NCBI GenBank assembly: GCA_035084275.1
Contig: CM068757.1
Span: forward strand, 15,810,001-15,874,000
Reading direction: 5' to 3'
DNA from: Hydrolagus colliei
Lineage: Eukaryota
Length of the DNA: 64,000 bases
In this document: positions 1 through 64,000 of the stretch, in pieces
Layout of the letters: each line of letters starts with the position of its first letter
Numbering within the stretch: the first letter of the stretch is position 1
Position numbers and translations under genes: made by a program
The notes under the pieces: generated by a model
Databases searched by the model: none
Told to the model about the DNA's origin: nothing
The model's input: only the letters and a program-made list of their open reading frames with translations

Positions 1-912
1 TTGCACACCTGCAGCTTGTTGACCTCCCCCACTGTTAGGCAATAGCTTGCTCGAACTTCTTTTGAATCTCTCTCAGCCATGTCCATAGACAAGGCAGTTT
101 TACATGCTAACTCAAATGTTAGCTGTGACATTGTCATTAATTTGTTTTGGATACGGTCGCTCTTCAGTCTGCACACAAATCTATCTCGTAATGCAAGGTC
201 CTGGAAATCTCCAAAATTGCAGTGTATCGACAGCTTTTTCAACCCTACGAAAAAACTGCCAATGTTTTCCTCTGGTAATTGACATCTGGTACCAAATCGG
301 TAACTCTCTGCAATCTCTAATGGCTTTGGGTCATCGTGTTCTGTAAGCTTTTCAAGGATGTCCTTCAATGGGGTGTCCTTAGGCCTAGTTGCGGTTAACA
401 AATTCTTCACTGTTTCATACACATCGGGACCCACTTCTGTCAGAAAGATTGCTCTCATTCTTTCTTGCACTGCTGTATTTACACTTCCAGAATTATCTTC
501 AGCAGCTTCAATTTCAACAATATTATTGGCAGCAAAGAACATCTCCAAACGCTCAATCTAAGCACTAAACATTTCCCGGCTTTGTTGAAACTCACCCAAT
601 TGTCCGATGTATCCGATGGGAGTCTTCATTTGGGGATTTTTTTTATCAGTACCACCACACGTGAACACAAACCTTACTGGATTTGTAGCTCTCAATCAAA
701 ATGAAAGTATTCACAGACCTCTAGGCACTTTGTAGAGACCTTCTCCTACAAACAGACATAGCTAGGGAATCCCATCCTCGTCGCCAATTTGTGATATATC
801 TGGGACTACAAGTATCAGAAACGTTCAGGCTGCAATGTTATGGAAAACAACTGCACATATCATGTGGTTTATTTACATTTCTATACACTGGTCAGCAGAT
901 GGCACTCTCACA
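1..912 (-). mobile_element. Ty3/Gypsy (Mag-type) LTR retrotransposon copy 1, 5' end only (gag, PBS 767-786, 5' LTR 790-912)
   Basis: Matches 32424-33335. Confidence 0.93.
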
Positions 913-1022
913 AACCTGAAGTTTCTTTTGAAATTTGATGATGCTTTAGGAGAACTGCACATTATACTTGTGCACCAGATCATTTTTGCTAAGCAATCTC
1001 TCTTTTCCAATGTTGTCAACAG

Positions 1023-1064
1023 CATTCACCACAGAGCCATCGACAACCTTCTCTACAACCACAG
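1023..1064 (+). CDS. Micro-exon type F (42 nt, AFTTEPSTTFSTTT), splice sites intact in this copy
   Basis: ctcttttccaatgttgtcaacAG|cattcacc...accacag|GTagtt. Confidence 0.5.
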
Positions 1065-4000
1065 GTAGTTGTGTTATTATCAGTCCTGGAGACTTTGGCA
1101 AACTTCACTTCAATACAGAGTCCTCGTAAAAATAGCCACTATGATAACTTATCCTCTATTTCTACTGAAATTTGATGCAATATATTTCTCATCATTGCAT
1201 TCTAACACCAACAACTGCAACAGCAGCAGCCCCCACTACAATAACAGGTAAACAAAGAACAAATTCCAACTCTCCATTCCAGAACAAACATCTTATTAAC
1301 TATAAACTTCCATTGTATATTTGCCATCCTGTAAGAATGCAGCCTCTATGATCATTACACAAACGATGTGTCCTGTCCCTTATGTCCTACTGGATTCACA
1401 TGGACCACATTTTTAAATGTACGTTAGATATTGGGTTTCTTTCTTCTTGTTATTGGTGATGGAGGGAAACAGCTGATATTAATCCTGCAGCAGTCACCAG
1501 CTTCTACCCATTTTATGGTTAGTGCCCGGCAGACATCACTTCCAAATCTTGTTGAATGTATAACCACAGGAATTGTGCCACTAACTATTCAAAGGAGCCT
1601 CTTAGTGCTATGTTGCGACTTGCTTCATTCATTCACTCACGTTTTTCGACTCAATTGTACATCCTTCTATTTACTGCAGGCGATGTCCAGGACTCACCAC
1701 CAAGTAAGTGTTGTCTTCACACACCTTGTGCTACGGGGATGTAGGAAGATATTAAACAGATGATTAAATTGATCTTGAGGGGTTTATCATTTGAAACTCG
1801 ATGAATGATTTAGCAGACTTGAACATCAGACATGTGCACAAGATCACATTTGCTAAGCAATGCCTCTTATCTAATATTGTCAGCAGCATTCCCCACAGAG
1901 TCTTCGACAACATTCTCTACAACAACAGGTATTTGTGAAATTGTCAGTCTTGGTGCCTTCATCAATCTTTACTTTGATACAAAACAGCAACCATCATATG
2001 CTAACCTCGAATTCTGTTGAAGGTTGATGCAATATATTTCTCCTCAACTTCTTACTTTCTAGCACCAACAACTACAACATCAACAATCCCCAGTACACCA
2101 GGTAAGCAAAGAACTTCCAACTCTGCATTTGACCCGCTTTGTACAATTTAACATCGATCGTCTTTCCTCCACCACACCCAATCAATGATCCGCTCTACCT
2201 TCCCTCACCTCCACAATATTGCCTGACTCCACCATTACCTCATCCCTGATACCGCTGAAACTCTCATTCATGTGTTGCTGACATCCAGGCTCACTATGCC
2301 GACGTCTTGCTTGTCGACCTTCCTAATTCATCCATCCATAGTTTGCAGATAATCCAGAACTCTGCAGTTTTCAGAGTGTCCTCTCCAATCTAAGCTTTGT
2401 GATCCCATCTCCCTCATCTTCACCTGACTCTGTTTACTCCCCATCATCTAGAGAATCCAATTGAATATCCTGCTCTTCACATTCAATTCCCTCCATGGCC
2501 TCGGCCCACCCTATATTTGCAACCTTATCTGCCTGCCCCCTCCGCTCAGGAGGCTCCGGCCTGTTCCACATTCCCCAACTCACTCTGCCATTGGCGGGCG
2601 AGCCTTCTGACACTCTGCTCCCAACCTCTGTAACTCCAACCCGCATTTCCTCCACCTTGCCCCTTCCCTGGCTTCCTTCAAATCCCGCCTCAAGACTCTC
2701 CTCTTTGACTGCCCCATCAATCACCCCTAAATCCCCCACTTCCACTCCACCCTCCCTGATCCTGACCCCATCTTATGTCTGAAACAATGACTGAAACAAT
2801 GAAACAACCCCCTCTACGACATCAGGTAAACAAAGAACAACTTCCAACTCTACATTTCCTGAGCAAACATCTACTTGATTGTCTTCACATTTCTCTATTA
2901 CAGTCACAATCGCCCTCCTTTAACTCATTGTTATCTCATTCTCTACGGTTTCCACAGGATGCGCACGCATGTCTTCATCAACAACCACCACTGAAACTGG
3001 TGAGGAACAGCACATTTCTACAGACACAACTGTTACATATCACATAGAGAAATCAGGCTACAAGAATCCTGCCACTTGCTTTGGCCACAACAGCAGCCAC
3101 TCTCCCAGTATCATTGCCAAATACTAGCTCAAACTTCAGCTTCAAGCAACTGAAAGAGGAGAATCATCTGAAGCATTTAGTTGCTCCACATTTATTCCTT
3201 CAAATTCTCACTTTAGAGCAACATCAGAAAACACTCTGACACAATGCTCAGCAACACTGTTCACTCCAATAACAGTTGTAGCCACATTAACTGCCTTTGA
3301 TTCAACTACTCGAATTACCCGTGTACACTTTGTCCAGAGCAGTCTCCAATGCCCATTTTGCCATTGATACTATGTTGAATGGAAACACTTGAAGCTTCCT
3401 TCTGGAGGTTCCTAGACCAATCTTTCTCAAGAAACAGCGCAGCTGCTAATGACCAACACACCTGCACTGGCACAATGCCTCTATCGTGTATCAACAGCAG
3501 CAGTAAACCACACGACCAGCCACTCCATTTTGTTTCCCTGCTGTGACATTAATTGTGCCCATTCATGCTGCCAACTCCATTGAAAGACAAAAACTGGCTG
3601 AAAGAATCACATTCATTTCTGTGCTTTCCAATCTTTCCAACTTTCTATTCCGACAGAAACATCAACAGCCACGACTTTGATATCAGGTATAAACGAGCAG
3701 AAGCTTCTCTCTTCCCATTTACGGTACAATGTCCTCTTTGTCCACCTGTGATTCAAACTTCCATTAACTATTTGCCATCCTGTAAGAACACAGCCTCAAT
3801 GAGCATTAGACAAACGATATGTCCTTTCCACTATGTCCTGCAAGAATCACATAGACCATTTTTTCACGTGTAATTTAAATATTGGATTTCTTTCTTCTTG
3901 TTAGTGCTGCTGGAGGGAAACAGCCAATTTTATCCCTGCAGCAGATACCAGCTTCTACCCATTACCTGGTGACCGCTGGGCAAGAAACATTTCCAAATCT

Positions 4001-7000
4001 TGTTGAGGGCACAACCACAGGAATTGAGTCACTAGATATTGAAAGGAGACTCTTAGCATGATGCTGTAACTTGCCTCATTCATTCACGTTTTTCCACTCA
4101 ATTGTAAACCCTTCGATGTACTGCAGACATTGTCATGCACAGACCAATGAGAAGGTTGTGTGTTCACACAGCTAGTGCTACCAGCATGTAGAAAGATATT
4201 AAACAGATGATTGTGTTCAACTTGAAGCATTTTTTTTTCAAATTTGATGAGTGATTTAGGAGAACTGCACATTATACTTGTGCATCAGATCACTTTTGCT
4301 AAGCAGCGTCTCTTTTCCAATGCTGTCAGCAGCATTCACCACAGAGCCATCGACAACTTTCTCAACAACCACAGTTATTTGTGTTACTGTCAGTGCCTTT
4401 GTCAACCTTCACTTCAATACAATGTCCTCGTAAGAATAGCCACTATGATAACTTAACCTCTATTTCTACTGAAAGTTGATGCAATATGTTTCTCATCATT
4501 ACATTCTAGCACCAACAACAACTACTACAACAGCAGCACCCACTACAATAACAGGTAAACAAAGAACAAATTCCAACTCTCCATTCCAGAACAAACATCT
4601 TATTAACTATAAACTTCCATTGTATATTTGCCATCCTGTAAGAATGCAGCCTCTATGATCATTACACAAACGATGTGTCCTGTCCCTTATGTCCTACTGG
4701 ATTCACATGGACCACATTTTTAAATGTACGTTAGATATTGGGTTTCTTTCTTCTTGTTATTGGTGATGGAGGGAAACAGCTGATATTAATCCTGCAGCAG
4801 TCACCAGCTTCTACCCATTTTATGGTTAGTGCCCGGCAGACATCACTTCCAAATCTTGTTGAATGTATAACCACAGGAATTGTGCCACTAACTATTCAAA
4901 GGAGCCTCTTCGTGCGATGTTCCGACTTGCTTCATTCATTCACTCATGTTTTTCGACTCAATTGTACATCCTTCTATTTACTGCAGGCAGTGTCCGGAAC
5001 ACAGCACCAAGTAAGTGTTGTCTTCACACACCTTGTGCTACGGGGATCTAGGAAGATATTAAACAGATGATTAATTTGATCTTGAGGGGTTTATCTTTGG
5101 AAACTCGATGAATGATTTAGCAGACTTGAACATCAGACATGTGCACAAGATCACATTTGCTAAGCAATGCCTCTTATCTAATATTGTCAGCAGCATTCCC
5201 CACAGAGTCTTCGACAACATTCTCTACAACAACAGGTATTTGTGAAATTGTCAGTCTTGGTGCCTTCATCAATCTTTACTTTGATACAAAACAGCAACCA
5301 TCATATGCTAACCTCGAATTCTGTTGAAGGTTGATGCAATATATTTCTCCTCAACTTCTTACTTTCTAGCAACAACAACTAAAACATCAACAACCCCCTC
5401 TACGACATCAGGTAAACAAAGAACAACTTCCAACTCTACATTTCCTGAGCAAACATCTACTTGATTGTCTTCACATTTCTCTATTACAGTCACAATCGCC
5501 CTCCTTTAACTCATTGTTATCTCATTCTCTACGGTTTCCACAGGATGCGCACGCATGTCTTCATCAACAACCACCACTGAAACTGGTGAGGAACAGCACA
5601 TTTCTACAGACACAACTGTTACATATCACATAGAGAAATCAGGCTACAAGAATCCTGCCACTTGCTTTGGCCACAACAGCAGCCACTCTCCCAGTATCAT
5701 TGCCAAATACTAGCTCAAACTTCAGCTTCAAGCAACTGAAAGAGGAGAATCATCTGAAGCATTTAGTTGCTCCACATTTATTCCTTCAAATTCTCACTTT
5801 AGAGCAACATCAGAAAACACTCTGACACAATGCTCAGCAACACTGTTCACTCCAATAACAGTTGTAGCCACATTAACTGCCTTTGATTCAACTACTCGAA
5901 TTACCCGTGTACACTTTGTCCAGAGCAGTCTCCAATGCCCATTTTGCCATTGATACTATGTTGAATGGAAACACTTGAAGCTTCCTTCTGGAGGTTCCTA
6001 GACCAATCTTTCTCAAGAAACAGCGCAGCTGCTAATGACCAACACACCTGCACTGGCACAATGCCTCTATCGTGTATCAACAGCAGCAGTAAACCACACG
6101 ACCAGCCACTCCATTTTGTTTCCCTGCTGTGACATTAATTGTGCCCATTCATGCTGCCAACTCCATTGAAAGACAAAAACTGGCTGAAAGAATCACATTC
6201 ATTTCTGTGCTTTCCAATCTTTCCAACTTTCTATTCCGACAGAAACATCAACAGCCACGACTTTGATATCAGGTATAAACGAGCAGAATCTTCTCTCTTC
6301 CCATTTACGGTACAATGTCCTCTGTGTCCACCTGTGATTCAAACTTCCATTAACTATTTGCCATCCTGTAAGAACACAGCCTCAATGAGCATTAGACAAA
6401 CGATATGTCCTTTCCACTATGTCCTGCAAGAATCACATAGACCATTTTTTCACGTGTAATTTAAATATTGGATTTCTTTCTTCTTGTTAGTGCTGCTGGA
6501 GGGAAACAGCCAATTTTATCCCTGCAGCAGATACCAGCTTCTACCCATTACCTGGTGACCGCTGGGCAAGAAACATTTCCAAATCTTGTTGAGGGCACAA
6601 CCACAGGAATTGAGTCACTAGATATTGAAAGGAGACTCTTAGCATGATGCAGTAACTTGCCTCATTCATTCACGTTTTTCCACTCAATTGTAAACCCTTC
6701 GATGTACTGCAGACATTGTCATGCACAGACCAATGAGAAGGTTGTGTGTTCACACAGCTAGTGCTACCAGCATGTAGAAAGATATTAAACAGATGATTGT
6801 GTTCAACTTGAAGCATTTTTATTTCAAATTTGATGAGTGATTTAGGAGAACTGCACATTATACTTGTGCACCAGATCACTTTTGCTAAGCAGCGTCTCTT
6901 TTCCAATGCTGTCAGCAGCATTCACCACAGAGCCATCGACAACTTTCTCAACAACCACAGTTATTTGTGTTACTGTCAGTGCCTTTGTCAACCTTCACTT

Positions 7001-10000
7001 CAATACAATGTCCTCGTAAGAATAGCCACTATGATAACTTAACCGCTATTTCTACTAAAGGTTGATGCAATATGTTTCTCATCATTACATTCTAGCACCA
7101 ACAACAACTACTACAACAGCAGCCCCCACTACAATAACAGGTAAACAAAGAACAAATTCCAACTCTCCATTCCAGAACAAACATCTTATTAACTATAAAC
7201 TTCCATTGTATATTTGCCATCCTGTAAGAATGCAGCCTCTATGATCATTACACAAACGATGTGTCCTGTCCCTTATGTCCTACTGGATTCACATGGACCA
7301 CATTTTTAAATGTACGTTAGATATTGGGTTTCTTTCTTCTTGTTATTGGTGATGGAGGGAAACAGCTGATATTAATCTTGCAGCAGTCACCAGCTTCTAC
7401 CCATTTTATGGTTAGTGCCCGGCAGACATCACTTCCAAATCTTGTTGAATGTATAACCACAGGAATTGTGCCACTAACTATTCAAAGGAGCCTCTTCGTG
7501 CGATGTTCCGACTTGCTTCATTCATTCACTCATGTTTTTCGACTCAATTGTACATCCTTCTATTTACTGCAGGCAGTGTCCGGAACACACCAGCAAGTAA
7601 GTGTTGTCTTCACACACCTTGTGCTACGGGGATCTAGGAAGATATTAAACAGATGATTAATTTGATCTTGAGGGGTTTATCTTTTGAAACTCGATGAATG
7701 ATTTAGCAGACTTGAACATCAGACATGTGCACAAGATCACATTTGCTAAGCAATGCCTCTTATCTAATATTGTCAGCAGCATTCCCCACAGAGTCTTCGA
7801 CAACATTCTCTACAACAACAGGTATTTGTGAAATTGTCAGTCTTGGTGCCTTCATCAATCTTTACTTTGATACAAAACAGCAACCATCATATGCTAACCT
7901 CGAATTCTGTTGAAGGTTGATGCAATATATTTCTCCTCAACTTCTTACTTTCTAGCAACAACAACTAAAACATCAACAACCCCCTCTACGACAGCAGCTA
8001 AACAAAGAACAACTTCCAACTCTACATTTCCTGAGCAAACATCTACTTGATTGTCTTCACATTTCTCTATTACTGTCACAATCGCCCTCCTTTAACTCAT
8101 TGTTATCTCATTCTCTACGGTTTCCACAGGATGCGCACGCATGTCTTCATCAACAACCACCACTGAAACTGGTGAGGAACAGCACATTTCTACAGACGCA
8201 ACTGTTACATATCACATAGAGAAATCAGGCTACAAGAATCCTGCCATTGGCTTTGGCCAGAACAGCAGCCACTCTCCCAGTATCAATGCCTGGCTCAAAC
8301 TTCAGCTTCAAGCAACTGAAAGAGGAGAATCATCTGAAGCATTCAGTCCGATTGCTCCACATTTATTCCTTCAAATTCTCACTTTAGAGCAACATCAGAA
8401 AACACTCTGACACAATGCTCAGCAACACTCTTCACTCCAACAACAGTTGTAGCCACATTAACTGCCTTTCACTCAACTACTTGAATTACCCATGCACACT
8501 TTGTCCAGAGCAGTCTCCAATGCCCATTTTTCCATTGATACTATGTTGAATGGAAACACTTGAAGCTTGCTTCTGGAGGTTCCTGGACCAATCTTTCTCA
8601 AGAAGCAGCGCAGCTGCTAATGAACAACACACCTGGCACTGCCACATTGCCTCTATTGTGTATCAATAGCAGCAGTAAACCACACGACCAGCCACTCCAT
8701 TTTGTTTCCCTGCTGTGACATTAATTGTGCCCATTCATGCTGCCAATTCCATTGAAAGACAAAAACTAGCTGGAAGAATCACATTCGTTTCTGTGCTTTC
8801 CAATCTTTCCAACTTTCTATTCCAACAGAAACATCAACAGCCACGACTTCGACATCAGGTATACAAAGAGCAGAAGCTTCTCTCCTCCCATTTACGGTGC
8901 AATATCCCCTTTGACCACCTGTGATTCAAACTTCCATTAACTATTTGCCATCCTGTAAGAATGTATCCTCTGTGAGCATTAGACAAATGAAATGTCCTTT
9001 CCCTTATGTCCAGCTGGAATCACACAGCACTTTTTCACACGTACTTTAGTTATTGGGTTTCTTTCTTCTTGTTAGTGCTGATGGAGGGAAACAGCCAATA
9101 TTAACCTTGCAGCAGATACCAGCTTCTGCCCATTACCTGGTGATCGCAGGGCCAGAAACATTTCCAAATCTTGTTGAGGGCGTAACCACAGGAATTGTGT
9201 CGCGAGATATTGAAAGGAGACTCTCAGCATGATGTTGTAACTTGACTCATTCATTCACATTTTTCCACTCAATTCTAAACCCTTCGATCTACTGCAGACA
9301 TTGCCATGGACAGAGCAATAAGAAAGGATGTAGAAAGATATCAAACAGATGATTGAATTGAACTTCAAGCGGTTTTCTTTTGAAATTTGATGAGTGATTT
9401 AGAAGAACTGCACATTATTCTTGTGCACCAGATCATTTTTGCTAAGCAATCTCTCGTTTCCAATGTTGTCAGCAGCATTCACCTCACAGGCATCGACAAC
9501 CTTCTCTACAACCACGGGTATTTGTGTTATTGTCATTCTTGGTGCTTTCATTCAATACAGCGTCATCGTAAAAATAGCCACTATGATAAATTAACCTCTA
9601 TTGCTACTAATATTTGATGCAATATATTTCTCCTCAACTTCTTACTTTCTAGCAACAACAACTAAAACATCAACAACCCCCTCTACGACAGCAGGTAAAC
9701 AAAGAACAACTTCCAACTCTACATTTCCTGAGCAAACATCTACTTGATTGTCTTCACATTTCTCTATTACAGTCACAATCACCCTCCTTTAACTCATTGT
9801 TATCTCATTCTCTACGGTTTCCACAGGATGCGCACGCATGTCTTCATCAACAACCACCACTGAAACTGGTGAGGAACAGCACATTTCTACAGACACAACT
9901 GTTACATATCACATAGAGAAATCAGGCTACAAGAATCCTGCCATTAGCTTTGCCCACAACAGCAGCCACTCTCCCAGTATCATTGCCAAACACTAGCTCA

Positions 10001-13000
10001 AACTTCAGCTTCAAGCAACTGAAAGAGGAGAATCATCTGAAGCATTCAGTCCGATTGCTCCACATTTATTCCTTCAAATTCTCACTTTAGAGCAACATCA
10101 GAAAACACTCTGACGCAATGCTCAGCAACACTCTTCACTCCAACAACAGTTGTAGCCACATTACCTGCCTTTGACTCAACTACTTGAATTACCCGTGTAC
10201 ACTCTGTCCAGAGCAGTCTCCAATGCCCATTTTTCCATTGATACGATGTTGAATGGAAACACATGAAGCTTGCTTCTGGAGGTTCCTGGACCAATCTTTC
10301 TCAAGAAGCAGCACAGCTGCTAATGAACAACACACCTGGCACTGCCACATTGCCTCTATTGTGTATCAATAGCAGCAGTAAACCACACGACCAGCCACTC
10401 CATTTTGTTTCCCTGCTGTGACATTAATTGTGCCCATTCATGCTGCCAACTCCATTGAAAGACAAAAACTAGCTGGAAGAATCACATTTGTTTCTGTGCT
10501 TTCCAATCTTTCCAACTTTCTATTCCAACAGAAACATCAACAGCCACGACTTCGACATCAGGTATACAAAGAGCAGAAGCTTCTCTCCTCCCATTTACGG
10601 TGCAATATCCCCTTTGACCACCTGTGATTCAAACTTCCATTAACTATTTGCCATCCTGTAAGAATGTAGCCTCTGTGAGCATTAGACAAATGAAATGTCC
10701 TTTCCCTTATGTCCAGCTGGAATCACACAGCACTTTTTCACACGTACTTTAGTTACTGGGTTTCTTTCTTCTTGTTAGTGCTGATGGAGGGAAACAGCCA
10801 ATATTAACCTTGCAGCAGATACCAGCTTCTGCCCATTACCTGGTGATCGCAGGGCCAGAAACATTTCCAAATCTTGTTGAGGGCGTAACCACAGGAATTG
10901 TGTCGCGAGATATTGAAAGGAGACTCGCAGCATGATGCTGTAACTTGCCTCATTCATTCACGTTTTTCCACTCAATTGTAAACCCTTCGATGTACTGCAG
11001 ACATTGTCATGCACAGACCAATGAGAAGGTTGTGTGTTCACACAGCTAGTGCTACCAGCATGTAGAAAGATATTAAACAGATGATTGTGTTCAACTTGAA
11101 GCATTTTTTTTTCAAATTTGATGAGTGATTTAGGAGAACTGCACATTATACTTGTGCACCAGATCACTTTTGCTAAGCAGCGTCTCTTTTCCAATGCTGT
11201 CAGCAGCATTCACCACAGAGCCATCGACAACTTTCTCAACAACCACAGTTATTTGTGTTACTGTCAGTGCCTTTGTCAACCTTCACTTCAATACAATGTC
11301 CTCGTAAGAATAGCCACTATGATAACTTAACCTCTATTTCTACTAAAAGTTGATGCAATATGTTTCTCATCATTACATTCTAGCACCAACAACAACTACT
11401 ACAACAGCAGCCCCCACTACAATAACAGGTAAACAAAGAACAAATTCCAACTCTCCATTCCAGAACAAACATCTTATTAACTATAAACTTCCATTGTATA
11501 TTTGCCATCCTGTAAGAATGCAGCCTCTATGATCATTACACAAACGATGTGTCCTGTCCCTTATGTCCTACTGGATTCACATGGACCACATTTTTAAATG
11601 TACGTTAGATATTGGGTTTCTTTCTTCTTGTTATTGGTGATGCAGGGAAACAGCTGATATTAATCCTGCAGCAGTCACCAGCTTCTACCCATTTTATGGT
11701 TAGTGCCTAGCAGACATCACTTCCAAATCTTGTTGAATGTACAACCACAGGAATTGTGCCACTACCTATTCAAAGGAGCCTCTTCGTGCGATGTTCCGAC
11801 TTGCTTCATTCATTCACTCACGTTTTTCGACTCAATTGTACATCCTTCTATTTACTGCAGGCGATGTCCAGAACACACCAGCAAGTAAGTGTTGTCTTCA
11901 CACACCTTGTGCTACGGGGATGTAGGAAGATATTAAACAGATGATTAATTTGATCTTGAGGGGTTTATCTTTTGAAACTCGATGAATGATTTAGCAGACT
12001 TGAACATCAGACATGTGCACAAGATCACATTTGCTAAGCAATGCCTCTTATCTAATATTGTCAGCAGCATTCCCCACAGAGTCTTCGACAACATTCTCTA
12101 CAACAACAGGTATTTGTGAAATTTTCAGTCTTGGTGTCTTCATCAATCTTTACTTTGATACAAAACAGCAACCATCATATGCTAACCTCGAATTCTGTTG
12201 AAGGTTGATGCAATATATTTCTCCTCAACCTCTTACTTTCTAGCACCAACAACTAAAACATCAACAACCCCCTCTACGACAGCAGCTAAACAAAGAACAA
12301 CTTCCAACTCTACATTTCCTGAGCAAACATCTACTTGATTGTCTTCACATTTCTCTATTACTGTCACAATCGCCCTCCTTTAACTCATTGTTATCTCATT
12401 CTCTACGGTTTCCACAGGATGCGCACGCATGTCTTCATCAACAACCACCACTGAAACTGGTGAGGAACAGCACATTTCTACAGACGCAACTGTTACATAT
12501 CACATAGAGAAATCAGGCTACAAGAATCCTGCCATTGGCTTTGGCCAGAACAGCAGCCACTCTCCCAGTATCAATGCCTGGCTCAAACTTCAGCTTCAAG
12601 CAACTGAAAGAGGAGAATCATCTGAAGCATTCAGTCCGATTGCTCCACATTTATTCCTTCAAATTCTCACTTTAGAGCAACATCAGAAAACACTCTGACG
12701 CAATGCTCAGCAACACTCTTCACTCCAACAACAGTTGTAGCCACATTACCTACCTTTGACTCAACTACTTGAATTACCCGTGTACACTCTGTCCAGAGCA
12801 GTCTCCAATGCCCATTTTTCCATTGATACTATGTTGAATGGAAACACTTGAAGCTTGCTTCTGGAGGTTCCTGGACCAATCTTTCTCAAGAAGCAGCACA
12901 GCTGCTAATGAACAACACACCTGGCACTGCCACATTGCCTCTATTGTGTATCAATAGCAGCAGTAAACCACACGACCAGCCACTCCATTTTGTTTCCCTG

Positions 13001-16000
13001 CTGTGACATTAATTGTGCCCATTCATGCTGCCAACTCCATTGAAAGACAAAAACTAGCTGGAAGAATCACATTTGTTTCTGTGCTTTCCAATCTTTCCAA
13101 CTTTCTATTCCAACAGAAACATCAACAGCCACGACTTCGACATCAGGTATACAAAGAGCAGAAGCTTCTCTCCTCCCATTTACGGTGCAATATCCCCTTT
13201 GACCACCTGTGATTCAAACTTCCATTAACTATTTGCCATCCTGTAAGAATGTATCCTCTGTGAGTATTAGACAAATGAAATGTCCTTTCCCTTATGTCCA
13301 GCTGGAATCACACAGCACTTTTTCACACGTACTTTAGTTATTGGGTTTCTTTCTTCTTGTTAGTGCTGATGGAGGGAAACAGCCAATATTAACCTTGCAG
13401 CAGATACCAGCTTCTGCCCATTACCTGGTGATCGCAGGGCCAGAAACATTTCCAAATCTTGTTGAGGGCGTAACCACAGGAATTGTGTCGCGAGATATTG
13501 AAAGGAGACTCTCAGCATGATGTTGTAACTTGACTCATTCATTCACATTTTTCCACTCAATTCTAAACCCTTCGATCTACTGCAGACATTGCCATGGACA
13601 GAGCAATAAGAAAGGATGTAGAAAGATATCAAACAGATGATTGAATTGAACTTCAAGCGGTTTTCTTTTGAAATTTGATGAGTGATTTAGAAGAACTGCA
13701 CATTATTCTTGTGCACCAGATCATTTTTGCTAAGCAATCTCTCGTTTCCAATGTTGTCAGCAGCATTCACCTCACAGGCATCGACAACCTTCTCTACAAC
13801 CACGGGTATTTGTGTTATTGTCATTCTTGGTGCTTTCATTCAATACAGCGTCATCGTAAAAATAGCCACTATGATAAATTAACCTCTATTGCTACGAATA
13901 TTTAATGCAATATATTTCTCGTCAGACATGATAAATACCACTTTTTATTTTGCAGCACCAACAACTGCAACATCAACAATACCCACAACAACAACAGGTA
14001 AACAAGGAACAACTTCCCACTCTCCATTCCAGAACAAACATCTACTTGATTGTCTTCACTTTTCTCTATTAAAGTCACAATCGCGCTCTTCATTGTTATC
14101 TCTTTTCCTATTGTTTCTATTTGATGCGCACGCATGTCTTCATTCAACAACCACCACTGAAACTGGTGAGGAACAGCACATTTCTACAGACACAACTGTT
14201 ACATATCACATAGAGAAATCAGGCTACAAGAATCCTGCCACTTGCTTTGGCCACAACAGCAGCCACTCTCCCAGTATCATTGCCAAACACTAGCTCAAAC
14301 TTCAGCTTCAAGAGACTGAAAAAGGAGAATCATCTGAAGCATTCAGTCAGATTGCTCCACATTTATTCCTTCAAATTGTCACTTTAGAGAAACATCAGAA
14401 AACACTCTGACACAATGCTCAGCAACATCCTTCACTCCAATAACAGTTGTAGCCACATTAACTGCCTTTGCTTCAACTACTCGAATTACCCGTCCAGAGC
14501 ATTACTTTGTCCAGAGCAGTCTCCAATGCCCATTTTGCCATTGATACTATGTTGAATGGAAACACTTGAAGCTTCCTTCTGGAGGTTCCTAGACCAATCT
14601 TTCTCAAGAAACAGCGCAGCTGCTAATGACCAACACACCTGCACTGGCACAATGCCTCTATCGTGTATCAACAGCAGCAGTAAACCACACGACCAGCCAC
14701 TCCATTTTGTTTCCCTGCTGTGACATTAATTGTGCCCATTCATGCTGCCAACTCCATTGAAAGACAAAAACTGGCTGAAAGAATCACATTCATTTCTGTT
14801 CTTTCCAATCTTTCCAACTTTCTATTCCGACAGAAACATCAACAGCCACGACTTTGATATCAGGTATAAACGAGCAGAAGCTTCTCTCTTCCCATTTACG
14901 GTACAATGTCCTCTGTGTCCACCTGTGATTCAAACTTCCATTAACTATTTGCCATCCTGTAAGAACACAGCCTCAATGAGCATTAGACAAACGATATGTC
15001 CTTTCCACTATGTCCTGCAAGAATCACATAGACCATTTTTTCACGTGTAATTTAAATATTGGATTTCTTTCTTCTTGTTAGTGCTGCTGGAGGGAAACAG
15101 CCAATTTTATCCCTGCAGCAGATACCAGCAGCGGACACCATTACCTGGTGACCGCTGGGCAAGAAACATTTCCAAATCTTGTTGAGGGCACAACCACAGG
15201 AATTGAGTCACTAGATATTGAAAGGAGACTCTTAGCATGATGCTGTAACTTGCCTCATTCATTCACGTTTTTCCACTCAATTGTAAACCCTTCGATGTAC
15301 TGCAGACATTGTCATGCACAGACCAATGAGAAGGTTGTGTGTTCACACAGCTAGTGCTACCAGCATGTAGAAAGATATTAAACAGATGATTGTGTTCAAC
15401 TTGAAGCATTTTTGTTTCAAATTTGATGAGTGATTTAGGAGAACTGCACATTATACTTGTGCACCAGATCACTTTTGCTAAGCAGCGTCTCTTTTCCAAT
15501 GCTGTCAGCAGCATTCACCACAGAGCCATCGACAACTTTCTCAACAACCACAGTTATTTGTGTTACTGTCAGTGCCTTTGTCAACCTTCACTTCAATACA
15601 ATGTCCTCGTAAGAATAGCCACTATGATAACTTAACCTCTATTTCTACTAAAAGTTGATGCAATATGTTTCTCATCATTACATTCTAGCACCAACAACAA
15701 CTACTACAACAGCAGCCCCCACTACAATAACAGGTAAACAAAGAACAAATTCCAACTCTCCATTCCAGAACAAACATCTTATTAACTATAAACTTCCATT
15801 GTATATTTGCCATCCTGTAAGAATGCAGCCTCTATGATCATTACACAAACGATGTGTCCTGTCCCTTATGTCCTACTGGATTCACATGGACCACATTTTT
15901 AAATGTACGTTAGATATTGGGTTTCTTTCTTCTTGTTATTGGTGATGGAGGGAAACAGCTGATATTAATCCTGCAGCAGTCACCAGCTTCTACCCATTTT

Positions 16001-19000
16001 ATGGTTAGTGCCCGGCAGACATCACTTCCAAATCTTGTTGAATGTATAACCACAGGAATTGTGCCACTAACTATTCAAAGGAGCCTCTTCGTGCGATGTT
16101 CCGACTTGCTTCATTCATTCACTCATGTTTTTCGACTCAATTGTACATCCTTCTATTTACTGCAGGCAGTGTCCGGAACACAGCACCAAGTAAGTGTTGT
16201 CTTCACACACCTTGTACTACGGGGATCTAGGAAGATATTAAACAGATGATTAAATTGATCTTGAGGGGTTTATCATTTGAAACTCGATGAATGATTTAGC
16301 AGACTTGAACATCAGACATGTGCACAAGATCACATTTGCTAAGCAATGCCTCTTATCTAATATTGTCAGCAGCATTCCCCACAGAGTCTTCGACAACATT
16401 CTCTACAACAACAGGTATTTGTGAAATTGTCAGTCTTGGTGTCTTCATCAATCTTTACTTTGATACAAAACAGCAACCATCATATGCTAACCTCGAATTC
16501 TGTTGAAGGTTGATGCAATATATTTCTCCTCAACTTCTTACTTTCTAGCAACAACAACTAAAACATCAACAACCCCCTCTACGACATCAGGTAAACAAAG
16601 AACAACTTCCAACTCTACATTTCCTGAGCAAACATCTACTTGATTGTCTTCACATTTCTCTATTACAGTCACAATCGCCCTCCTTTAACTCATTGTTATC
16701 TCATTCTCTACGGTTTCCACAGGATGCGCACGCATGTCTTCATCAACAACCACCACTGAAACTGGTGAGGATCAGCACATTTCCACAGACACAACTGTTA
16801 CATATCACATAGAGAAATCAGGCTACAAGAATCCTGCCATTGGCTTTGCTCACAACAGCAGCCACTCTCCCAGTATCATTGCCAAACACTAGCTCAAACT
16901 TCAGCTTCAAGCAACTGAAAGAGGAGAATCATCTGAAGCATTTAGTTGCTCCACATTTATTCCTTCAAATTCTCACTTTAGAGCAACATCAGAAAACACT
17001 CTGACACAATGCTCAGCAACACTGTTCACTCCAATAACAGTTGTAGCCACATTAACTGCCTTTGATTCAACTACTCGAATTACCCGTGTACACTTTGTCC
17101 AGAGCAGTCTCCAATGCCCATTTTGCCATTGATACTATGTTGAATGGAAACACTTGAAGCTTCCTTCTGGAGGTCCCTAGACCAATCTTTCTCAAGAAAC
17201 AGCGCAGCTGCTAATGACCAACACACCTGCACTGGCACAATGCCTCTATCGTGTATCAACAGCAGCAGTAAACCACACGACCAGCCACTCCATTTTGTTT
17301 CCCTGCTGTGACATTAATTGTGCCCATTCATGCTGCCAACTCCATTGAAAGACAAAAACTGGCTGAAAGAATCACATTCATTTCTGTGCTTTCCAATCTT
17401 TCCAACTTTCTATTCCGACAGAAACATCAACAGCCACGACTTTGATATCAGGTATAAACGAGCAGAAGCTTCTCTCTTCCCATTTACGGTACAATGTCCT
17501 CTGTGTCCACCTGTGATTCAAACTTCCATTAACTATTTGCCATCCTGTAAGAACACAGCCTCAATGAGCATTAGACAAACGATATGTCCTTTCCACTATG
17601 TCCTGCAAGAATCACATAGACCATTTTTTCACGTGTAATTTAAATATTGGATTTCTTTCTTCTTGTTAGTGCTGCTGGAGGGAAACAGCCAATTTTATCC
17701 CTGCAGCAGATACCAGCTTCTACCCATTACCTGGTGACCACTGGGCAAGAAACATTTCCAAATCTTGTTGAGGGCACAACCACAGGAATTGAGTCACTAG
17801 ATATTGAAAGGAGACTCTTAGCATGATGCTGTAACTTGCCTCATTCATTCACGTTTTTCCACTCAATTGTAAACCCTTCGATGTACTGCAGACATTGTCA
17901 TGCACAGACCAATGAGAAGGTTGTGTGTTCACACAGCTAGTGCTACCAGCATGTAGAAAGATATTAAACAGATGATTGTGTTCAACTTGAAGCATTTTTT
18001 TTTCAAATTTGATGAGTGATTTAGCAGAACTGCACATTATACTTGTGCACCAGATCACTTTTGCTAAGCAGCGTCTCTTTTCCAATGCTGTCAGCAGCAT
18101 TCACCACAGAGCCATCGACAACTTTCTCAACAACCACAGTTATTTGTGTTACTGTCAGTGCCTTTGTCAACCTTCACTTCAATACAATGTCCTCGTAAGA
18201 ATAGCCACTATGATAACTTAACCTCTATTTCTACTAAAAGTTGATGCAATATGTTTCTCATCATTACATTCTAGCACCAACAACAACTACTACAACAGCA
18301 GCCCCCACTACAATAACAGGTAAACAAAGAACAAATTCCAACTCTCCATTCCAGAACAAACATCTTATTAACTATAAACTTCCATTGTATATTTGCCATC
18401 CTGTAAGAATGCAGCCTCTATGATCATTACACAAACGATGTGTCCTGTCCCTTATGTCCTGGATTCACATGGACCACATTTTTAAATGTACGTTAGATAT
18501 TGGGTTTCTTTCTTCTTGTTATTGGTGATGGAGGGAAACAGCTGATATTAATCCTGCAGCAGTCACCAGCTTCTACCCATTTTATGGTTAGTGCCCGGCA
18601 GACATCACTTCCAAATCTTGTTGAATGTATAACCACAGGAATTGTGCCACTAACTATTCAAAGGAGCCTCTTCGTGCGATGTTCCGATTTGCTTCATTCA
18701 TTAACTCATGTTTTTCGACTCAATTGTACATCCTTCTATTTACTGCAGGCAGTGTCCGGAACACAGCACCAAGTAAGTGTTGTCTTCACACATCTTGTGC
18801 TACGGGGATCTAGGAAGATATTAAACAGATGATTAATTTGATCTTGAGGGGTTTATCTTTTGAAACTCGATGAATGATTTAGCAGACTTGAACATCAGAC
18901 ATGTGCACAAGATCACATTTGCTAAGCAATGCCTCTTATCTAATATTGTCAGCAGCATTCCCCACAGAGTCTTCGACAACATTCTCTACAACAACAGGTA

Positions 19001-22000
19001 TTTGTGAAATTGTCAGTCTTGGTGCCTTCATCAATCTTTACTTTGATACAAAACAGCAACCATCATATGCTAACCTCGAATTCTGTTGAAGGTTGATGCA
19101 ATATATTTCTCCTCAACTTCTTACTTTCTAGCAACAACAACTAAAACATCAACAACCCCCTCTACGACATCAGGTAAACAAAGAACAACTTCCAACTCTA
19201 CATTTCCTGAGCAAACATCTACTTGATTGTCTTCACATTTCTCTATTACAGTCACAATCGCCCTCCTTTAACTCATTGTTATCTCATTCTCTACGGTTTC
19301 CACAGGATGCGCACGCATGTCTTCATCAACAACCACCACTGAAACTGGTGAGGAACAGCACATTTCTACAGACACAACTGTTACATATCACATAGAGAAA
19401 TCAGGCTACAAGAATCCTGCCACTTGCTTTGGCCACAACAGCAGCCACTCTCCCAGTATTATTGCCAAATACTAGCTCAAACTTCAGCTTCAAGCAACTG
19501 AAAGAGGAGAATCATCTGAAGCATTTAGTTGCTCCACATTTATTCCTTCAAATTCTCACTTTAGAGCAACATCAGAAAACACTCTGACACAATGCTCAGC
19601 AACACTGTTCACTCCAATAACAGTTGTAGCCACATTAACTGCCTTTGATTCAACTACTCGAATTACCCGTGTACACTTTGTCCAGAGCAGTCTCCAATGC
19701 CCATTTTGCCATTGATACTATGTTGAATGGAAACACTTGAAGCTTCCTTCTGGAGGTTCCTAGACCAATCTTTCTCAAGAAACAGCGCAGCTGCTAATGA
19801 CCAACACACCTGCACTGGCACAATGCCTCTATCGTGTATCAACAGCAGCAGTAAACCACACGACCAGCCACTCCATTTTGTTTCCCTGCTGTGACATTAA
19901 TTGTGCCCATTCATGCTGCCAACTCCATTGAAAGACAAAAACTGGCTGAAAGAATCACATTCATTTCTGTGCTTTCCAATCTTTCCAACTTTCTATTCCG
20001 ACAGAAACATCAACAGCCACGACTTTGATATCAGGTATAAACGAGCAGAAGCTTCTCTCTTCCCATTTACGGTACAATGTCCTCTGTGTCCACCTGTGAT
20101 TCAAACTTCCATTAACTATTTGCCATCCTGTAAGAACACAGCCTCAATGAGCATTAGACAAACAATATGTCCTTTCCACTATGTCCTGCAAGAATCACAT
20201 AGACCATTTTTTCACGTGTAATTTAAATATTGGATTTCTTTCTTCTTGTTAGTGCTGCTGGAGGGAAACAGCCAATTTTATCCCTGCAGCAGATACCAGC
20301 TTCTACCCATTACCTGGTGACCGCTGGGCAAGAAACATTTCCAAATCTTGTTGAGGGCACAACCACAGGAATTGAGTCACTAGATATTGAAAGGAGACTC
20401 TTAGCATGATGCTGTAACTTGCCTCATTCATTCACGTTTTTCCACTCAATTGTAAACCCTTCGATGTACTGCAGACATTGTCATGCACAGACCAATGAGA
20501 AGGTTGTGTGTTCACACAGCTAGTGCTACCAGCATGTAGAAAGATATTAAACGGATGATTGTGTTCAACTTGAAGCATTTTTTTCTCAAATTTGATGAGT
20601 GATTTAGGAGAACTGCACATTATACTTGTGCACCAGATCACTTTTGCTAAGCAGCGTCTCTTTTCCAATGCTGTCAGCAGCATTCACCACAGAGCCATCG
20701 ACAACTTTCTCAACAACCACAGTTATTTGTGTTACTGTCAGTGCCTTTGTCAACCTTCACTTCAATACAATGTCCTCGTAAGAATAGCCACTATGATAAC
20801 TTAACCTCTATTTCTACTAAAAGTTGATGCAATATGTTTCTCATCATTACATTCTAGCACCAACAACAACTACTACAACAGCAGCCCCCACTACAATAAC
20901 AGGTAAACAAAGAACAAATTCCAACTCTCCATTCCAGAACAAACATCTTATTAACTATAAACTTCCATTGTATATTTGCCATCCTGTAAGAATGCAGCCT
21001 CTATGATCATTACACAAACGATGTGTCCTGTCCCTTATGTCCTGGATTCACATGGACCACATTTTTAAATGTACGTTAGATATTGGGTTTCTTTCTTCTT
21101 GTTATTGGTGATGGAGGGAAACAGCTGATATTAATCCTGCAGCAGTCACCAGCTTCTACCCATTTTATGGTTAGTGCCCGGCAGACATCACTTCCAAATC
21201 TTGTTGAATGTATAACCACAGGAATTGTGCCACTAACTATTCAAAGGAGCCTCTTCGTGCGATGTTCCGATTTGCTTCATTCATTAACTCATGTTTTTCG
21301 ACTCAATTGTACATCCTTCTATTTACTGCAGGCAGTGTCCGGAACACAGCACCAAGTAAGTGTTGTCTTCACACATCTTGTGCTACGGGGATCTAGGAAG
21401 ATATTAAACAGATGATTAATTTGATCTTGAGGGGTTTATCTTTTGAAACTCGATGAATGATTTAGCAGACTTGAACATCAGACATGTGCACAAGATCACA
21501 TTTGCTAAGCAATGCCTCTTATCTAATATTGTCAGCAGCATTCCCCACAGAGTCTTCGACAACATTCTCTACAACAACAGGTATTTGTGAAATTGTCAGT
21601 CTTGGTGCCTTCATCAATCTTTACTTTGATACAAAACAGCAACCATCATATGCTAACCTCGAATTCTGTTGAAGGTTGATGCAATATATTTCTCCTCAAC
21701 TTCTTACTTTCTAGCAACAACAACTAAAACATCAACAACCCCCTCTACGACATCAGGTAAACAAAGAACAACTTCCAACTCTACATTTCCTGAGCAAACA
21801 TCTACTTGATTGTCTTCACATTTCTCTATTACAGTCACAATCGCCCTCCTTTAACTCATTGTTATCTCATTCTCTACGGTTTCCACAGGATGCACACGCA
21901 TGTCTTCATCAACAACCACCACTGAAACTGGTGAGGAACAGCACATTTCTACAGACACAACTGTTACATATCACATAGAGAAATCAGGCTACAAGAATCC

Positions 22001-25000
22001 TGCCACTTGCTTTGGCCACAACAGCAGCCACTCTCCCAGTATTATTGCCAAATACTAGCTCAAACTTCAGCTTCAAGCAACTGAAAGAGGAGAATCATCT
22101 GAAGCATTTAGTTGCTCCACATTTATTCCTTCAAATTCTCACTTTAGAGCAACATCAGAAAACACTCTGACACAATGCTCAGCAACACTGTTCACTCCAA
22201 TAACAGTTGTAGCCACATTAACTGCCTTTGATTCAACTACTCGAATTACCCGTGTACACTTTGTCCAGAGCAGTCTCCAATGCCCATTTTGCCATTGATA
22301 CTATGTTGAATGGAAACACTTGAAGCTTCCTTCTGGAGGTTCCTAGACCAATCTTTCTCAAGAAACAGCGCAGCTGCTAATGACCAACACACCTGCACTG
22401 GCACAATGCCTCTATCGTGTATCAACAGCAGCAGTAAACCACACGACCAGCCACTCCATTTTGTTTCCCTGCTGTGACATTAATTGTGCCCATTCATGCT
22501 GCCAACTCCATTGAAAGACAAAAACTGGCTGAAAGAATCACATTCATTTCTGTGCTTTCCAATCTTTCCAACTTTCTATTCCGACAGAAACATCAGCAGC
22601 CACGACTTTGATATCAGGTATAAACGAGCAGAAGCTTCTCTCTTCCCATTTACGGTACAATGTCCTCTGTGTCCACCTGTGATTCAAACTTCCATTAACT
22701 ATTTGCCATCCTGTAAGAACACAGCCTCAATGAGCATTAGACAAACGATATGTCCTTTCCACTATGTCCTGCAAGAATCATATAGACCATTTTTTCACGT
22801 GTAATTTAAATATTGGATTTCTTTCTTCTTGTTAGTGCTGCTGGAGGGAAACAGCCAATTTTATCCCTGCAGCAGATACCAGCTTCTACCCATTACCTGG
22901 TGACCGCTGGGCAAGAAACATTTCCAAATCTTGTTGAGGGCACAACCACAGGAATTGAGTGACTAGATATTGAAAGGAGACTCTTAGCATGATGCTGTAA
23001 CTTGCCTCATTCATTCACGTTTTTCCACTCAATTGTAAACCCTTCGATGTACTGCAGACATTGTCATGCACAGACCAATGAGAAGGTTGTGTGTTCACAC
23101 AGCTAGTGCTACCAGCATGTAGAAAGATATTAAACGGATGATTGTGTTCAACTTGAAGCATTTTTTTCTCAAATTTGATGAGTGATTTAGGAGAACTGCA
23201 CATTATACTTGTGCACCAGATCACTTTTGCTAAGCAGCGTCTCTTTTCCAATGCTGTCAGCAGCATTCACCACAGAGCCATCGACAACTTTCTCAACAAC
23301 CACAGTTATTTGTGTTACTGTCAGTGCCTTTGTCAACCTTCACTTCAATACAATGTCCTCGTAAGAATAGCCACTATGATAACTTAACCTCTATTTCTAC
23401 TAAAAGTTGATGCAATATGTTTCTCATCATTACATTCTAGCACCAACAACAACTACTACAACAGCAGCCCCCACTACAATAACAGGTAAACAAAGAACAA
23501 ATTCCAACTCTCCATTCCAGAACAAACATCTTATTAACTATAAACTTCCATTGTATATTTGCCATCCTGTAAGAATGCAGCCTCTATGATCATTACACAA
23601 ACGATGTGTCCTGTCCCTTATGTCCTACTGGATTCACATGGACCACATTTTTAAATGTACGTTAGATATTGGGTTTCTTTCTTCTTGTTATTGGTGATGG
23701 AGGGAAACAGCTGATATTAATCCTGCAGCAGTCACCAGCTTCTACCCATTTTATGGTTAGTGCCTAGCAGACATCACTTCCAAATCTTGTTGAATGTATA
23801 ACCACAGGAATTGTGCCACTAACTATTCAAAGGAGCCTCTTCGTGCGATGTTCCGACTTGCTTCATTCATTCACTCATGTTTTTCGACTCAATTGTACAT
23901 CCTTCTATTTACTGCAGGCAGTGTCCGGAACACAGCACCAAGTAAGTGTTGTCTTCACACACTTTGTACTACGGGGATCTAGGAAGATATTAAACAGATG
24001 ATTAAATTGATCTTGAGGGGTTTATCATTTGAAACTCGATGAATGATTTAGCAGACTTGAACATCAGACATGTGCACAAGATCACATTTGCTAAGCAATG
24101 CCTCTTATCTAATATTGTCAGCAGCATTCCCCACAGAGTCTTCGACAACATTCTCTACAACAACAGGTATTTGTGAAATTGTCAGTCTTGGTGTCTTCAT
24201 CAATCTTTACTTTGATACAAAACAGCAACCATCATATGCTAACCTCGAATTCTGTTGAAGGTTGATGCAATATATTTCTCCTCAACTTCTTACTTTCTAG
24301 CAACAACAACTAAAACATCAACAACCCCCTCTACGACATCAGGTAAACAAAGAACAACTTCCAACTCTACATTTCCTGAGCAAACATCTACTTGATTGTC
24401 TTCACATTTCTCTATTACAGTCACAATCGCCCTCCTTTAACTCATTGTTATCTCATTCTCTACGGTTTCCACAGGATGCGCACGCATGTCTTCATCAACA
24501 ACCACCACTGAAACTGGTGAGGAACAGCACATTTCTACAGACACAACTGTTACATATCACATAGAGAAATCAGGCTACAAGAATCCTGCCACTTGCTTTG
24601 GCCACAACAGCAGCCACTCTCCCAGTATTATTGCCAAATACTAGCTCAAACTTCAGCTTCAAGCAACTGAAAGAGGAGAATCATCTGAAGCATTTAGTTG
24701 CTCCACATTTATTCCTTCAAATTCTCACTTTAGAGCAACATCAGAAAACACTCTGACACAATGCTCAGCAACACTGTTCACTCCAATAACAGTTGTAGCC
24801 ACATTAACTGCCTTTGATTCAACTACTCGAATTACCCGTGTACACTTTGTCCAGAGTAGTCTCCAATGCCCATTTTGCCATTGATACTATGTTGAATGGA
24901 AACACTTGAAGCTTCCTTCTGGAGGTTCCTAGACCAATCTTTCTCAAGAAACAGCGCAGCTGCTAATGACCAACACACCTGCACTGGCACAATGCCTCTA

Positions 25001-28000
25001 TCGTGTATCAACAGCAGCAGTAAACCACACGACCAGCCACTCCATTTTGTTTCCCTGCTGTGACATTAATTGTGCCCATTCATGCTGCCAACTCCATTGA
25101 AAGACAAAAACTGGCTGAAAGAATCACATTCATTTCTGTGCTTTCCAATCTTTCCAACTTTCTATTCCGACAGAAACATCAGCAGCCACGACTTTCATAT
25201 CAGGTATAAACGAGCAGAAGCTTCTCTCTTCCCATTTACGGTACAATGTCCTCTGTGTCCACCTGTGATTCAAACTTCCATTAACTATTTGCCATCCTGT
25301 AAGAACACAGCCTCAATGAGCATTAGACAAACGATATGTCCTTTCCACTATGTCCTGCAAGAATCACATAGACCATTTTTTCACGTGTAATTTAAATATT
25401 GGATTTCTTTCTTCTTGTTAGTGCTGCTGGAGGGAAACAGCCAATTTTATCCCTGCAGCAGATACCAGCTTCTACCCATTACCTGGTGACCGCTGGGCAA
25501 GAAACATTTCCAAATCTTGTTGAGGGCACAACCACAGGAATTGAGTCACTAGATATTGAAAGGAGACTCTTAGCATGATGCTGTAACTTGCCTCATTCAT
25601 TCACGTTTTTCCACTCAATTGTAAACCCTTCGATGTACTGCAGACATTGTCATGCACAGACCAATGAGAAGGTTGTGTGTTCACACAGCTAGTGCTACCA
25701 GCATGTAGAAAGATATTAAACGGATGATTGTGTTCAACTTGAAGCATTTTTTTCTCAAATTTGATGAGTGATTTAGGAGAACTGCACATTATACTTGTGC
25801 ACCAGATCACTTTTGCTAAGCAGCGTCTCTTTTCCAATGCTGTCAGCAGCATTCACCACAGAGCCATCGACAACTTTCTCAACAACCACAGTTATTTGTG
25901 TTACTGTCAGTGCCTTTGTCAACCTTCACTTCAATACAATGTCCTCGTAAGAATAGCCACTATGATAACTTAACCTCTATTTCTACTAAAAGTTGATGCA
26001 ATATGTTTCTCATCATTACATTCTAGCACCAACAACAACTACTACAACAGCAGCCCCCACTACAATAACAGGTAAACAAAGAACAAATTCCAACTCTCCA
26101 TTCCAGAACAAACATCTTATTAACTATAAACTTCCATTGTATATTTGCCATCCTGTAAGAATGCAGCCTCTATGATCATTACACAAACGATGTGTCCTGT
26201 CCCTTATGTCCTACTGGATTCACATGGACCACATTTTTAAATGTACGTTAGATATTGAGTTTCTTTCTTCTTGTTATTGGTGATGGAGGGAAACAGCTGA
26301 TATTAATCCTGCAGCAGTCACCAGCTTCTACCCATTTTATGGTTAGTGCCTAGCAGACATCACTTCCAAATCTTGTTGAATGTATAACCACAGGAATTGT
26401 GCCACTAACTATTCAAAGGAGCCTCTTCGTGCGATGTTCCGACTTGCTTCATTCATTCACTCATGTTTTTCGACTCAATTGTACATCCTTCTATTTACTG
26501 CAGGCAGTGTCCGGAACACAGCACCAAGTAAGTGTTGTCTTCACACACTTTGTACTACGGGGATCTAGGAAGATATTAAACAGATGATTAAATTGATCTT
26601 GAGGGGTTTATCATTTGAAACTCGATGAATGATTTAGCAGACTTGAACATCAGACATGTGCACAAGATCACATTTGCTAAGCAATGCCTCTTATCTAATA
26701 TTGTCAGCAGCATTCCCCACAGAGTCTTCGACAACATTCTCTACAACAACAGGTATTTGTGAAATTGTCAGTCTTGGTGTCTTCATCAATCTTTACTTTG
26801 ATACAAAACAGCAACCATCATATGCTAACCTCGAATTCTGTTGAAGGTTGATGCAATATATTTCTCCTCAACTTCTTACTTTCTAGCAACAACAACTAAA
26901 ACATCAACAACCCCCTCTACGACATCAGGTAAACAAAGAACAACTTCCAACTCTACATTTCCTGAGCAAACATCTACTTGATTGTCTTCACATTTCTCTA
27001 TTACAGTCACAATCGCCCTCCTTTAACTCATTGTTATCTCATTCTCTACGGTTTCCACAGGATGCGCACGCATGTCTTCATCAACAACCACCACTGAAAC
27101 TGGTGAGGAACAGCACATTTCTACAGACACAACTGTTACATATCACATAGAGAAATCAGGCTACAAGAATCCTGCCATTGGCTTTGCCCACAACAGCAGC
27201 CACTCTCCCAGTATCATTGCCAAACACTAGCTCAAACTTCAGCTTCAAGCAACTGAAAGAACAGAATCATCTGAAGCATTCAGTCCGATTGCTCCACATT
27301 TATTCCTTCAAATTCTCACTTTAGAGCAACATCAGAAAACACTCTGACACAATGCTCAGCAACACTCTTCACTTCAATAACAGTTGTAATGACATTAACT
27401 GCCTTTGACTCAACTACTTGAATTACTCATGTATACTTTGTCCAGAGCAGTCTCCAATGCCCATATTTCCATTGATACTATTTTGAATGGAAACACATGA
27501 AGCTTGCTTCTGGAGGTTCCTGGAACAATCCTTTTCAAGAAGCAGCACAGCTGCTAATGAACAACACACCTGGCACTGCCACATTGCCTCTATCGTGCAT
27601 CAATAGCGGCAGTAAACCACACAACCAGCCACTCCATTTTGTTTCCCTGCTGTGACATTAATTGTGCCCATTCATGCTGCTAACTCCATTGAAAGACAAA
27701 AAGTAGCTGGAAGAATCACATTCGTTTCAGTGCTTTCCAATTTTTCCAACTTTATATTCCAACAGAAACATCAACAGCCACGACTTCGACATCAGGTACA
27801 CAAAGAGCAGAAGCTTCTCTCCTCCCATTTACAATGCAATATCTCCTTTGTCCACCTGTGATTCAAACTTCCATTATCTATTTGCCATCCTGTAAGAATG
27901 TAGCCTCTATGAGCATCAGATTAATGATATGACCTTTCCCTTATGTCCTGTTGGAATCACATGGACCACTTTTTTAGATATTGGGTTTCTTTCTTCTTGT

Positions 28001-31000
28001 TTGTGCTGATGGAGTTAAACAGCCAATTTTAACCCTGTGGTAGATACCAGCTTATACCCGTTACCTGATAACCACTGTGCCATAAACATTTCCAAATCTT
28101 GTTGCGGGCATAACCACAGGAATTGTACCAATAGACATTGAAAGGAGACTCTTAGCATGATGCTGTAACTTGCCTCATTCATTTACGTTTTTCCACTCAA
28201 TTGTAAAACCTTCGATGTACTGCAGACATTGTCATGGAAACACCAATAAGAAAGTTGTGTATTCACACAGCTAGCACTACCAGGATGTAGAACGATATCA
28301 AACAGATAATTCAATTGAACTTGAAGGGGTTTTCTTTTGAAATTTGATGAGTGATTTAGGAGAACTGCACCTTATTCTTGTGCACCAGATCACTTTTGCT
28401 AAGCAATGTCTCTTTTTCAATGTTGTCAGCAGAATTCACCACAGAGCCATCGACAACCTTCTCTACAACAACAGGTATTTGTGTTATTGTCAGTCCTGGT
28501 GCCTTCGTCAACCTTCAATTCAAAACAGTGTCCTCGTAAATATAGCCACTATGATATCTTAACCACTATTGCTACTGAAAGTTGATGCAATATATTAAAC
28601 AGATGATTGAATTGAACTGTGTGATATCTCTGGGACTACAATTATCACACATGTTCACGCTGCAATGTTCTGGGAAACGACTGCACACATCATGTGATTT
28701 ATTTACATTTATTTCCACGGTCACTAGATGGCGCTATCACGGCTCCTCCCTCCTTAATGAAGAAATTATGAAAAAGTTACAATTACTGACATTCAAAACA
28801 CGATGCTATGTACAATTGTTTTTCTACATATGTACAATTTATAAATACATACGTACAATTTATGTATATTATCATGTTCAAACTGTGACACATCCAACGA
28901 AAATTCAAACTTGACTTCTGGTTTCCTACTTTCCCTGTCCAAAAGTTTTAGGACTCATGGTAGCACTCGGACTTTTAGAACTCATGGTAACACTCGGACT
29001 TGCCATGTGTCCAGTCTGGTATTCATCTTGACTTTCACTCCTAGTCTCCAGTTACTCAGTCAGGCTCTTGACTATCACCTGGAACTAAACCCTCACCTTC
29101 ATTCACACTTGAATTCTGGTTTTCTGTTAAGTCCTCTGTTACCATTACTGACTTGTTCATTGGTCTAAAACTATTTGGTTGATTAGATTTATCCATTTCT
29201 CTCCACTCTTCCGGTACTTGTGTAGGTAAGATGTGATCAATATGGACAAATCTGAGTTTGCCACTTTCAAACATCCTGACCAAATAGGTGCGCGGTCCAC
29301 ATACTTTCACTAATCTTCCTGGTACCCACTTTACCCATTTGTGATGATGGTTCTTCACTTTAACTTTTTTATTTATCTCCATCTTTCTGTCTTTCACCCT
29401 TACTCCATCATGGTTCTCTCTCTGCCTCTCCTGTTTTCCATCTACCATTTGTGCTAAATTGGGATACAACAATGAAAATCTTGTTCTCGGGTGTCTTTTT
29501 AGGAACACGTCAGCCGGTGTTCTGCCTGTAGTGGTGTGAAGTGTCTTACGATACGTTATCAGAAAGTTGGCTGGTTTGTGAGGCAATGATAATTGACTTT
29601 GGGGTTGCATCTCGCATTTGCTAACCTAGCGTGCGTTTGACAATTTGCACATTGCGCTCCGAAGCACCATTCAAAGCTGGATGGTATGCAGCTACTCTAG
29701 TGTGCTTCACACCATTCTTTTCCATGCATTGCGCGAACTCTTCTGAACAGAACTGTGGTCCATTGTCAGACACGATTTCCTCTGGAAATCCATATGAAGC
29801 AAACGACCCTCTAACAATATCCAGTTTTGCTAGATATTGTTGTGTTCATCGGAAACACCTCAACCCACTTGGAATGACAATGTATCACAATGAACAACTA
29901 CTATCCATCTAGATCAGCAAAATCTATCTGTAACCTTTGCCACACTCTGGCTGGCCATTTCCAGGACCGTAGTGGTAGTGTTAGTGGACTCCTTCCAACC
30001 GACTCACATACACTACACTGTTTTACTGTGTTTTCAATGTATTTATCCAACCCTGGCCACCATAAGTAGTTCTAGCTAGACTCTTGGTCAGACACATCCC
30101 TCGGCGTTGATCATGAAGATCACCGAAAAACTGTTCTCTGTACCTTTCAGGGATAACAACTCTAGCTCCCCACATGACACATCCTTGGTCATTTGACAAT
30201 TCATGTCTCCTAACAAAGTATGGCCTAATTTCTTCTTCTGTCTCAGTTATATGACTAGGCCACCCACTCACAATATAGTCATGCACCTTGGATAAAATCA
30301 TGTCCCTACGAGTTGACTTGCTGATGTCACTTGATGTGACCGGCAGCTACTCAATATGGGAAAAATAGAACACATCTTCCCTGTTGGATTTCATTTCTGA
30401 TGCTAAGGGTAACCTCGACATTGCATCGGCATTACCATGGTCTGCTGACCTACGATATTGTAAGTCGTACTGGTATGCTGACAAGATCAACGACCATCTT
30501 TGCATTCTGGCTGCTGCTAGAGTAGGTACCTGTGATTTTGGATTTAGGATTGCTGTCAAAGGTTTATGGTCTGTTTCAATGATGAAATTGCGACCATATA
30601 GTATTTGTGGAATCTCCTAGCTCCAAAAATCAAGGCCAAAGCTTCTCTCTCTATTTCGGCGTAGTTTTTCTCACGACTACTCAGGGTTCTAGAAGCGAAC
30701 GCTGTCAGTCTCTCTGCCCCTGTTTCGAATACATGAGAGATAACTGCACCAACCCCGTATGGGGGGGCGTCACATGCTAGCTTGATGGTCTTTGTGACAT
30801 CATAGTGTACCAGCATTGTACCATCTATTAGATGTTTTTTACACGACTTGAAAGCCTGGTCACATTCACGTGTCCATTTACATGGCACATCTTTCTTCAA
30901 AAGCTCATCCAAGGGGTGTATAAAGGTTGACAAATTTGGAATGAATTTTCCATAATAATTCAACAATCCCAAGAATGATCGTAGCTCAGATGTGTTTCTG

Positions 31001-34000
31001 GGAATGGGCACGTTCCTGATCGCATTGACCTTACTCTGAGTTGGGTGCAACCCATCTTTGTCTACCTTGAGCCCTAGGTACTCTAAAGACTCTTTAAACA
31101 TCTCACATTTGTGAGCCTTGACGCGTACTTGGAGTTTCTCTAACCTTTGTTACACCATGTGTAGCCTTTCGTCATCAACCTGCCTATTTGGCGCAGAGAT
31201 GACTATGTCATCAAGGTAGCATATTACCCCATCGATTCCCTCTAGAATCTGAGTCATGAACCCTTGGAAAATTCCTGGGCTTGACGCAACGCCAAATGGT
31301 AGCCTATTGTATTGATACAGGCCCATATGAGTGTTGATAGTCAAGTACGTCTTTGACTTCTCATCTAGCTCTAACTGTTAATAGACGTTTGACAAGTCCA
31401 TTTTAGAACATACTTTACCACCTACCAATGTGTTGAACAAATCTTCTACATTTGGTAACGTGTCAGGTGGACTACACTCCAGAACTCGATTCACTGTTAC
31501 CTTGTAGTCCCCACAGATTCTGATACTACCATCAGATTTTGGAACTACAACAATGGAAGTAGTCCAATTACTTTGTTGTACTTTACTGATAATGTTCTCC
31601 TTTTCCAGTCTTTTCAGTTCTTTTTCTACTTTTTCTCTCATTGCGTATGGCACTGGGCGTGGCTTATAGTGCCTTGTACGTGGGCCTTGCTTCACCTTGC
31701 ACTCCTAAACTTGCTTTGTATCCGCTGATGGGTGCACCGGATTCACTGAACACCGTTGAATGCTTTTTTTCCCTCTCTTCCTGTGTTGTGAACGAGATTT
31801 GCACAGGGAAAATTTCTTGCCAATCTAATTTCAGCGAGTTCATCCAATTTCTACCAAGTAATACTGGTTTTTCTCACTTCACCACAAGAATTGGCAAATC
31901 TGCACATTGATCCTTGTATTTAACTGGAACACACACTCTACCCAAAACTGGGATGATCTCTCCTCCATAGTTGCGCAGCTCGACCCTTGCTGTTTGTAGC
32001 TTATTTTTGCTCAACTTTTCTCGGTGCAGTTTTTCAGACACCACACTGACTGCTGCTCCAGTATCAACTTCCATGATTACTGGGACTCCATCCAATGTTA
32101 CTTGGACCTTGATGCTATGCAATTTGCTACTGGATGCTTTTGTGTTGTAGATCATGTTGATCTCCACTGGCTCCTCAGAGTCCTCACTCTCCTGGTGTCG
32201 CTCAACCGTATGCAGAAACTGACGTCTTTTCTTGACCGCATTCGTCCGCTTCGACTTGAAACAAGCCTTTGCAAGATGCCCAGTCTTATGGCACGAATAT
32301 CACTCCACTTTCGTCAAAAGGCAAGATTGTGCTGGATGAGAACCCAGACATCGATAGCATGACTTTGAACTCGTCCCGCTACTCTTCCCTCGTGGTCGAT
32401 TCACAAGTGCTTTGAATTTCACTTTGCACACCTGCAGCTTGTTGACCTCCCCCACTGTTAGGCAATAGCTTGCTCGAACTTCTTTTGAATCTCTCTCAGC
32501 CATGTCCATAGACAAGGCAGTTTTACATGCTAACTCAAATGTTAGCTGTGACATTGTCATTAATTTGTTTTGGATACGGTCGCTCTTCAGTCTGCACACA
32601 AATCTATCTCGTAATGCAAGGTCCTGGAAATCTCCAAAATTGCAGTGTATCGACAGCTTTTTCAACCCTACGAAAAAACTGCCAATGTTTTCCTCTGGTA
32701 ATTGACATCTGGTACCAAATCGGTAACTCTCTGCAATCTCTAATGGCTTTGGGTCATCGTGTTCTGTAAGCTTTTCAAGGATGTCCTTCAATGGGGTGTC
32801 CTTAGGCCTAGTTGCGGTTAACAAATTCTTCACTGTTTCATACACATCGGGACCCACTTCTGTCAGAAAGATTGCTCTCATTCTTTCTTGCACTGCTGTA
32901 TTTACACTTCCAGAATTATCTTCAGCAGCTTCAATTTCAACAATATTATTGGCAGCAAAGAACATCTCCAAACGCTCAATCTAAGCACTAAACATTTCCC
33001 GGCTTTGTTGAAACTCACCCAATTGTCCGATGTATCCGATGGGAGTCTTCATTTGGGGATTTTTTTTATCAGTACCACCACACGTGAACACAAACCTTAC
33101 TGGATTTGTAGCTCTCAATCAAAATGAAAGTATTCACAGACCTCTAGGCACTTTGTAGAGACCTTCTCCTACAAACAGACATAGCTAGGGAATCCCATCC
33201 TCGTCGCCAATTTGTGATATATCTGGGACTACAAGTATCAGAAACGTTCAGGCTGCAATGTTATGGAAAACAACTGCACATATCATGTGGTTTATTTACA
33301 TTTCTATACACTGGTCAGCAGATGGCACTCTCACAAACCTGAAGTTTCTTTTGAAATTTGATGATGCTTTAGGAGAACTGCACATTATACTTGTGCACCA
33401 GATCATTTTTGCTAAGCAATCTCTCTTTTCCAATGTTGTCAACAGCATTCACCACAGAGCCATCGACAACCTTCTCTACAACCACAGGTAGTTGTGTTAT
33501 TATCAGTCCTGGAGACTTTGGCAAACTTCACTTCAATACAGAGTCCTCGTAAAAATAGCCACTATGATAACTTATCCTCTATTTCTACTGAAATTTGATG
33601 CAATATATTTCTCATCATTGCATTCTAACACCAACAACTGCAACAGCAGCAGCCCCCACTACAATAACAGGTAAACAAAGAACAAATTCCAACTCTCCAT
33701 TCCAGAACAAACATCTTATTAACTATAAACTTCCATTGTATATTTGCCATCCTGTAAGAATGCAGCCTCTATGATCATTACACAAACGATGTGTCCTGTC
33801 CCTTATGTCCTACTGGATTCACATGGACCACATTTTTAAATGTACGTTAGATATTGGGTTTCTTTCTTCTTGTTATTGGTGATGGAGGGAAACAGCTGAT
33901 ATTAATCCTGCAGCAGTCACCAGCTTCTACCCATTTTATGGTTAGTGCCCGGCAGACATCACTTCCAAATCTTGTTGAATGTATAACCACAGGAATTGTG

Positions 34001-37000
34001 CCACTAACTATTCAAAGGAGCCTCTTAGTGCTATGTTGCGACTTGCTTCATTCATTCACTCACGTTTTTCGACTCAATTGTACATCCTTCTATTTACTGC
34101 AGGCGATGTCCAGGACTCACCACCAAGTAAGTGTTGTCTTCACACACCTTGTGCTACGGGGATGTAGGAAGATATTAAACAGATGATTAAATTGATCTTG
34201 AGGGGTTTATCATTTGAAACTCGATGAATGATTTAGCAGACTTGAACATCAGACATGTGCACAAGATCACATTTGCTAAGCAATGCCTCTTATCTAATAT
34301 TGTCAGCAGCATTCCCCACAGAGTCTTCGACAACATTCTCTACAACAACAGGTATTTGTGAAATTGTCAGTCTTGGTGCCTTCATCAATCTTTACTTTGA
34401 TACAAAACAGCAACCATCATATGCTAACCTCGAATTCTGTTGAAGGTTGATGCAATATATTTCTCCTCAACTTCTTACTTTCTAGCACCAACAACTACAA
34501 CATCAACAATCCCCAGTACACCAGGTAAGCAAAGAACTTCCAACTCTGCATTTGACCCGCTTTGTACAATTTAACATCGATCGTCTTTCCTCCACCACAC
34601 CCAATCAATGATCCGCTCTACCTTCCCTCACCTCCACAATATTGCCTGACTCCACCATTACCTCATCCCTGATACCGCTGAAACTCTCATTCATGTGTTG
34701 CTGACATCCAGGCTCACTATGCCGACGTCTTGCTTGTCGACCTTCCTAATTCATCCATCCATAGTTTGCAGATAATCCAGAACTCTGCAGTTTTCAGAGT
34801 GTCCTCTCCAATCTAAGCTTTGTGATCCCATCTCCCTCATCTTCACCTGACTCTGTTTACTCCCCATCATCTAGAGAATCCAATTGAATATCCTGCTCTT
34901 CACATTCAATTCCCTCCATGGCCTCGGCCCACCCTATATTTGCAACCTTATCTGCCTGCCCCCTCCGCTCAGGAGGCTCCGGCCTGTTCCACATTCCCCA
35001 ACTCACTCTGCCATTGGCGGGCGAGCCTTCTGACACTCTGCTCCCAACCTCTGTAACTCCAACCCGCATTTCCTCCACCTTGCCCCTTCCCTGGCTTCCT
35101 TCAAATCCCGCCTCAAGACTCTCCTCTTTGACTGCCCCATCAATCACCCCTAAATCCCCCACTTCCACTCCACCCTCCCTGATCCTGACCCCATCTTATG
35201 TCTGAAACAATGACTGAAACAATGAAACAACCCCCTCTACGACATCAGGTAAACAAAGAACAACTTCCAACTCTACATTTCCTGAGCAAACATCTACTTG
35301 ATTGTCTTCACATTTCTCTATTACAGTCACAATCGCCCTCCTTTAACTCATTGTTATCTCATTCTCTACGGTTTCCACAGGATGCGCACGCATGTCTTCA
35401 TCAACAACCACCACTGAAACTGGTGAGGAACAGCACATTTCTACAGACACAACTGTTACATATCACATAGAGAAATCAGGCTACAAGAATCCTGCCACTT
35501 GCTTTGGCCACAACAGCAGCCACTCTCCCAGTATCATTGCCAAATACTAGCTCAAACTTCAGCTTCAAGCAACTGAAAGAGGAGAATCATCTGAAGCATT
35601 TAGTTGCTCCACATTTATTCCTTCAAATTCTCACTTTAGAGCAACATCAGAAAACACTCTGACACAATGCTCAGCAACACTGTTCACTCCAATAACAGTT
35701 GTAGCCACATTAACTGCCTTTGATTCAACTACTCGAATTACCCGTGTACACTTTGTCCAGAGCAGTCTCCAATGCCCATTTTGCCATTGATACTATGTTG
35801 AATGGAAACACTTGAAGCTTCCTTCTGGAGGTTCCTAGACCAATCTTTCTCAAGAAACAGCGCAGCTGCTAATGACCAACACACCTGCACTGGCACAATG
35901 CCTCTATCGTGTATCAACAGCAGCAGTAAACCACACGACCAGCCACTCCATTTTGTTTCCCTGCTGTGACATTAATTGTGCCCATTCATGCTGCCAACTC
36001 CATTGAAAGACAAAAACTGGCTGAAAGAATCACATTCATTTCTGTGCTTTCCAATCTTTCCAACTTTCTATTCCGACAGAAACATCAACAGCCACGACTT
36101 TGATATCAGGTATAAACGAGCAGAAGCTTCTCTCTTCCCATTTACGGTACAATGTCCTCTTTGTCCACCTGTGATTCAAACTTCCATTAACTATTTGCCA
36201 TCCTGTAAGAACACAGCCTCAATGAGCATTAGACAAACGATATGTCCTTTCCACTATGTCCTGCAAGAATCACATAGACCATTTTTTCACGTGTAATTTA
36301 AATATTGGATTTCTTTCTTCTTGTTAGTGCTGCTGGAGGGAAACAGCCAATTTTATCCCTGCAGCAGATACCAGCTTCTACCCATTACCTGGTGACCGCT
36401 GGGCAAGAAACATTTCCAAATCTTGTTGAGGGCACAACCACAGGAATTGAGTCACTAGATATTGAAAGGAGACTCTTAGCATGATGCTGTAACTTGCCTC
36501 ATTCATTCACGTTTTTCCACTCAATTGTAAACCCTTCAATGTACTGCAGACATTGTCATGCACAGACCAATGAGAAGGTTGTGTGTTCACACAGCTAGTG
36601 CTACCAGCATGTAGAAAGATATTAAACAGATGATTGTGTTCAACTTGAAGCATTTTTTTTTCAAATTTGATGAGTGATTTAGGAGAACTGCACATTATAC
36701 TTGTGCATCAGATCACTTTTGCTAAGCAGCGTCTCTTTTCCAATGCTGTCAGCAGCATTCACCACAGAGCCATCGACAACTTTCTCAACAACCACAGTTA
36801 TTTGTGTTACTGTCAGTGCCTTTGTCAACCTTCACTTCAATACAATGTCCTCGTAAGAATAGCCACTATGATAACTTAACCTCTATTTCTACTGAAAGTT
36901 GATGCAATATGTTTCTCATCATTACATTCTAGCACCAACAACAACTACTACAACAGCAGCACCCACTACAATAACAGGTAAACAAAGAACAAATTCCAAC

Positions 37001-40000
37001 TCTCCATTCCAGAACAAACATCTTATTAACTATAAACTTCCATTGTATATTTGCCATCCTGTAAGAATGCAGCCTCTATGATCATTACACAAACGATGTG
37101 TCCTGTCCCTTATGTCCTACTGGATTCACATGGACCACATTTTTAAATGTACGTTAGATATTGGGTTTCTTTCTTCTTGTTATTGGTGATGGAGGGAAAC
37201 AGCTGATATTAATCCTGCAGCAGTCACCAGCTTCTACCCATTTTATGGTTAGTGCCCGGCAGACATCACTTCCAAATCTTGTTGAATGTATAACCACAGG
37301 AATTGTGCCACTAACTATTCAAAGGAGCCTCTTCGTGCGATGTTCCGACTTGCTTCATTCATTCACTCATGTTTTTCGACTCAATTGTACATCCTTCTAT
37401 TTACTGCAGGCAGTGTCCGGAACACAGCACCAAGTAAGTGTTGTCTTCACACACCTTGTGCTACGGGGATCTAGGAAGATATTAAACAGATGATTAATTT
37501 GATCTTGAGGGGTTTATCTTTGGAAACTCGATGAATGATTTAGCAGACTTGAACATCAGACATGTGCACAAGATCACATTTGCTAAGCAATGCCTCTTAT
37601 CTAATATTGTCAGCAGCATTCCCCACAGAGTCTTCGACAACATTCTCTACAACAACAGGTATTTGTGAAATTGTCAGTCTTGGTGCCTTCATCAATCTTT
37701 ACTTTGATACAAAACAGCAACCATCATATGCTAACCTCGAATTCTGTTGAAGGTTGATGCAATATATTTCTCCTCAACTTCTTACTTTCTAGCAACAACA
37801 ACTAAAACATCAACAACCCCCTCTACGACATCAGGTAAACAAAGAACAACTTCCAACTCTACATTTCCTGAGCAAACATCTACTTGATTGTCTTCACATT
37901 TCTCTATTACAGTCACAATCGCCCTCCTTTAACTCATTGTTATCTCATTCTCTACGGTTTCCACAGGATGCGCACGCATGTCTTCATCAACAACCACCAC
38001 TGAAACTGGTGAGGAACAGCACATTTCTACAGACACAACTGTTACATATCACATAGAGAAATCAGGCTACAAGAATCCTGCCACTTGCTTTGGCCACAAC
38101 AGCAGCCACTCTCCCAGTATCATTGCCAAATACTAGCTCAAACTTCAGCTTCAAGCAACTGAAAGAGGAGAATCATCTGAAGCATTTAGTTGCTCCACAT
38201 TTATTCCTTCAAATTCTCACTTTAGAGCAACATCAGAAAACACTCTGACACAATGCTCAGCAACACTGTTCACTCCAATAACAGTTGTAGCCACATTAAC
38301 TGCCTTTGATTCAACTACTCGAATTACCCGTGTACACTTTGTCCAGAGCAGTCTCCAATGCCCATTTTGCCATTGATACTATGTTGAATGGAAACACTTG
38401 AAGCTTCCTTCTGGAGGTTCCTAGACCAATCTTTCTCAAGAAACAGCGCAGCTGCTAATGACCAACACACCTGCACTGGCACAATGCCTCTATCGTGTAT
38501 CAACAGCAGCAGTAAACCACACGACCAGCCACTCCATTTTGTTTCCCTGCTGTGACATTAATTGTGCCCATTCATGCTGCCAACTCCATTGAAAGACAAA
38601 AACTGGCTGAAAGAATCACATTCATTTCTGTGCTTTCCAATCTTTCCAACTTTCTATTCCGACAGAAACATCAACAGCCACGACTTTGATATCAGGTATA
38701 AACGAGCAGAATCTTCTCTCTTCCCATTTACGGTACAATGTCCTCTGTGTCCACCTGTGATTCAAACTTCCATTAACTATTTGCCATCCTGTAAGAACAC
38801 AGCCTCAATGAGCATTAGACAAACGATATGTCCTTTCCACTATGTCCTGCAAGAATCACATAGACCATTTTTTCACGTGTAATTTAAATATTGGATTTCT
38901 TTCTTCTTGTTAGTGCTGCTGGAGGGAAACAGCCAATTTTATCCCTGCAGCAGATACCAGCTTCTACCCATTACCTGGTGACCGCTGGGCAAGAAACATT
39001 TCCAAATCTTGTTGAGGGCACAACCACAGGAATTGAGTCACTAGATATTGAAAGGAGACTCTTAGCATGATGCAGTAACTTGCCTCATTCATTCACGTTT
39101 TTCCACTCAATTGTAAACCCTTCGATGTACTGCAGACATTGTCATGCACAGACCAATGAGAAGGTTGTGTGTTCACACAGCTAGTGCTACCAGCATGTAG
39201 AAAGATATTAAACAGATGATTGTGTTCAACTTGAAGCATTTTTATTTCAAATTTGATGAGTGATTTAGGAGAACTGCACATTATACTTGTGCACCAGATC
39301 ACTTTTGCTAAGCAGCGTCTCTTTTCCAATGCTGTCAGCAGCATTCACCACAGAGCCATCGACAACTTTCTCAACAACCACAGTTATTTGTGTTACTGTC
39401 AGTGCCTTTGTCAACCTTCACTTCAATACAATGTCCTCGTAAGAATAGCCACTATGATAACTTAACCGCTATTTCTACTAAAGGTTGATGCAATATGTTT
39501 CTCATCATTACATTCTAGCACCAACAACAACTACTACAACAGCAGCCCCCACTACAATAACAGGTAAACAAAGAACAAATTCCAACTCTCCATTCCAGAA
39601 CAAACATCTTATTAACTATAAACTTCCATTGTATATTTGCCATCCTGTAAGAATGCAGCCTCTATGATCATTACACAAACGATGTGTCCTGTCCCTTATG
39701 TCCTACTGGATTCACATGGACCACATTTTTAAATGTACGTTAGATATTGGGTTTCTTTCTTCTTGTTATTGGTGATGGAGGGAAACAGCTGATATTAATC
39801 TTGCAGCAGTCACCAGCTTCTACCCATTTTATGGTTAGTGCCCGGCAGACATCACTTCCAAATCTTGTTGAATGTATAACCACAGGAATTGTGCCACTAA
39901 CTATTCAAAGGAGCCTCTTCGTGCGATGTTCCGACTTGCTTCATTCATTCACTCATGTTTTTCGACTCAATTGTACATCCTTCTATTTACTGCAGGCAGT

Positions 40001-43000
40001 GTCCGGAACACACCAGCAAGTAAGTGTTGTCTTCACACACCTTGTGCTACGGGGATCTAGGAAGATATTAAACAGATGATTAATTTGATCTTGAGGGGTT
40101 TATCTTTTGAAACTCGATGAATGATTTAGCAGACTTGAACATCAGACATGTGCACAAGATCACATTTGCTAAGCAATGCCTCTTATCTAATATTGTCAGC
40201 AGCATTCCCCACAGAGTCTTCGACAACATTCTCTACAACAACAGGTATTTGTGAAATTGTCAGTCTTGGTGCCTTCATCAATCTTTACTTTGATACAAAA
40301 CAGCAACCATCATATGCTAACCTCGAATTCTGTTGAAGGTTGATGCAATATATTTCTCCTCAACTTCTTACTTTCTAGCAACAACAACTAAAACATCAAC
40401 AACCCCCTCTACGACAGCAGCTAAACAAAGAACAACTTCCAACTCTACATTTCCTGAGCAAACATCTACTTGATTGTCTTCACATTTCTCTATTACTGTC
40501 ACAATCGCCCTCCTTTAACTCATTGTTATCTCATTCTCTACGGTTTCCACAGGATGCGCACGCATGTCTTCATCAACAACCACCACTGAAACTGGTGAGG
40601 AACAGCACATTTCTACAGACGCAACTGTTACATATCACATAGAGAAATCAGGCTACAAGAATCCTGCCATTGGCTTTGCCCAGAACAGCAGCCACTCTCC
40701 CAGTATCAATGCCAAACACTAGCTCAAACTTCAGCTTCAAGCAACTGAAAGAGGAGAATTATCTGAAGCATTCAGTCCGATTGCTCCACATTTATTCCTT
40801 CAAATTCTCACTTTAGAGAAACATCAGAAAACACTCTGACACAATGCTCAGCAACACTCTTCACTCCAACAACAGTTGTAGCCACATTAACTGCCTTTCA
40901 CTCAACTACTTGAATTACCCATGCACACTTTGTCCAGAGCAGTCTCCAATGCCCATTTTTCCATTGATACTATGTTGAATGGAAACACTTGAAGCTTGCT
41001 TCTGGAGGTTCCTGGACCAATCTTTCTCAAGAAGCAGCGCAGCTGCTAATGAACAACACACCTGGCACTGCCACATTGCCTCTATTGTGTATCAATAGCA
41101 GCAGTAAACCACACGACCAGCCACTCCATTTTGTTTCCCTGCTGTGACATTAATTGTGCCCATTCATGCTGCCAACTCCATTGAAAGACAAAAACTAGCT
41201 GGAAGAATCACATTCGTTTCTGTGCTTTCCAATCTTTCCAACTTTCTATTCCAACAGAAACATCAACAGCCACGACTTCGACATCAGGTATACAAAGAGC
41301 AGAAGCTTCTCTCCTCCCATTTACGGTGCAATATCCCCTTTGACCACCTGTGATTCAAACTTCCATTAACTATTTGCCATCCTGTAAGAATGTATCCTCT
41401 GTGAGCATTAGACAAATGAAATGTCCTTTCCCTTATGTCCAGCTGGAATCACACAGCACTTTTTCACACGTACTTTAGTTATTGGGTTTCTTTCTTCTTG
41501 TTAGTGCTGATGGAGGGACACAGCCAATATTAACCTTGCAGCAGATACCAGCTTCTGCCCATTACCTGGTGATCGCAGGGCCAGAAACATTTCCAAATCT
41601 TGTTGAGGGCGTAACCACAGGAATTGTGTCGCGAGATATTGAAAGGAGACTCTCAGCATGATGTTGTAACTTGACTCATTCATTCACATTTTTCCACTCA
41701 ATTGTAAACCCTTCGATCTACTGCAGACATTGCCATGGACAGAGCAATAAGAAAGGTGGCACTAGCACAGCTAGTGCTACCGGGATGTAGAAAGATATCA
41801 AACAGATGATTGAATTGAACTTCAAGCGGTTTTCTTTTGAAATTTGATGAGTGATTTAGAAGAACTGCACATTATTCTTGTGCACCAGATCATTTTTGCT
41901 AAGCAATCTCTCGTTTCCAATGTTGTCAGCAGCATTCACCTCACAGGCATCGACAACCTTCTCTACAACCACGGGTATTTGTGTTATTGTCATTCTTGGT
42001 GCTTTCATTCAATACAGCGTCATCGTAAAAATAGCCACAATGATAAATTAACCTCTATTGCTACTAATATTTGATGCAATATATTTCTAGTCAGACATGA
42101 TAAATACCACTTTTTATTTTGCAGCACCAACAACTGCAACATCAACAATACCCACAACAACAACAGGTAAACAAGGAACAACTTCCCACTCTCCATTCCA
42201 GAACAAACATCTACTTGATTGTCTTCACTTTTCTCTATTAAAGTCACAATCGCGCTCTTCATTGTTATCTCTTTTCCTATTGTTTCTATTTGATGCGCAC
42301 GCATGTCTTCATTCAACAACCACCACTGAAACTGGTGAGGAACAGCACATTTCCACAGACACAACTGTTACATATCACATAGAGAAATCAGGCTACAAGA
42401 ATCCTGCCACTTGCTTTGGCCACAACAGCAGCCACTCTCCCAGTATCATTGCCAAACACTAGCTCAAACTTCAGCTTCAAGAGACTGAAAAAGGAGAATC
42501 ATCTGAAGCATTCAGTCCGATTGCTCCACATTTATTCCTTCAAATTGTCACTTTAGAGAAACATCACAAAACACTCTGACACAATGCTCAGCAACATCCT
42601 TCACTCCAATAACAGTTGTAGCCACATTAACTGCCTTTGATTCAACTACTCGAATTACCTGTCCAGAGCATTACTTTGTCCAGAGCAGTCTCCAATGCCC
42701 ATTTTGCCATTGATACTGTGTTGAATGGAAACACTTGAGGCTTCCTTCTGGAGGTTCCTAGACCAATCTTTCTCAAGAAACAGCGCAGCTGCTAATGACC
42801 AACACACCTGCACTGGCACATTGCCTCTATCGTGTATCAACAGCAGCAGTAAACCACACGACCAGCCACTCCATTTTGTTTCCCTGCTGTGACATTAATT
42901 GTGCCCATTCATGCTGCCAACTCCATTGAAAGACAAAAACTGGCTGAAAGAATCACATTCATTTCTGTGCTTTCCAATCTTTCCAACTTTCTATTCCGAC

Positions 43001-46000
43001 AGAAACATCAACAGCCACGACTTTGATATCAGGTATAAACGAGCAGAAGCTTCTCTCTTCCCATTTACGGTACAATGTCCTCTTTGTCCACCTGTGATTC
43101 AAACTTCCATTAACTATTTGCCATCCTGTAAGAACACAGCCTCAATGAGCATTAGACAAACGATATGTCCTTTCCACTATGTCCTGCAAGAATCACATAG
43201 ACCATTTTTTCACGTGTAATTTAAATATTGGATTTCTTTCTTCTTGTTAGTGCTGCTGGAGGGAAACAGCCAATTTTATCCCTGCAGCAGATACCAGCTT
43301 CTACCCATTACCTGGTGACCGCTGGGCAAGAAACATTTCCAAATCTTGTTGAGGGCACAACCACAGGAATTGAGTCACTAGATATTGAAAGGAGACTCTT
43401 AGCATGATGCTGTAACTTGCCTCATTCATTCACGTTTTTCCACTCAATTGTAAACCCTTCAATGTACTGCAGACATTGTCATGCACAGACCAATGAGAAG
43501 GTTGTGTGTTCACACAGCTAGTGCTACCAGCATGTAGAAAGATATTAAACAGATGATTGTGTTCAACTTGAAGCATTTTTTTTTCAAATTTGATGAGTGA
43601 TTTAGGAGAACTGCACATTATACTTGTGCACCAGATCACTTTTGCTAAGCAGCGTCTCTTTTCCAATGCTGTCAGCAGCATTCACCACAGAGCCATCGAC
43701 AACTTTCTCAACAACCACAGTTATTTGTGTTACTGTCAGTGCCTTTGTCAACCTTCACTTCAATACAATGTCCTCGTAAGAATAGCCACTATGATAACTT
43801 AACCTCTATTTCTACTAAAAGTTGATGCAATATGTTTCTCATCATTACATTCTAGCACCAACAACAACTACTACAACAGCAGCCCCCACTACAATAACAG
43901 GTAAACAAAGAACAAATTCCAACTCTCCATTCCAGAACAAACATCTTATTAACTATAAACTTCCATTGTATATTTGCCATCCTGTAAGAATGCAGCCTCT
44001 ATGATCATTACACAAACGATGTGTCCTGTCCCTTATGTCCTACTGGATTCACATGGACCACATTTTTAAATGTACGTTAGATATTGGGTTTCTTTCTTCT
44101 TGTTATTGGTGATGGAGGGAAACAGCTGATATTAATCCTGCAGCAGTCACCAGCTTCTACCCATTTTATGGTTAGTGCCCGGCAGACATCACTTCCAAAT
44201 CTTGTTGAATGTATAACCACAGGAATTGTGCCACTAACTATTCAAAGGAGCCTCTTCGTGCGATGTTCCGACTTGCTTCATTCATTCACTCATGTTTTTC
44301 GACTCAATTGTACATCCTTCTATTTACTGCAGGCAGTGTCCGGAACACAGCACCAAGTAAGTGTTGTCTTCACACACCTTGTGCTACGGGGATCTAGGAA
44401 GGTATTAAACAGATGATTAATTTGATCTTGAGGGGTTTATCTTTTGAAACTCGATGAATGATTTAGCAGACTTGAACATCAGACATGTGCACAAGATCAC
44501 ATTTGCTAAGCAATGCCTCTTATCTAATATTGTCAGCAGCATTCCCCACAGAGTCTTCGACAACATTCTCTACAACAACAGGTATTTGTGAAATTGTCAG
44601 TCTTGGTGTCTTCATCAATCTTTACTTTGATACAAAACAGCAACTATCATATGCTAACCTCGAATTCTGTTGAAGGTTGATGCAATATATTTATCCTCAA
44701 CCTCTTACTTTCTAGCACCAACAACTAAAACATCAACAACCCCCTCTACGACAGCAGCTAAACAAAGAACAACTTCCAACTCTACATTTCCTGAGCAAAC
44801 ATCTACTTGATTGTCTTCACATTTCTCTATTACAGTCACAATCGCCCTCCTTTAACTCATTGTTGTCTCATTCTCTACGATTTTCACAGGATGCGCACGC
44901 ATGTCTTCATCAACAACCACCACTGAAACTGGTGAGGAACAGCACATTTCTACAGACGCAACTGTTACATATCACATAGAGAAATCAGGCTACAAGAATC
45001 CTGCCATTGGCTTTGCCCAGAACAGCAGCCACTCTCCCAGTATCAATGCCAAACACTAGCTCAAACTTCAGCTTCAAGCAACTGAAAGAGGAGAATCATC
45101 TGAAGCATTCAGTCCGATTGCTCCACATTGATTCCTTCAAATTCTCACTTTAGAGCAACATCAGTGCTCTAAATTCAACTACTTGAATTACCCATGCACA
45201 CTTTGTCCAGAGCAGTCTCCAATGCCCATTTTTCCATTGATACTATGTTGAATGGAAACACTTGAAGCTTGCTTCTGGAGATTCCTGGAAGAATCCTTTT
45301 CAAGAAGCAGCACAGCTGCTAATGAACAACACACCTGGCACTGCCACATTGCCTCTATTGTGTATCAATAGCAGCAGTAAACCACATCACCAGCCACTCC
45401 ATTTTCTTTCACTGCTGTGACATTAATTGTGCCCATTCATGCTGCTAACTCCATTGAAAGATAAACACTGGCTGAAAGAATCACATTCCTTTCTGTGCTT
45501 TCCAATCTTTCCAACTTTCTATTCCAACAGAAACATCAACAGCCACGACTTCGACATCAGGTACACAAAGAGCAGAAGCTTCTCTCCTCCCATTTGTGGT
45601 GCAAACTTCCATTATCTATTTGCCATCCTGTAAGAATGTAGCCCCTATGAGCATTAGACTAATGATATGACCTTTCCCTTATGTCCTGTTGGAATCACAT
45701 GGACCACTTTTTTAGATATTGGGTTTCTTTCTTCTTGTTAGTGCTGATGGAGTTAAACAGCCAATTTTAACCCTGTGGTAGATACCAGCTTCTACCCGTT
45801 ACCTGATAACCACTGTGCCATAAACATTTCCAAATCTTGTTGCGGGCATAACCACAGGAATTGTGCCAATAGACATTGAAAGGAGACTCTTAGCATGATG
45901 CTGTAACTTGCCTCATTCATTTACGTTTTTCCACTCAATTGTAAAACCTTCGATGTACTGCAGACATTGTCATGGAAACACCAATAAGAAAGTTGTGTAT

Positions 46001-49000
46001 TCACACAGCTAGCACTACCAGGATGTAGAACGATATCAAACAGATAATTCAATTGAACTTGAAGGGATTTTCTTTTGAAATTTGATGAGTGATTTAGGAG
46101 AACTGCACATTATTCTTGTGCACCAGATCACTTTTGCTAAGCAATGTCTCTTTTCCAATGTTGTCAGCAGAATTCACCACAGAGCCATCGACAACCTTCT
46201 CTACAACAACAGGTATTTGTGTTATTGTCAGTCCTGGTGCCTTCGTCAACCTTCAATTCAAAACAGTGTCCTCGTAAATATAGCCACTATGATATCTTAA
46301 CCACTATTGCTACTGAAAGTTGCTGCAATATATTAAACAGATGATTGAATTGAACTGTGTGATATCTCTGGGACTACAATTATCACACATGTTCACGCTG
46401 CAATGTTCTGGGAAACGACTGCACACATCATGTGATTTATTTACATTTATTTCCACGGTCACTAGATGGCGCTATCACGGCTCCTCCCTCCTTAATGAAG
46501 AAATTATGAAAAAGTTACAATTACTGACATTCAAAACACGATGCTATGTACAATTGTTTTTCTACATATGTACAATTTATAAATACATACGTACAATTTA
46601 TGTATATTATCATGTTCAAACTGTGACACATCCAATGAAAATTCAAACTTGACTTCTGGTTTCCTACTTTCCCTGTCCAAAAGTTTTAGGACTCATGGTA
46701 GCACTCGGACTTTTAGAACTCATGGTAACACTCGGACTTGCCATGTGTCCAGTCTGGTATTCATCTTGACTTTCACTCCTAGTCTCCAGTTACTCAGTCA
46801 GGCTCTTGACTATCACCTGGAACTAAACCCTCACCTTCATTCACACTTGAATTCTGGTTTTCTGTTAAGTCCTCTGTTACCATTACTGACTTGTTCATTG
46901 GTCTAAAACTATTTGGTTGATTAGATTTATCCATTTCTCTCCACTCTTCCGGTACTTGTGTAGGTAAGATGTGATCAATATGGACAAATCTGAGTTTGCC
47001 ACTTTCAAACATCCTGACCAAATAGGTGCGCGGTCCACATACTTTCACTAATCTTCCTGGTACCCACTTTACCCATTTGTGATGATGGTTCTTCACTTTA
47101 ACTTTTTTATTTATCTCCATCTTTCTGTCTTTCACCCTTACTCCATCATGGTTCTCTCTCTGCCTCTCCTGTTTTCCATCTACCGTTTGTGCTAAATTGG
47201 GATACAACAATGAAAATCTTGTTCTCGGGTGTCTTTTTAGGAACACGTCAGCCGGTGTTCTGCCTGTAGTGGTGTGAAGTGTCTTACGATACGTTATCAG
47301 AAAGTTGGCTGGTTTGTGAGGCAATGATAATTGACTTTGGGGTTGCATCTCGCATTTGCTAACCTAGCGTCCGTTTGACAATTTGCACATTGCGCTCCGA
47401 AGCACCATTCAAAGCTGGATGGTATGCAGCTACTCTAGTGTGCTTCACACCATTCTTTTCCATGCATTGCGCGAACTCTTCTGAACAGAACTGTGGTCCA
47501 TTGTCAGACACGATTTCCTCTGGAAATCCATATGAAGCAAACGACCCTCTAACAATATCCAGTTTTGCTAGATATTGTTGTGTTCATCGGAAACACCTCA
47601 ACCCACTTGGAATGACAATGTATCACAATGAACAACTACTATCCATCTAGATCAGCAAAATCTATCTGTAACCTTTGCCACACTCTGGCTGGCCATTTCC
47701 AGGACCGTAGTGGTACTGTTAGTGGACTCCTTCCAACCGACTCACATACACTACACTGTTTTACTGTGTTTTCAATGTATTTATCCAACCCTGGCCACCA
47801 TAAGTAGTTCTAGCTAGACTCTTGGTCAGACACATCCCTCGGTGTTGATCATGAAGATCACCGAAAAACTGTTCTCTGTACCTTTCAGGGATAACAACTC
47901 TAGCTCCCCACATGACACATCCTTGGTCATTTGACAATTCATGTCTCCTAACAAAGTATGGCCTAATTTCTTCTTCTGTCTCAGTTATATGACTAGGCCA
48001 CCCACTCACAATATAGTCATGCACCTTGGATAAAACCCTGTCCCTACGAGTTGTCTTGCTGATGTCACTTGATGTGACTGGCAGCTCCTCAATATGGGAA
48101 AAATAGAACACATCTTCCCTGTTGGATTTCATTTCTGATGCTAAGGGTAACTTCGACATTGCATCGGCATTACCATGGTCTGCTGACCTACGATATTGTA
48201 AGTCATACTGGTATGCTGACAAGATCAATGAACATCTTTGCATTCTGGCTGCTGCTAGAGTAGGTACCTGTGATTTTGGATTTAGGATTGCTGTCAAAGG
48301 TTTATGGTCTGTTTCAATGATGAATTTGCGACCATACAGTATTTGTGGAATCTCCTAGCTCCAAAAATCAAGGCCAAAGCTTCTCTCTCTATTTGGGCGT
48401 AGTTTTTCTCACGACTACTCAGGGTTCTAGAAGCGAACGCCCCTGTTTCAAATGCATCAGAGATAACTGCACCAACCCCGTATGGGGGGGCGTCACATGC
48501 TAGGCTTGATGGTCTTTGTGACATCATAGTGTACCAGCATTGTACCATCTATTAGATGTTTTTTACACGACTTGAAAGCCTGGTCACATTCACGTGTCCA
48601 TTTACATGGCACATCTTTCTTCAAAAGCTCATCCGAGGGGTGTATAAAGGTTGACAAATTTGGAATGAATTTTCCATAATAATTCAACAATCCCAAGAAT
48701 GATCGTAGCTCAGATGTGTTTCTGGGAATGGGCGCGTTCCTGATCGCATTGACCTTACTCTGAGTTGGGTGCAACCCATCTTTGTCTACCTTGAGCCCTA
48801 GGTACTCTAAAGACTCTTTAAACATCTCACATTTGTGAGCCTTGACGCATACTTGGAGTTTCTCTAACCTTTGTTACACCATGTGTAGCCTTTCGTCATC
48901 AACCTGCCTATTTGGCGCAGAGATGACTATGTCATCAAGGTAGCATATTACCCCATCGATTCCCTCTAGAATCTGAGTCATGAACCCTTGGAAAATTCCT

Positions 49001-52000
49001 GGGCTTGACGCAACGCCAAATGGTAGCCTATTGTATTGATACAGGCCCATATGAGTGTTGATAGTCAAGTACGCCTTTGACTTCTCATCTAGCTCTAACT
49101 GTTAATAGACTTTTGACAAGTCCATTTTAGAACATACTTTACCACCTACCAATGTGTTGAACAAATCTTCTACGTTTGGTAACGTGTCAGGTGGACTACA
49201 CTCCAGAACTCGATTCACTGTTACCTTGTAGTCCCCACAGATTCTGATACTACCGTCAGATTTTGGAACTACAACAATGGAAGTAGTCCAATTACTTTGT
49301 TGTACTTTACTGATAATGTTCTCCTTTTCCAGTCTTTTCAGTTCTTTTTCTACTTTTTCTCTCATTGCGTATGGCACTGGGCGTGGCTTATAGTGCCTTG
49401 TACGTGGGCCTTGCTTCACCTTGCACTCCTAAACTTGCTTTGTATCCGCTGATGGGTGCACCGGATTCACTGAACACCGTTGAATGCTTTTTTTCCCTCT
49501 CTTCCTGTATTGTGAACGAGATTTGCACAGGGAAAGTTTCTTGCCAATCTAATTTCAGCGAGTTCATCCAATTTTTACCAAGTAATGCTGTTTTTTCTCA
49601 CTTCACCACAAGAATTGGCAAATCTGCACATTGATCCTTGTATTTAACTGGAACACACACTCTACCCAAAACTGGGATGATCTCTCCTCCATAGTTGCGC
49701 AGCTCGACCCTTGCTGTTTGTAGCTTATTTTTGCTCAACTTTTCTCGGTGCAGTTTTTCAGACACCACACTGACTGCTGCTCCAGTATCAACTTCCATGA
49801 TTACTGGGACTCCATCCAATGTTACTTGGACCTTGATGCTATGCAATTTGCTACTGGATGCTTTTGTGTTGTAGATCATGTTGATCTCCACTGGCTCCTC
49901 AGAGTCCTCACTCTCCTGGTGTCGCTCAACCGTATGCAGAAACTGACGTCTTTTCTTGACCGCATTCGTCCGCTTCGACTTGAAACAAGCCTTTGCAAGA
50001 TGCCCAGTCTTATGGCACGAATATCACTCCACTTTCGTCAAAAGGCAAGATTGTGCTGGATGAGAACCCAGACATCGATAGCATGACTTTGAACTCGTCC
50101 CGCTACTCTTCCCTCGTGGTCGATTCACAAGTGCTTTGAATTTCACTTTGCACACCTGCAGCTGTTGACCTCCCCCACTGTTAGGCAATAGCTTGCTCGA
50201 ACTTCTTTTGAATCTCTCTCAGCCATGTCCATAGACAAGGCAGTTTTACATGCTAACTCAAATGTTAGCTGTGACATTGTCATTAATTTGCTTTGGATAC
50301 GGTCGCTCTTCAGTCTGCACACAAACCTATCTCGTAATGCAAGGTCCTGGAAATCTCCAAAATTGCAGTGTATCGACAGCTTTTTCAATGCTACGAAAAA
50401 ACTGCCAATGGTTTCCTCTGGTAATTGACATCTGGCACCAAATCGGTAACTCTCTGCAATCTCTAATGGCTTTGGGTCATAGTGTTCTGTAAGCTTTTCA
50501 AGGATGTCCTTCAATGGGGTGTCCTTAGGCTTAGTTGGGGTTAACAAATTCTTCACTGTTTCATACACATCGGGACCCACTTCTGTCAGAAAGATTGCTC
50601 TCATTCTTTCTTGCACTGCTGTATTTACACTTCCAGAATTATCTTCAGCAGCTTCAATTTCAACAATATTATTGGCAGCAAAGAACATCTCCAAACGCTC
50701 AATCTAAGCACTAAACATTTCCCGGCTTTGTTGAAACTCACCCAATTGTCCGATGTATCCGATGGGAGTCTTCATTTGGGGATTTTTTTTATCAGTACCA
50801 CCACACGTGAACACAAACCTTACTGGATTTGTAGCTCTCAATCAAAATGAAAGTATTCACAGACCTCTAGGCACTTTGTAGAGACCTTCTCCTACAAACA
50901 GACATAGCTAGGGAATCCACTATCCCATCCTCATCACCAATTTGTGATATATCTGGGACTACAAGTATCAGAAACGTTCAGGCTGCAATGTTATGGAAAA
51001 CAACTGCACATATCATGTGGTTTATTTACATTTCTATACACTGGTCAGCAGATGGCACTCTCACAAACCTGAAGTTTCTTTTGAAATTGGATGATGCTTT
51101 AGGAGAACTGCACATTATACTTGTGCACCAGATCATTTTTGCTAAGCAATCTCTCTTTTCCAATGTTGTCAACAGCATTCACCACAGAGCCATCGACAAC
51201 CTTCTCTACAACCACAGGTAGTTGTGTTATTATCAGTCCTGGAAACCTTGGCAAACTTCACTTCAATACAGAGTCCTCGTAAAAATAGCCACTATGATAA
51301 CTTATCCTCTATTTCTACTGCAATTTGATGCAATATATTTCTCATCATTGTATTCTAACACCAACAACTGCAACAGCAGCAGCCCCCACTACAATAACAG
51401 GTAAACAAAGAACAAATTCCAACTCTCCATTCCAGAACAAACATCTTATTAACTATAAACTTCCATTGTATATTTGCCATCCTGTAAGAATGCAGCCTCT
51501 ATGATCATTACACAAACGATGTGTCCTGTCCCTTATGTCCTACTGGATTCACATGGACCACATTTTTAAATGTACGTTAGATATTGGGTTTCTTTCGTCT
51601 TGTTATTGGTGATGGAGGGAAACAGCTGATATTAATCCTGCAGCAGTCACCAGCTTCTACCCATTTTATGGTTAGTGCCCGGCAGACATCACTTCCAAAT
51701 CTTGTTGAATGTATAACCACAGGAATTGTGCCACTAACTATTCAAAGGAGCCTCTTCGTGCGATGTTCCGACTTGCTTCATTCATTCACTCATGTTTTTC
51801 GACTCAATTGTACATCCTTCTATTTACTGCAGGCGATGTCCAGAACACACCAGCAAGTAAGTGTTGTCTTCACACACCTTGTGCTACGGGGATCTAGGAA
51901 GATATTAAACAGATGATTAATTTGATCTTGAGGGGTTTATCTTTTGAAACTCGATGAATGATTTAGCAGACTTGAACATCAGACATGTGCACAAGATCAC

Positions 52001-55000
52001 ATTTGCTAAGCAATGCCTCTTATCTAATATTGTCAGCAGCATTCCCCACAGAGTCTTCGACAACATTCTCTACAACAACAGGTATTTGTGAAATTGTCAG
52101 TCTTGGTGTCTTCATCAATCTTTAATACAAAACAGCAACTATCATATGCTAACCTCGAATTCTGTTGAAGGTTGATGCAATATATTTATCCTCAACCTCT
52201 TACTTTCTAGCACCAACAACTAAAACATCAACAACCCCCTCTACGACAGCAGCTAAACAAAGAACAACTTCCAACTCTACATTTCCTGAGCAAACATCTA
52301 CTTGATTGTCTTCACATTTCTCTATTACAGTCACAATCGCCCTCCTTTAACTCATTGTTGTCTCATTCTCTACGATTTTCACAGGATGCGCACGCATGTC
52401 TTCATCAACAACCACCACTGAAACTGGTGAGGAACAGCACATTTCTACAGACGCAACTGTTACATATCACATAGAGAAATCAGGCTACAAGAATCCTGCC
52501 ATTGGCTTTGCCCAGAACAGCAGCCACTCTCCCAGTATCAATGCCAAACACTAGCTCAAACTTCAGCTTCAAGCAACTGAAAGAGGAGAATCATCTGAAG
52601 CATTCAGTCCGATTGCTCCACATTGATTCCTTCAAATTCTCACTTTAGAGCAACATCAGTGCTCTAAATTCAACTACTTGAATTACCCATGCACACTTTG
52701 TCCAGAGCAGTCTCCAATGCCCATTTTTCCATTGATACTATGTTGAATGGAAACACTTGAAGCTTGCTTCTGGAGATTCCTGGAAGAATCCTTTTCAAGA
52801 AGCAGCACAGCTGCTAATGAACAACACACCTGGCACTGCCACATTGCCTCTATTGTGTATCAATAGCAGCAGTAAACCACATCACCAGCCACTCCATTTT
52901 CTTTCACTGCTGTGACATTAATTGTGCCCATTCATGCTGCTAACTCCATTGAAAGATAAACACTGGCTGAAAGAATCACATTCCTTTCTGTGCTTTCCAA
53001 TCTTTCCAACTTTCTATTCCAACAGAAACATCAACAGCCACGACTTCGACATCAGGTACACAAAGAGCAGAAGCTTCTCTCCTCCCATTTGTGGTGCAAA
53101 CTTCCATTATCTATTTGCCATCCTGTAAGAATGTAGCCCCTATGAGCATTAGACTAATGATATGACCTTTCCCTTATGTCCTGTTGGAATCACATGGACC
53201 ACTTTTTTAGATATTGGGTTTCTTTCTTCTTGTTAGTGCTGATGGAGTTAAACAGCCAATTTTAACCCTGTGGTAGATACCAGCTTCTACCCGTTACCTG
53301 ATAACCACTGTGCCATAAACATTTCCAAATCTTGTTGCGGGCATAACCACAGGAATTGTGCCAATAGACATTGAAAGGAGACTCTTAGCATGATGCTGTA
53401 ACTTGCCTCATTCATTTACGTTTTTCCACTCAATTGTAAAACCTTCGATGTACTGCAGACATTGTCATGGAAACACCAATAAGAAAGTTGTGTATTCACA
53501 CAGCTAGCACTACCAGGATGTAGAACGATATCAAACAGATAATTCAATTGAACTTGAAGGGATTTTCTTTTGAAATTTGATGAGTGATTTAGGAGAACTG
53601 CACATTATTCTTGTGCACCAGATCACTTTTGCTAAGCAATGTCTCTTTTCCAATGTTGTCAGCAGAATTCACCACAGAGCCATCGACAACCTTCTCTACA
53701 ACAACAGGTATTTGTGTTATTGTCAGTCCTGGTGCCTTCGTCAACCTTCAATTCAAAACAGTGTCCTCGTAAATATAGCCACTATGATATCTTAACCACT
53801 ATTGCTACTGAAAGTTGCTGCAATATATTAAACAGATGATTGAATTGAACTGTGTGATATCTCTGGGACTACAATTATCACACATGTTCACGCTGCAATG
53901 TTCTGGGAAACGACTGCACACATCATGTGATTTATTTACATTTATTTCCACGGTCACTAGATGGCGCTATCACGGCTCCTCCCTCCTTAATGAAGAAATT
54001 ATGAAAAAGTTACAATTACTGACATTCAAAACACGATGCTATGTACAATTGTTTTTCTACATATGTACAATTTATAAATACATACGTACAATTTATGTAT
54101 ATTATCATGTTCAAACTGTGACACATCCAATGAAAATTCAAACTTGACTTCTGGTTTCCTACTTTCCCTGTCCAAAAGTTTTAGGACTCATGGTAGCACT
54201 CGGACTTTTAGAACTCATGGTAACACTCGGACTTGCCATGTGTCCAGTCTGGTATTCATCTTGACTTTCACTCCTAGTCTCCAGTTACTCAGTCAGGCTC
54301 TTGACTATCACCTGGAACTAAACCCTCACCTTCATTCACACTTGAATTCTGGTTTTCTGTTAAGTCCTCTGTTACCATTACTGACTTGTTCATTGGTCTA
54401 AAACTATTTGGTTGATTAGATTTATCCATTTCTCTCCACTCTTCCGGTACTTGTGTAGGTAAGATGTGATCAATATGGACAAATCTGAGTTTGCCACTTT
54501 CAAACATCCTGACCAAATAGGTGCGCGGTCCACATACTTTCACTAATCTTCCTGGTACCCACTTTACCCATTTGTGATGATGGTTCTTCACTTTAACTTT
54601 TTTATTTATCTCCATCTTTCTGTCTTTCACCCTTACTCCATCATGGTTCTCTCTCTGCCTCTCCTGTTTTCCATCTACCGTTTGTGCTAAATTGGGATAC
54701 AACAATGAAAATCTTGTTCTCGGGTGTCTTTTTAGGAACACGTCAGCCGGTGTTCTGCCTGTAGTGGTGTGAAGTGTCTTACGATACGTTATCAGAAAGT
54801 TGGCTGGTTTGTGAGGCAATGATAATTGACTTTGGGGTTGCATCTCGCATTTGCTAACCTAGCGTCCGTTTGACAATTTGCACATTGCGCTCCGAAGCAC
54901 CATTCAAAGCTGGATGGTATGCAGCTACTCTAGTGTGCTTCACACCATTCTTTTCCATGCATTGCGCGAACTCTTCTGAACAGAACTGTGGTCCATTGTC

Positions 55001-58000
55001 AGACACGATTTCCTCTGGAAATCCATATGAAGCAAACGACCCTCTAACAATATCCAGTTTTGCTAGATATTGTTGTGTTCATCGGAAACACCTCAACCCA
55101 CTTGGAATGACAATGTATCACAATGAACAACTACTATCCATCTAGATCAGCAAAATCTATCTGTAACCTTTGCCACACTCTGGCTGGCCATTTCCAGGAC
55201 CGTAGTGGTACTGTTAGTGGACTCCTTCCAACCGACTCACATACACTACACTGTTTTACTGTGTTTTCAATGTATTTATCCAACCCTGGCCACCATAAGT
55301 AGTTCTAGCTAGACTCTTGGTCAGACACATCCCTCGGTGTTGATCATGAAGATCACCGAAAAACTGTTCTCTGTACCTTTCAGGGATAACAACTCTAGCT
55401 CCCCACATGACACATCCTTGGTCATTTGACAATTCATGTCTCCTAACAAAGTATGGCCTAATTTCTTCTTCTGTCTCAGTTATATGACTAGGCCACCCAC
55501 TCACAATATAGTCATGCACCTTGGATAAAACCCTGTCCCTACGAGTTGTCTTGCTGATGTCACTTGATGTGACTGGCAGCTCCTCAATATGGGAAAAATA
55601 GAACACATCTTCCCTGTTGGATTTCATTTCTGATGCTAAGGGTAACTTCGACATTGCATCGGCATTACCATGGTCTGCTGACCTACGATATTGTAAGTCA
55701 TACTGGTATGCTGACAAGATCAATGAACATCTTTGCATTCTGGCTGCTGCTAGAGTAGGTACCTGTGATTTTGGATTTAGGATTGCTGTCAAAGGTTTAT
55801 GGTCTGTTTCAATGATGAATTTGCGACCATACAGTATTTGTGGAATCTCCTAGCTCCAAAAATCAAGGCCAAAGCTTCTCTCTCTATTTGGGCGTAGTTT
55901 TTCTCACGACTACTCAGGGTTCTAGAAGCGAACGCCCCTGTTTCAAATGCATCAGAGATAACTGCACCAACCCCGTATGGGGGGGCGTCACATGCTAGGC
56001 TTGATGGTCTTTGTGACATCATAGTGTACCAGCATTGTACCATCTATTAGATGTTTTTTACACGACTTGAAAGCCTGGTCACATTCACGTGTCCATTTAC
56101 ATGGCACATCTTTCTTCAAAAGCTCATCCGAGGGGTGTATAAAGGTTGACAAATTTGGAATGAATTTTCCATAATAATTCAACAATCCCAAGAATGATCG
56201 TAGCTCAGATGTGTTTCTGGGAATGGGCGCGTTCCTGATCGCATTGACCTTACTCTGAGTTGGGTGCAACCCATCTTTGTCTACCTTGAGCCCTAGGTAC
56301 TCTAAAGACTCTTTAAACATCTCACATTTGTGAGCCTTGACGCATACTTGGAGTTTCTCTAACCTTTGTTACACCATGTGTAGCCTTTCGTCATCAACCT
56401 GCCTATTTGGCGCAGAGATGACTATGTCATCAAGGTAGCATATTACCCCATCGATTCCCTCTAGAATCTGAGTCATGAACCCTTGGAAAATTCCTGGGCT
56501 TGACGCAACGCCAAATGGTAGCCTATTGTATTGATACAGGCCCATATGAGTGTTGATAGTCAAGTACGCCTTTGACTTCTCATCTAGCTCTAACTGTTAA
56601 TAGACTTTTGACAAGTCCATTTTAGAACATACTTTACCACCTACCAATGTGTTGAACAAATCTTCTACGTTTGGTAACGTGTCAGGTGGACTACACTCCA
56701 GAACTCGATTCACTGTTACCTTGTAGTCCCCACAGATTCTGATACTACCGTCAGATTTTGGAACTACAACAATGGAAGTAGTCCAATTACTTTGTTGTAC
56801 TTTACTGATAATGTTCTCCTTTTCCAGTCTTTTCAGTTCTTTTTCTACTTTTTCTCTCATTGCGTATGGCACTGGGCGTGGCTTATAGTGCCTTGTACGT
56901 GGGCCTTGCTTCACCTTGCACTCCTAAACTTGCTTTGTATCCGCTGATGGGTGCACCGGATTCACTGAACACCGTTGAATGCTTTTTTTCCCTCTCTTCC
57001 TGTATTGTGAACGAGATTTGCACAGGGAAAGTTTCTTGCCAATCTAATTTCAGCGAGTTCATCCAATTTTTACCAAGTAATGCTGTTTTTTCTCACTTCA
57101 CCACAAGAATTGGCAAATCTGCACATTGATCCTTGTATTTAACTGGAACACACACTCTACCCAAAACTGGGATGATCTCTCCTCCATAGTTGCGCAGCTC
57201 GACCCTTGCTGTTTGTAGCTTATTTTTGCTCAACTTTTCTCGGTGCAGTTTTTCAGACACCACACTGACTGCTGCTCCAGTATCAACTTCCATGATTACT
57301 GGGACTCCATCCAATGTTACTTGGACCTTGATGCTATGCAATTTGCTACTGGATGCTTTTGTGTTGTAGATCATGTTGATCTCCACTGGCTCCTCAGAGT
57401 CCTCACTCTCCTGGTGTCGCTCAACCGTATGCAGAAACTGACGTCTTTTCTTGACCGCATTCGTCCGCTTCGACTTGAAACAAGCCTTTGCAAGATGCCC
57501 AGTCTTATGGCACGAATATCACTCCACTTTCGTCAAAAGGCAAGATTGTGCTGGATGAGAACCCAGACATCGATAGCATGACTTTGAACTCGTCCCGCTA
57601 CTCTTCCCTCGTGGTCGATTCACAAGTGCTTTGAATTTCACTTTGCACACCTGCAGCTGTTGACCTCCCCCACTGTTAGGCAATAGCTTGCTCGAACTTC
57701 TTTTGAATCTCTCTCAGCCATGTCCATAGACAAGGCAGTTTTACATGCTAACTCAAATGTTAGCTGTGACATTGTCATTAATTTGCTTTGGATACGGTCG
57801 CTCTTCAGTCTGCACACAAACCTATCTCGTAATGCAAGGTCCTGGAAATCTCCAAAATTGCAGTGTATCGACAGCTTTTTCAATGCTACGAAAAAACTGC
57901 CAATGGTTTCCTCTGGTAATTGACATCTGGCACCAAATCGGTAACTCTCTGCAATCTCTAATGGCTTTGGGTCATAGTGTTCTGTAAGCTTTTCAAGGAT

Positions 58001-61000
58001 GTCCTTCAATGGGGTGTCCTTAGGCTTAGTTGGGGTTAACAAATTCTTCACTGTTTCATACACATCGGGACCCACTTCTGTCAGAAAGATTGCTCTCATT
58101 CTTTCTTGCACTGCTGTATTTACACTTCCAGAATTATCTTCAGCAGCTTCAATTTCAACAATATTATTGGCAGCAAAGAACATCTCCAAACGCTCAATCT
58201 AAGCACTAAACATTTCCCGGCTTTGTTGAAACTCACCCAATTGTCCGATGTATCCGATGGGAGTCTTCATTTGGGGATTTTTTTTATCAGTACCACCACA
58301 CGTGAACACAAACCTTACTGGATTTGTAGCTCTCAATCAAAATGAAAGTATTCACAGACCTCTAGGCACTTTGTAGAGACCTTCTCCTACAAACAGACAT
58401 AGCTAGGGAATCCACTATCCCATCCTCATCACCAATTTGTGATATATCTGGGACTACAAGTATCAGAAACGTTCAGGCTGCAATGTTATGGAAAACAACT
58501 GCACATATCATGTGGTTTATTTACATTTCTATACACTGGTCAGCAGATGGCACTCTCACAAACCTGAAGTTTCTTTTGAAATTGGATGATGCTTTAGGAG
58601 AACTGCACATTATACTTGTGCACCAGATCATTTTTGCTAAGCAATCTCTCTTTTCCAATGTTGTCAACAGCATTCACCACAGAGCCATCGACAACCTTCT
58701 CTACAACCACAGGTAGTTGTGTTATTATCAGTCCTGGAAACCTTGGCAAACTTCACTTCAATACAGAGTCCTCGTAAAAATAGCCACTATGATAACTTAT
58801 CCTCTATTTCTACTGCAATTTGATGCAATATATTTCTCATCATTGTATTCTAACACCAACAACTGCAACAGCAGCAGCCCCCACTACAATAACAGGTAAA
58901 CAAAGAACAAATTCCAACTCTCCATTCCAGAACAAACATCTTATTAACTATAAACTTCCATTGTATATTTGCCATCCTGTAAGAATGCAGCCTCTATGAT
59001 CATTACACAAACGATGTGTCCTGTCCCTTATGTCCTACTGGATTCACATGGACCACATTTTTAAATGTACGTTAGATATTGGGTTTCTTTCGTCTTGTTA
59101 TTGGTGATGGAGGGAAACAGCTGATATTAATCCTGCAGCAGTCACCAGCTTCTACCCATTTTATGGTTAGTGCCCGGCAGACATCACTTCCAAATCTTGT
59201 TGAATGTATAACCACAGGAATTGTGCCACTAACTATTCAAAGGAGCCTCTTCGTGCGATGTTCCGACTTGCTTCATTCATTCACTCATGTTTTTCGACTC
59301 AATTGTACATCCTTCTATTTACTGCAGGCGATGTCCAGAACACACCAGCAAGTAAGTGTTGTCTTCACACACCTTGTGCTACGGGGATCTAGGAAGATAT
59401 TAAACAGATGATTAATTTGATCTTGAGGGGTTTATCTTTTGAAACTCGATGAATGATTTAGCAGACTTGAACATCAGACATGTGCACAAGATCACATTTG
59501 CTAAGCAATGCCTCTTATCTAATATTGTCAGCAGCATTCCCCACAGAGTCTTCGACAACATTCTCTACAACAACAGGTATTTGTGAAATTGTCAGTCTTG
59601 GTGCCTTCATCAATCTTTACTTTGATACAAAACAGCAACCATCATATGCTAACCTCGAATTCTGTTGAAGGTTGATGCAATATATTTCTCCTCAACTTCT
59701 TACTTTCTAGCAACAACAACTAAAACATCAACAACCCCCTCTACGACAGCAGCTAAACAAAGAATAACTTCCAACTCTACATTTCCTGAGCAAACATCTA
59801 CTTGATTGTCTTCACATTTCTCTATTACAGTCACAATCGCCCTCCTTTAACTCATTGTTGTCTCATTCTCTACGATTTTCACAGGATGCGCACGCATGTC
59901 TTCATCAACAACCACCACTGAAACTGGTGAGGAACAGCACATTTCTACAGACGCAACTGTTACATATCACATAGAGAAATCAGGCTACAAGAATCCTGCC
60001 ATTGGCTTTGCCCAGAACAGCAGCCACTCTCCCAGTATCAATGCCAAACACTAGCTCAAACTTCAGCTTCAAGCAACTGAAAGAGGAGAATCATCTGAAG
60101 CATTCAGTCCGATTGCTCCACATTGATTCCTTCAAATTCTCACTTTAGAGCAACATCAGTGCTCTAAATTCAACTACTTGAATTACCCATGCACACTTTG
60201 TCCAGAGCAGTCTCCAATGCCCATTTTTCCATTGATACTATGTTGAATGGAAACACTTGAAGCTTGCTTCTGGAGATTCCTGGAAGAATCCTTTTCAAGA
60301 AGCAGCACAGCTGCTAATGAACAACACACCTGGCACTGCCACATTGCCTCTATTGTGTATCAATAGCAGCAGTAAACCACATCACCAGCCACTCCATTTT
60401 CTTTCACTGCTGTGACATTAATTGTGCCCATTCATGCTGCTAACTCCATTGAAAGATAAACACTGGCTGAAAGAATCACATTCCTTTCTGTGCTTTCCAA
60501 TCTTTCCAACTTTCTATTCCAACAGAAACATCAACAGCCACGACTTCGACATCAGGTACACAAAGAGCAGAAGCTTCTCTCCTCCCATTTGTGGTGCAAA
60601 CTTCCATTATCTATTTGCCATCCTGTAAGAATGTAGCCCCTATGAGCATTAGACTAATGATATGACCTTTCCCTTATGTCCTGTTGGAATCACATGGACC
60701 ACTTTTTTAGATATTGGGTTTCTTTCTTCTTGTTAGTGCTGATGGAGTTAAACAGCCAATTTTAACCCTGTGGTAGATACCAGCTTCTACCCGTTACCTG
60801 ATAACCACTGTGCCATAAACATTTCCAAATCTTGTTGCGGGCATAACCACAGGAATTGTGCCAATAGACATTGAAAGGAGACTCTTAGCATGATGCTGTA
60901 ACTTGCCTCATTCATTTACGTTTTTCCACTCAATTGTAAAACCTTCGATGTACTGCAGACATTGTCATGGAAACACCAATAAGAAAGTTGTGTATTCACA

Positions 61001-61207
61001 CAGCTAGCACTACCAGGATGTAGAACGATATCAAACAGATAATTCAATTGAACTTGAAGGGATTTTCTTTTGAAATTTGATGAGTGATTTAGGAGAACTG
61101 CACATTATTCTTGTGCACCAGATCACTTTTGCTAAGCAATGTCTCTTTTCCAATGTTGTCAGCAGAATTCACCACAGAGCCATCGACAACCTTCTCTACA
61201 ACAACAG
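1023..61207 (+). CDS. Putative multi-exon mucin-like (PTS-rich) gene segment built from tandemly amplified phase-1 micro-exons; both gene ends lie outside the window
   Basis: Repeated pyrimidine-tract+AG ... G|GT-bounded segments of 24/27/30/39/42/45 nt, separated by 130-660 nt. In unit 2958-5411, joining 2958-2999, 3657-3686, 3942-3968, 4510-4554, 4798-4824, 4987-5010, 5194-5235 and 5370-5411 gives 279 nt = GCARMSSSTTTTET-ETSTATTLIS-ADTSFYPLP-APTTTTTTAAPTTIT-AVTSFYPFY-GSVRNTAP-TFPTESSTTFSTTT-ATTTKTSTTPSTTS with no stop. Expression not shown. Confidence 0.6.
2063..2101 (+). CDS. Micro-exon type A variant (39 nt, APTTTTSTIPSTP)
   Basis: cttcttactttctAG|caccaaca...cagtacaccag|GTaagc; one codon shorter than the 42-nt type, frame preserved. 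Confidence 0.6.
2128..2775 (+). mobile_element. L2-type (CR1/L2 clade) non-LTR retrotransposon 3' fragment, decayed
   Basis: Broken frames read HLHNIA*LHHYL...AETLIHVLLTSRL, LQIIQNSA, LHGLGPPY, PLRS, GGRAF*HSAPNLCNS, SFKSRLKTLLF, matching the L2 ORF2 C-terminus; C-rich. Confidence 0.85.
2958..2999 (+). CDS. Micro-exon type D (42 nt, GCARMSSSTTTTET)
   Basis: ctctacggtttccacAG|gatgcgca...gaaactg|GTgagg; about 18 copies in the window (e.g. 5544-5585). Confidence 0.6.
3219..3503 (+). pseudogene. Probable dead 285-nt phase-1 exon (ATSENTLTQCSATLFTPITVVATLTAFDSTTRIT...VSTAA)
   Basis: Follows ttccttcaaattctcactttagAG; Thr/Ser/Ala-rich start; in-frame TGA and TAG; ends cagcag-taaac, i.e. the usual cag|gtaaac donor lacking one G. 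Confidence 0.4.
3657..3686 (+). CDS. Micro-exon type C (30 nt, ETSTATTLIS; ETSTATTSTS in other copies)
   Basis: Long pyrimidine tract ctttccaatctttccaactttctattccgacAG|aaacatca...gatatcag|GTataa. Confidence 0.6.
3942..3968 (+). CDS. Micro-exon type H (27 nt, ADTSFYPLP), weak donor
   Basis: ttttatccctgcAG|cagatacc...ttacctg|GTgacc; paralogue of type G. Confidence 0.35.
4333..4374 (+). pseudogene. Type F micro-exon with donor mutated GT>TT in the 2586-bp unit
   Basis: gtcagcAG|cattcacc...accacag|TTattt, versus GTattt/GTagtt in copies 1023-1064, 9476-9517, 28433-28474. Confidence 0.5.
4510..4554 (+). CDS. Micro-exon type B (45 nt, APTTTTTTAAPTTIT)
   Basis: cattacattctAG|caccaaca...caataacag|GTaaac; all Thr codons fall in one frame. 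Confidence 0.65.
4798..4824 (+). CDS. Micro-exon type G (27 nt, AVTSFYPFY)
   Basis: ttaatcctgcAG|cagtcacc...ttttatg|GTtagt; also 1491-1517. Confidence 0.4.
4987..5010 (+). CDS. Micro-exon type I (24 nt, GSVRNTAP; GDVQDSPP / GDVQNTPA in variants)
   Basis: ccttctatttactgcAG|gcagtgtc...gcaccaa|GTAAGT (full consensus intronic donor hexamer); also 1680-1703. Confidence 0.55.
5194..5235 (+). CDS. Micro-exon type E (42 nt, or 45 nt via NAGNAG; xFPTESSTTFSTTT)
   Basis: ctaatattgtCAGCAG|cattcccc...caacaacag|GTattt; also 1887-1928. Confidence 0.6.
5370..5411 (+). CDS. Micro-exon type A (42 nt, ATTTKTSTTPSTTS)
   Basis: ttctcctcaacttcttactttctAG|caacaaca...gacatcag|GTaaac; also 9653-9694. Confidence 0.65.
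13956..13997 (+). CDS. Divergent type A/B micro-exon (42 nt, APTTATSTIPTTTT)
   Basis: ctttttattttgcAG|caccaaca...acaacag|GTaaac; different upstream intron sequence but same length and phase; second copy near 42125-42166. Confidence 0.6.
28620..28741 (-). repeat. 3' LTR of Gypsy copy 2
   Basis: tgtgatatctctgggactaca...gatggcgctatcacg aligns to 33213-33335. Confidence 0.9.
28742..28755 (-). promoter_or_regulatory. Polypurine tract
   Basis: Minus strand AAGGAGGGAGGAGC immediately before the 3' LTR. Confidence 0.8.
28900..30301 (-). pseudogene. pol: Gypsy integrase, fragmented
   Basis: WGARVVIP...LH, core GFPEEIVSDNGPQF and YHPALNGASER (read from reverse of ~29650-29800), YRKTLHTTTGRTPA, WVPG...GPRTY. 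Confidence 0.88.
28946..28999. repeat. 2 x 27-bp tandem duplication near the end of Gypsy pol
   Basis: ttttaggactcatggtagcactcggac / ttttagaactcatggtaacactcggac; present in all 3'-containing copies. Confidence 0.85.
30347..31695 (-). pseudogene. pol: Gypsy reverse transcriptase / RNase H, fragmented
   Basis: PRPVPY, IRICGDYK, RLPFGVASSPGIFQ, YLDD, LRSFLGLLNYY, ACDA, EREALA, NADAMSR across several broken ORFs. Confidence 0.93.
31874..32167 (-). pseudogene. pol: Gypsy aspartic protease fragment
   Basis: MEVDTGAAVSVV active-site motif. Confidence 0.9.
32230..33052 (-). pseudogene. gag: Gypsy gag with two zinc knuckles, disrupted
   Basis: MKTPIGYIGQLGEF...*IERLEMFF...LRDRFVC; CYRCLGSHPAQSC and *YSCHKTGHLAKAC; internal stops. 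Confidence 0.85.
33190..33209 (-). promoter_or_regulatory. Primer-binding site for tRNA-Ser(GCT)
   Basis: + strand GAATCCCATCCTCGTCGCCA matches, from recall, the 3' end (with CCA) of metazoan tRNA-Ser(GCT); 3 nt from the LTR. Confidence 0.88.
33213..33335 (-). repeat. 5' LTR of Gypsy copy 2
   Basis: TGTGAtat...ctcTCACA terminal inverted repeat; adjacent to PBS. Confidence 0.9.
33336..46357. repeat. Tandem array block 2: about 5 units; its start duplicates block 1 at offset 32423
   Basis: ORFs 835->33258, 2495->34918, 6139->38562 and 7725->40148 are all +32423 with essentially identical translation. Confidence 0.97.
34551..35198 (+). mobile_element. Second copy of the same L2 fragment (+32423)
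   Basis: Same sequence and flanks as 2128-2775. Confidence 0.85.
46358..51065 (-). mobile_element. Gypsy copy 3 (4708 bp), decayed
   Basis: Same domains and flanks as copy 2; LTRs 46358-46479 and 50943-51065. Confidence 0.96.
53853..58560 (-). mobile_element. Gypsy copy 4 (4708 bp), decayed
   Basis: Copy 3 + 7495; identical ORF translations; 5' LTR 58438-58560. Confidence 0.96.
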
Positions 61208-61352
61208 GTATTTGTGTTATTGTCAGTCCTGGTGCCTTCGTCAACCTTCAATTCAAAACAGTGTCCTCGTAAATATAGCCACTATGATATCTTAACCACT
61301 ATTGCTACTGAAAGTTGCTGCAATATATTAAACAGATGATTGAATTGAACTG

Positions 61353-64000
61353 TGTGATATCTCTGGGACTACAATTATCACACATGTTCACGCTGCAATG
61401 TTCTGGGAAACGACTGCACACATCATGTGATTTATTTACATTTATTTCCACGGTCACTAGATGGCGCTATCACGGCTCCTCCCTCCTTAATGAAGAAATT
61501 ATGAAAAAGTTACAATTACTGACATTCAAAACACGATGCTATGTACAATTGTTTTTCTACATATGTACAATTTATAAATACATACGTACAATTTATGTAT
61601 ATTATCATGTTCAAACTGTGACACATCCAATGAAAATTCAAACTTGACTTCTGGTTTCCTACTTTCCCTGTCCAAAAGTTTTAGGACTCATGGTAGCACT
61701 CGGACTTTTAGAACTCATGGTAACACTCGGACTTGCCATGTGTCCAGTCTGGTATTCATCTTGACTTTCACTCCTAGTCTCCAGTTACTCAGTCAGGCTC
61801 TTGACTATCACCTGGAACTAAACCCTCACCTTCATTCACACTTGAATTCTGGTTTTCTGTTAAGTCCTCTGTTACCATTACTGACTTGTTCATTGGTCTA
61901 AAACTATTTGGTTGATTAGATTTATCCATTTCTCTCCACTCTTCCGGTACTTGTGTAGGTAAGATGTGATCAATATGGACAAATCTGAGTTTGCCACTTT
62001 CAAACATCCTGACCAAATAGGTGCGCGGTCCACATACTTTCACTAATCTTCCTGGTACCCACTTTACCCATTTGTGATGATGGTTCTTCACTTTAACTTT
62101 TTTATTTATCTCCATCTTTCTGTCTTTCACCCTTACTCCATCATGGTTCTCTCTCTGCCTCTCCTGTTTTCCATCTACCGTTTGTGCTAAATTGGGATAC
62201 AACAATGAAAATCTTGTTCTCGGGTGTCTTTTTAGGAACACGTCAGCCGGTGTTCTGCCTGTAGTGGTGTGAAGTGTCTTACGATACGTTATCAGAAAGT
62301 TGGCTGGTTTGTGAGGCAATGATAATTGACTTTGGGGTTGCATCTCGCATTTGCTAACCTAGCGTCCGTTTGACAATTTGCACATTGCGCTCCGAAGCAC
62401 CATTCAAAGCTGGATGGTATGCAGCTACTCTAGTGTGCTTCACACCATTCTTTTCCATGCATTGCGCGAACTCTTCTGAACAGAACTGTGGTCCATTGTC
62501 AGACACGATTTCCTCTGGAAATCCATATGAAGCAAACGACCCTCTAACAATATCCAGTTTTGCTAGATATTGTTGTGTTCATCGGAAACACCTCAACCCA
62601 CTTGGAATGACAATGTATCACAATGAACAACTACTATCCATCTAGATCAGCAAAATCTATCTGTAACCTTTGCCACACTCTGGCTGGCCATTTCCAGGAC
62701 CGTAGTGGTACTGTTAGTGGACTCCTTCCAACCGACTCACATACACTACACTGTTTTACTGTGTTTTCAATGTATTTATCCAACCCTGGCCACCATAAGT
62801 AGTTCTAGCTAGACTCTTGGTCAGACACATCCCTCGGTGTTGATCATGAAGATCACCGAAAAACTGTTCTCTGTACCTTTCAGGGATAACAACTCTAGCT
62901 CCCCACATGACACATCCTTGGTCATTTGACAATTCATGTCTCCTAACAAAGTATGGCCTAATTTCTTCTTCTGTCTCAGTTATATGACTAGGCCACCCAC
63001 TCACAATATAGTCATGCACCTTGGATAAAACCCTGTCCCTACGAGTTGTCTTGCTGATGTCACTTGATGTGACTGGCAGCTCCTCAATATGGGAAAAATA
63101 GAACACATCTTCCCTGTTGGATTTCATTTCTGATGCTAAGGGTAACTTCGACATTGCATCGGCATTACCATGGTCTGCTGACCTACGATATTGTAAGTCA
63201 TACTGGTATGCTGACAAGATCAATGAACATCTTTGCATTCTGGCTGCTGCTAGAGTAGGTACCTGTGATTTTGGATTTAGGATTGCTGTCAAAGGTTTAT
63301 GGTCTGTTTCAATGATGAATTTGCGACCATACAGTATTTGTGGAATCTCCTAGCTCCAAAAATCAAGGCCAAAGCTTCTCTCTCTATTTGGGCGTAGTTT
63401 TTCTCACGACTACTCAGGGTTCTAGAAGCGAACGCCCCTGTTTCAAATGCATCAGAGATAACTGCACCAACCCCGTATGGGGGGGCGTCACATGCTAGGC
63501 TTGATGGTCTTTGTGACATCATAGTGTACCAGCATTGTACCATCTATTAGATGTTTTTTACACGACTTGAAAGCCTGGTCACATTCACGTGTCCATTTAC
63601 ATGGCACATCTTTCTTCAAAAGCTCATCCGAGGGGTGTATAAAGGTTGACAAATTTGGAATGAATTTTCCATAATAATTCAACAATCCCAAGAATGATCG
63701 TAGCTCAGATGTGTTTCTGGGAATGGGCGCGTTCCTGATCGCATTGACCTTACTCTGAGTTGGGTGCAACCCATCTTTGTCTACCTTGAGCCCTAGGTAC
63801 TCTAAAGACTCTTTAAACATCTCACATTTGTGAGCCTTGACGCATACTTGGAGTTTCTCTAACCTTTGTTACACCATGTGTAGCCTTTCGTCATCAACCT
63901 GCCTATTTGGCGCAGAGATGACTATGTCATCAAGGTAGCATATTACCCCATCGATTCCCTCTAGAATCTGAGTCATGAACCCTTGGAAAATTCCTGGGCT
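61353..64000 (-). mobile_element. Gypsy copy 5, 3' half (3' LTR, IN, RH, part of RT), cut by window end
   Basis: Copy 4 + 7500; identical ORF translations. Confidence 0.95.

Follow-up and report, generated by a model that had tools for sequence, protein, structure and literature searches.

Gel-forming mucins polymerise through their D domains and their cystine knot, and they are O-glycosylated in the PTS region. Many short exons encoding Thr/Ser-rich or secreted modules are a feature of MUC19, the frog integumentary mucins and the schistosome micro-exon genes. By composition, a PTS domain is recognised by a Thr plus Ser content of at least 40% with more than 5% Pro (PMC4948705). The mucin domains of human MUC2, MUC5AC, MUC5B and MUC6 are described as single exons (PMC9712336), and a human-centred preprint places the repeats of every canonical mucin in a single large exon and describes the central exon of human MUC19 as free of introns (PMC13345508). 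The PTS region of chicken Muc13 is spread over many exons with one repeat each, and Lang et al. 2006 propose an ancestral multi-exon design with length control by splicing (PMC1552070). In chicken MUC2 the repetitive PTS region extends over exons 32-45, and the genomic flanks are repeated as well (Jiang et al. 2013, PMC3549977). Two Muc6 paralogs have been reported in Callorhinchus milii (Lang 2016, PMC4948705).

The window, by which we mean the whole 64,000-nucleotide stretch of Hydrolagus colliei DNA analysed here (C24:15,810,001-15,874,000, on a chromosome of a 1.0-Gb assembly), very probably lies inside a gel-forming mucin gene of Muc6 type whose PTS domain is split over predicted micro-exons. 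The Thr/Ser/Pro-rich domain appears, from its reading frames and splice signals, to be encoded by about 190-246 symmetric micro-exons, each 24-45 nt long, phase 1-1 and divisible by 3 in length. As in Muc6 (human MUC6; C. milii A0A4W3HLM5), there are three VWD-C8 units, a PTS region, a cystine knot and no fourth VWD; the gene, like Muc6, also lies on the strand opposite to Muc2-like and Muc5-like genes of the same cluster, and A0A4W3HLM5 is its sister in our tree. In place of the single exon of human MUC6, it has up to 246 predicted exons over about 124 kb. The absence of a human-type single large PTS exon is a variant feature and not a family-defining protein feature. Chicken Muc13 shares with this gene a PTS region divided among many exons, but it belongs to the transmembrane SEA mucins, and its exons, at least 12 in number and nearly identical, encode 20 aa each (PMC1552070), whereas the present gene is gel-forming and has 11 exon types of 8-15 codons, higher-order cassettes and interspersed dead exons. 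Chicken MUC2 is likewise gel-forming but uses about 14 larger exons with 69-aa repeats and CysD (PMC3549977), in contrast to hundreds of symmetric micro-exons here. The gene is thus a Muc6 member with an unusual architecture, the multi-exon PTS as such being already known. Our literature search, of incomplete coverage, found no description of a micro-exon PTS region in Muc6 or in any chondrichthyan mucin.

Results

The array runs from C24:15,801,383 to 15,926,112 (about 124-125 kb), starting about 8.6 kb before the window and ending about 52 kb after it (Table 1). Upstream, 26 exons with canonical sites form an open chain that begins at a putative signal-peptide exon and closes with the last exon of the D3 region, which ends in phase 1. 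All 25 internal exons of this chain have AG/GT boundaries, open frames and sizes near those of the paralogs, whose exon sizes were also used to correct the boundaries. The putative signal peptide is a 55-nt ATG exon at C24:15,757,453; it encodes a hydrophobic core, ends in phase 1 and resembles that of paralog a. It was found by hydropathy scan only, and extra small 5' exons are possible. The three N-terminal VWD-C8 units are arranged as in Muc6 gel-forming mucins, and the N-terminal exons are mostly 60-88% identical to a C. milii mucin-6-like protein, with lower identity to shark and skate proteins. The last VWD/C8 match lies about 2.6 kb short of the array, and about 1.0 kb separates the last D3-region exon from the first intact cassette.

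Downstream, a phase-1 acceptor about 0.93 kb after the last cassette leads into two exons for a stretch of 95 aa that includes 11 Cys, followed by a stop codon and ATTAAA. This C-terminal domain can be aligned with the C-terminal ends of the Muc6 proteins of rat and Xenopus (tblastn E of about 1e-5 to 3e-5). The Pfam Cys_knot match is weak (E=0.045 for the first exon, below the cut-off, and no match for the second), and a genome-wide Cys_knot search did not pick up this gene's knot. Protein searches with the second exon gave no homologue, only four unnamed proteins with many short matched stretches. There was no VWD or C8 match from the array to the stop codon, and none of the array's three plus frames contains a CysD-like WxxW pattern. 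The initial annotation had proposed that a mucin-like gene is hidden in an apparent satellite; the VWD/C8 exons upstream and the cystine-knot-like exons downstream, on the same strand and in fitting phase, bear this out together with the splice scores given below, the predicted gene being more exactly of Muc6 type.

Table 1. Features of the locus. Coordinates prefixed C24 are chromosomal; all others are positions in the window. Intact and dead counts marked array-wide refer to the whole array.
Feature	Coordinates	Strand	Remarks
N-terminal exons	C24:15,757,453-15,800,646	+	26-exon chain, outside window
VWD matches	C24:15,765,703; 15,778,364; 15,792,692	+	
C8 matches	C24:15,768,821; 15,785,873; 15,798,593	+	
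Window part of array	1023..61207	+	174 cassettes, 126 intact
Exon J	2063..2101	+	39 nt; 3 copies, last about 0.93 kb before first cystine-knot exon
Exon A	5370..5411	+	42 nt, phase 1-1; array-wide 15/31 intact, 14 with donor GT>CT
Exon B	5544..5585	+	42 nt, phase 1-1, one Cys; array-wide 30/36 intact
Exon C	6243..6272	+	30 nt, phase 1-1; array-wide 37/38 intact
Exon D	6528..6554	+	27 nt, weakest donor; array-wide 25/37 intact, 7 donor-dead, 5 frameshifted
Dead cassette X	6713..6740	+	H homologue; homologous donor destroyed; weak cryptic GT at +28
Cassette E	6916..6960	+	donor GT>TT in this lineage; array-wide 21/44 dead, 23 intact elsewhere
Exon F	7096..7140	+	45 nt, phase 1-1; array-wide 20/28 intact
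Exon G	7384..7410	+	27 nt, aromatic-rich, weak acceptor; AG/GT kept 29/29
Exon H	7573..7596	+	24 nt, strongest splice sites; 29/29 intact
Exon I	7777/7780-7821	+	45 or 42 nt, NAGNAG acceptor; 29/29 intact
Exon K	13956..13997	+	42 nt; 6/6 intact
Frameshifted D variant	15119..15147	+	29 nt, splice-site scores unchanged; skipping needed for full-length protein
Decayed Ty3/Gypsy-order LTR retrotransposon	28620..33334	-	protease-RT-RNaseH-integrase in short frames; in intron between two E cassettes
Further retrotransposon copies	1-911; 46358-51064; 53853-58559; 61353-64000		
Cystine-knot-like exons	C24:15,927,039-15,927,141 and from 15,927,959	+	outside window

The cassettes were mapped with 12 types, 11 of them exon types of 8-15 codons. 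Across the whole array there are 347 cassettes, 246 of which retain both AG and GT and are open in phase 1-1, and 101 of which (29%) are dead. Of the dead cassettes, 51 have lost a site with the frame kept, 34 keep a nominal AG/GT but have a broken frame (28 X carrying the cryptic donor, 5 D of 29 nt and 1 misaligned C), 13 have lost both site and frame, and 3 are partial. A +1 frameshift variant of exon B is confined to copies with a dead acceptor.

The 2586-bp repeat reported initially is the dominant period in self-comparison, and its eight segments are present with the sizes and phases claimed for them (5370-7821 in one unit). Joined with the 42-nt form of I, they reproduce exactly the 93-aa peptide with 36 Thr, 14 Ser and 8 Pro. 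The segments are thus real, but the picture of eight exons per unit holds only in part: all eight are intact in only 6 of the 18 B-anchored repeats of the window, the remaining 12 being shorter variants or having lost sites, and each full unit also contains two dead cassettes, X and E. The 126 intact cassettes among the 174 of the window give 1493 aa when joined in silico (1376 without D); the initial estimate was that about 18 units could give more than 1000 aa.

When the 26 N-terminal, 246 array and 2 C-terminal exons are joined in silico, a stop-free protein of 4176 aa results; gene anatomy, splice signals, phases and the open frame of this model are demonstrated at the DNA level, and its splicing is predicted. 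The predicted PTS part has 2914 aa (38.3% Thr, 15.5% Ser, 8.0% Pro, 42 Cys and no N-glycosylation sequon), or 2428 aa if D and G are left out, and uses 8742 exonic bases in the 124,453 bp of array (7%). With splicing as predicted, its composition lies within the PTS definition of PMC4948705. No long PTS frame was found for this gene or for either of the other Muc6 paralogs in the cluster.

To examine how readily such segments arise by chance, we used a scan blind to phase and length, which collects T/S/P-rich segments of 15-149 nt bounded by AG..GT. On the plus strand, every match was phase 1-1 (72/72 in the window and 134/134 in the array), and the minus strand gave 10 matches in the window and 15 in the array, all of a single 16-nt type in phase 1-2. 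Because the array copies are not independent, the comparison at the level of a unit is the fair one: one unit gave 4 matches (exon A lying at the slice edge), whereas 300 dinucleotide shuffles gave 0.037 on average and never more than 1. The same scan found 1 match in 113 kb of the N-terminal regions of the three paralogs.

Splice sites were scored with generic vertebrate frequency tables, not with MaxEntScan, and calibrated on the gene's 25 internal N-terminal exons. The median acceptor score was 3.6 in the array, 4.4 in the N-terminal exons and -3.4 among decoys (5891 AGs), and the median donor score was 2.8, 3.4 and -5.6 (5354 GTs), respectively. The proposed donors make up 6 of the 7 top-scoring GTs among the 109 of a unit. 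Exon D has the lowest donor score of all exon types (0.5), the weakest N-terminal donor scoring 0.6. On these generic tables the array sites therefore score far above random AG/GT pairs and close to the N-terminal exons. A search with the terminal exon retrieved no RNA run, which counts neither for nor against splicing. Contigs of sequencing run X1 continue through the introns, with listed joints solely inside a high-copy interspersed repeat, so this run behaves as DNA.

A decayed LTR retrotransposon in antisense orientation, present in five copies, takes up about one third of the window. Its two LTRs are only 84% identical to each other, yet its 7 copies share 98.75-100% identity and have the same flanks. 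The element was a single ancient insertion that then multiplied along with the array. No clean target-site duplication was recognisable. Tandem Repeats Finder reported only a 27-bp repeat, which is within the retrotransposon.

The gene is the third (c) of three plus-strand Muc6-like paralogs (a, b and c) located beside minus-strand Muc2-like and Muc5-like genes, both named from their best matches. The Muc2-like and Muc5-like genes have single PTS-rich open frames of 7338 aa and 2340 aa. In a quick IQ-TREE phylogeny of 29 proteins (midpoint-rooted, SH-aLRT support only, without a Muc19 row), a, b and c each have a C. milii protein as nearest partner (support 100), and each pair next joins an elasmobranch group (support 100, 100 and 93). 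The gene falls among Muc6 proteins, split from 9 Muc2/Muc5 rows (support 100). Taken together, the tree, the synteny and the lack of D4 and CysD matches identify the predicted gene as Muc6-type. Its position in a Muc2/Muc5 cluster and the names of its matches argue against a Muc19 identity, no gene named Muc19 being among the best 120 matches of the C. milii ortholog.

Paralog a appears to be without any PTS region. In paralog b, between the last D3 exon and knot-like exons at C24:15,740,265 and 15,741,106, 20 of 21 scan matches are 24-nt phase 1-1 exons, and a composition-free listing added three more 27-nt families and one 21-nt exon. None of 33 exon haplotypes contains a stop in the phase-1 frame, versus 10/33 and 15/33 in the other frames. 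Paralog b would therefore have a separate array of 21-27-nt phase 1-1 exons, which lends the design independent support. In C. milii, 526 of the 538 residues in the tail of XP_042197479.1, the ortholog of b, can be divided into 62 modules, each 7-9 aa long and similar to the paralog b exon families when these are read in phase 0, and from this we infer that the model joins homologous micro-exons in the wrong frame; the chain is an automatic annotation in that other frame and concerns the ortholog of paralog b, not of the present gene. Basking shark and catshark models end in Tyr/Pro repeats of about 9 aa like one b exon, which we record as a lead only. The chondrichthyan Muc6-like database models that we examined mostly end at or soon after D3.

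One can picture a genuine gene in which most cassettes are skipped, the array being mostly a neutrally amplified, exon-like intronic repeat and the mature PTS region short or absent. Exons of 24-45 nt frequently depend on enhancers for inclusion, 101 of the 347 cassettes are dead, and paralog a seems to lack the PTS region entirely. Moreover, no sign of purifying selection at the amino-acid level was detected in this array (11 of 50 changes synonymous versus 14.1 expected under neutrality) or in paralog b (17 synonymous versus 17.3 expected), and frame-preserving indels are partly expected from slippage of ACA repeats alone. We nevertheless regard such wholesale skipping as improbable. The array sites score like the constitutive exons of the same gene, the best donors of the unit are the exon donors even though its subunits have visibly diverged, exons beside an insertion whose LTRs have diverged by 16% are still open, and the paralog b modules are common to Callorhinchus and are joined in its public model.

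A recent pseudogene or a truncated protein would follow if the frameshifted D were included. This 29-nt variant, present in 5 copies, retains AG/GT with scores equal to those of intact D, and its inclusion would end the ORF at 1772 aa, before the knot; inclusion of X would truncate the protein at 1284 aa. Because either cassette would truncate the product, the micro-exon gene model requires their selective skipping. All exons of the N-terminal part and of the cystine knot are intact, however, and D, which has the weakest donor of the array, shows decay in 12 of 37 copies, as would befit a mostly skipped exon. Inclusion of D in the transcript is thus doubtful, and a truncated product seems more improbable still than wholesale skipping.

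The self-comparison contains higher-order repeat blocks of 7.5, 17.7 and 32.4 kb, and large blocks of such very high identity (99.85% in a 32-kb duplication, 99.5% in 7.5-kb repeats) could mean that the assembly inflated or distorted the array, which would touch the exon count and not the architecture. The copies differ by scattered substitutions and indels, though, and the depth of run X1 is 728-2582 on array contigs versus 28.3 at the unique cystine-knot contig (depths that do not measure copy number, in a run that may be of the source sample), so we give this explanation hardly any weight. A plain satellite or a pure transposon is ruled out by the flanking exons and the phase coherence.

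Discussion

The predicted micro-exon gene suggests how a PTS domain could grow in steps of whole exon-intron cassettes, as initially proposed. Two subunits, G-H-I-A and D-X-E-F, are homologous, dead cassettes are scattered among live ones, and the large duplications are recent; this nested homology and these duplications favour such amplification. Unequal crossing-over may have copied cassettes at nested scales of about 0.86, 1.7, 2.6, 7.5 and 32 kb. Every exon being symmetric, duplication and splice-site loss are both frame-neutral, so exons can be freely born and lost. Selection would then maintain composition and frame rather than sequence, and Thr/Ser richness would persist despite the turnover seen in the dead fraction of cassettes. 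Dead X and the 29-nt D would have to be skipped, and D perhaps in general. The resulting mucin would carry, between the N-terminal D domains and the C-terminal cystine knot, a bottle-brush of about 2400-2900 aa decorated with O-glycans.

The micro-exon design offers a reason why shark and chimaera Muc6 models in databases stop after D3 or run out of frame. More broadly, one cluster shows both designs, with single giant PTS frames in the Muc2-like and Muc5-like genes and predicted arrays of micro-exons in two of the Muc6 paralogs, and since the two stand side by side, the ancestral multi-exon proposal of PMC1552070 becomes directly testable in a gel-forming mucin. As a tentative possibility, two old Muc6 lineages of cartilaginous fishes might keep their PTS regions as birth-and-death micro-exon arrays, from which alternative skipping could yield many lengths and glycosylation patterns, including aromatic and Pro spacers; the split design could then be the ancestral state of Muc6 and the giant exon of tetrapods derived.

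Mucin genes surrounding the array

Paralog a, one of the three Muc6-like genes on C24 (contig CM068757.1), carries a fourth, i.e., additional, N-terminal VWD-C8 unit, and the first good acceptor beyond its last D3 exon (D3 being the last N-terminal VWD-C8 region) leads to one residue followed by a stop, an ending also seen in the C. milii mucin-6 model. Because neither exons of a Thr/Ser/Pro-rich (PTS) mucin domain nor a cystine knot were found in the interval from paralog a up to paralog b, paralog a may be a PTS-less Muc6. The second micro-exon array, that of paralog b, comprises modules of Pro/aromatic/His kinds as well as Thr/Ser kinds, and within the part of the paralog b array that was compared, blastn detected no similarity at the DNA level with the paralog c array. 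The long frame of the Muc2-like gene is a candidate for a very large coding exon. Some of the other multi-VWD genes are possibly Muc19-like, and the exons in the downstream GC-rich region appear, by their motifs, to resemble a carnitine palmitoyltransferase 1 gene.

Locations of the features discussed
Feature	Position	Strand	Description
Paralog a	C24:15,567,360-15,615,700	plus	Muc6-like, N-terminal VWD-C8 units
Paralog b, second micro-exon array	C24:15,673,646-15,741,300	plus	exons 21, 24, 27 nt, phase 1-1
Muc2-like gene, single stop-free frame	C24:15,495,449-15,517,462	minus	about 22 kb encoding 7338 aa, of which 41% are Thr
Muc5-like gene, 2340-aa frame	C24:15,437,214-15,444,233	minus	10 CysD-like repeats within frame
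Putative carnitine palmitoyltransferase 1-like exons	C24:~15,993,000-16,001,000	minus	GC-rich region downstream of array
Other multi-VWD genes	C13:4.30-4.43 Mb; C2:63.79-63.81 Mb; C24:10.01-10.05 Mb		some possibly Muc19-like
High-copy interspersed repeat fragment	window 2150-2800 and 34580-35215		inserted behind exon J

Cysteines and recent duplication within the array

The predicted PTS region of paralog c encodes 42 Cys, one in each of the 30 intact copies of exon B (e.g., window 5544-5585) and the remainder in 12 copies of exon D, which is unusual for a mucin domain and makes these exons a possible cross-linking site.

At both window sites, the interspersed repeat insert has removed the acceptor of the A cassette that follows. 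This insert also lies ahead of the cystine-knot exon where the array terminates, a shared flank showing that the array end itself has been copied into the array interior. Self-comparison also revealed a duplicated block of 9.3 kb or more, whose two copies lie 32.4 kb apart (window 1-9327 versus 32424-41756) and are 99.85% identical, along with tandem 7.5-kb copies at window 43577-64000 with about 99.5% identity. Together, these near-identical copies point to a very recent expansion of the array, the length of which is probably polymorphic.

Follow-up and report, generated by a model that had tools for sequence, protein, structure and literature searches.

The splice-site losses that distinguish copies of mini-exons in a Muc6-like gene of Hydrolagus colliei were shown to have built up at the intron rate, with neither deficit nor excess, and the probable cause is that selection is relaxed on symmetric cassettes that are redundant, unequal crossover having spread dead copies as passengers. 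The analysed stretch of 64,000 nucleotides (the window; contig CM068757.1, positions 15,810,001 to 15,874,000) covers the middle of a tandem array of ~125 kb, which lies between D3 exons and cystine-knot exons and contains 346 phase-1 mini-exon copies. One hundred of the 346 copies (29%) are dead; within the window, the count is 48 of 174 catalogued copies. The data do not show a new regulatory code.

The array is built of ten exon types in higher-order units. The cassettes are 24-45 nt long, enter and leave in phase 1, and have a length that is a multiple of three in all except 12 copies. The ~160 intact PTS cassettes would encode ~2,150 amino acids, 70% of them Thr or Ser (51% Thr, 19% Ser), and no stop codon was found in any intact PTS cassette. 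These features support the prediction that the array is a mucin PTS region made of symmetric phase-1 cassettes. The array also contains seven LTR elements of 4.7 kb each, which are 98.1-100% alike. All seven share identical junctions, ruling out independent Gypsy insertions, and their sequences indicate a single old insertion that was amplified to seven copies along with the array. The LINE-like fragment near the start of the window is presumably L2-type.

On sequence grounds, the array belongs to an intact gene for a gel-forming, Muc6-like mucin; best hits place the gene among the holocephalans, within the cartilaginous fishes, and are also the basis of the Muc6 assignment. The best protein match of the gene is a Callorhinchus mucin-6-like protein (73%), and the D3 query returned mucin-6 as the name for nearly all of the 120 matches listed. 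Three N-terminal VWD-C8-TIL assemblies with conserved cysteines were found by tblastn of P0003 along the upstream exons and by Pfam C8 and VWD matches, and the gene retains 85 of 86 conserved cysteines. Twenty-one anchored N-terminal exons have GT-AG boundaries and join to 307 and 703 codons without a stop, and two more exons in D2 were compatible with the frame by inspection. The cystine knot follows directly after the PTS region with phase-1 entry, and comprises 95 amino acids with 11 cysteines; its Pfam Cys_knot match is weak and restricted to exon 1 (E=0.045). A long-standing pseudogene covering the whole locus is ruled out, the exons flanking the array being intact.

Table 1. Positions of the array, its exons and neighbouring features (window coordinates unless a megabase position is given).
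Feature	Position	Strand	Remarks
PTS mini-exon array of Muc6-like gene	-8341 to 116111 (1..64000 is its middle)	+	
One 2586-bp unit	4250..6800	+	exon order F B I D G A C E H K
Exon B, acceptor AA	1206..1247; also 33629, 51359, 58854	+	24 diagnostic columns, single-origin haplotype
Exon F, donor TT	4333..4374 (11 copies in window)	+	single clade (100/99)
Exon F, intact, post-LTR type	1023..1064	+	between LTR and B; other intact types at 9476, 28433
Exon A, donor CT	7956..7997	+	closest GT haplotype ~2 sites away; flanks mosaic
Exon A, intact	5370..5411	+	
Exon H, donor AT and first acceptor AG lost	28041..28067; also 45779, 53274, 60774	+	19 diagnostic columns
Exon H, 29 nt, frameshifted, AG/GT intact	15119..15147	+	5 in array
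Exon C, acceptor lost and 1-nt insertion	14123..14165; also 42292	+	
Exon K, paralogue of D, donor GA	4127..4150	+	all 37 copies in array
Degraded LTR retrotransposon (Gypsy-type)	28620..33334	-	aspartyl protease and RNase H matches
LINE-like fragment	2102..2800; also ~34525-35225	.	between A2 and acceptor-less remnant of A
Cystine-knot exons	117039 and 117959		downstream of array
Muc6-like paralogue with similar mini-exon array	G000:C24:15.638-15.741 Mb		

All splice-site changes named in an earlier note on this DNA are present, namely acceptor AG>AA in exon B and donor GT>TT in F, GT>CT in A and GT>AT in H (the 27-nt exon type at 3942-3968). The B acceptor is AA in 4 of the 15 B copies in the window, and in all seven post-LTR units of the whole array. 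The F donor is TT in half of the copies in the window (11/22) and in 21/44 in the array, and GT at 1065, 9518, 28475 and 61208. Fourteen of the 29 A copies in the array have a CT donor, including six in the window with exon ends at 7997, 12285, 40420, 44757, 52252 and 59752, and the A donor is GT at 5412 and 9695. The H donor is AT in 7/7 pre-LTR units, and the first AG of the tandem acceptor is gone in the same copies. The earlier note had missed the K donor loss, the C acceptor loss (six copies) and the A exon split by a LINE. The GA donor of K is an older, fixed loss.

With the splice dinucleotide masked, the F copies with TT and the B copies with AA each formed one clade (100/99 and 100/100, respectively). 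Haplotypes carrying dead alleles differ by 0.8-2.8% within a class versus 5-16% between classes, and 14-24 linked diagnostic columns accompany the B, F, H and C losses (three for K-AA). Thus, the losses in B, F, H, C and K each lie on one haplotype with linked intron changes, indicating a single event each, amplified by duplication, while the A loss is one allele on mosaic backgrounds. No recurrent loss at the same splice site was found, each site having one origin, and the many dead copies trace back to about one event per site.

Shared variants occupy 6 of 40 splice positions versus 237 of 1986 deep-intron columns (p=0.47), and across exon super-families 10/24 splice positions versus 110/329 intron positions (p=0.50), a test that is blind to a modest excess or deficit since it includes only 24-40 splice positions. 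Eight splice-site losses were observed against 5.5 expected from local flanks (P at least 0.19), and for PTS exons only the same count gave 5 observed and 3.3 expected (P at least 0.23). The earlier note had proposed a selected on/off code for exons and named, as the first half of what would speak against it, splice dinucleotides changing as often as the intron background, which is the behaviour found here. Its selected code is not borne out by losses that, within the low power of these tests, are no more frequent than chance and have one origin per site, and the neutral decay that it mentioned as an alternative fits best.

About one point mutation per affected site destroyed a splice dinucleotide within a single unit lineage; later duplications multiplied these lineages many times, carrying one Gypsy-type insertion with them. 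Loss of one symmetric cassette would usually lead to in-frame skipping at negligible cost given the number of intact cassettes, and this negligible cost would relax selection on single splice sites and allow exon birth and death. The unit-specific on/off pattern would then be a record of duplication history, altering the glycopeptide sequence passively, with no regulated or selected code. The suggestion that each unit type yields its own glycopeptide survives in part: provided that intact copies are used, exon content would vary between unit types, but selection of these types as a code is unsupported. The statements that all exons are symmetric and that any loss keeps the frame were too general. 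Five H copies with intact AG/GT are 29 nt long and five of the acceptor-dead C copies 43 nt, and 20 of the 21 F copies with TT have a consensus-like donor 55 nt downstream, which is out of frame. Some losses, such as those involving the +55 donor of F and the 29-nt H, may not be frame-neutral. In-frame rescue of B copies with AA by internal AGs at +18/+21/+24 was rejected because their scores were very poor.

A second explanation, which we consider unlikely, is that the array is largely out of use, with most cassettes skipped or the gene recently unconstrained, the expansion being satellite-like, the knock-outs neutral and little PTS product made. The two ancient sub-units show equal exon and intron divergence (22-25% and 21-22%, respectively), which, like the weak sites seen in intact copies of E, F, G and H, is as compatible with disuse as with redundancy. 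These scores are rough, as they come from a small home-made matrix with 33 training sites, one of them mis-anchored by a base; on it, acceptors of all ten types except B2, C and D score no higher than the bottom 10% of the training sites, and donors are weak in E, F and G, whereas those of A, B, B2, C and D are still good. The array tolerates its seven retroelements, and one D3 cysteine is replaced by Tyr in this gene while Cys is present in 112/112 matching MUC6 hits; however, the N- and C-terminal exons around the array are intact and in frame, and the intact PTS cassettes remain stop-free and rich in Thr and Ser. Database models of the Callorhinchus orthologue end 20 amino acids past D3, without PTS, but repeats of this kind often have truncated models in databases. 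Of the 22 exon substitutions counted in the array, 6 are synonymous against 6.7 expected, which is no synonymous excess, and this test does not separate the array from its neighbouring paralogue, whose cassettes also lack such an excess although its splice sites are protected.

In that paralogue, 1 of 16 splice positions is variable versus 123 of 219 intron positions (p=9e-5). In contrast to the present array, its splice dinucleotides are thus strongly conserved, and its smaller array (67 copies against 346) contains fewer dead copies, seven in all, most of which arose by deletion. The paralogue and its Callorhinchus counterpart P0076 resemble this array in their mini-exons, which are 21-27-nt phase-1 cassettes, and in the P0076 model the four cassette families of the paralogue recur in series, some units lacking certain cassettes. 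Since the paralogue is equally redundant in design yet guards its sites, redundancy alone is insufficient to explain the relaxation.

Far less probable is an on/off code in which unit-specific losses are selected, or toggled by gene conversion, so as to diversify the mucin in its glycopeptide or its length distribution. The dead haplotypes of F and A have reached high copy numbers, and the point estimates of loss lie slightly over expectation, but this excess is not significant and each site was lost in a single event, without recurrence. The A-GT and A-CT haplotypes are mosaic and ~2 sites apart on shared backgrounds, compatible with conversion in either direction. None of the 28 F-to-B introns has two working ends, so that adjacent F and B copies are never live together; however, two events account for this pattern, and its chance for some one of ten intron types is 0.35-0.66 by rough estimate. 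Moreover, a fixed genomic loss gives every transcript the identical chain and cannot alone create polydispersity. We also give little credence to a heritable switchboard, in which single-base splice losses silence cassettes, conversion from live neighbours restores them (exon A), F and B exclude each other, and the number of units of each on/off type in an animal is set by unequal crossover. Because the rate test is low-powered, mild selection of this kind is compatible with the data, and if real it would adjust how this cartilaginous-fish mucin is glycosylated from one individual to the next.

It is extremely improbable that assembly errors produced the variants or the copy pattern. Over the LTR element, some 7.5-kb units show 99.96-100% identity, so that exact copy number and order may be misassembled; but every allele is found in 4-21 copies with a consistent haplotype, a contig of depth 1456 from a DNA read run carries the G>C change of the A donor, and the deepest contig of this run over the F donor has just three other differences from the TT unit. 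The run covers all 30 bins including introns, with no joints, and so behaves as DNA; it is probably from the same sample, and the A-allele contig therefore guards against consensus error only.

The array carries modest weight as a rare fully assembled view of exon birth and death within one gene, with a built-in control adjacent: of two sister Muc6-like arrays, one guards its splice sites and the other does not. The array also accounts for database models of these genes that stop early or lose the reading frame. Earlier work has already described multi-exon PTS domains, polydispersity through splicing and splice-dead pseudoexons. Dead mini-exons in a chondrichthyan mucin were the subject of no paper found in the literature searched, which leaves out most subscription papers and does not prove absence.

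A splicing study of Xenopus FIM-B.1 reportedly showed variable cassette skipping on cDNA. FIM-C.1 and FIM-B.1 are secreted integumentary mucins described as polymorphic via alternative splicing (PMC7177656). Their polydispersity by cassette skipping is the outcome that the earlier note had proposed, but there the skipping is variable and seen on cDNA, whereas the losses here are fixed in the genome and read from DNA. In the glycophorins GYPB and GYPE, with their pseudoexons and GYP(B-A-B) hybrids, a splice-site point mutation silences a duplicated exon in one copy and gene conversion reactivates it (PMC12199742). They share with this array, at the DNA level, copy-specific splice-site point mutations in exons of an O-glycosylated protein, which in the array would silence the affected copies; however, they are separate paralogous genes with antigenic phenotypes, in contrast to hundreds of copies inside one gene.

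Chicken and zebrafish Muc13, as outlined by Lang et al. (2006, PMC1552070), have a PTS region made from near-identical short repeat exons (~12 repeats), for which length control within an individual by splicing of repeat exons has been proposed. Both PTS regions are split into short repeat exons, but Muc13 is a membrane mucin with one exon per repeat, whereas the gel-forming Muc6-like gene has ten exon types in higher-order units and far more copies, many of them dead. The vertebrate MUC6 architecture of D1-D2-D3, PTS and cystine knot, with Muc6 paralogues reported in Callorhinchus (Lang et al. 2016, PMC4948705), matches that of this gene. In contrast to human MUC6, whose mucin domain lies in one large exon (PMC9712336), the PTS region here is an intron-rich array. 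Holocephalan Muc6-like genes use cassette-exon repeat domains, in agreement with the suggestion of Lang et al. that the multi-exon PTS is an old vertebrate design.

The exons upstream of the mini-exon array encode C8 and VWD domains, and their matches to Callorhinchus milii mucin-6-like are at 60-88%. GT-AG ends are present at 21 anchored exons, which when joined read without a stop for 307 and 703 codons; by inspection, two more D2 exons are compatible with this frame. Conserved cysteines are kept at 85 of the 86 positions covered, and the lone loss is a Cys-to-Tyr change in D3 at a residue that is Cys in 112/112 matching MUC6 database proteins (another Cys eight residues downstream might compensate). 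The final D3 exon exits in phase 1, and two cystine-knot exons (95 aa, 11 Cys), entered in phase 1, lie ~930 bp past the last cassette, which puts the array at the place of the PTS region in a Muc6-type mucin, the assignment to Muc6 being by best database matches rather than a tree.

Self-comparison of the window, which spans G000:C24:15810001-15874000 in a host genome of 1.0 Gb, revealed ~860-bp sub-units nested inside 1.7-, 2.6-, 4.3-, 7.5- and 32-kb repeats. Exon-like segments of the window plus 200 kb of flanking sequence were aligned to 12 prototypes, giving 346 copies, a count that excludes one truncated E-like remnant. They fall into ten types (A, B, C, D, E, F, G, H, I and K, with variants A2 and B2), of which A, B, F and H keep the letters of the earlier note. 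The intact PTS-type cassettes (n = 163) sum to 2,151 aa, of which 51% are Thr and 19% Ser.

Features of the array and its surroundings (window positions, negative in the flank, unless a contig or Mb is given)
Feature	Position	Remark
346 exon copies	-8341 to 116111	
Truncated E-like remnant	-8643	
D3 Cys-to-Tyr exon	-16833 to -16723 (L016:3168-3278)	
Higher-order duplication, 32.4 kb	1-12686 vs 32424-45164	98.2% identity; like the 7.5-kb units, very recent expansion or assembly uncertainty
Three 7.5-kb units	46358-66355	LTR elements 99.96-100% alike
Exon E	3648-3686	resembles an A/B-type exon that has lost its original acceptor, with the start moved to an internal AG ~9 nt inward (by eye)
Tandem NAGNAG acceptors	1020-1022, 1884-1886, 3942-3944	in most F, G, H and I copies; would allow one-codon variants
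Cys codon kept in D and K	1680-1703, 4127-4150	not in the phase-1 frame; probably by chance
Possible in-frame 36-nt cryptic exon	4394-4429 and other F-TT units	just behind dead F donor, ending at the +55 consensus-like donor
Paralogue array	G000:C24:15673000-15734000 (L038-L044)	~60 kb, at least 67 cassettes; splice sites strictly conserved; many cassettes Pro/Trp/His-rich, not PTS-like
More VWD mucin genes	G000:C24:15.41-15.62 Mb; C13:4.3-4.4 Mb	
VWD mucin gene with ~380-bp repeats past D3	15.60-15.63 Mb	may be another array

All copy-specific splice-site changes named in the earlier note were found in place: B acceptor AA in 7/28 copies of the array (and TG in one more), F donor TT in 21/44, A donor CT in 14/29 and H donor AT in 7/37. 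Beyond these, the K donor is GA in 37/37 copies and the K acceptor AA in four, the C acceptor is lost in 6/36 (five with an additional 1 nt), five H copies of 29 nt have intact splice sites, and two A remnants are split by a LINE. Altogether, 100 of the 346 copies are dead. When sequencing run X1 was aligned to one unit, a contig of high depth carried the C allele at the A donor.

The earlier note had read these losses as a genomic on/off code for exons, offering neutral decay as the alternative, and had suggested comparing splice dinucleotides with introns. Counting variable columns with each allele once, we found shared variants at 6/40 splice positions versus 237/1986 deep-intron columns (p = 0.47, low power; B2-to-C and F-to-A introns omitted). 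With each exon's own 120-nt flanks, C acceptor included, 8 variants were observed versus 5.5 expected (P ≥ 0.19, low power; PTS types only, 5 versus 3.3), and across exon super-families the counts were 10/24 versus 110/329 (p = 0.50, low power). Within this low power, splice positions of the array show neither a purifying-selection deficit nor a significant excess over intron or flank background: they vary like introns, which speaks against a selected code and agrees with losses at the neutral rate.

The Muc6-like gene just upstream, with its own array of phase-1 cassettes of 21-27 nt, served as a control. Its families were seeded from intact copies, and the profile search still recovered damaged ones. 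In 58 of its 67 copies, 0/16 splice positions were variable versus 123/219 flank columns; the nine left out comprise six dead through deletion or replacement, one whose donor reads AT and which also has a 2-nt insertion, one shortened in frame and one intact. Adding the donor-AT copy gave 1/16 versus 123/219 (p = 9e-5), and dead copies number 7/67 versus 100/346 in the focal array (p = 0.001). The statistic is therefore able to detect constraint, and the focal array lacks the splice-site constraint seen in its sister gene. The Callorhinchus counterpart model P0076 (residues ~960-1501) strings together the paralogue's four cassette families, though out of frame, and some of its units lack certain cassettes that others have. 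This suggests that mini-exons of this class, non-PTS 27-mers included, are conserved and probably real. P0076 reads through an intron before chaining these cassettes in the wrong frame, and the tail of that published protein probably stems from faulty annotation.

The losses go back to few events. Once the flanks were aligned, the AA-B, TT-F, AT-H and TT-C classes were each marked by 14-24 diagnostic columns, and copies differed by 0.8-2.8% within a class versus 7-16% between classes; with splice dinucleotides masked, TT-F and AA-B form single clades (support 100/99 and 100/100). CT-A is one allele without a linked marker; its flanks are mosaic and it differs from the commonest GT haplotype at about two sites, a pattern suggesting spread by recombination or conversion in either direction. 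The seven LTR elements in the array have aspartyl protease and RNase H matches, and their layout fits the earlier label 'Gypsy'. Their identical junctions and 98.1-100% identity, together with 18 differences at 121 sites between two LTRs of one element, indicate one old insertion multiplied with the array; the B acceptor loss reported after every Gypsy 5' LTR is thus present as described, but counts as one event, not seven. Our analysis documents the mutational history of the losses.

We consider it fairly probable that redundant symmetric cassettes came under relaxed selection, so that splice sites would be lost at the neutral rate, and that dead copies would hitchhike as units multiplied by unequal crossover; we infer that dead cassettes are skipped at no cost. 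Divergence between the two ancient sub-units is 22-25% for exons versus 21-22% for introns (12-19% for G/F alone); that the array is mostly unused is the main rival, and an unlikely one. Most cassettes are indeed symmetric, but not every loss need keep the frame: in 20/21 TT-F copies a consensus-like donor lies at +55, and its use would shift the frame, as would inclusion of the 29-nt H. Together with the weak splice sites of intact E, F, G and H (rough matrix), these count against a clean binary switch. A unit-specific code is very improbable. Two observations still speak for it: one end is dead in 28/28 F-to-B introns, and exon A may toggle by conversion. The F-to-B pattern traces to two events and would not be surprising as a post hoc find (rough estimate 0.35-0.66). 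The dead copies are genuine and have an ordinary explanation.

Our literature search found no description of this array. Related systems have been reported: Muc13 has PTS repeats on separate exons, with length control by splicing proposed (Lang et al. 2006, PMC1552070), Xenopus FIM-C.1 is polymorphic via alternative splicing (PMC7177656), and in chicken MUC2, for which one in-frame splice variant is described, the PTS extends over several exons (PMC3549977). GYPB pseudoexon 3 was turned off by a splice-site point mutation and on again by gene conversion (PMC12199742). Human MUC6 is described with a single large exon for its PTS (PMC9712336), and two Muc6 paralogues are reported for Callorhinchus (Lang et al. 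2016, PMC4948705). The array is a variant of such cassette-exon mucins, standing out by its scale and by the contrast with its sister gene.
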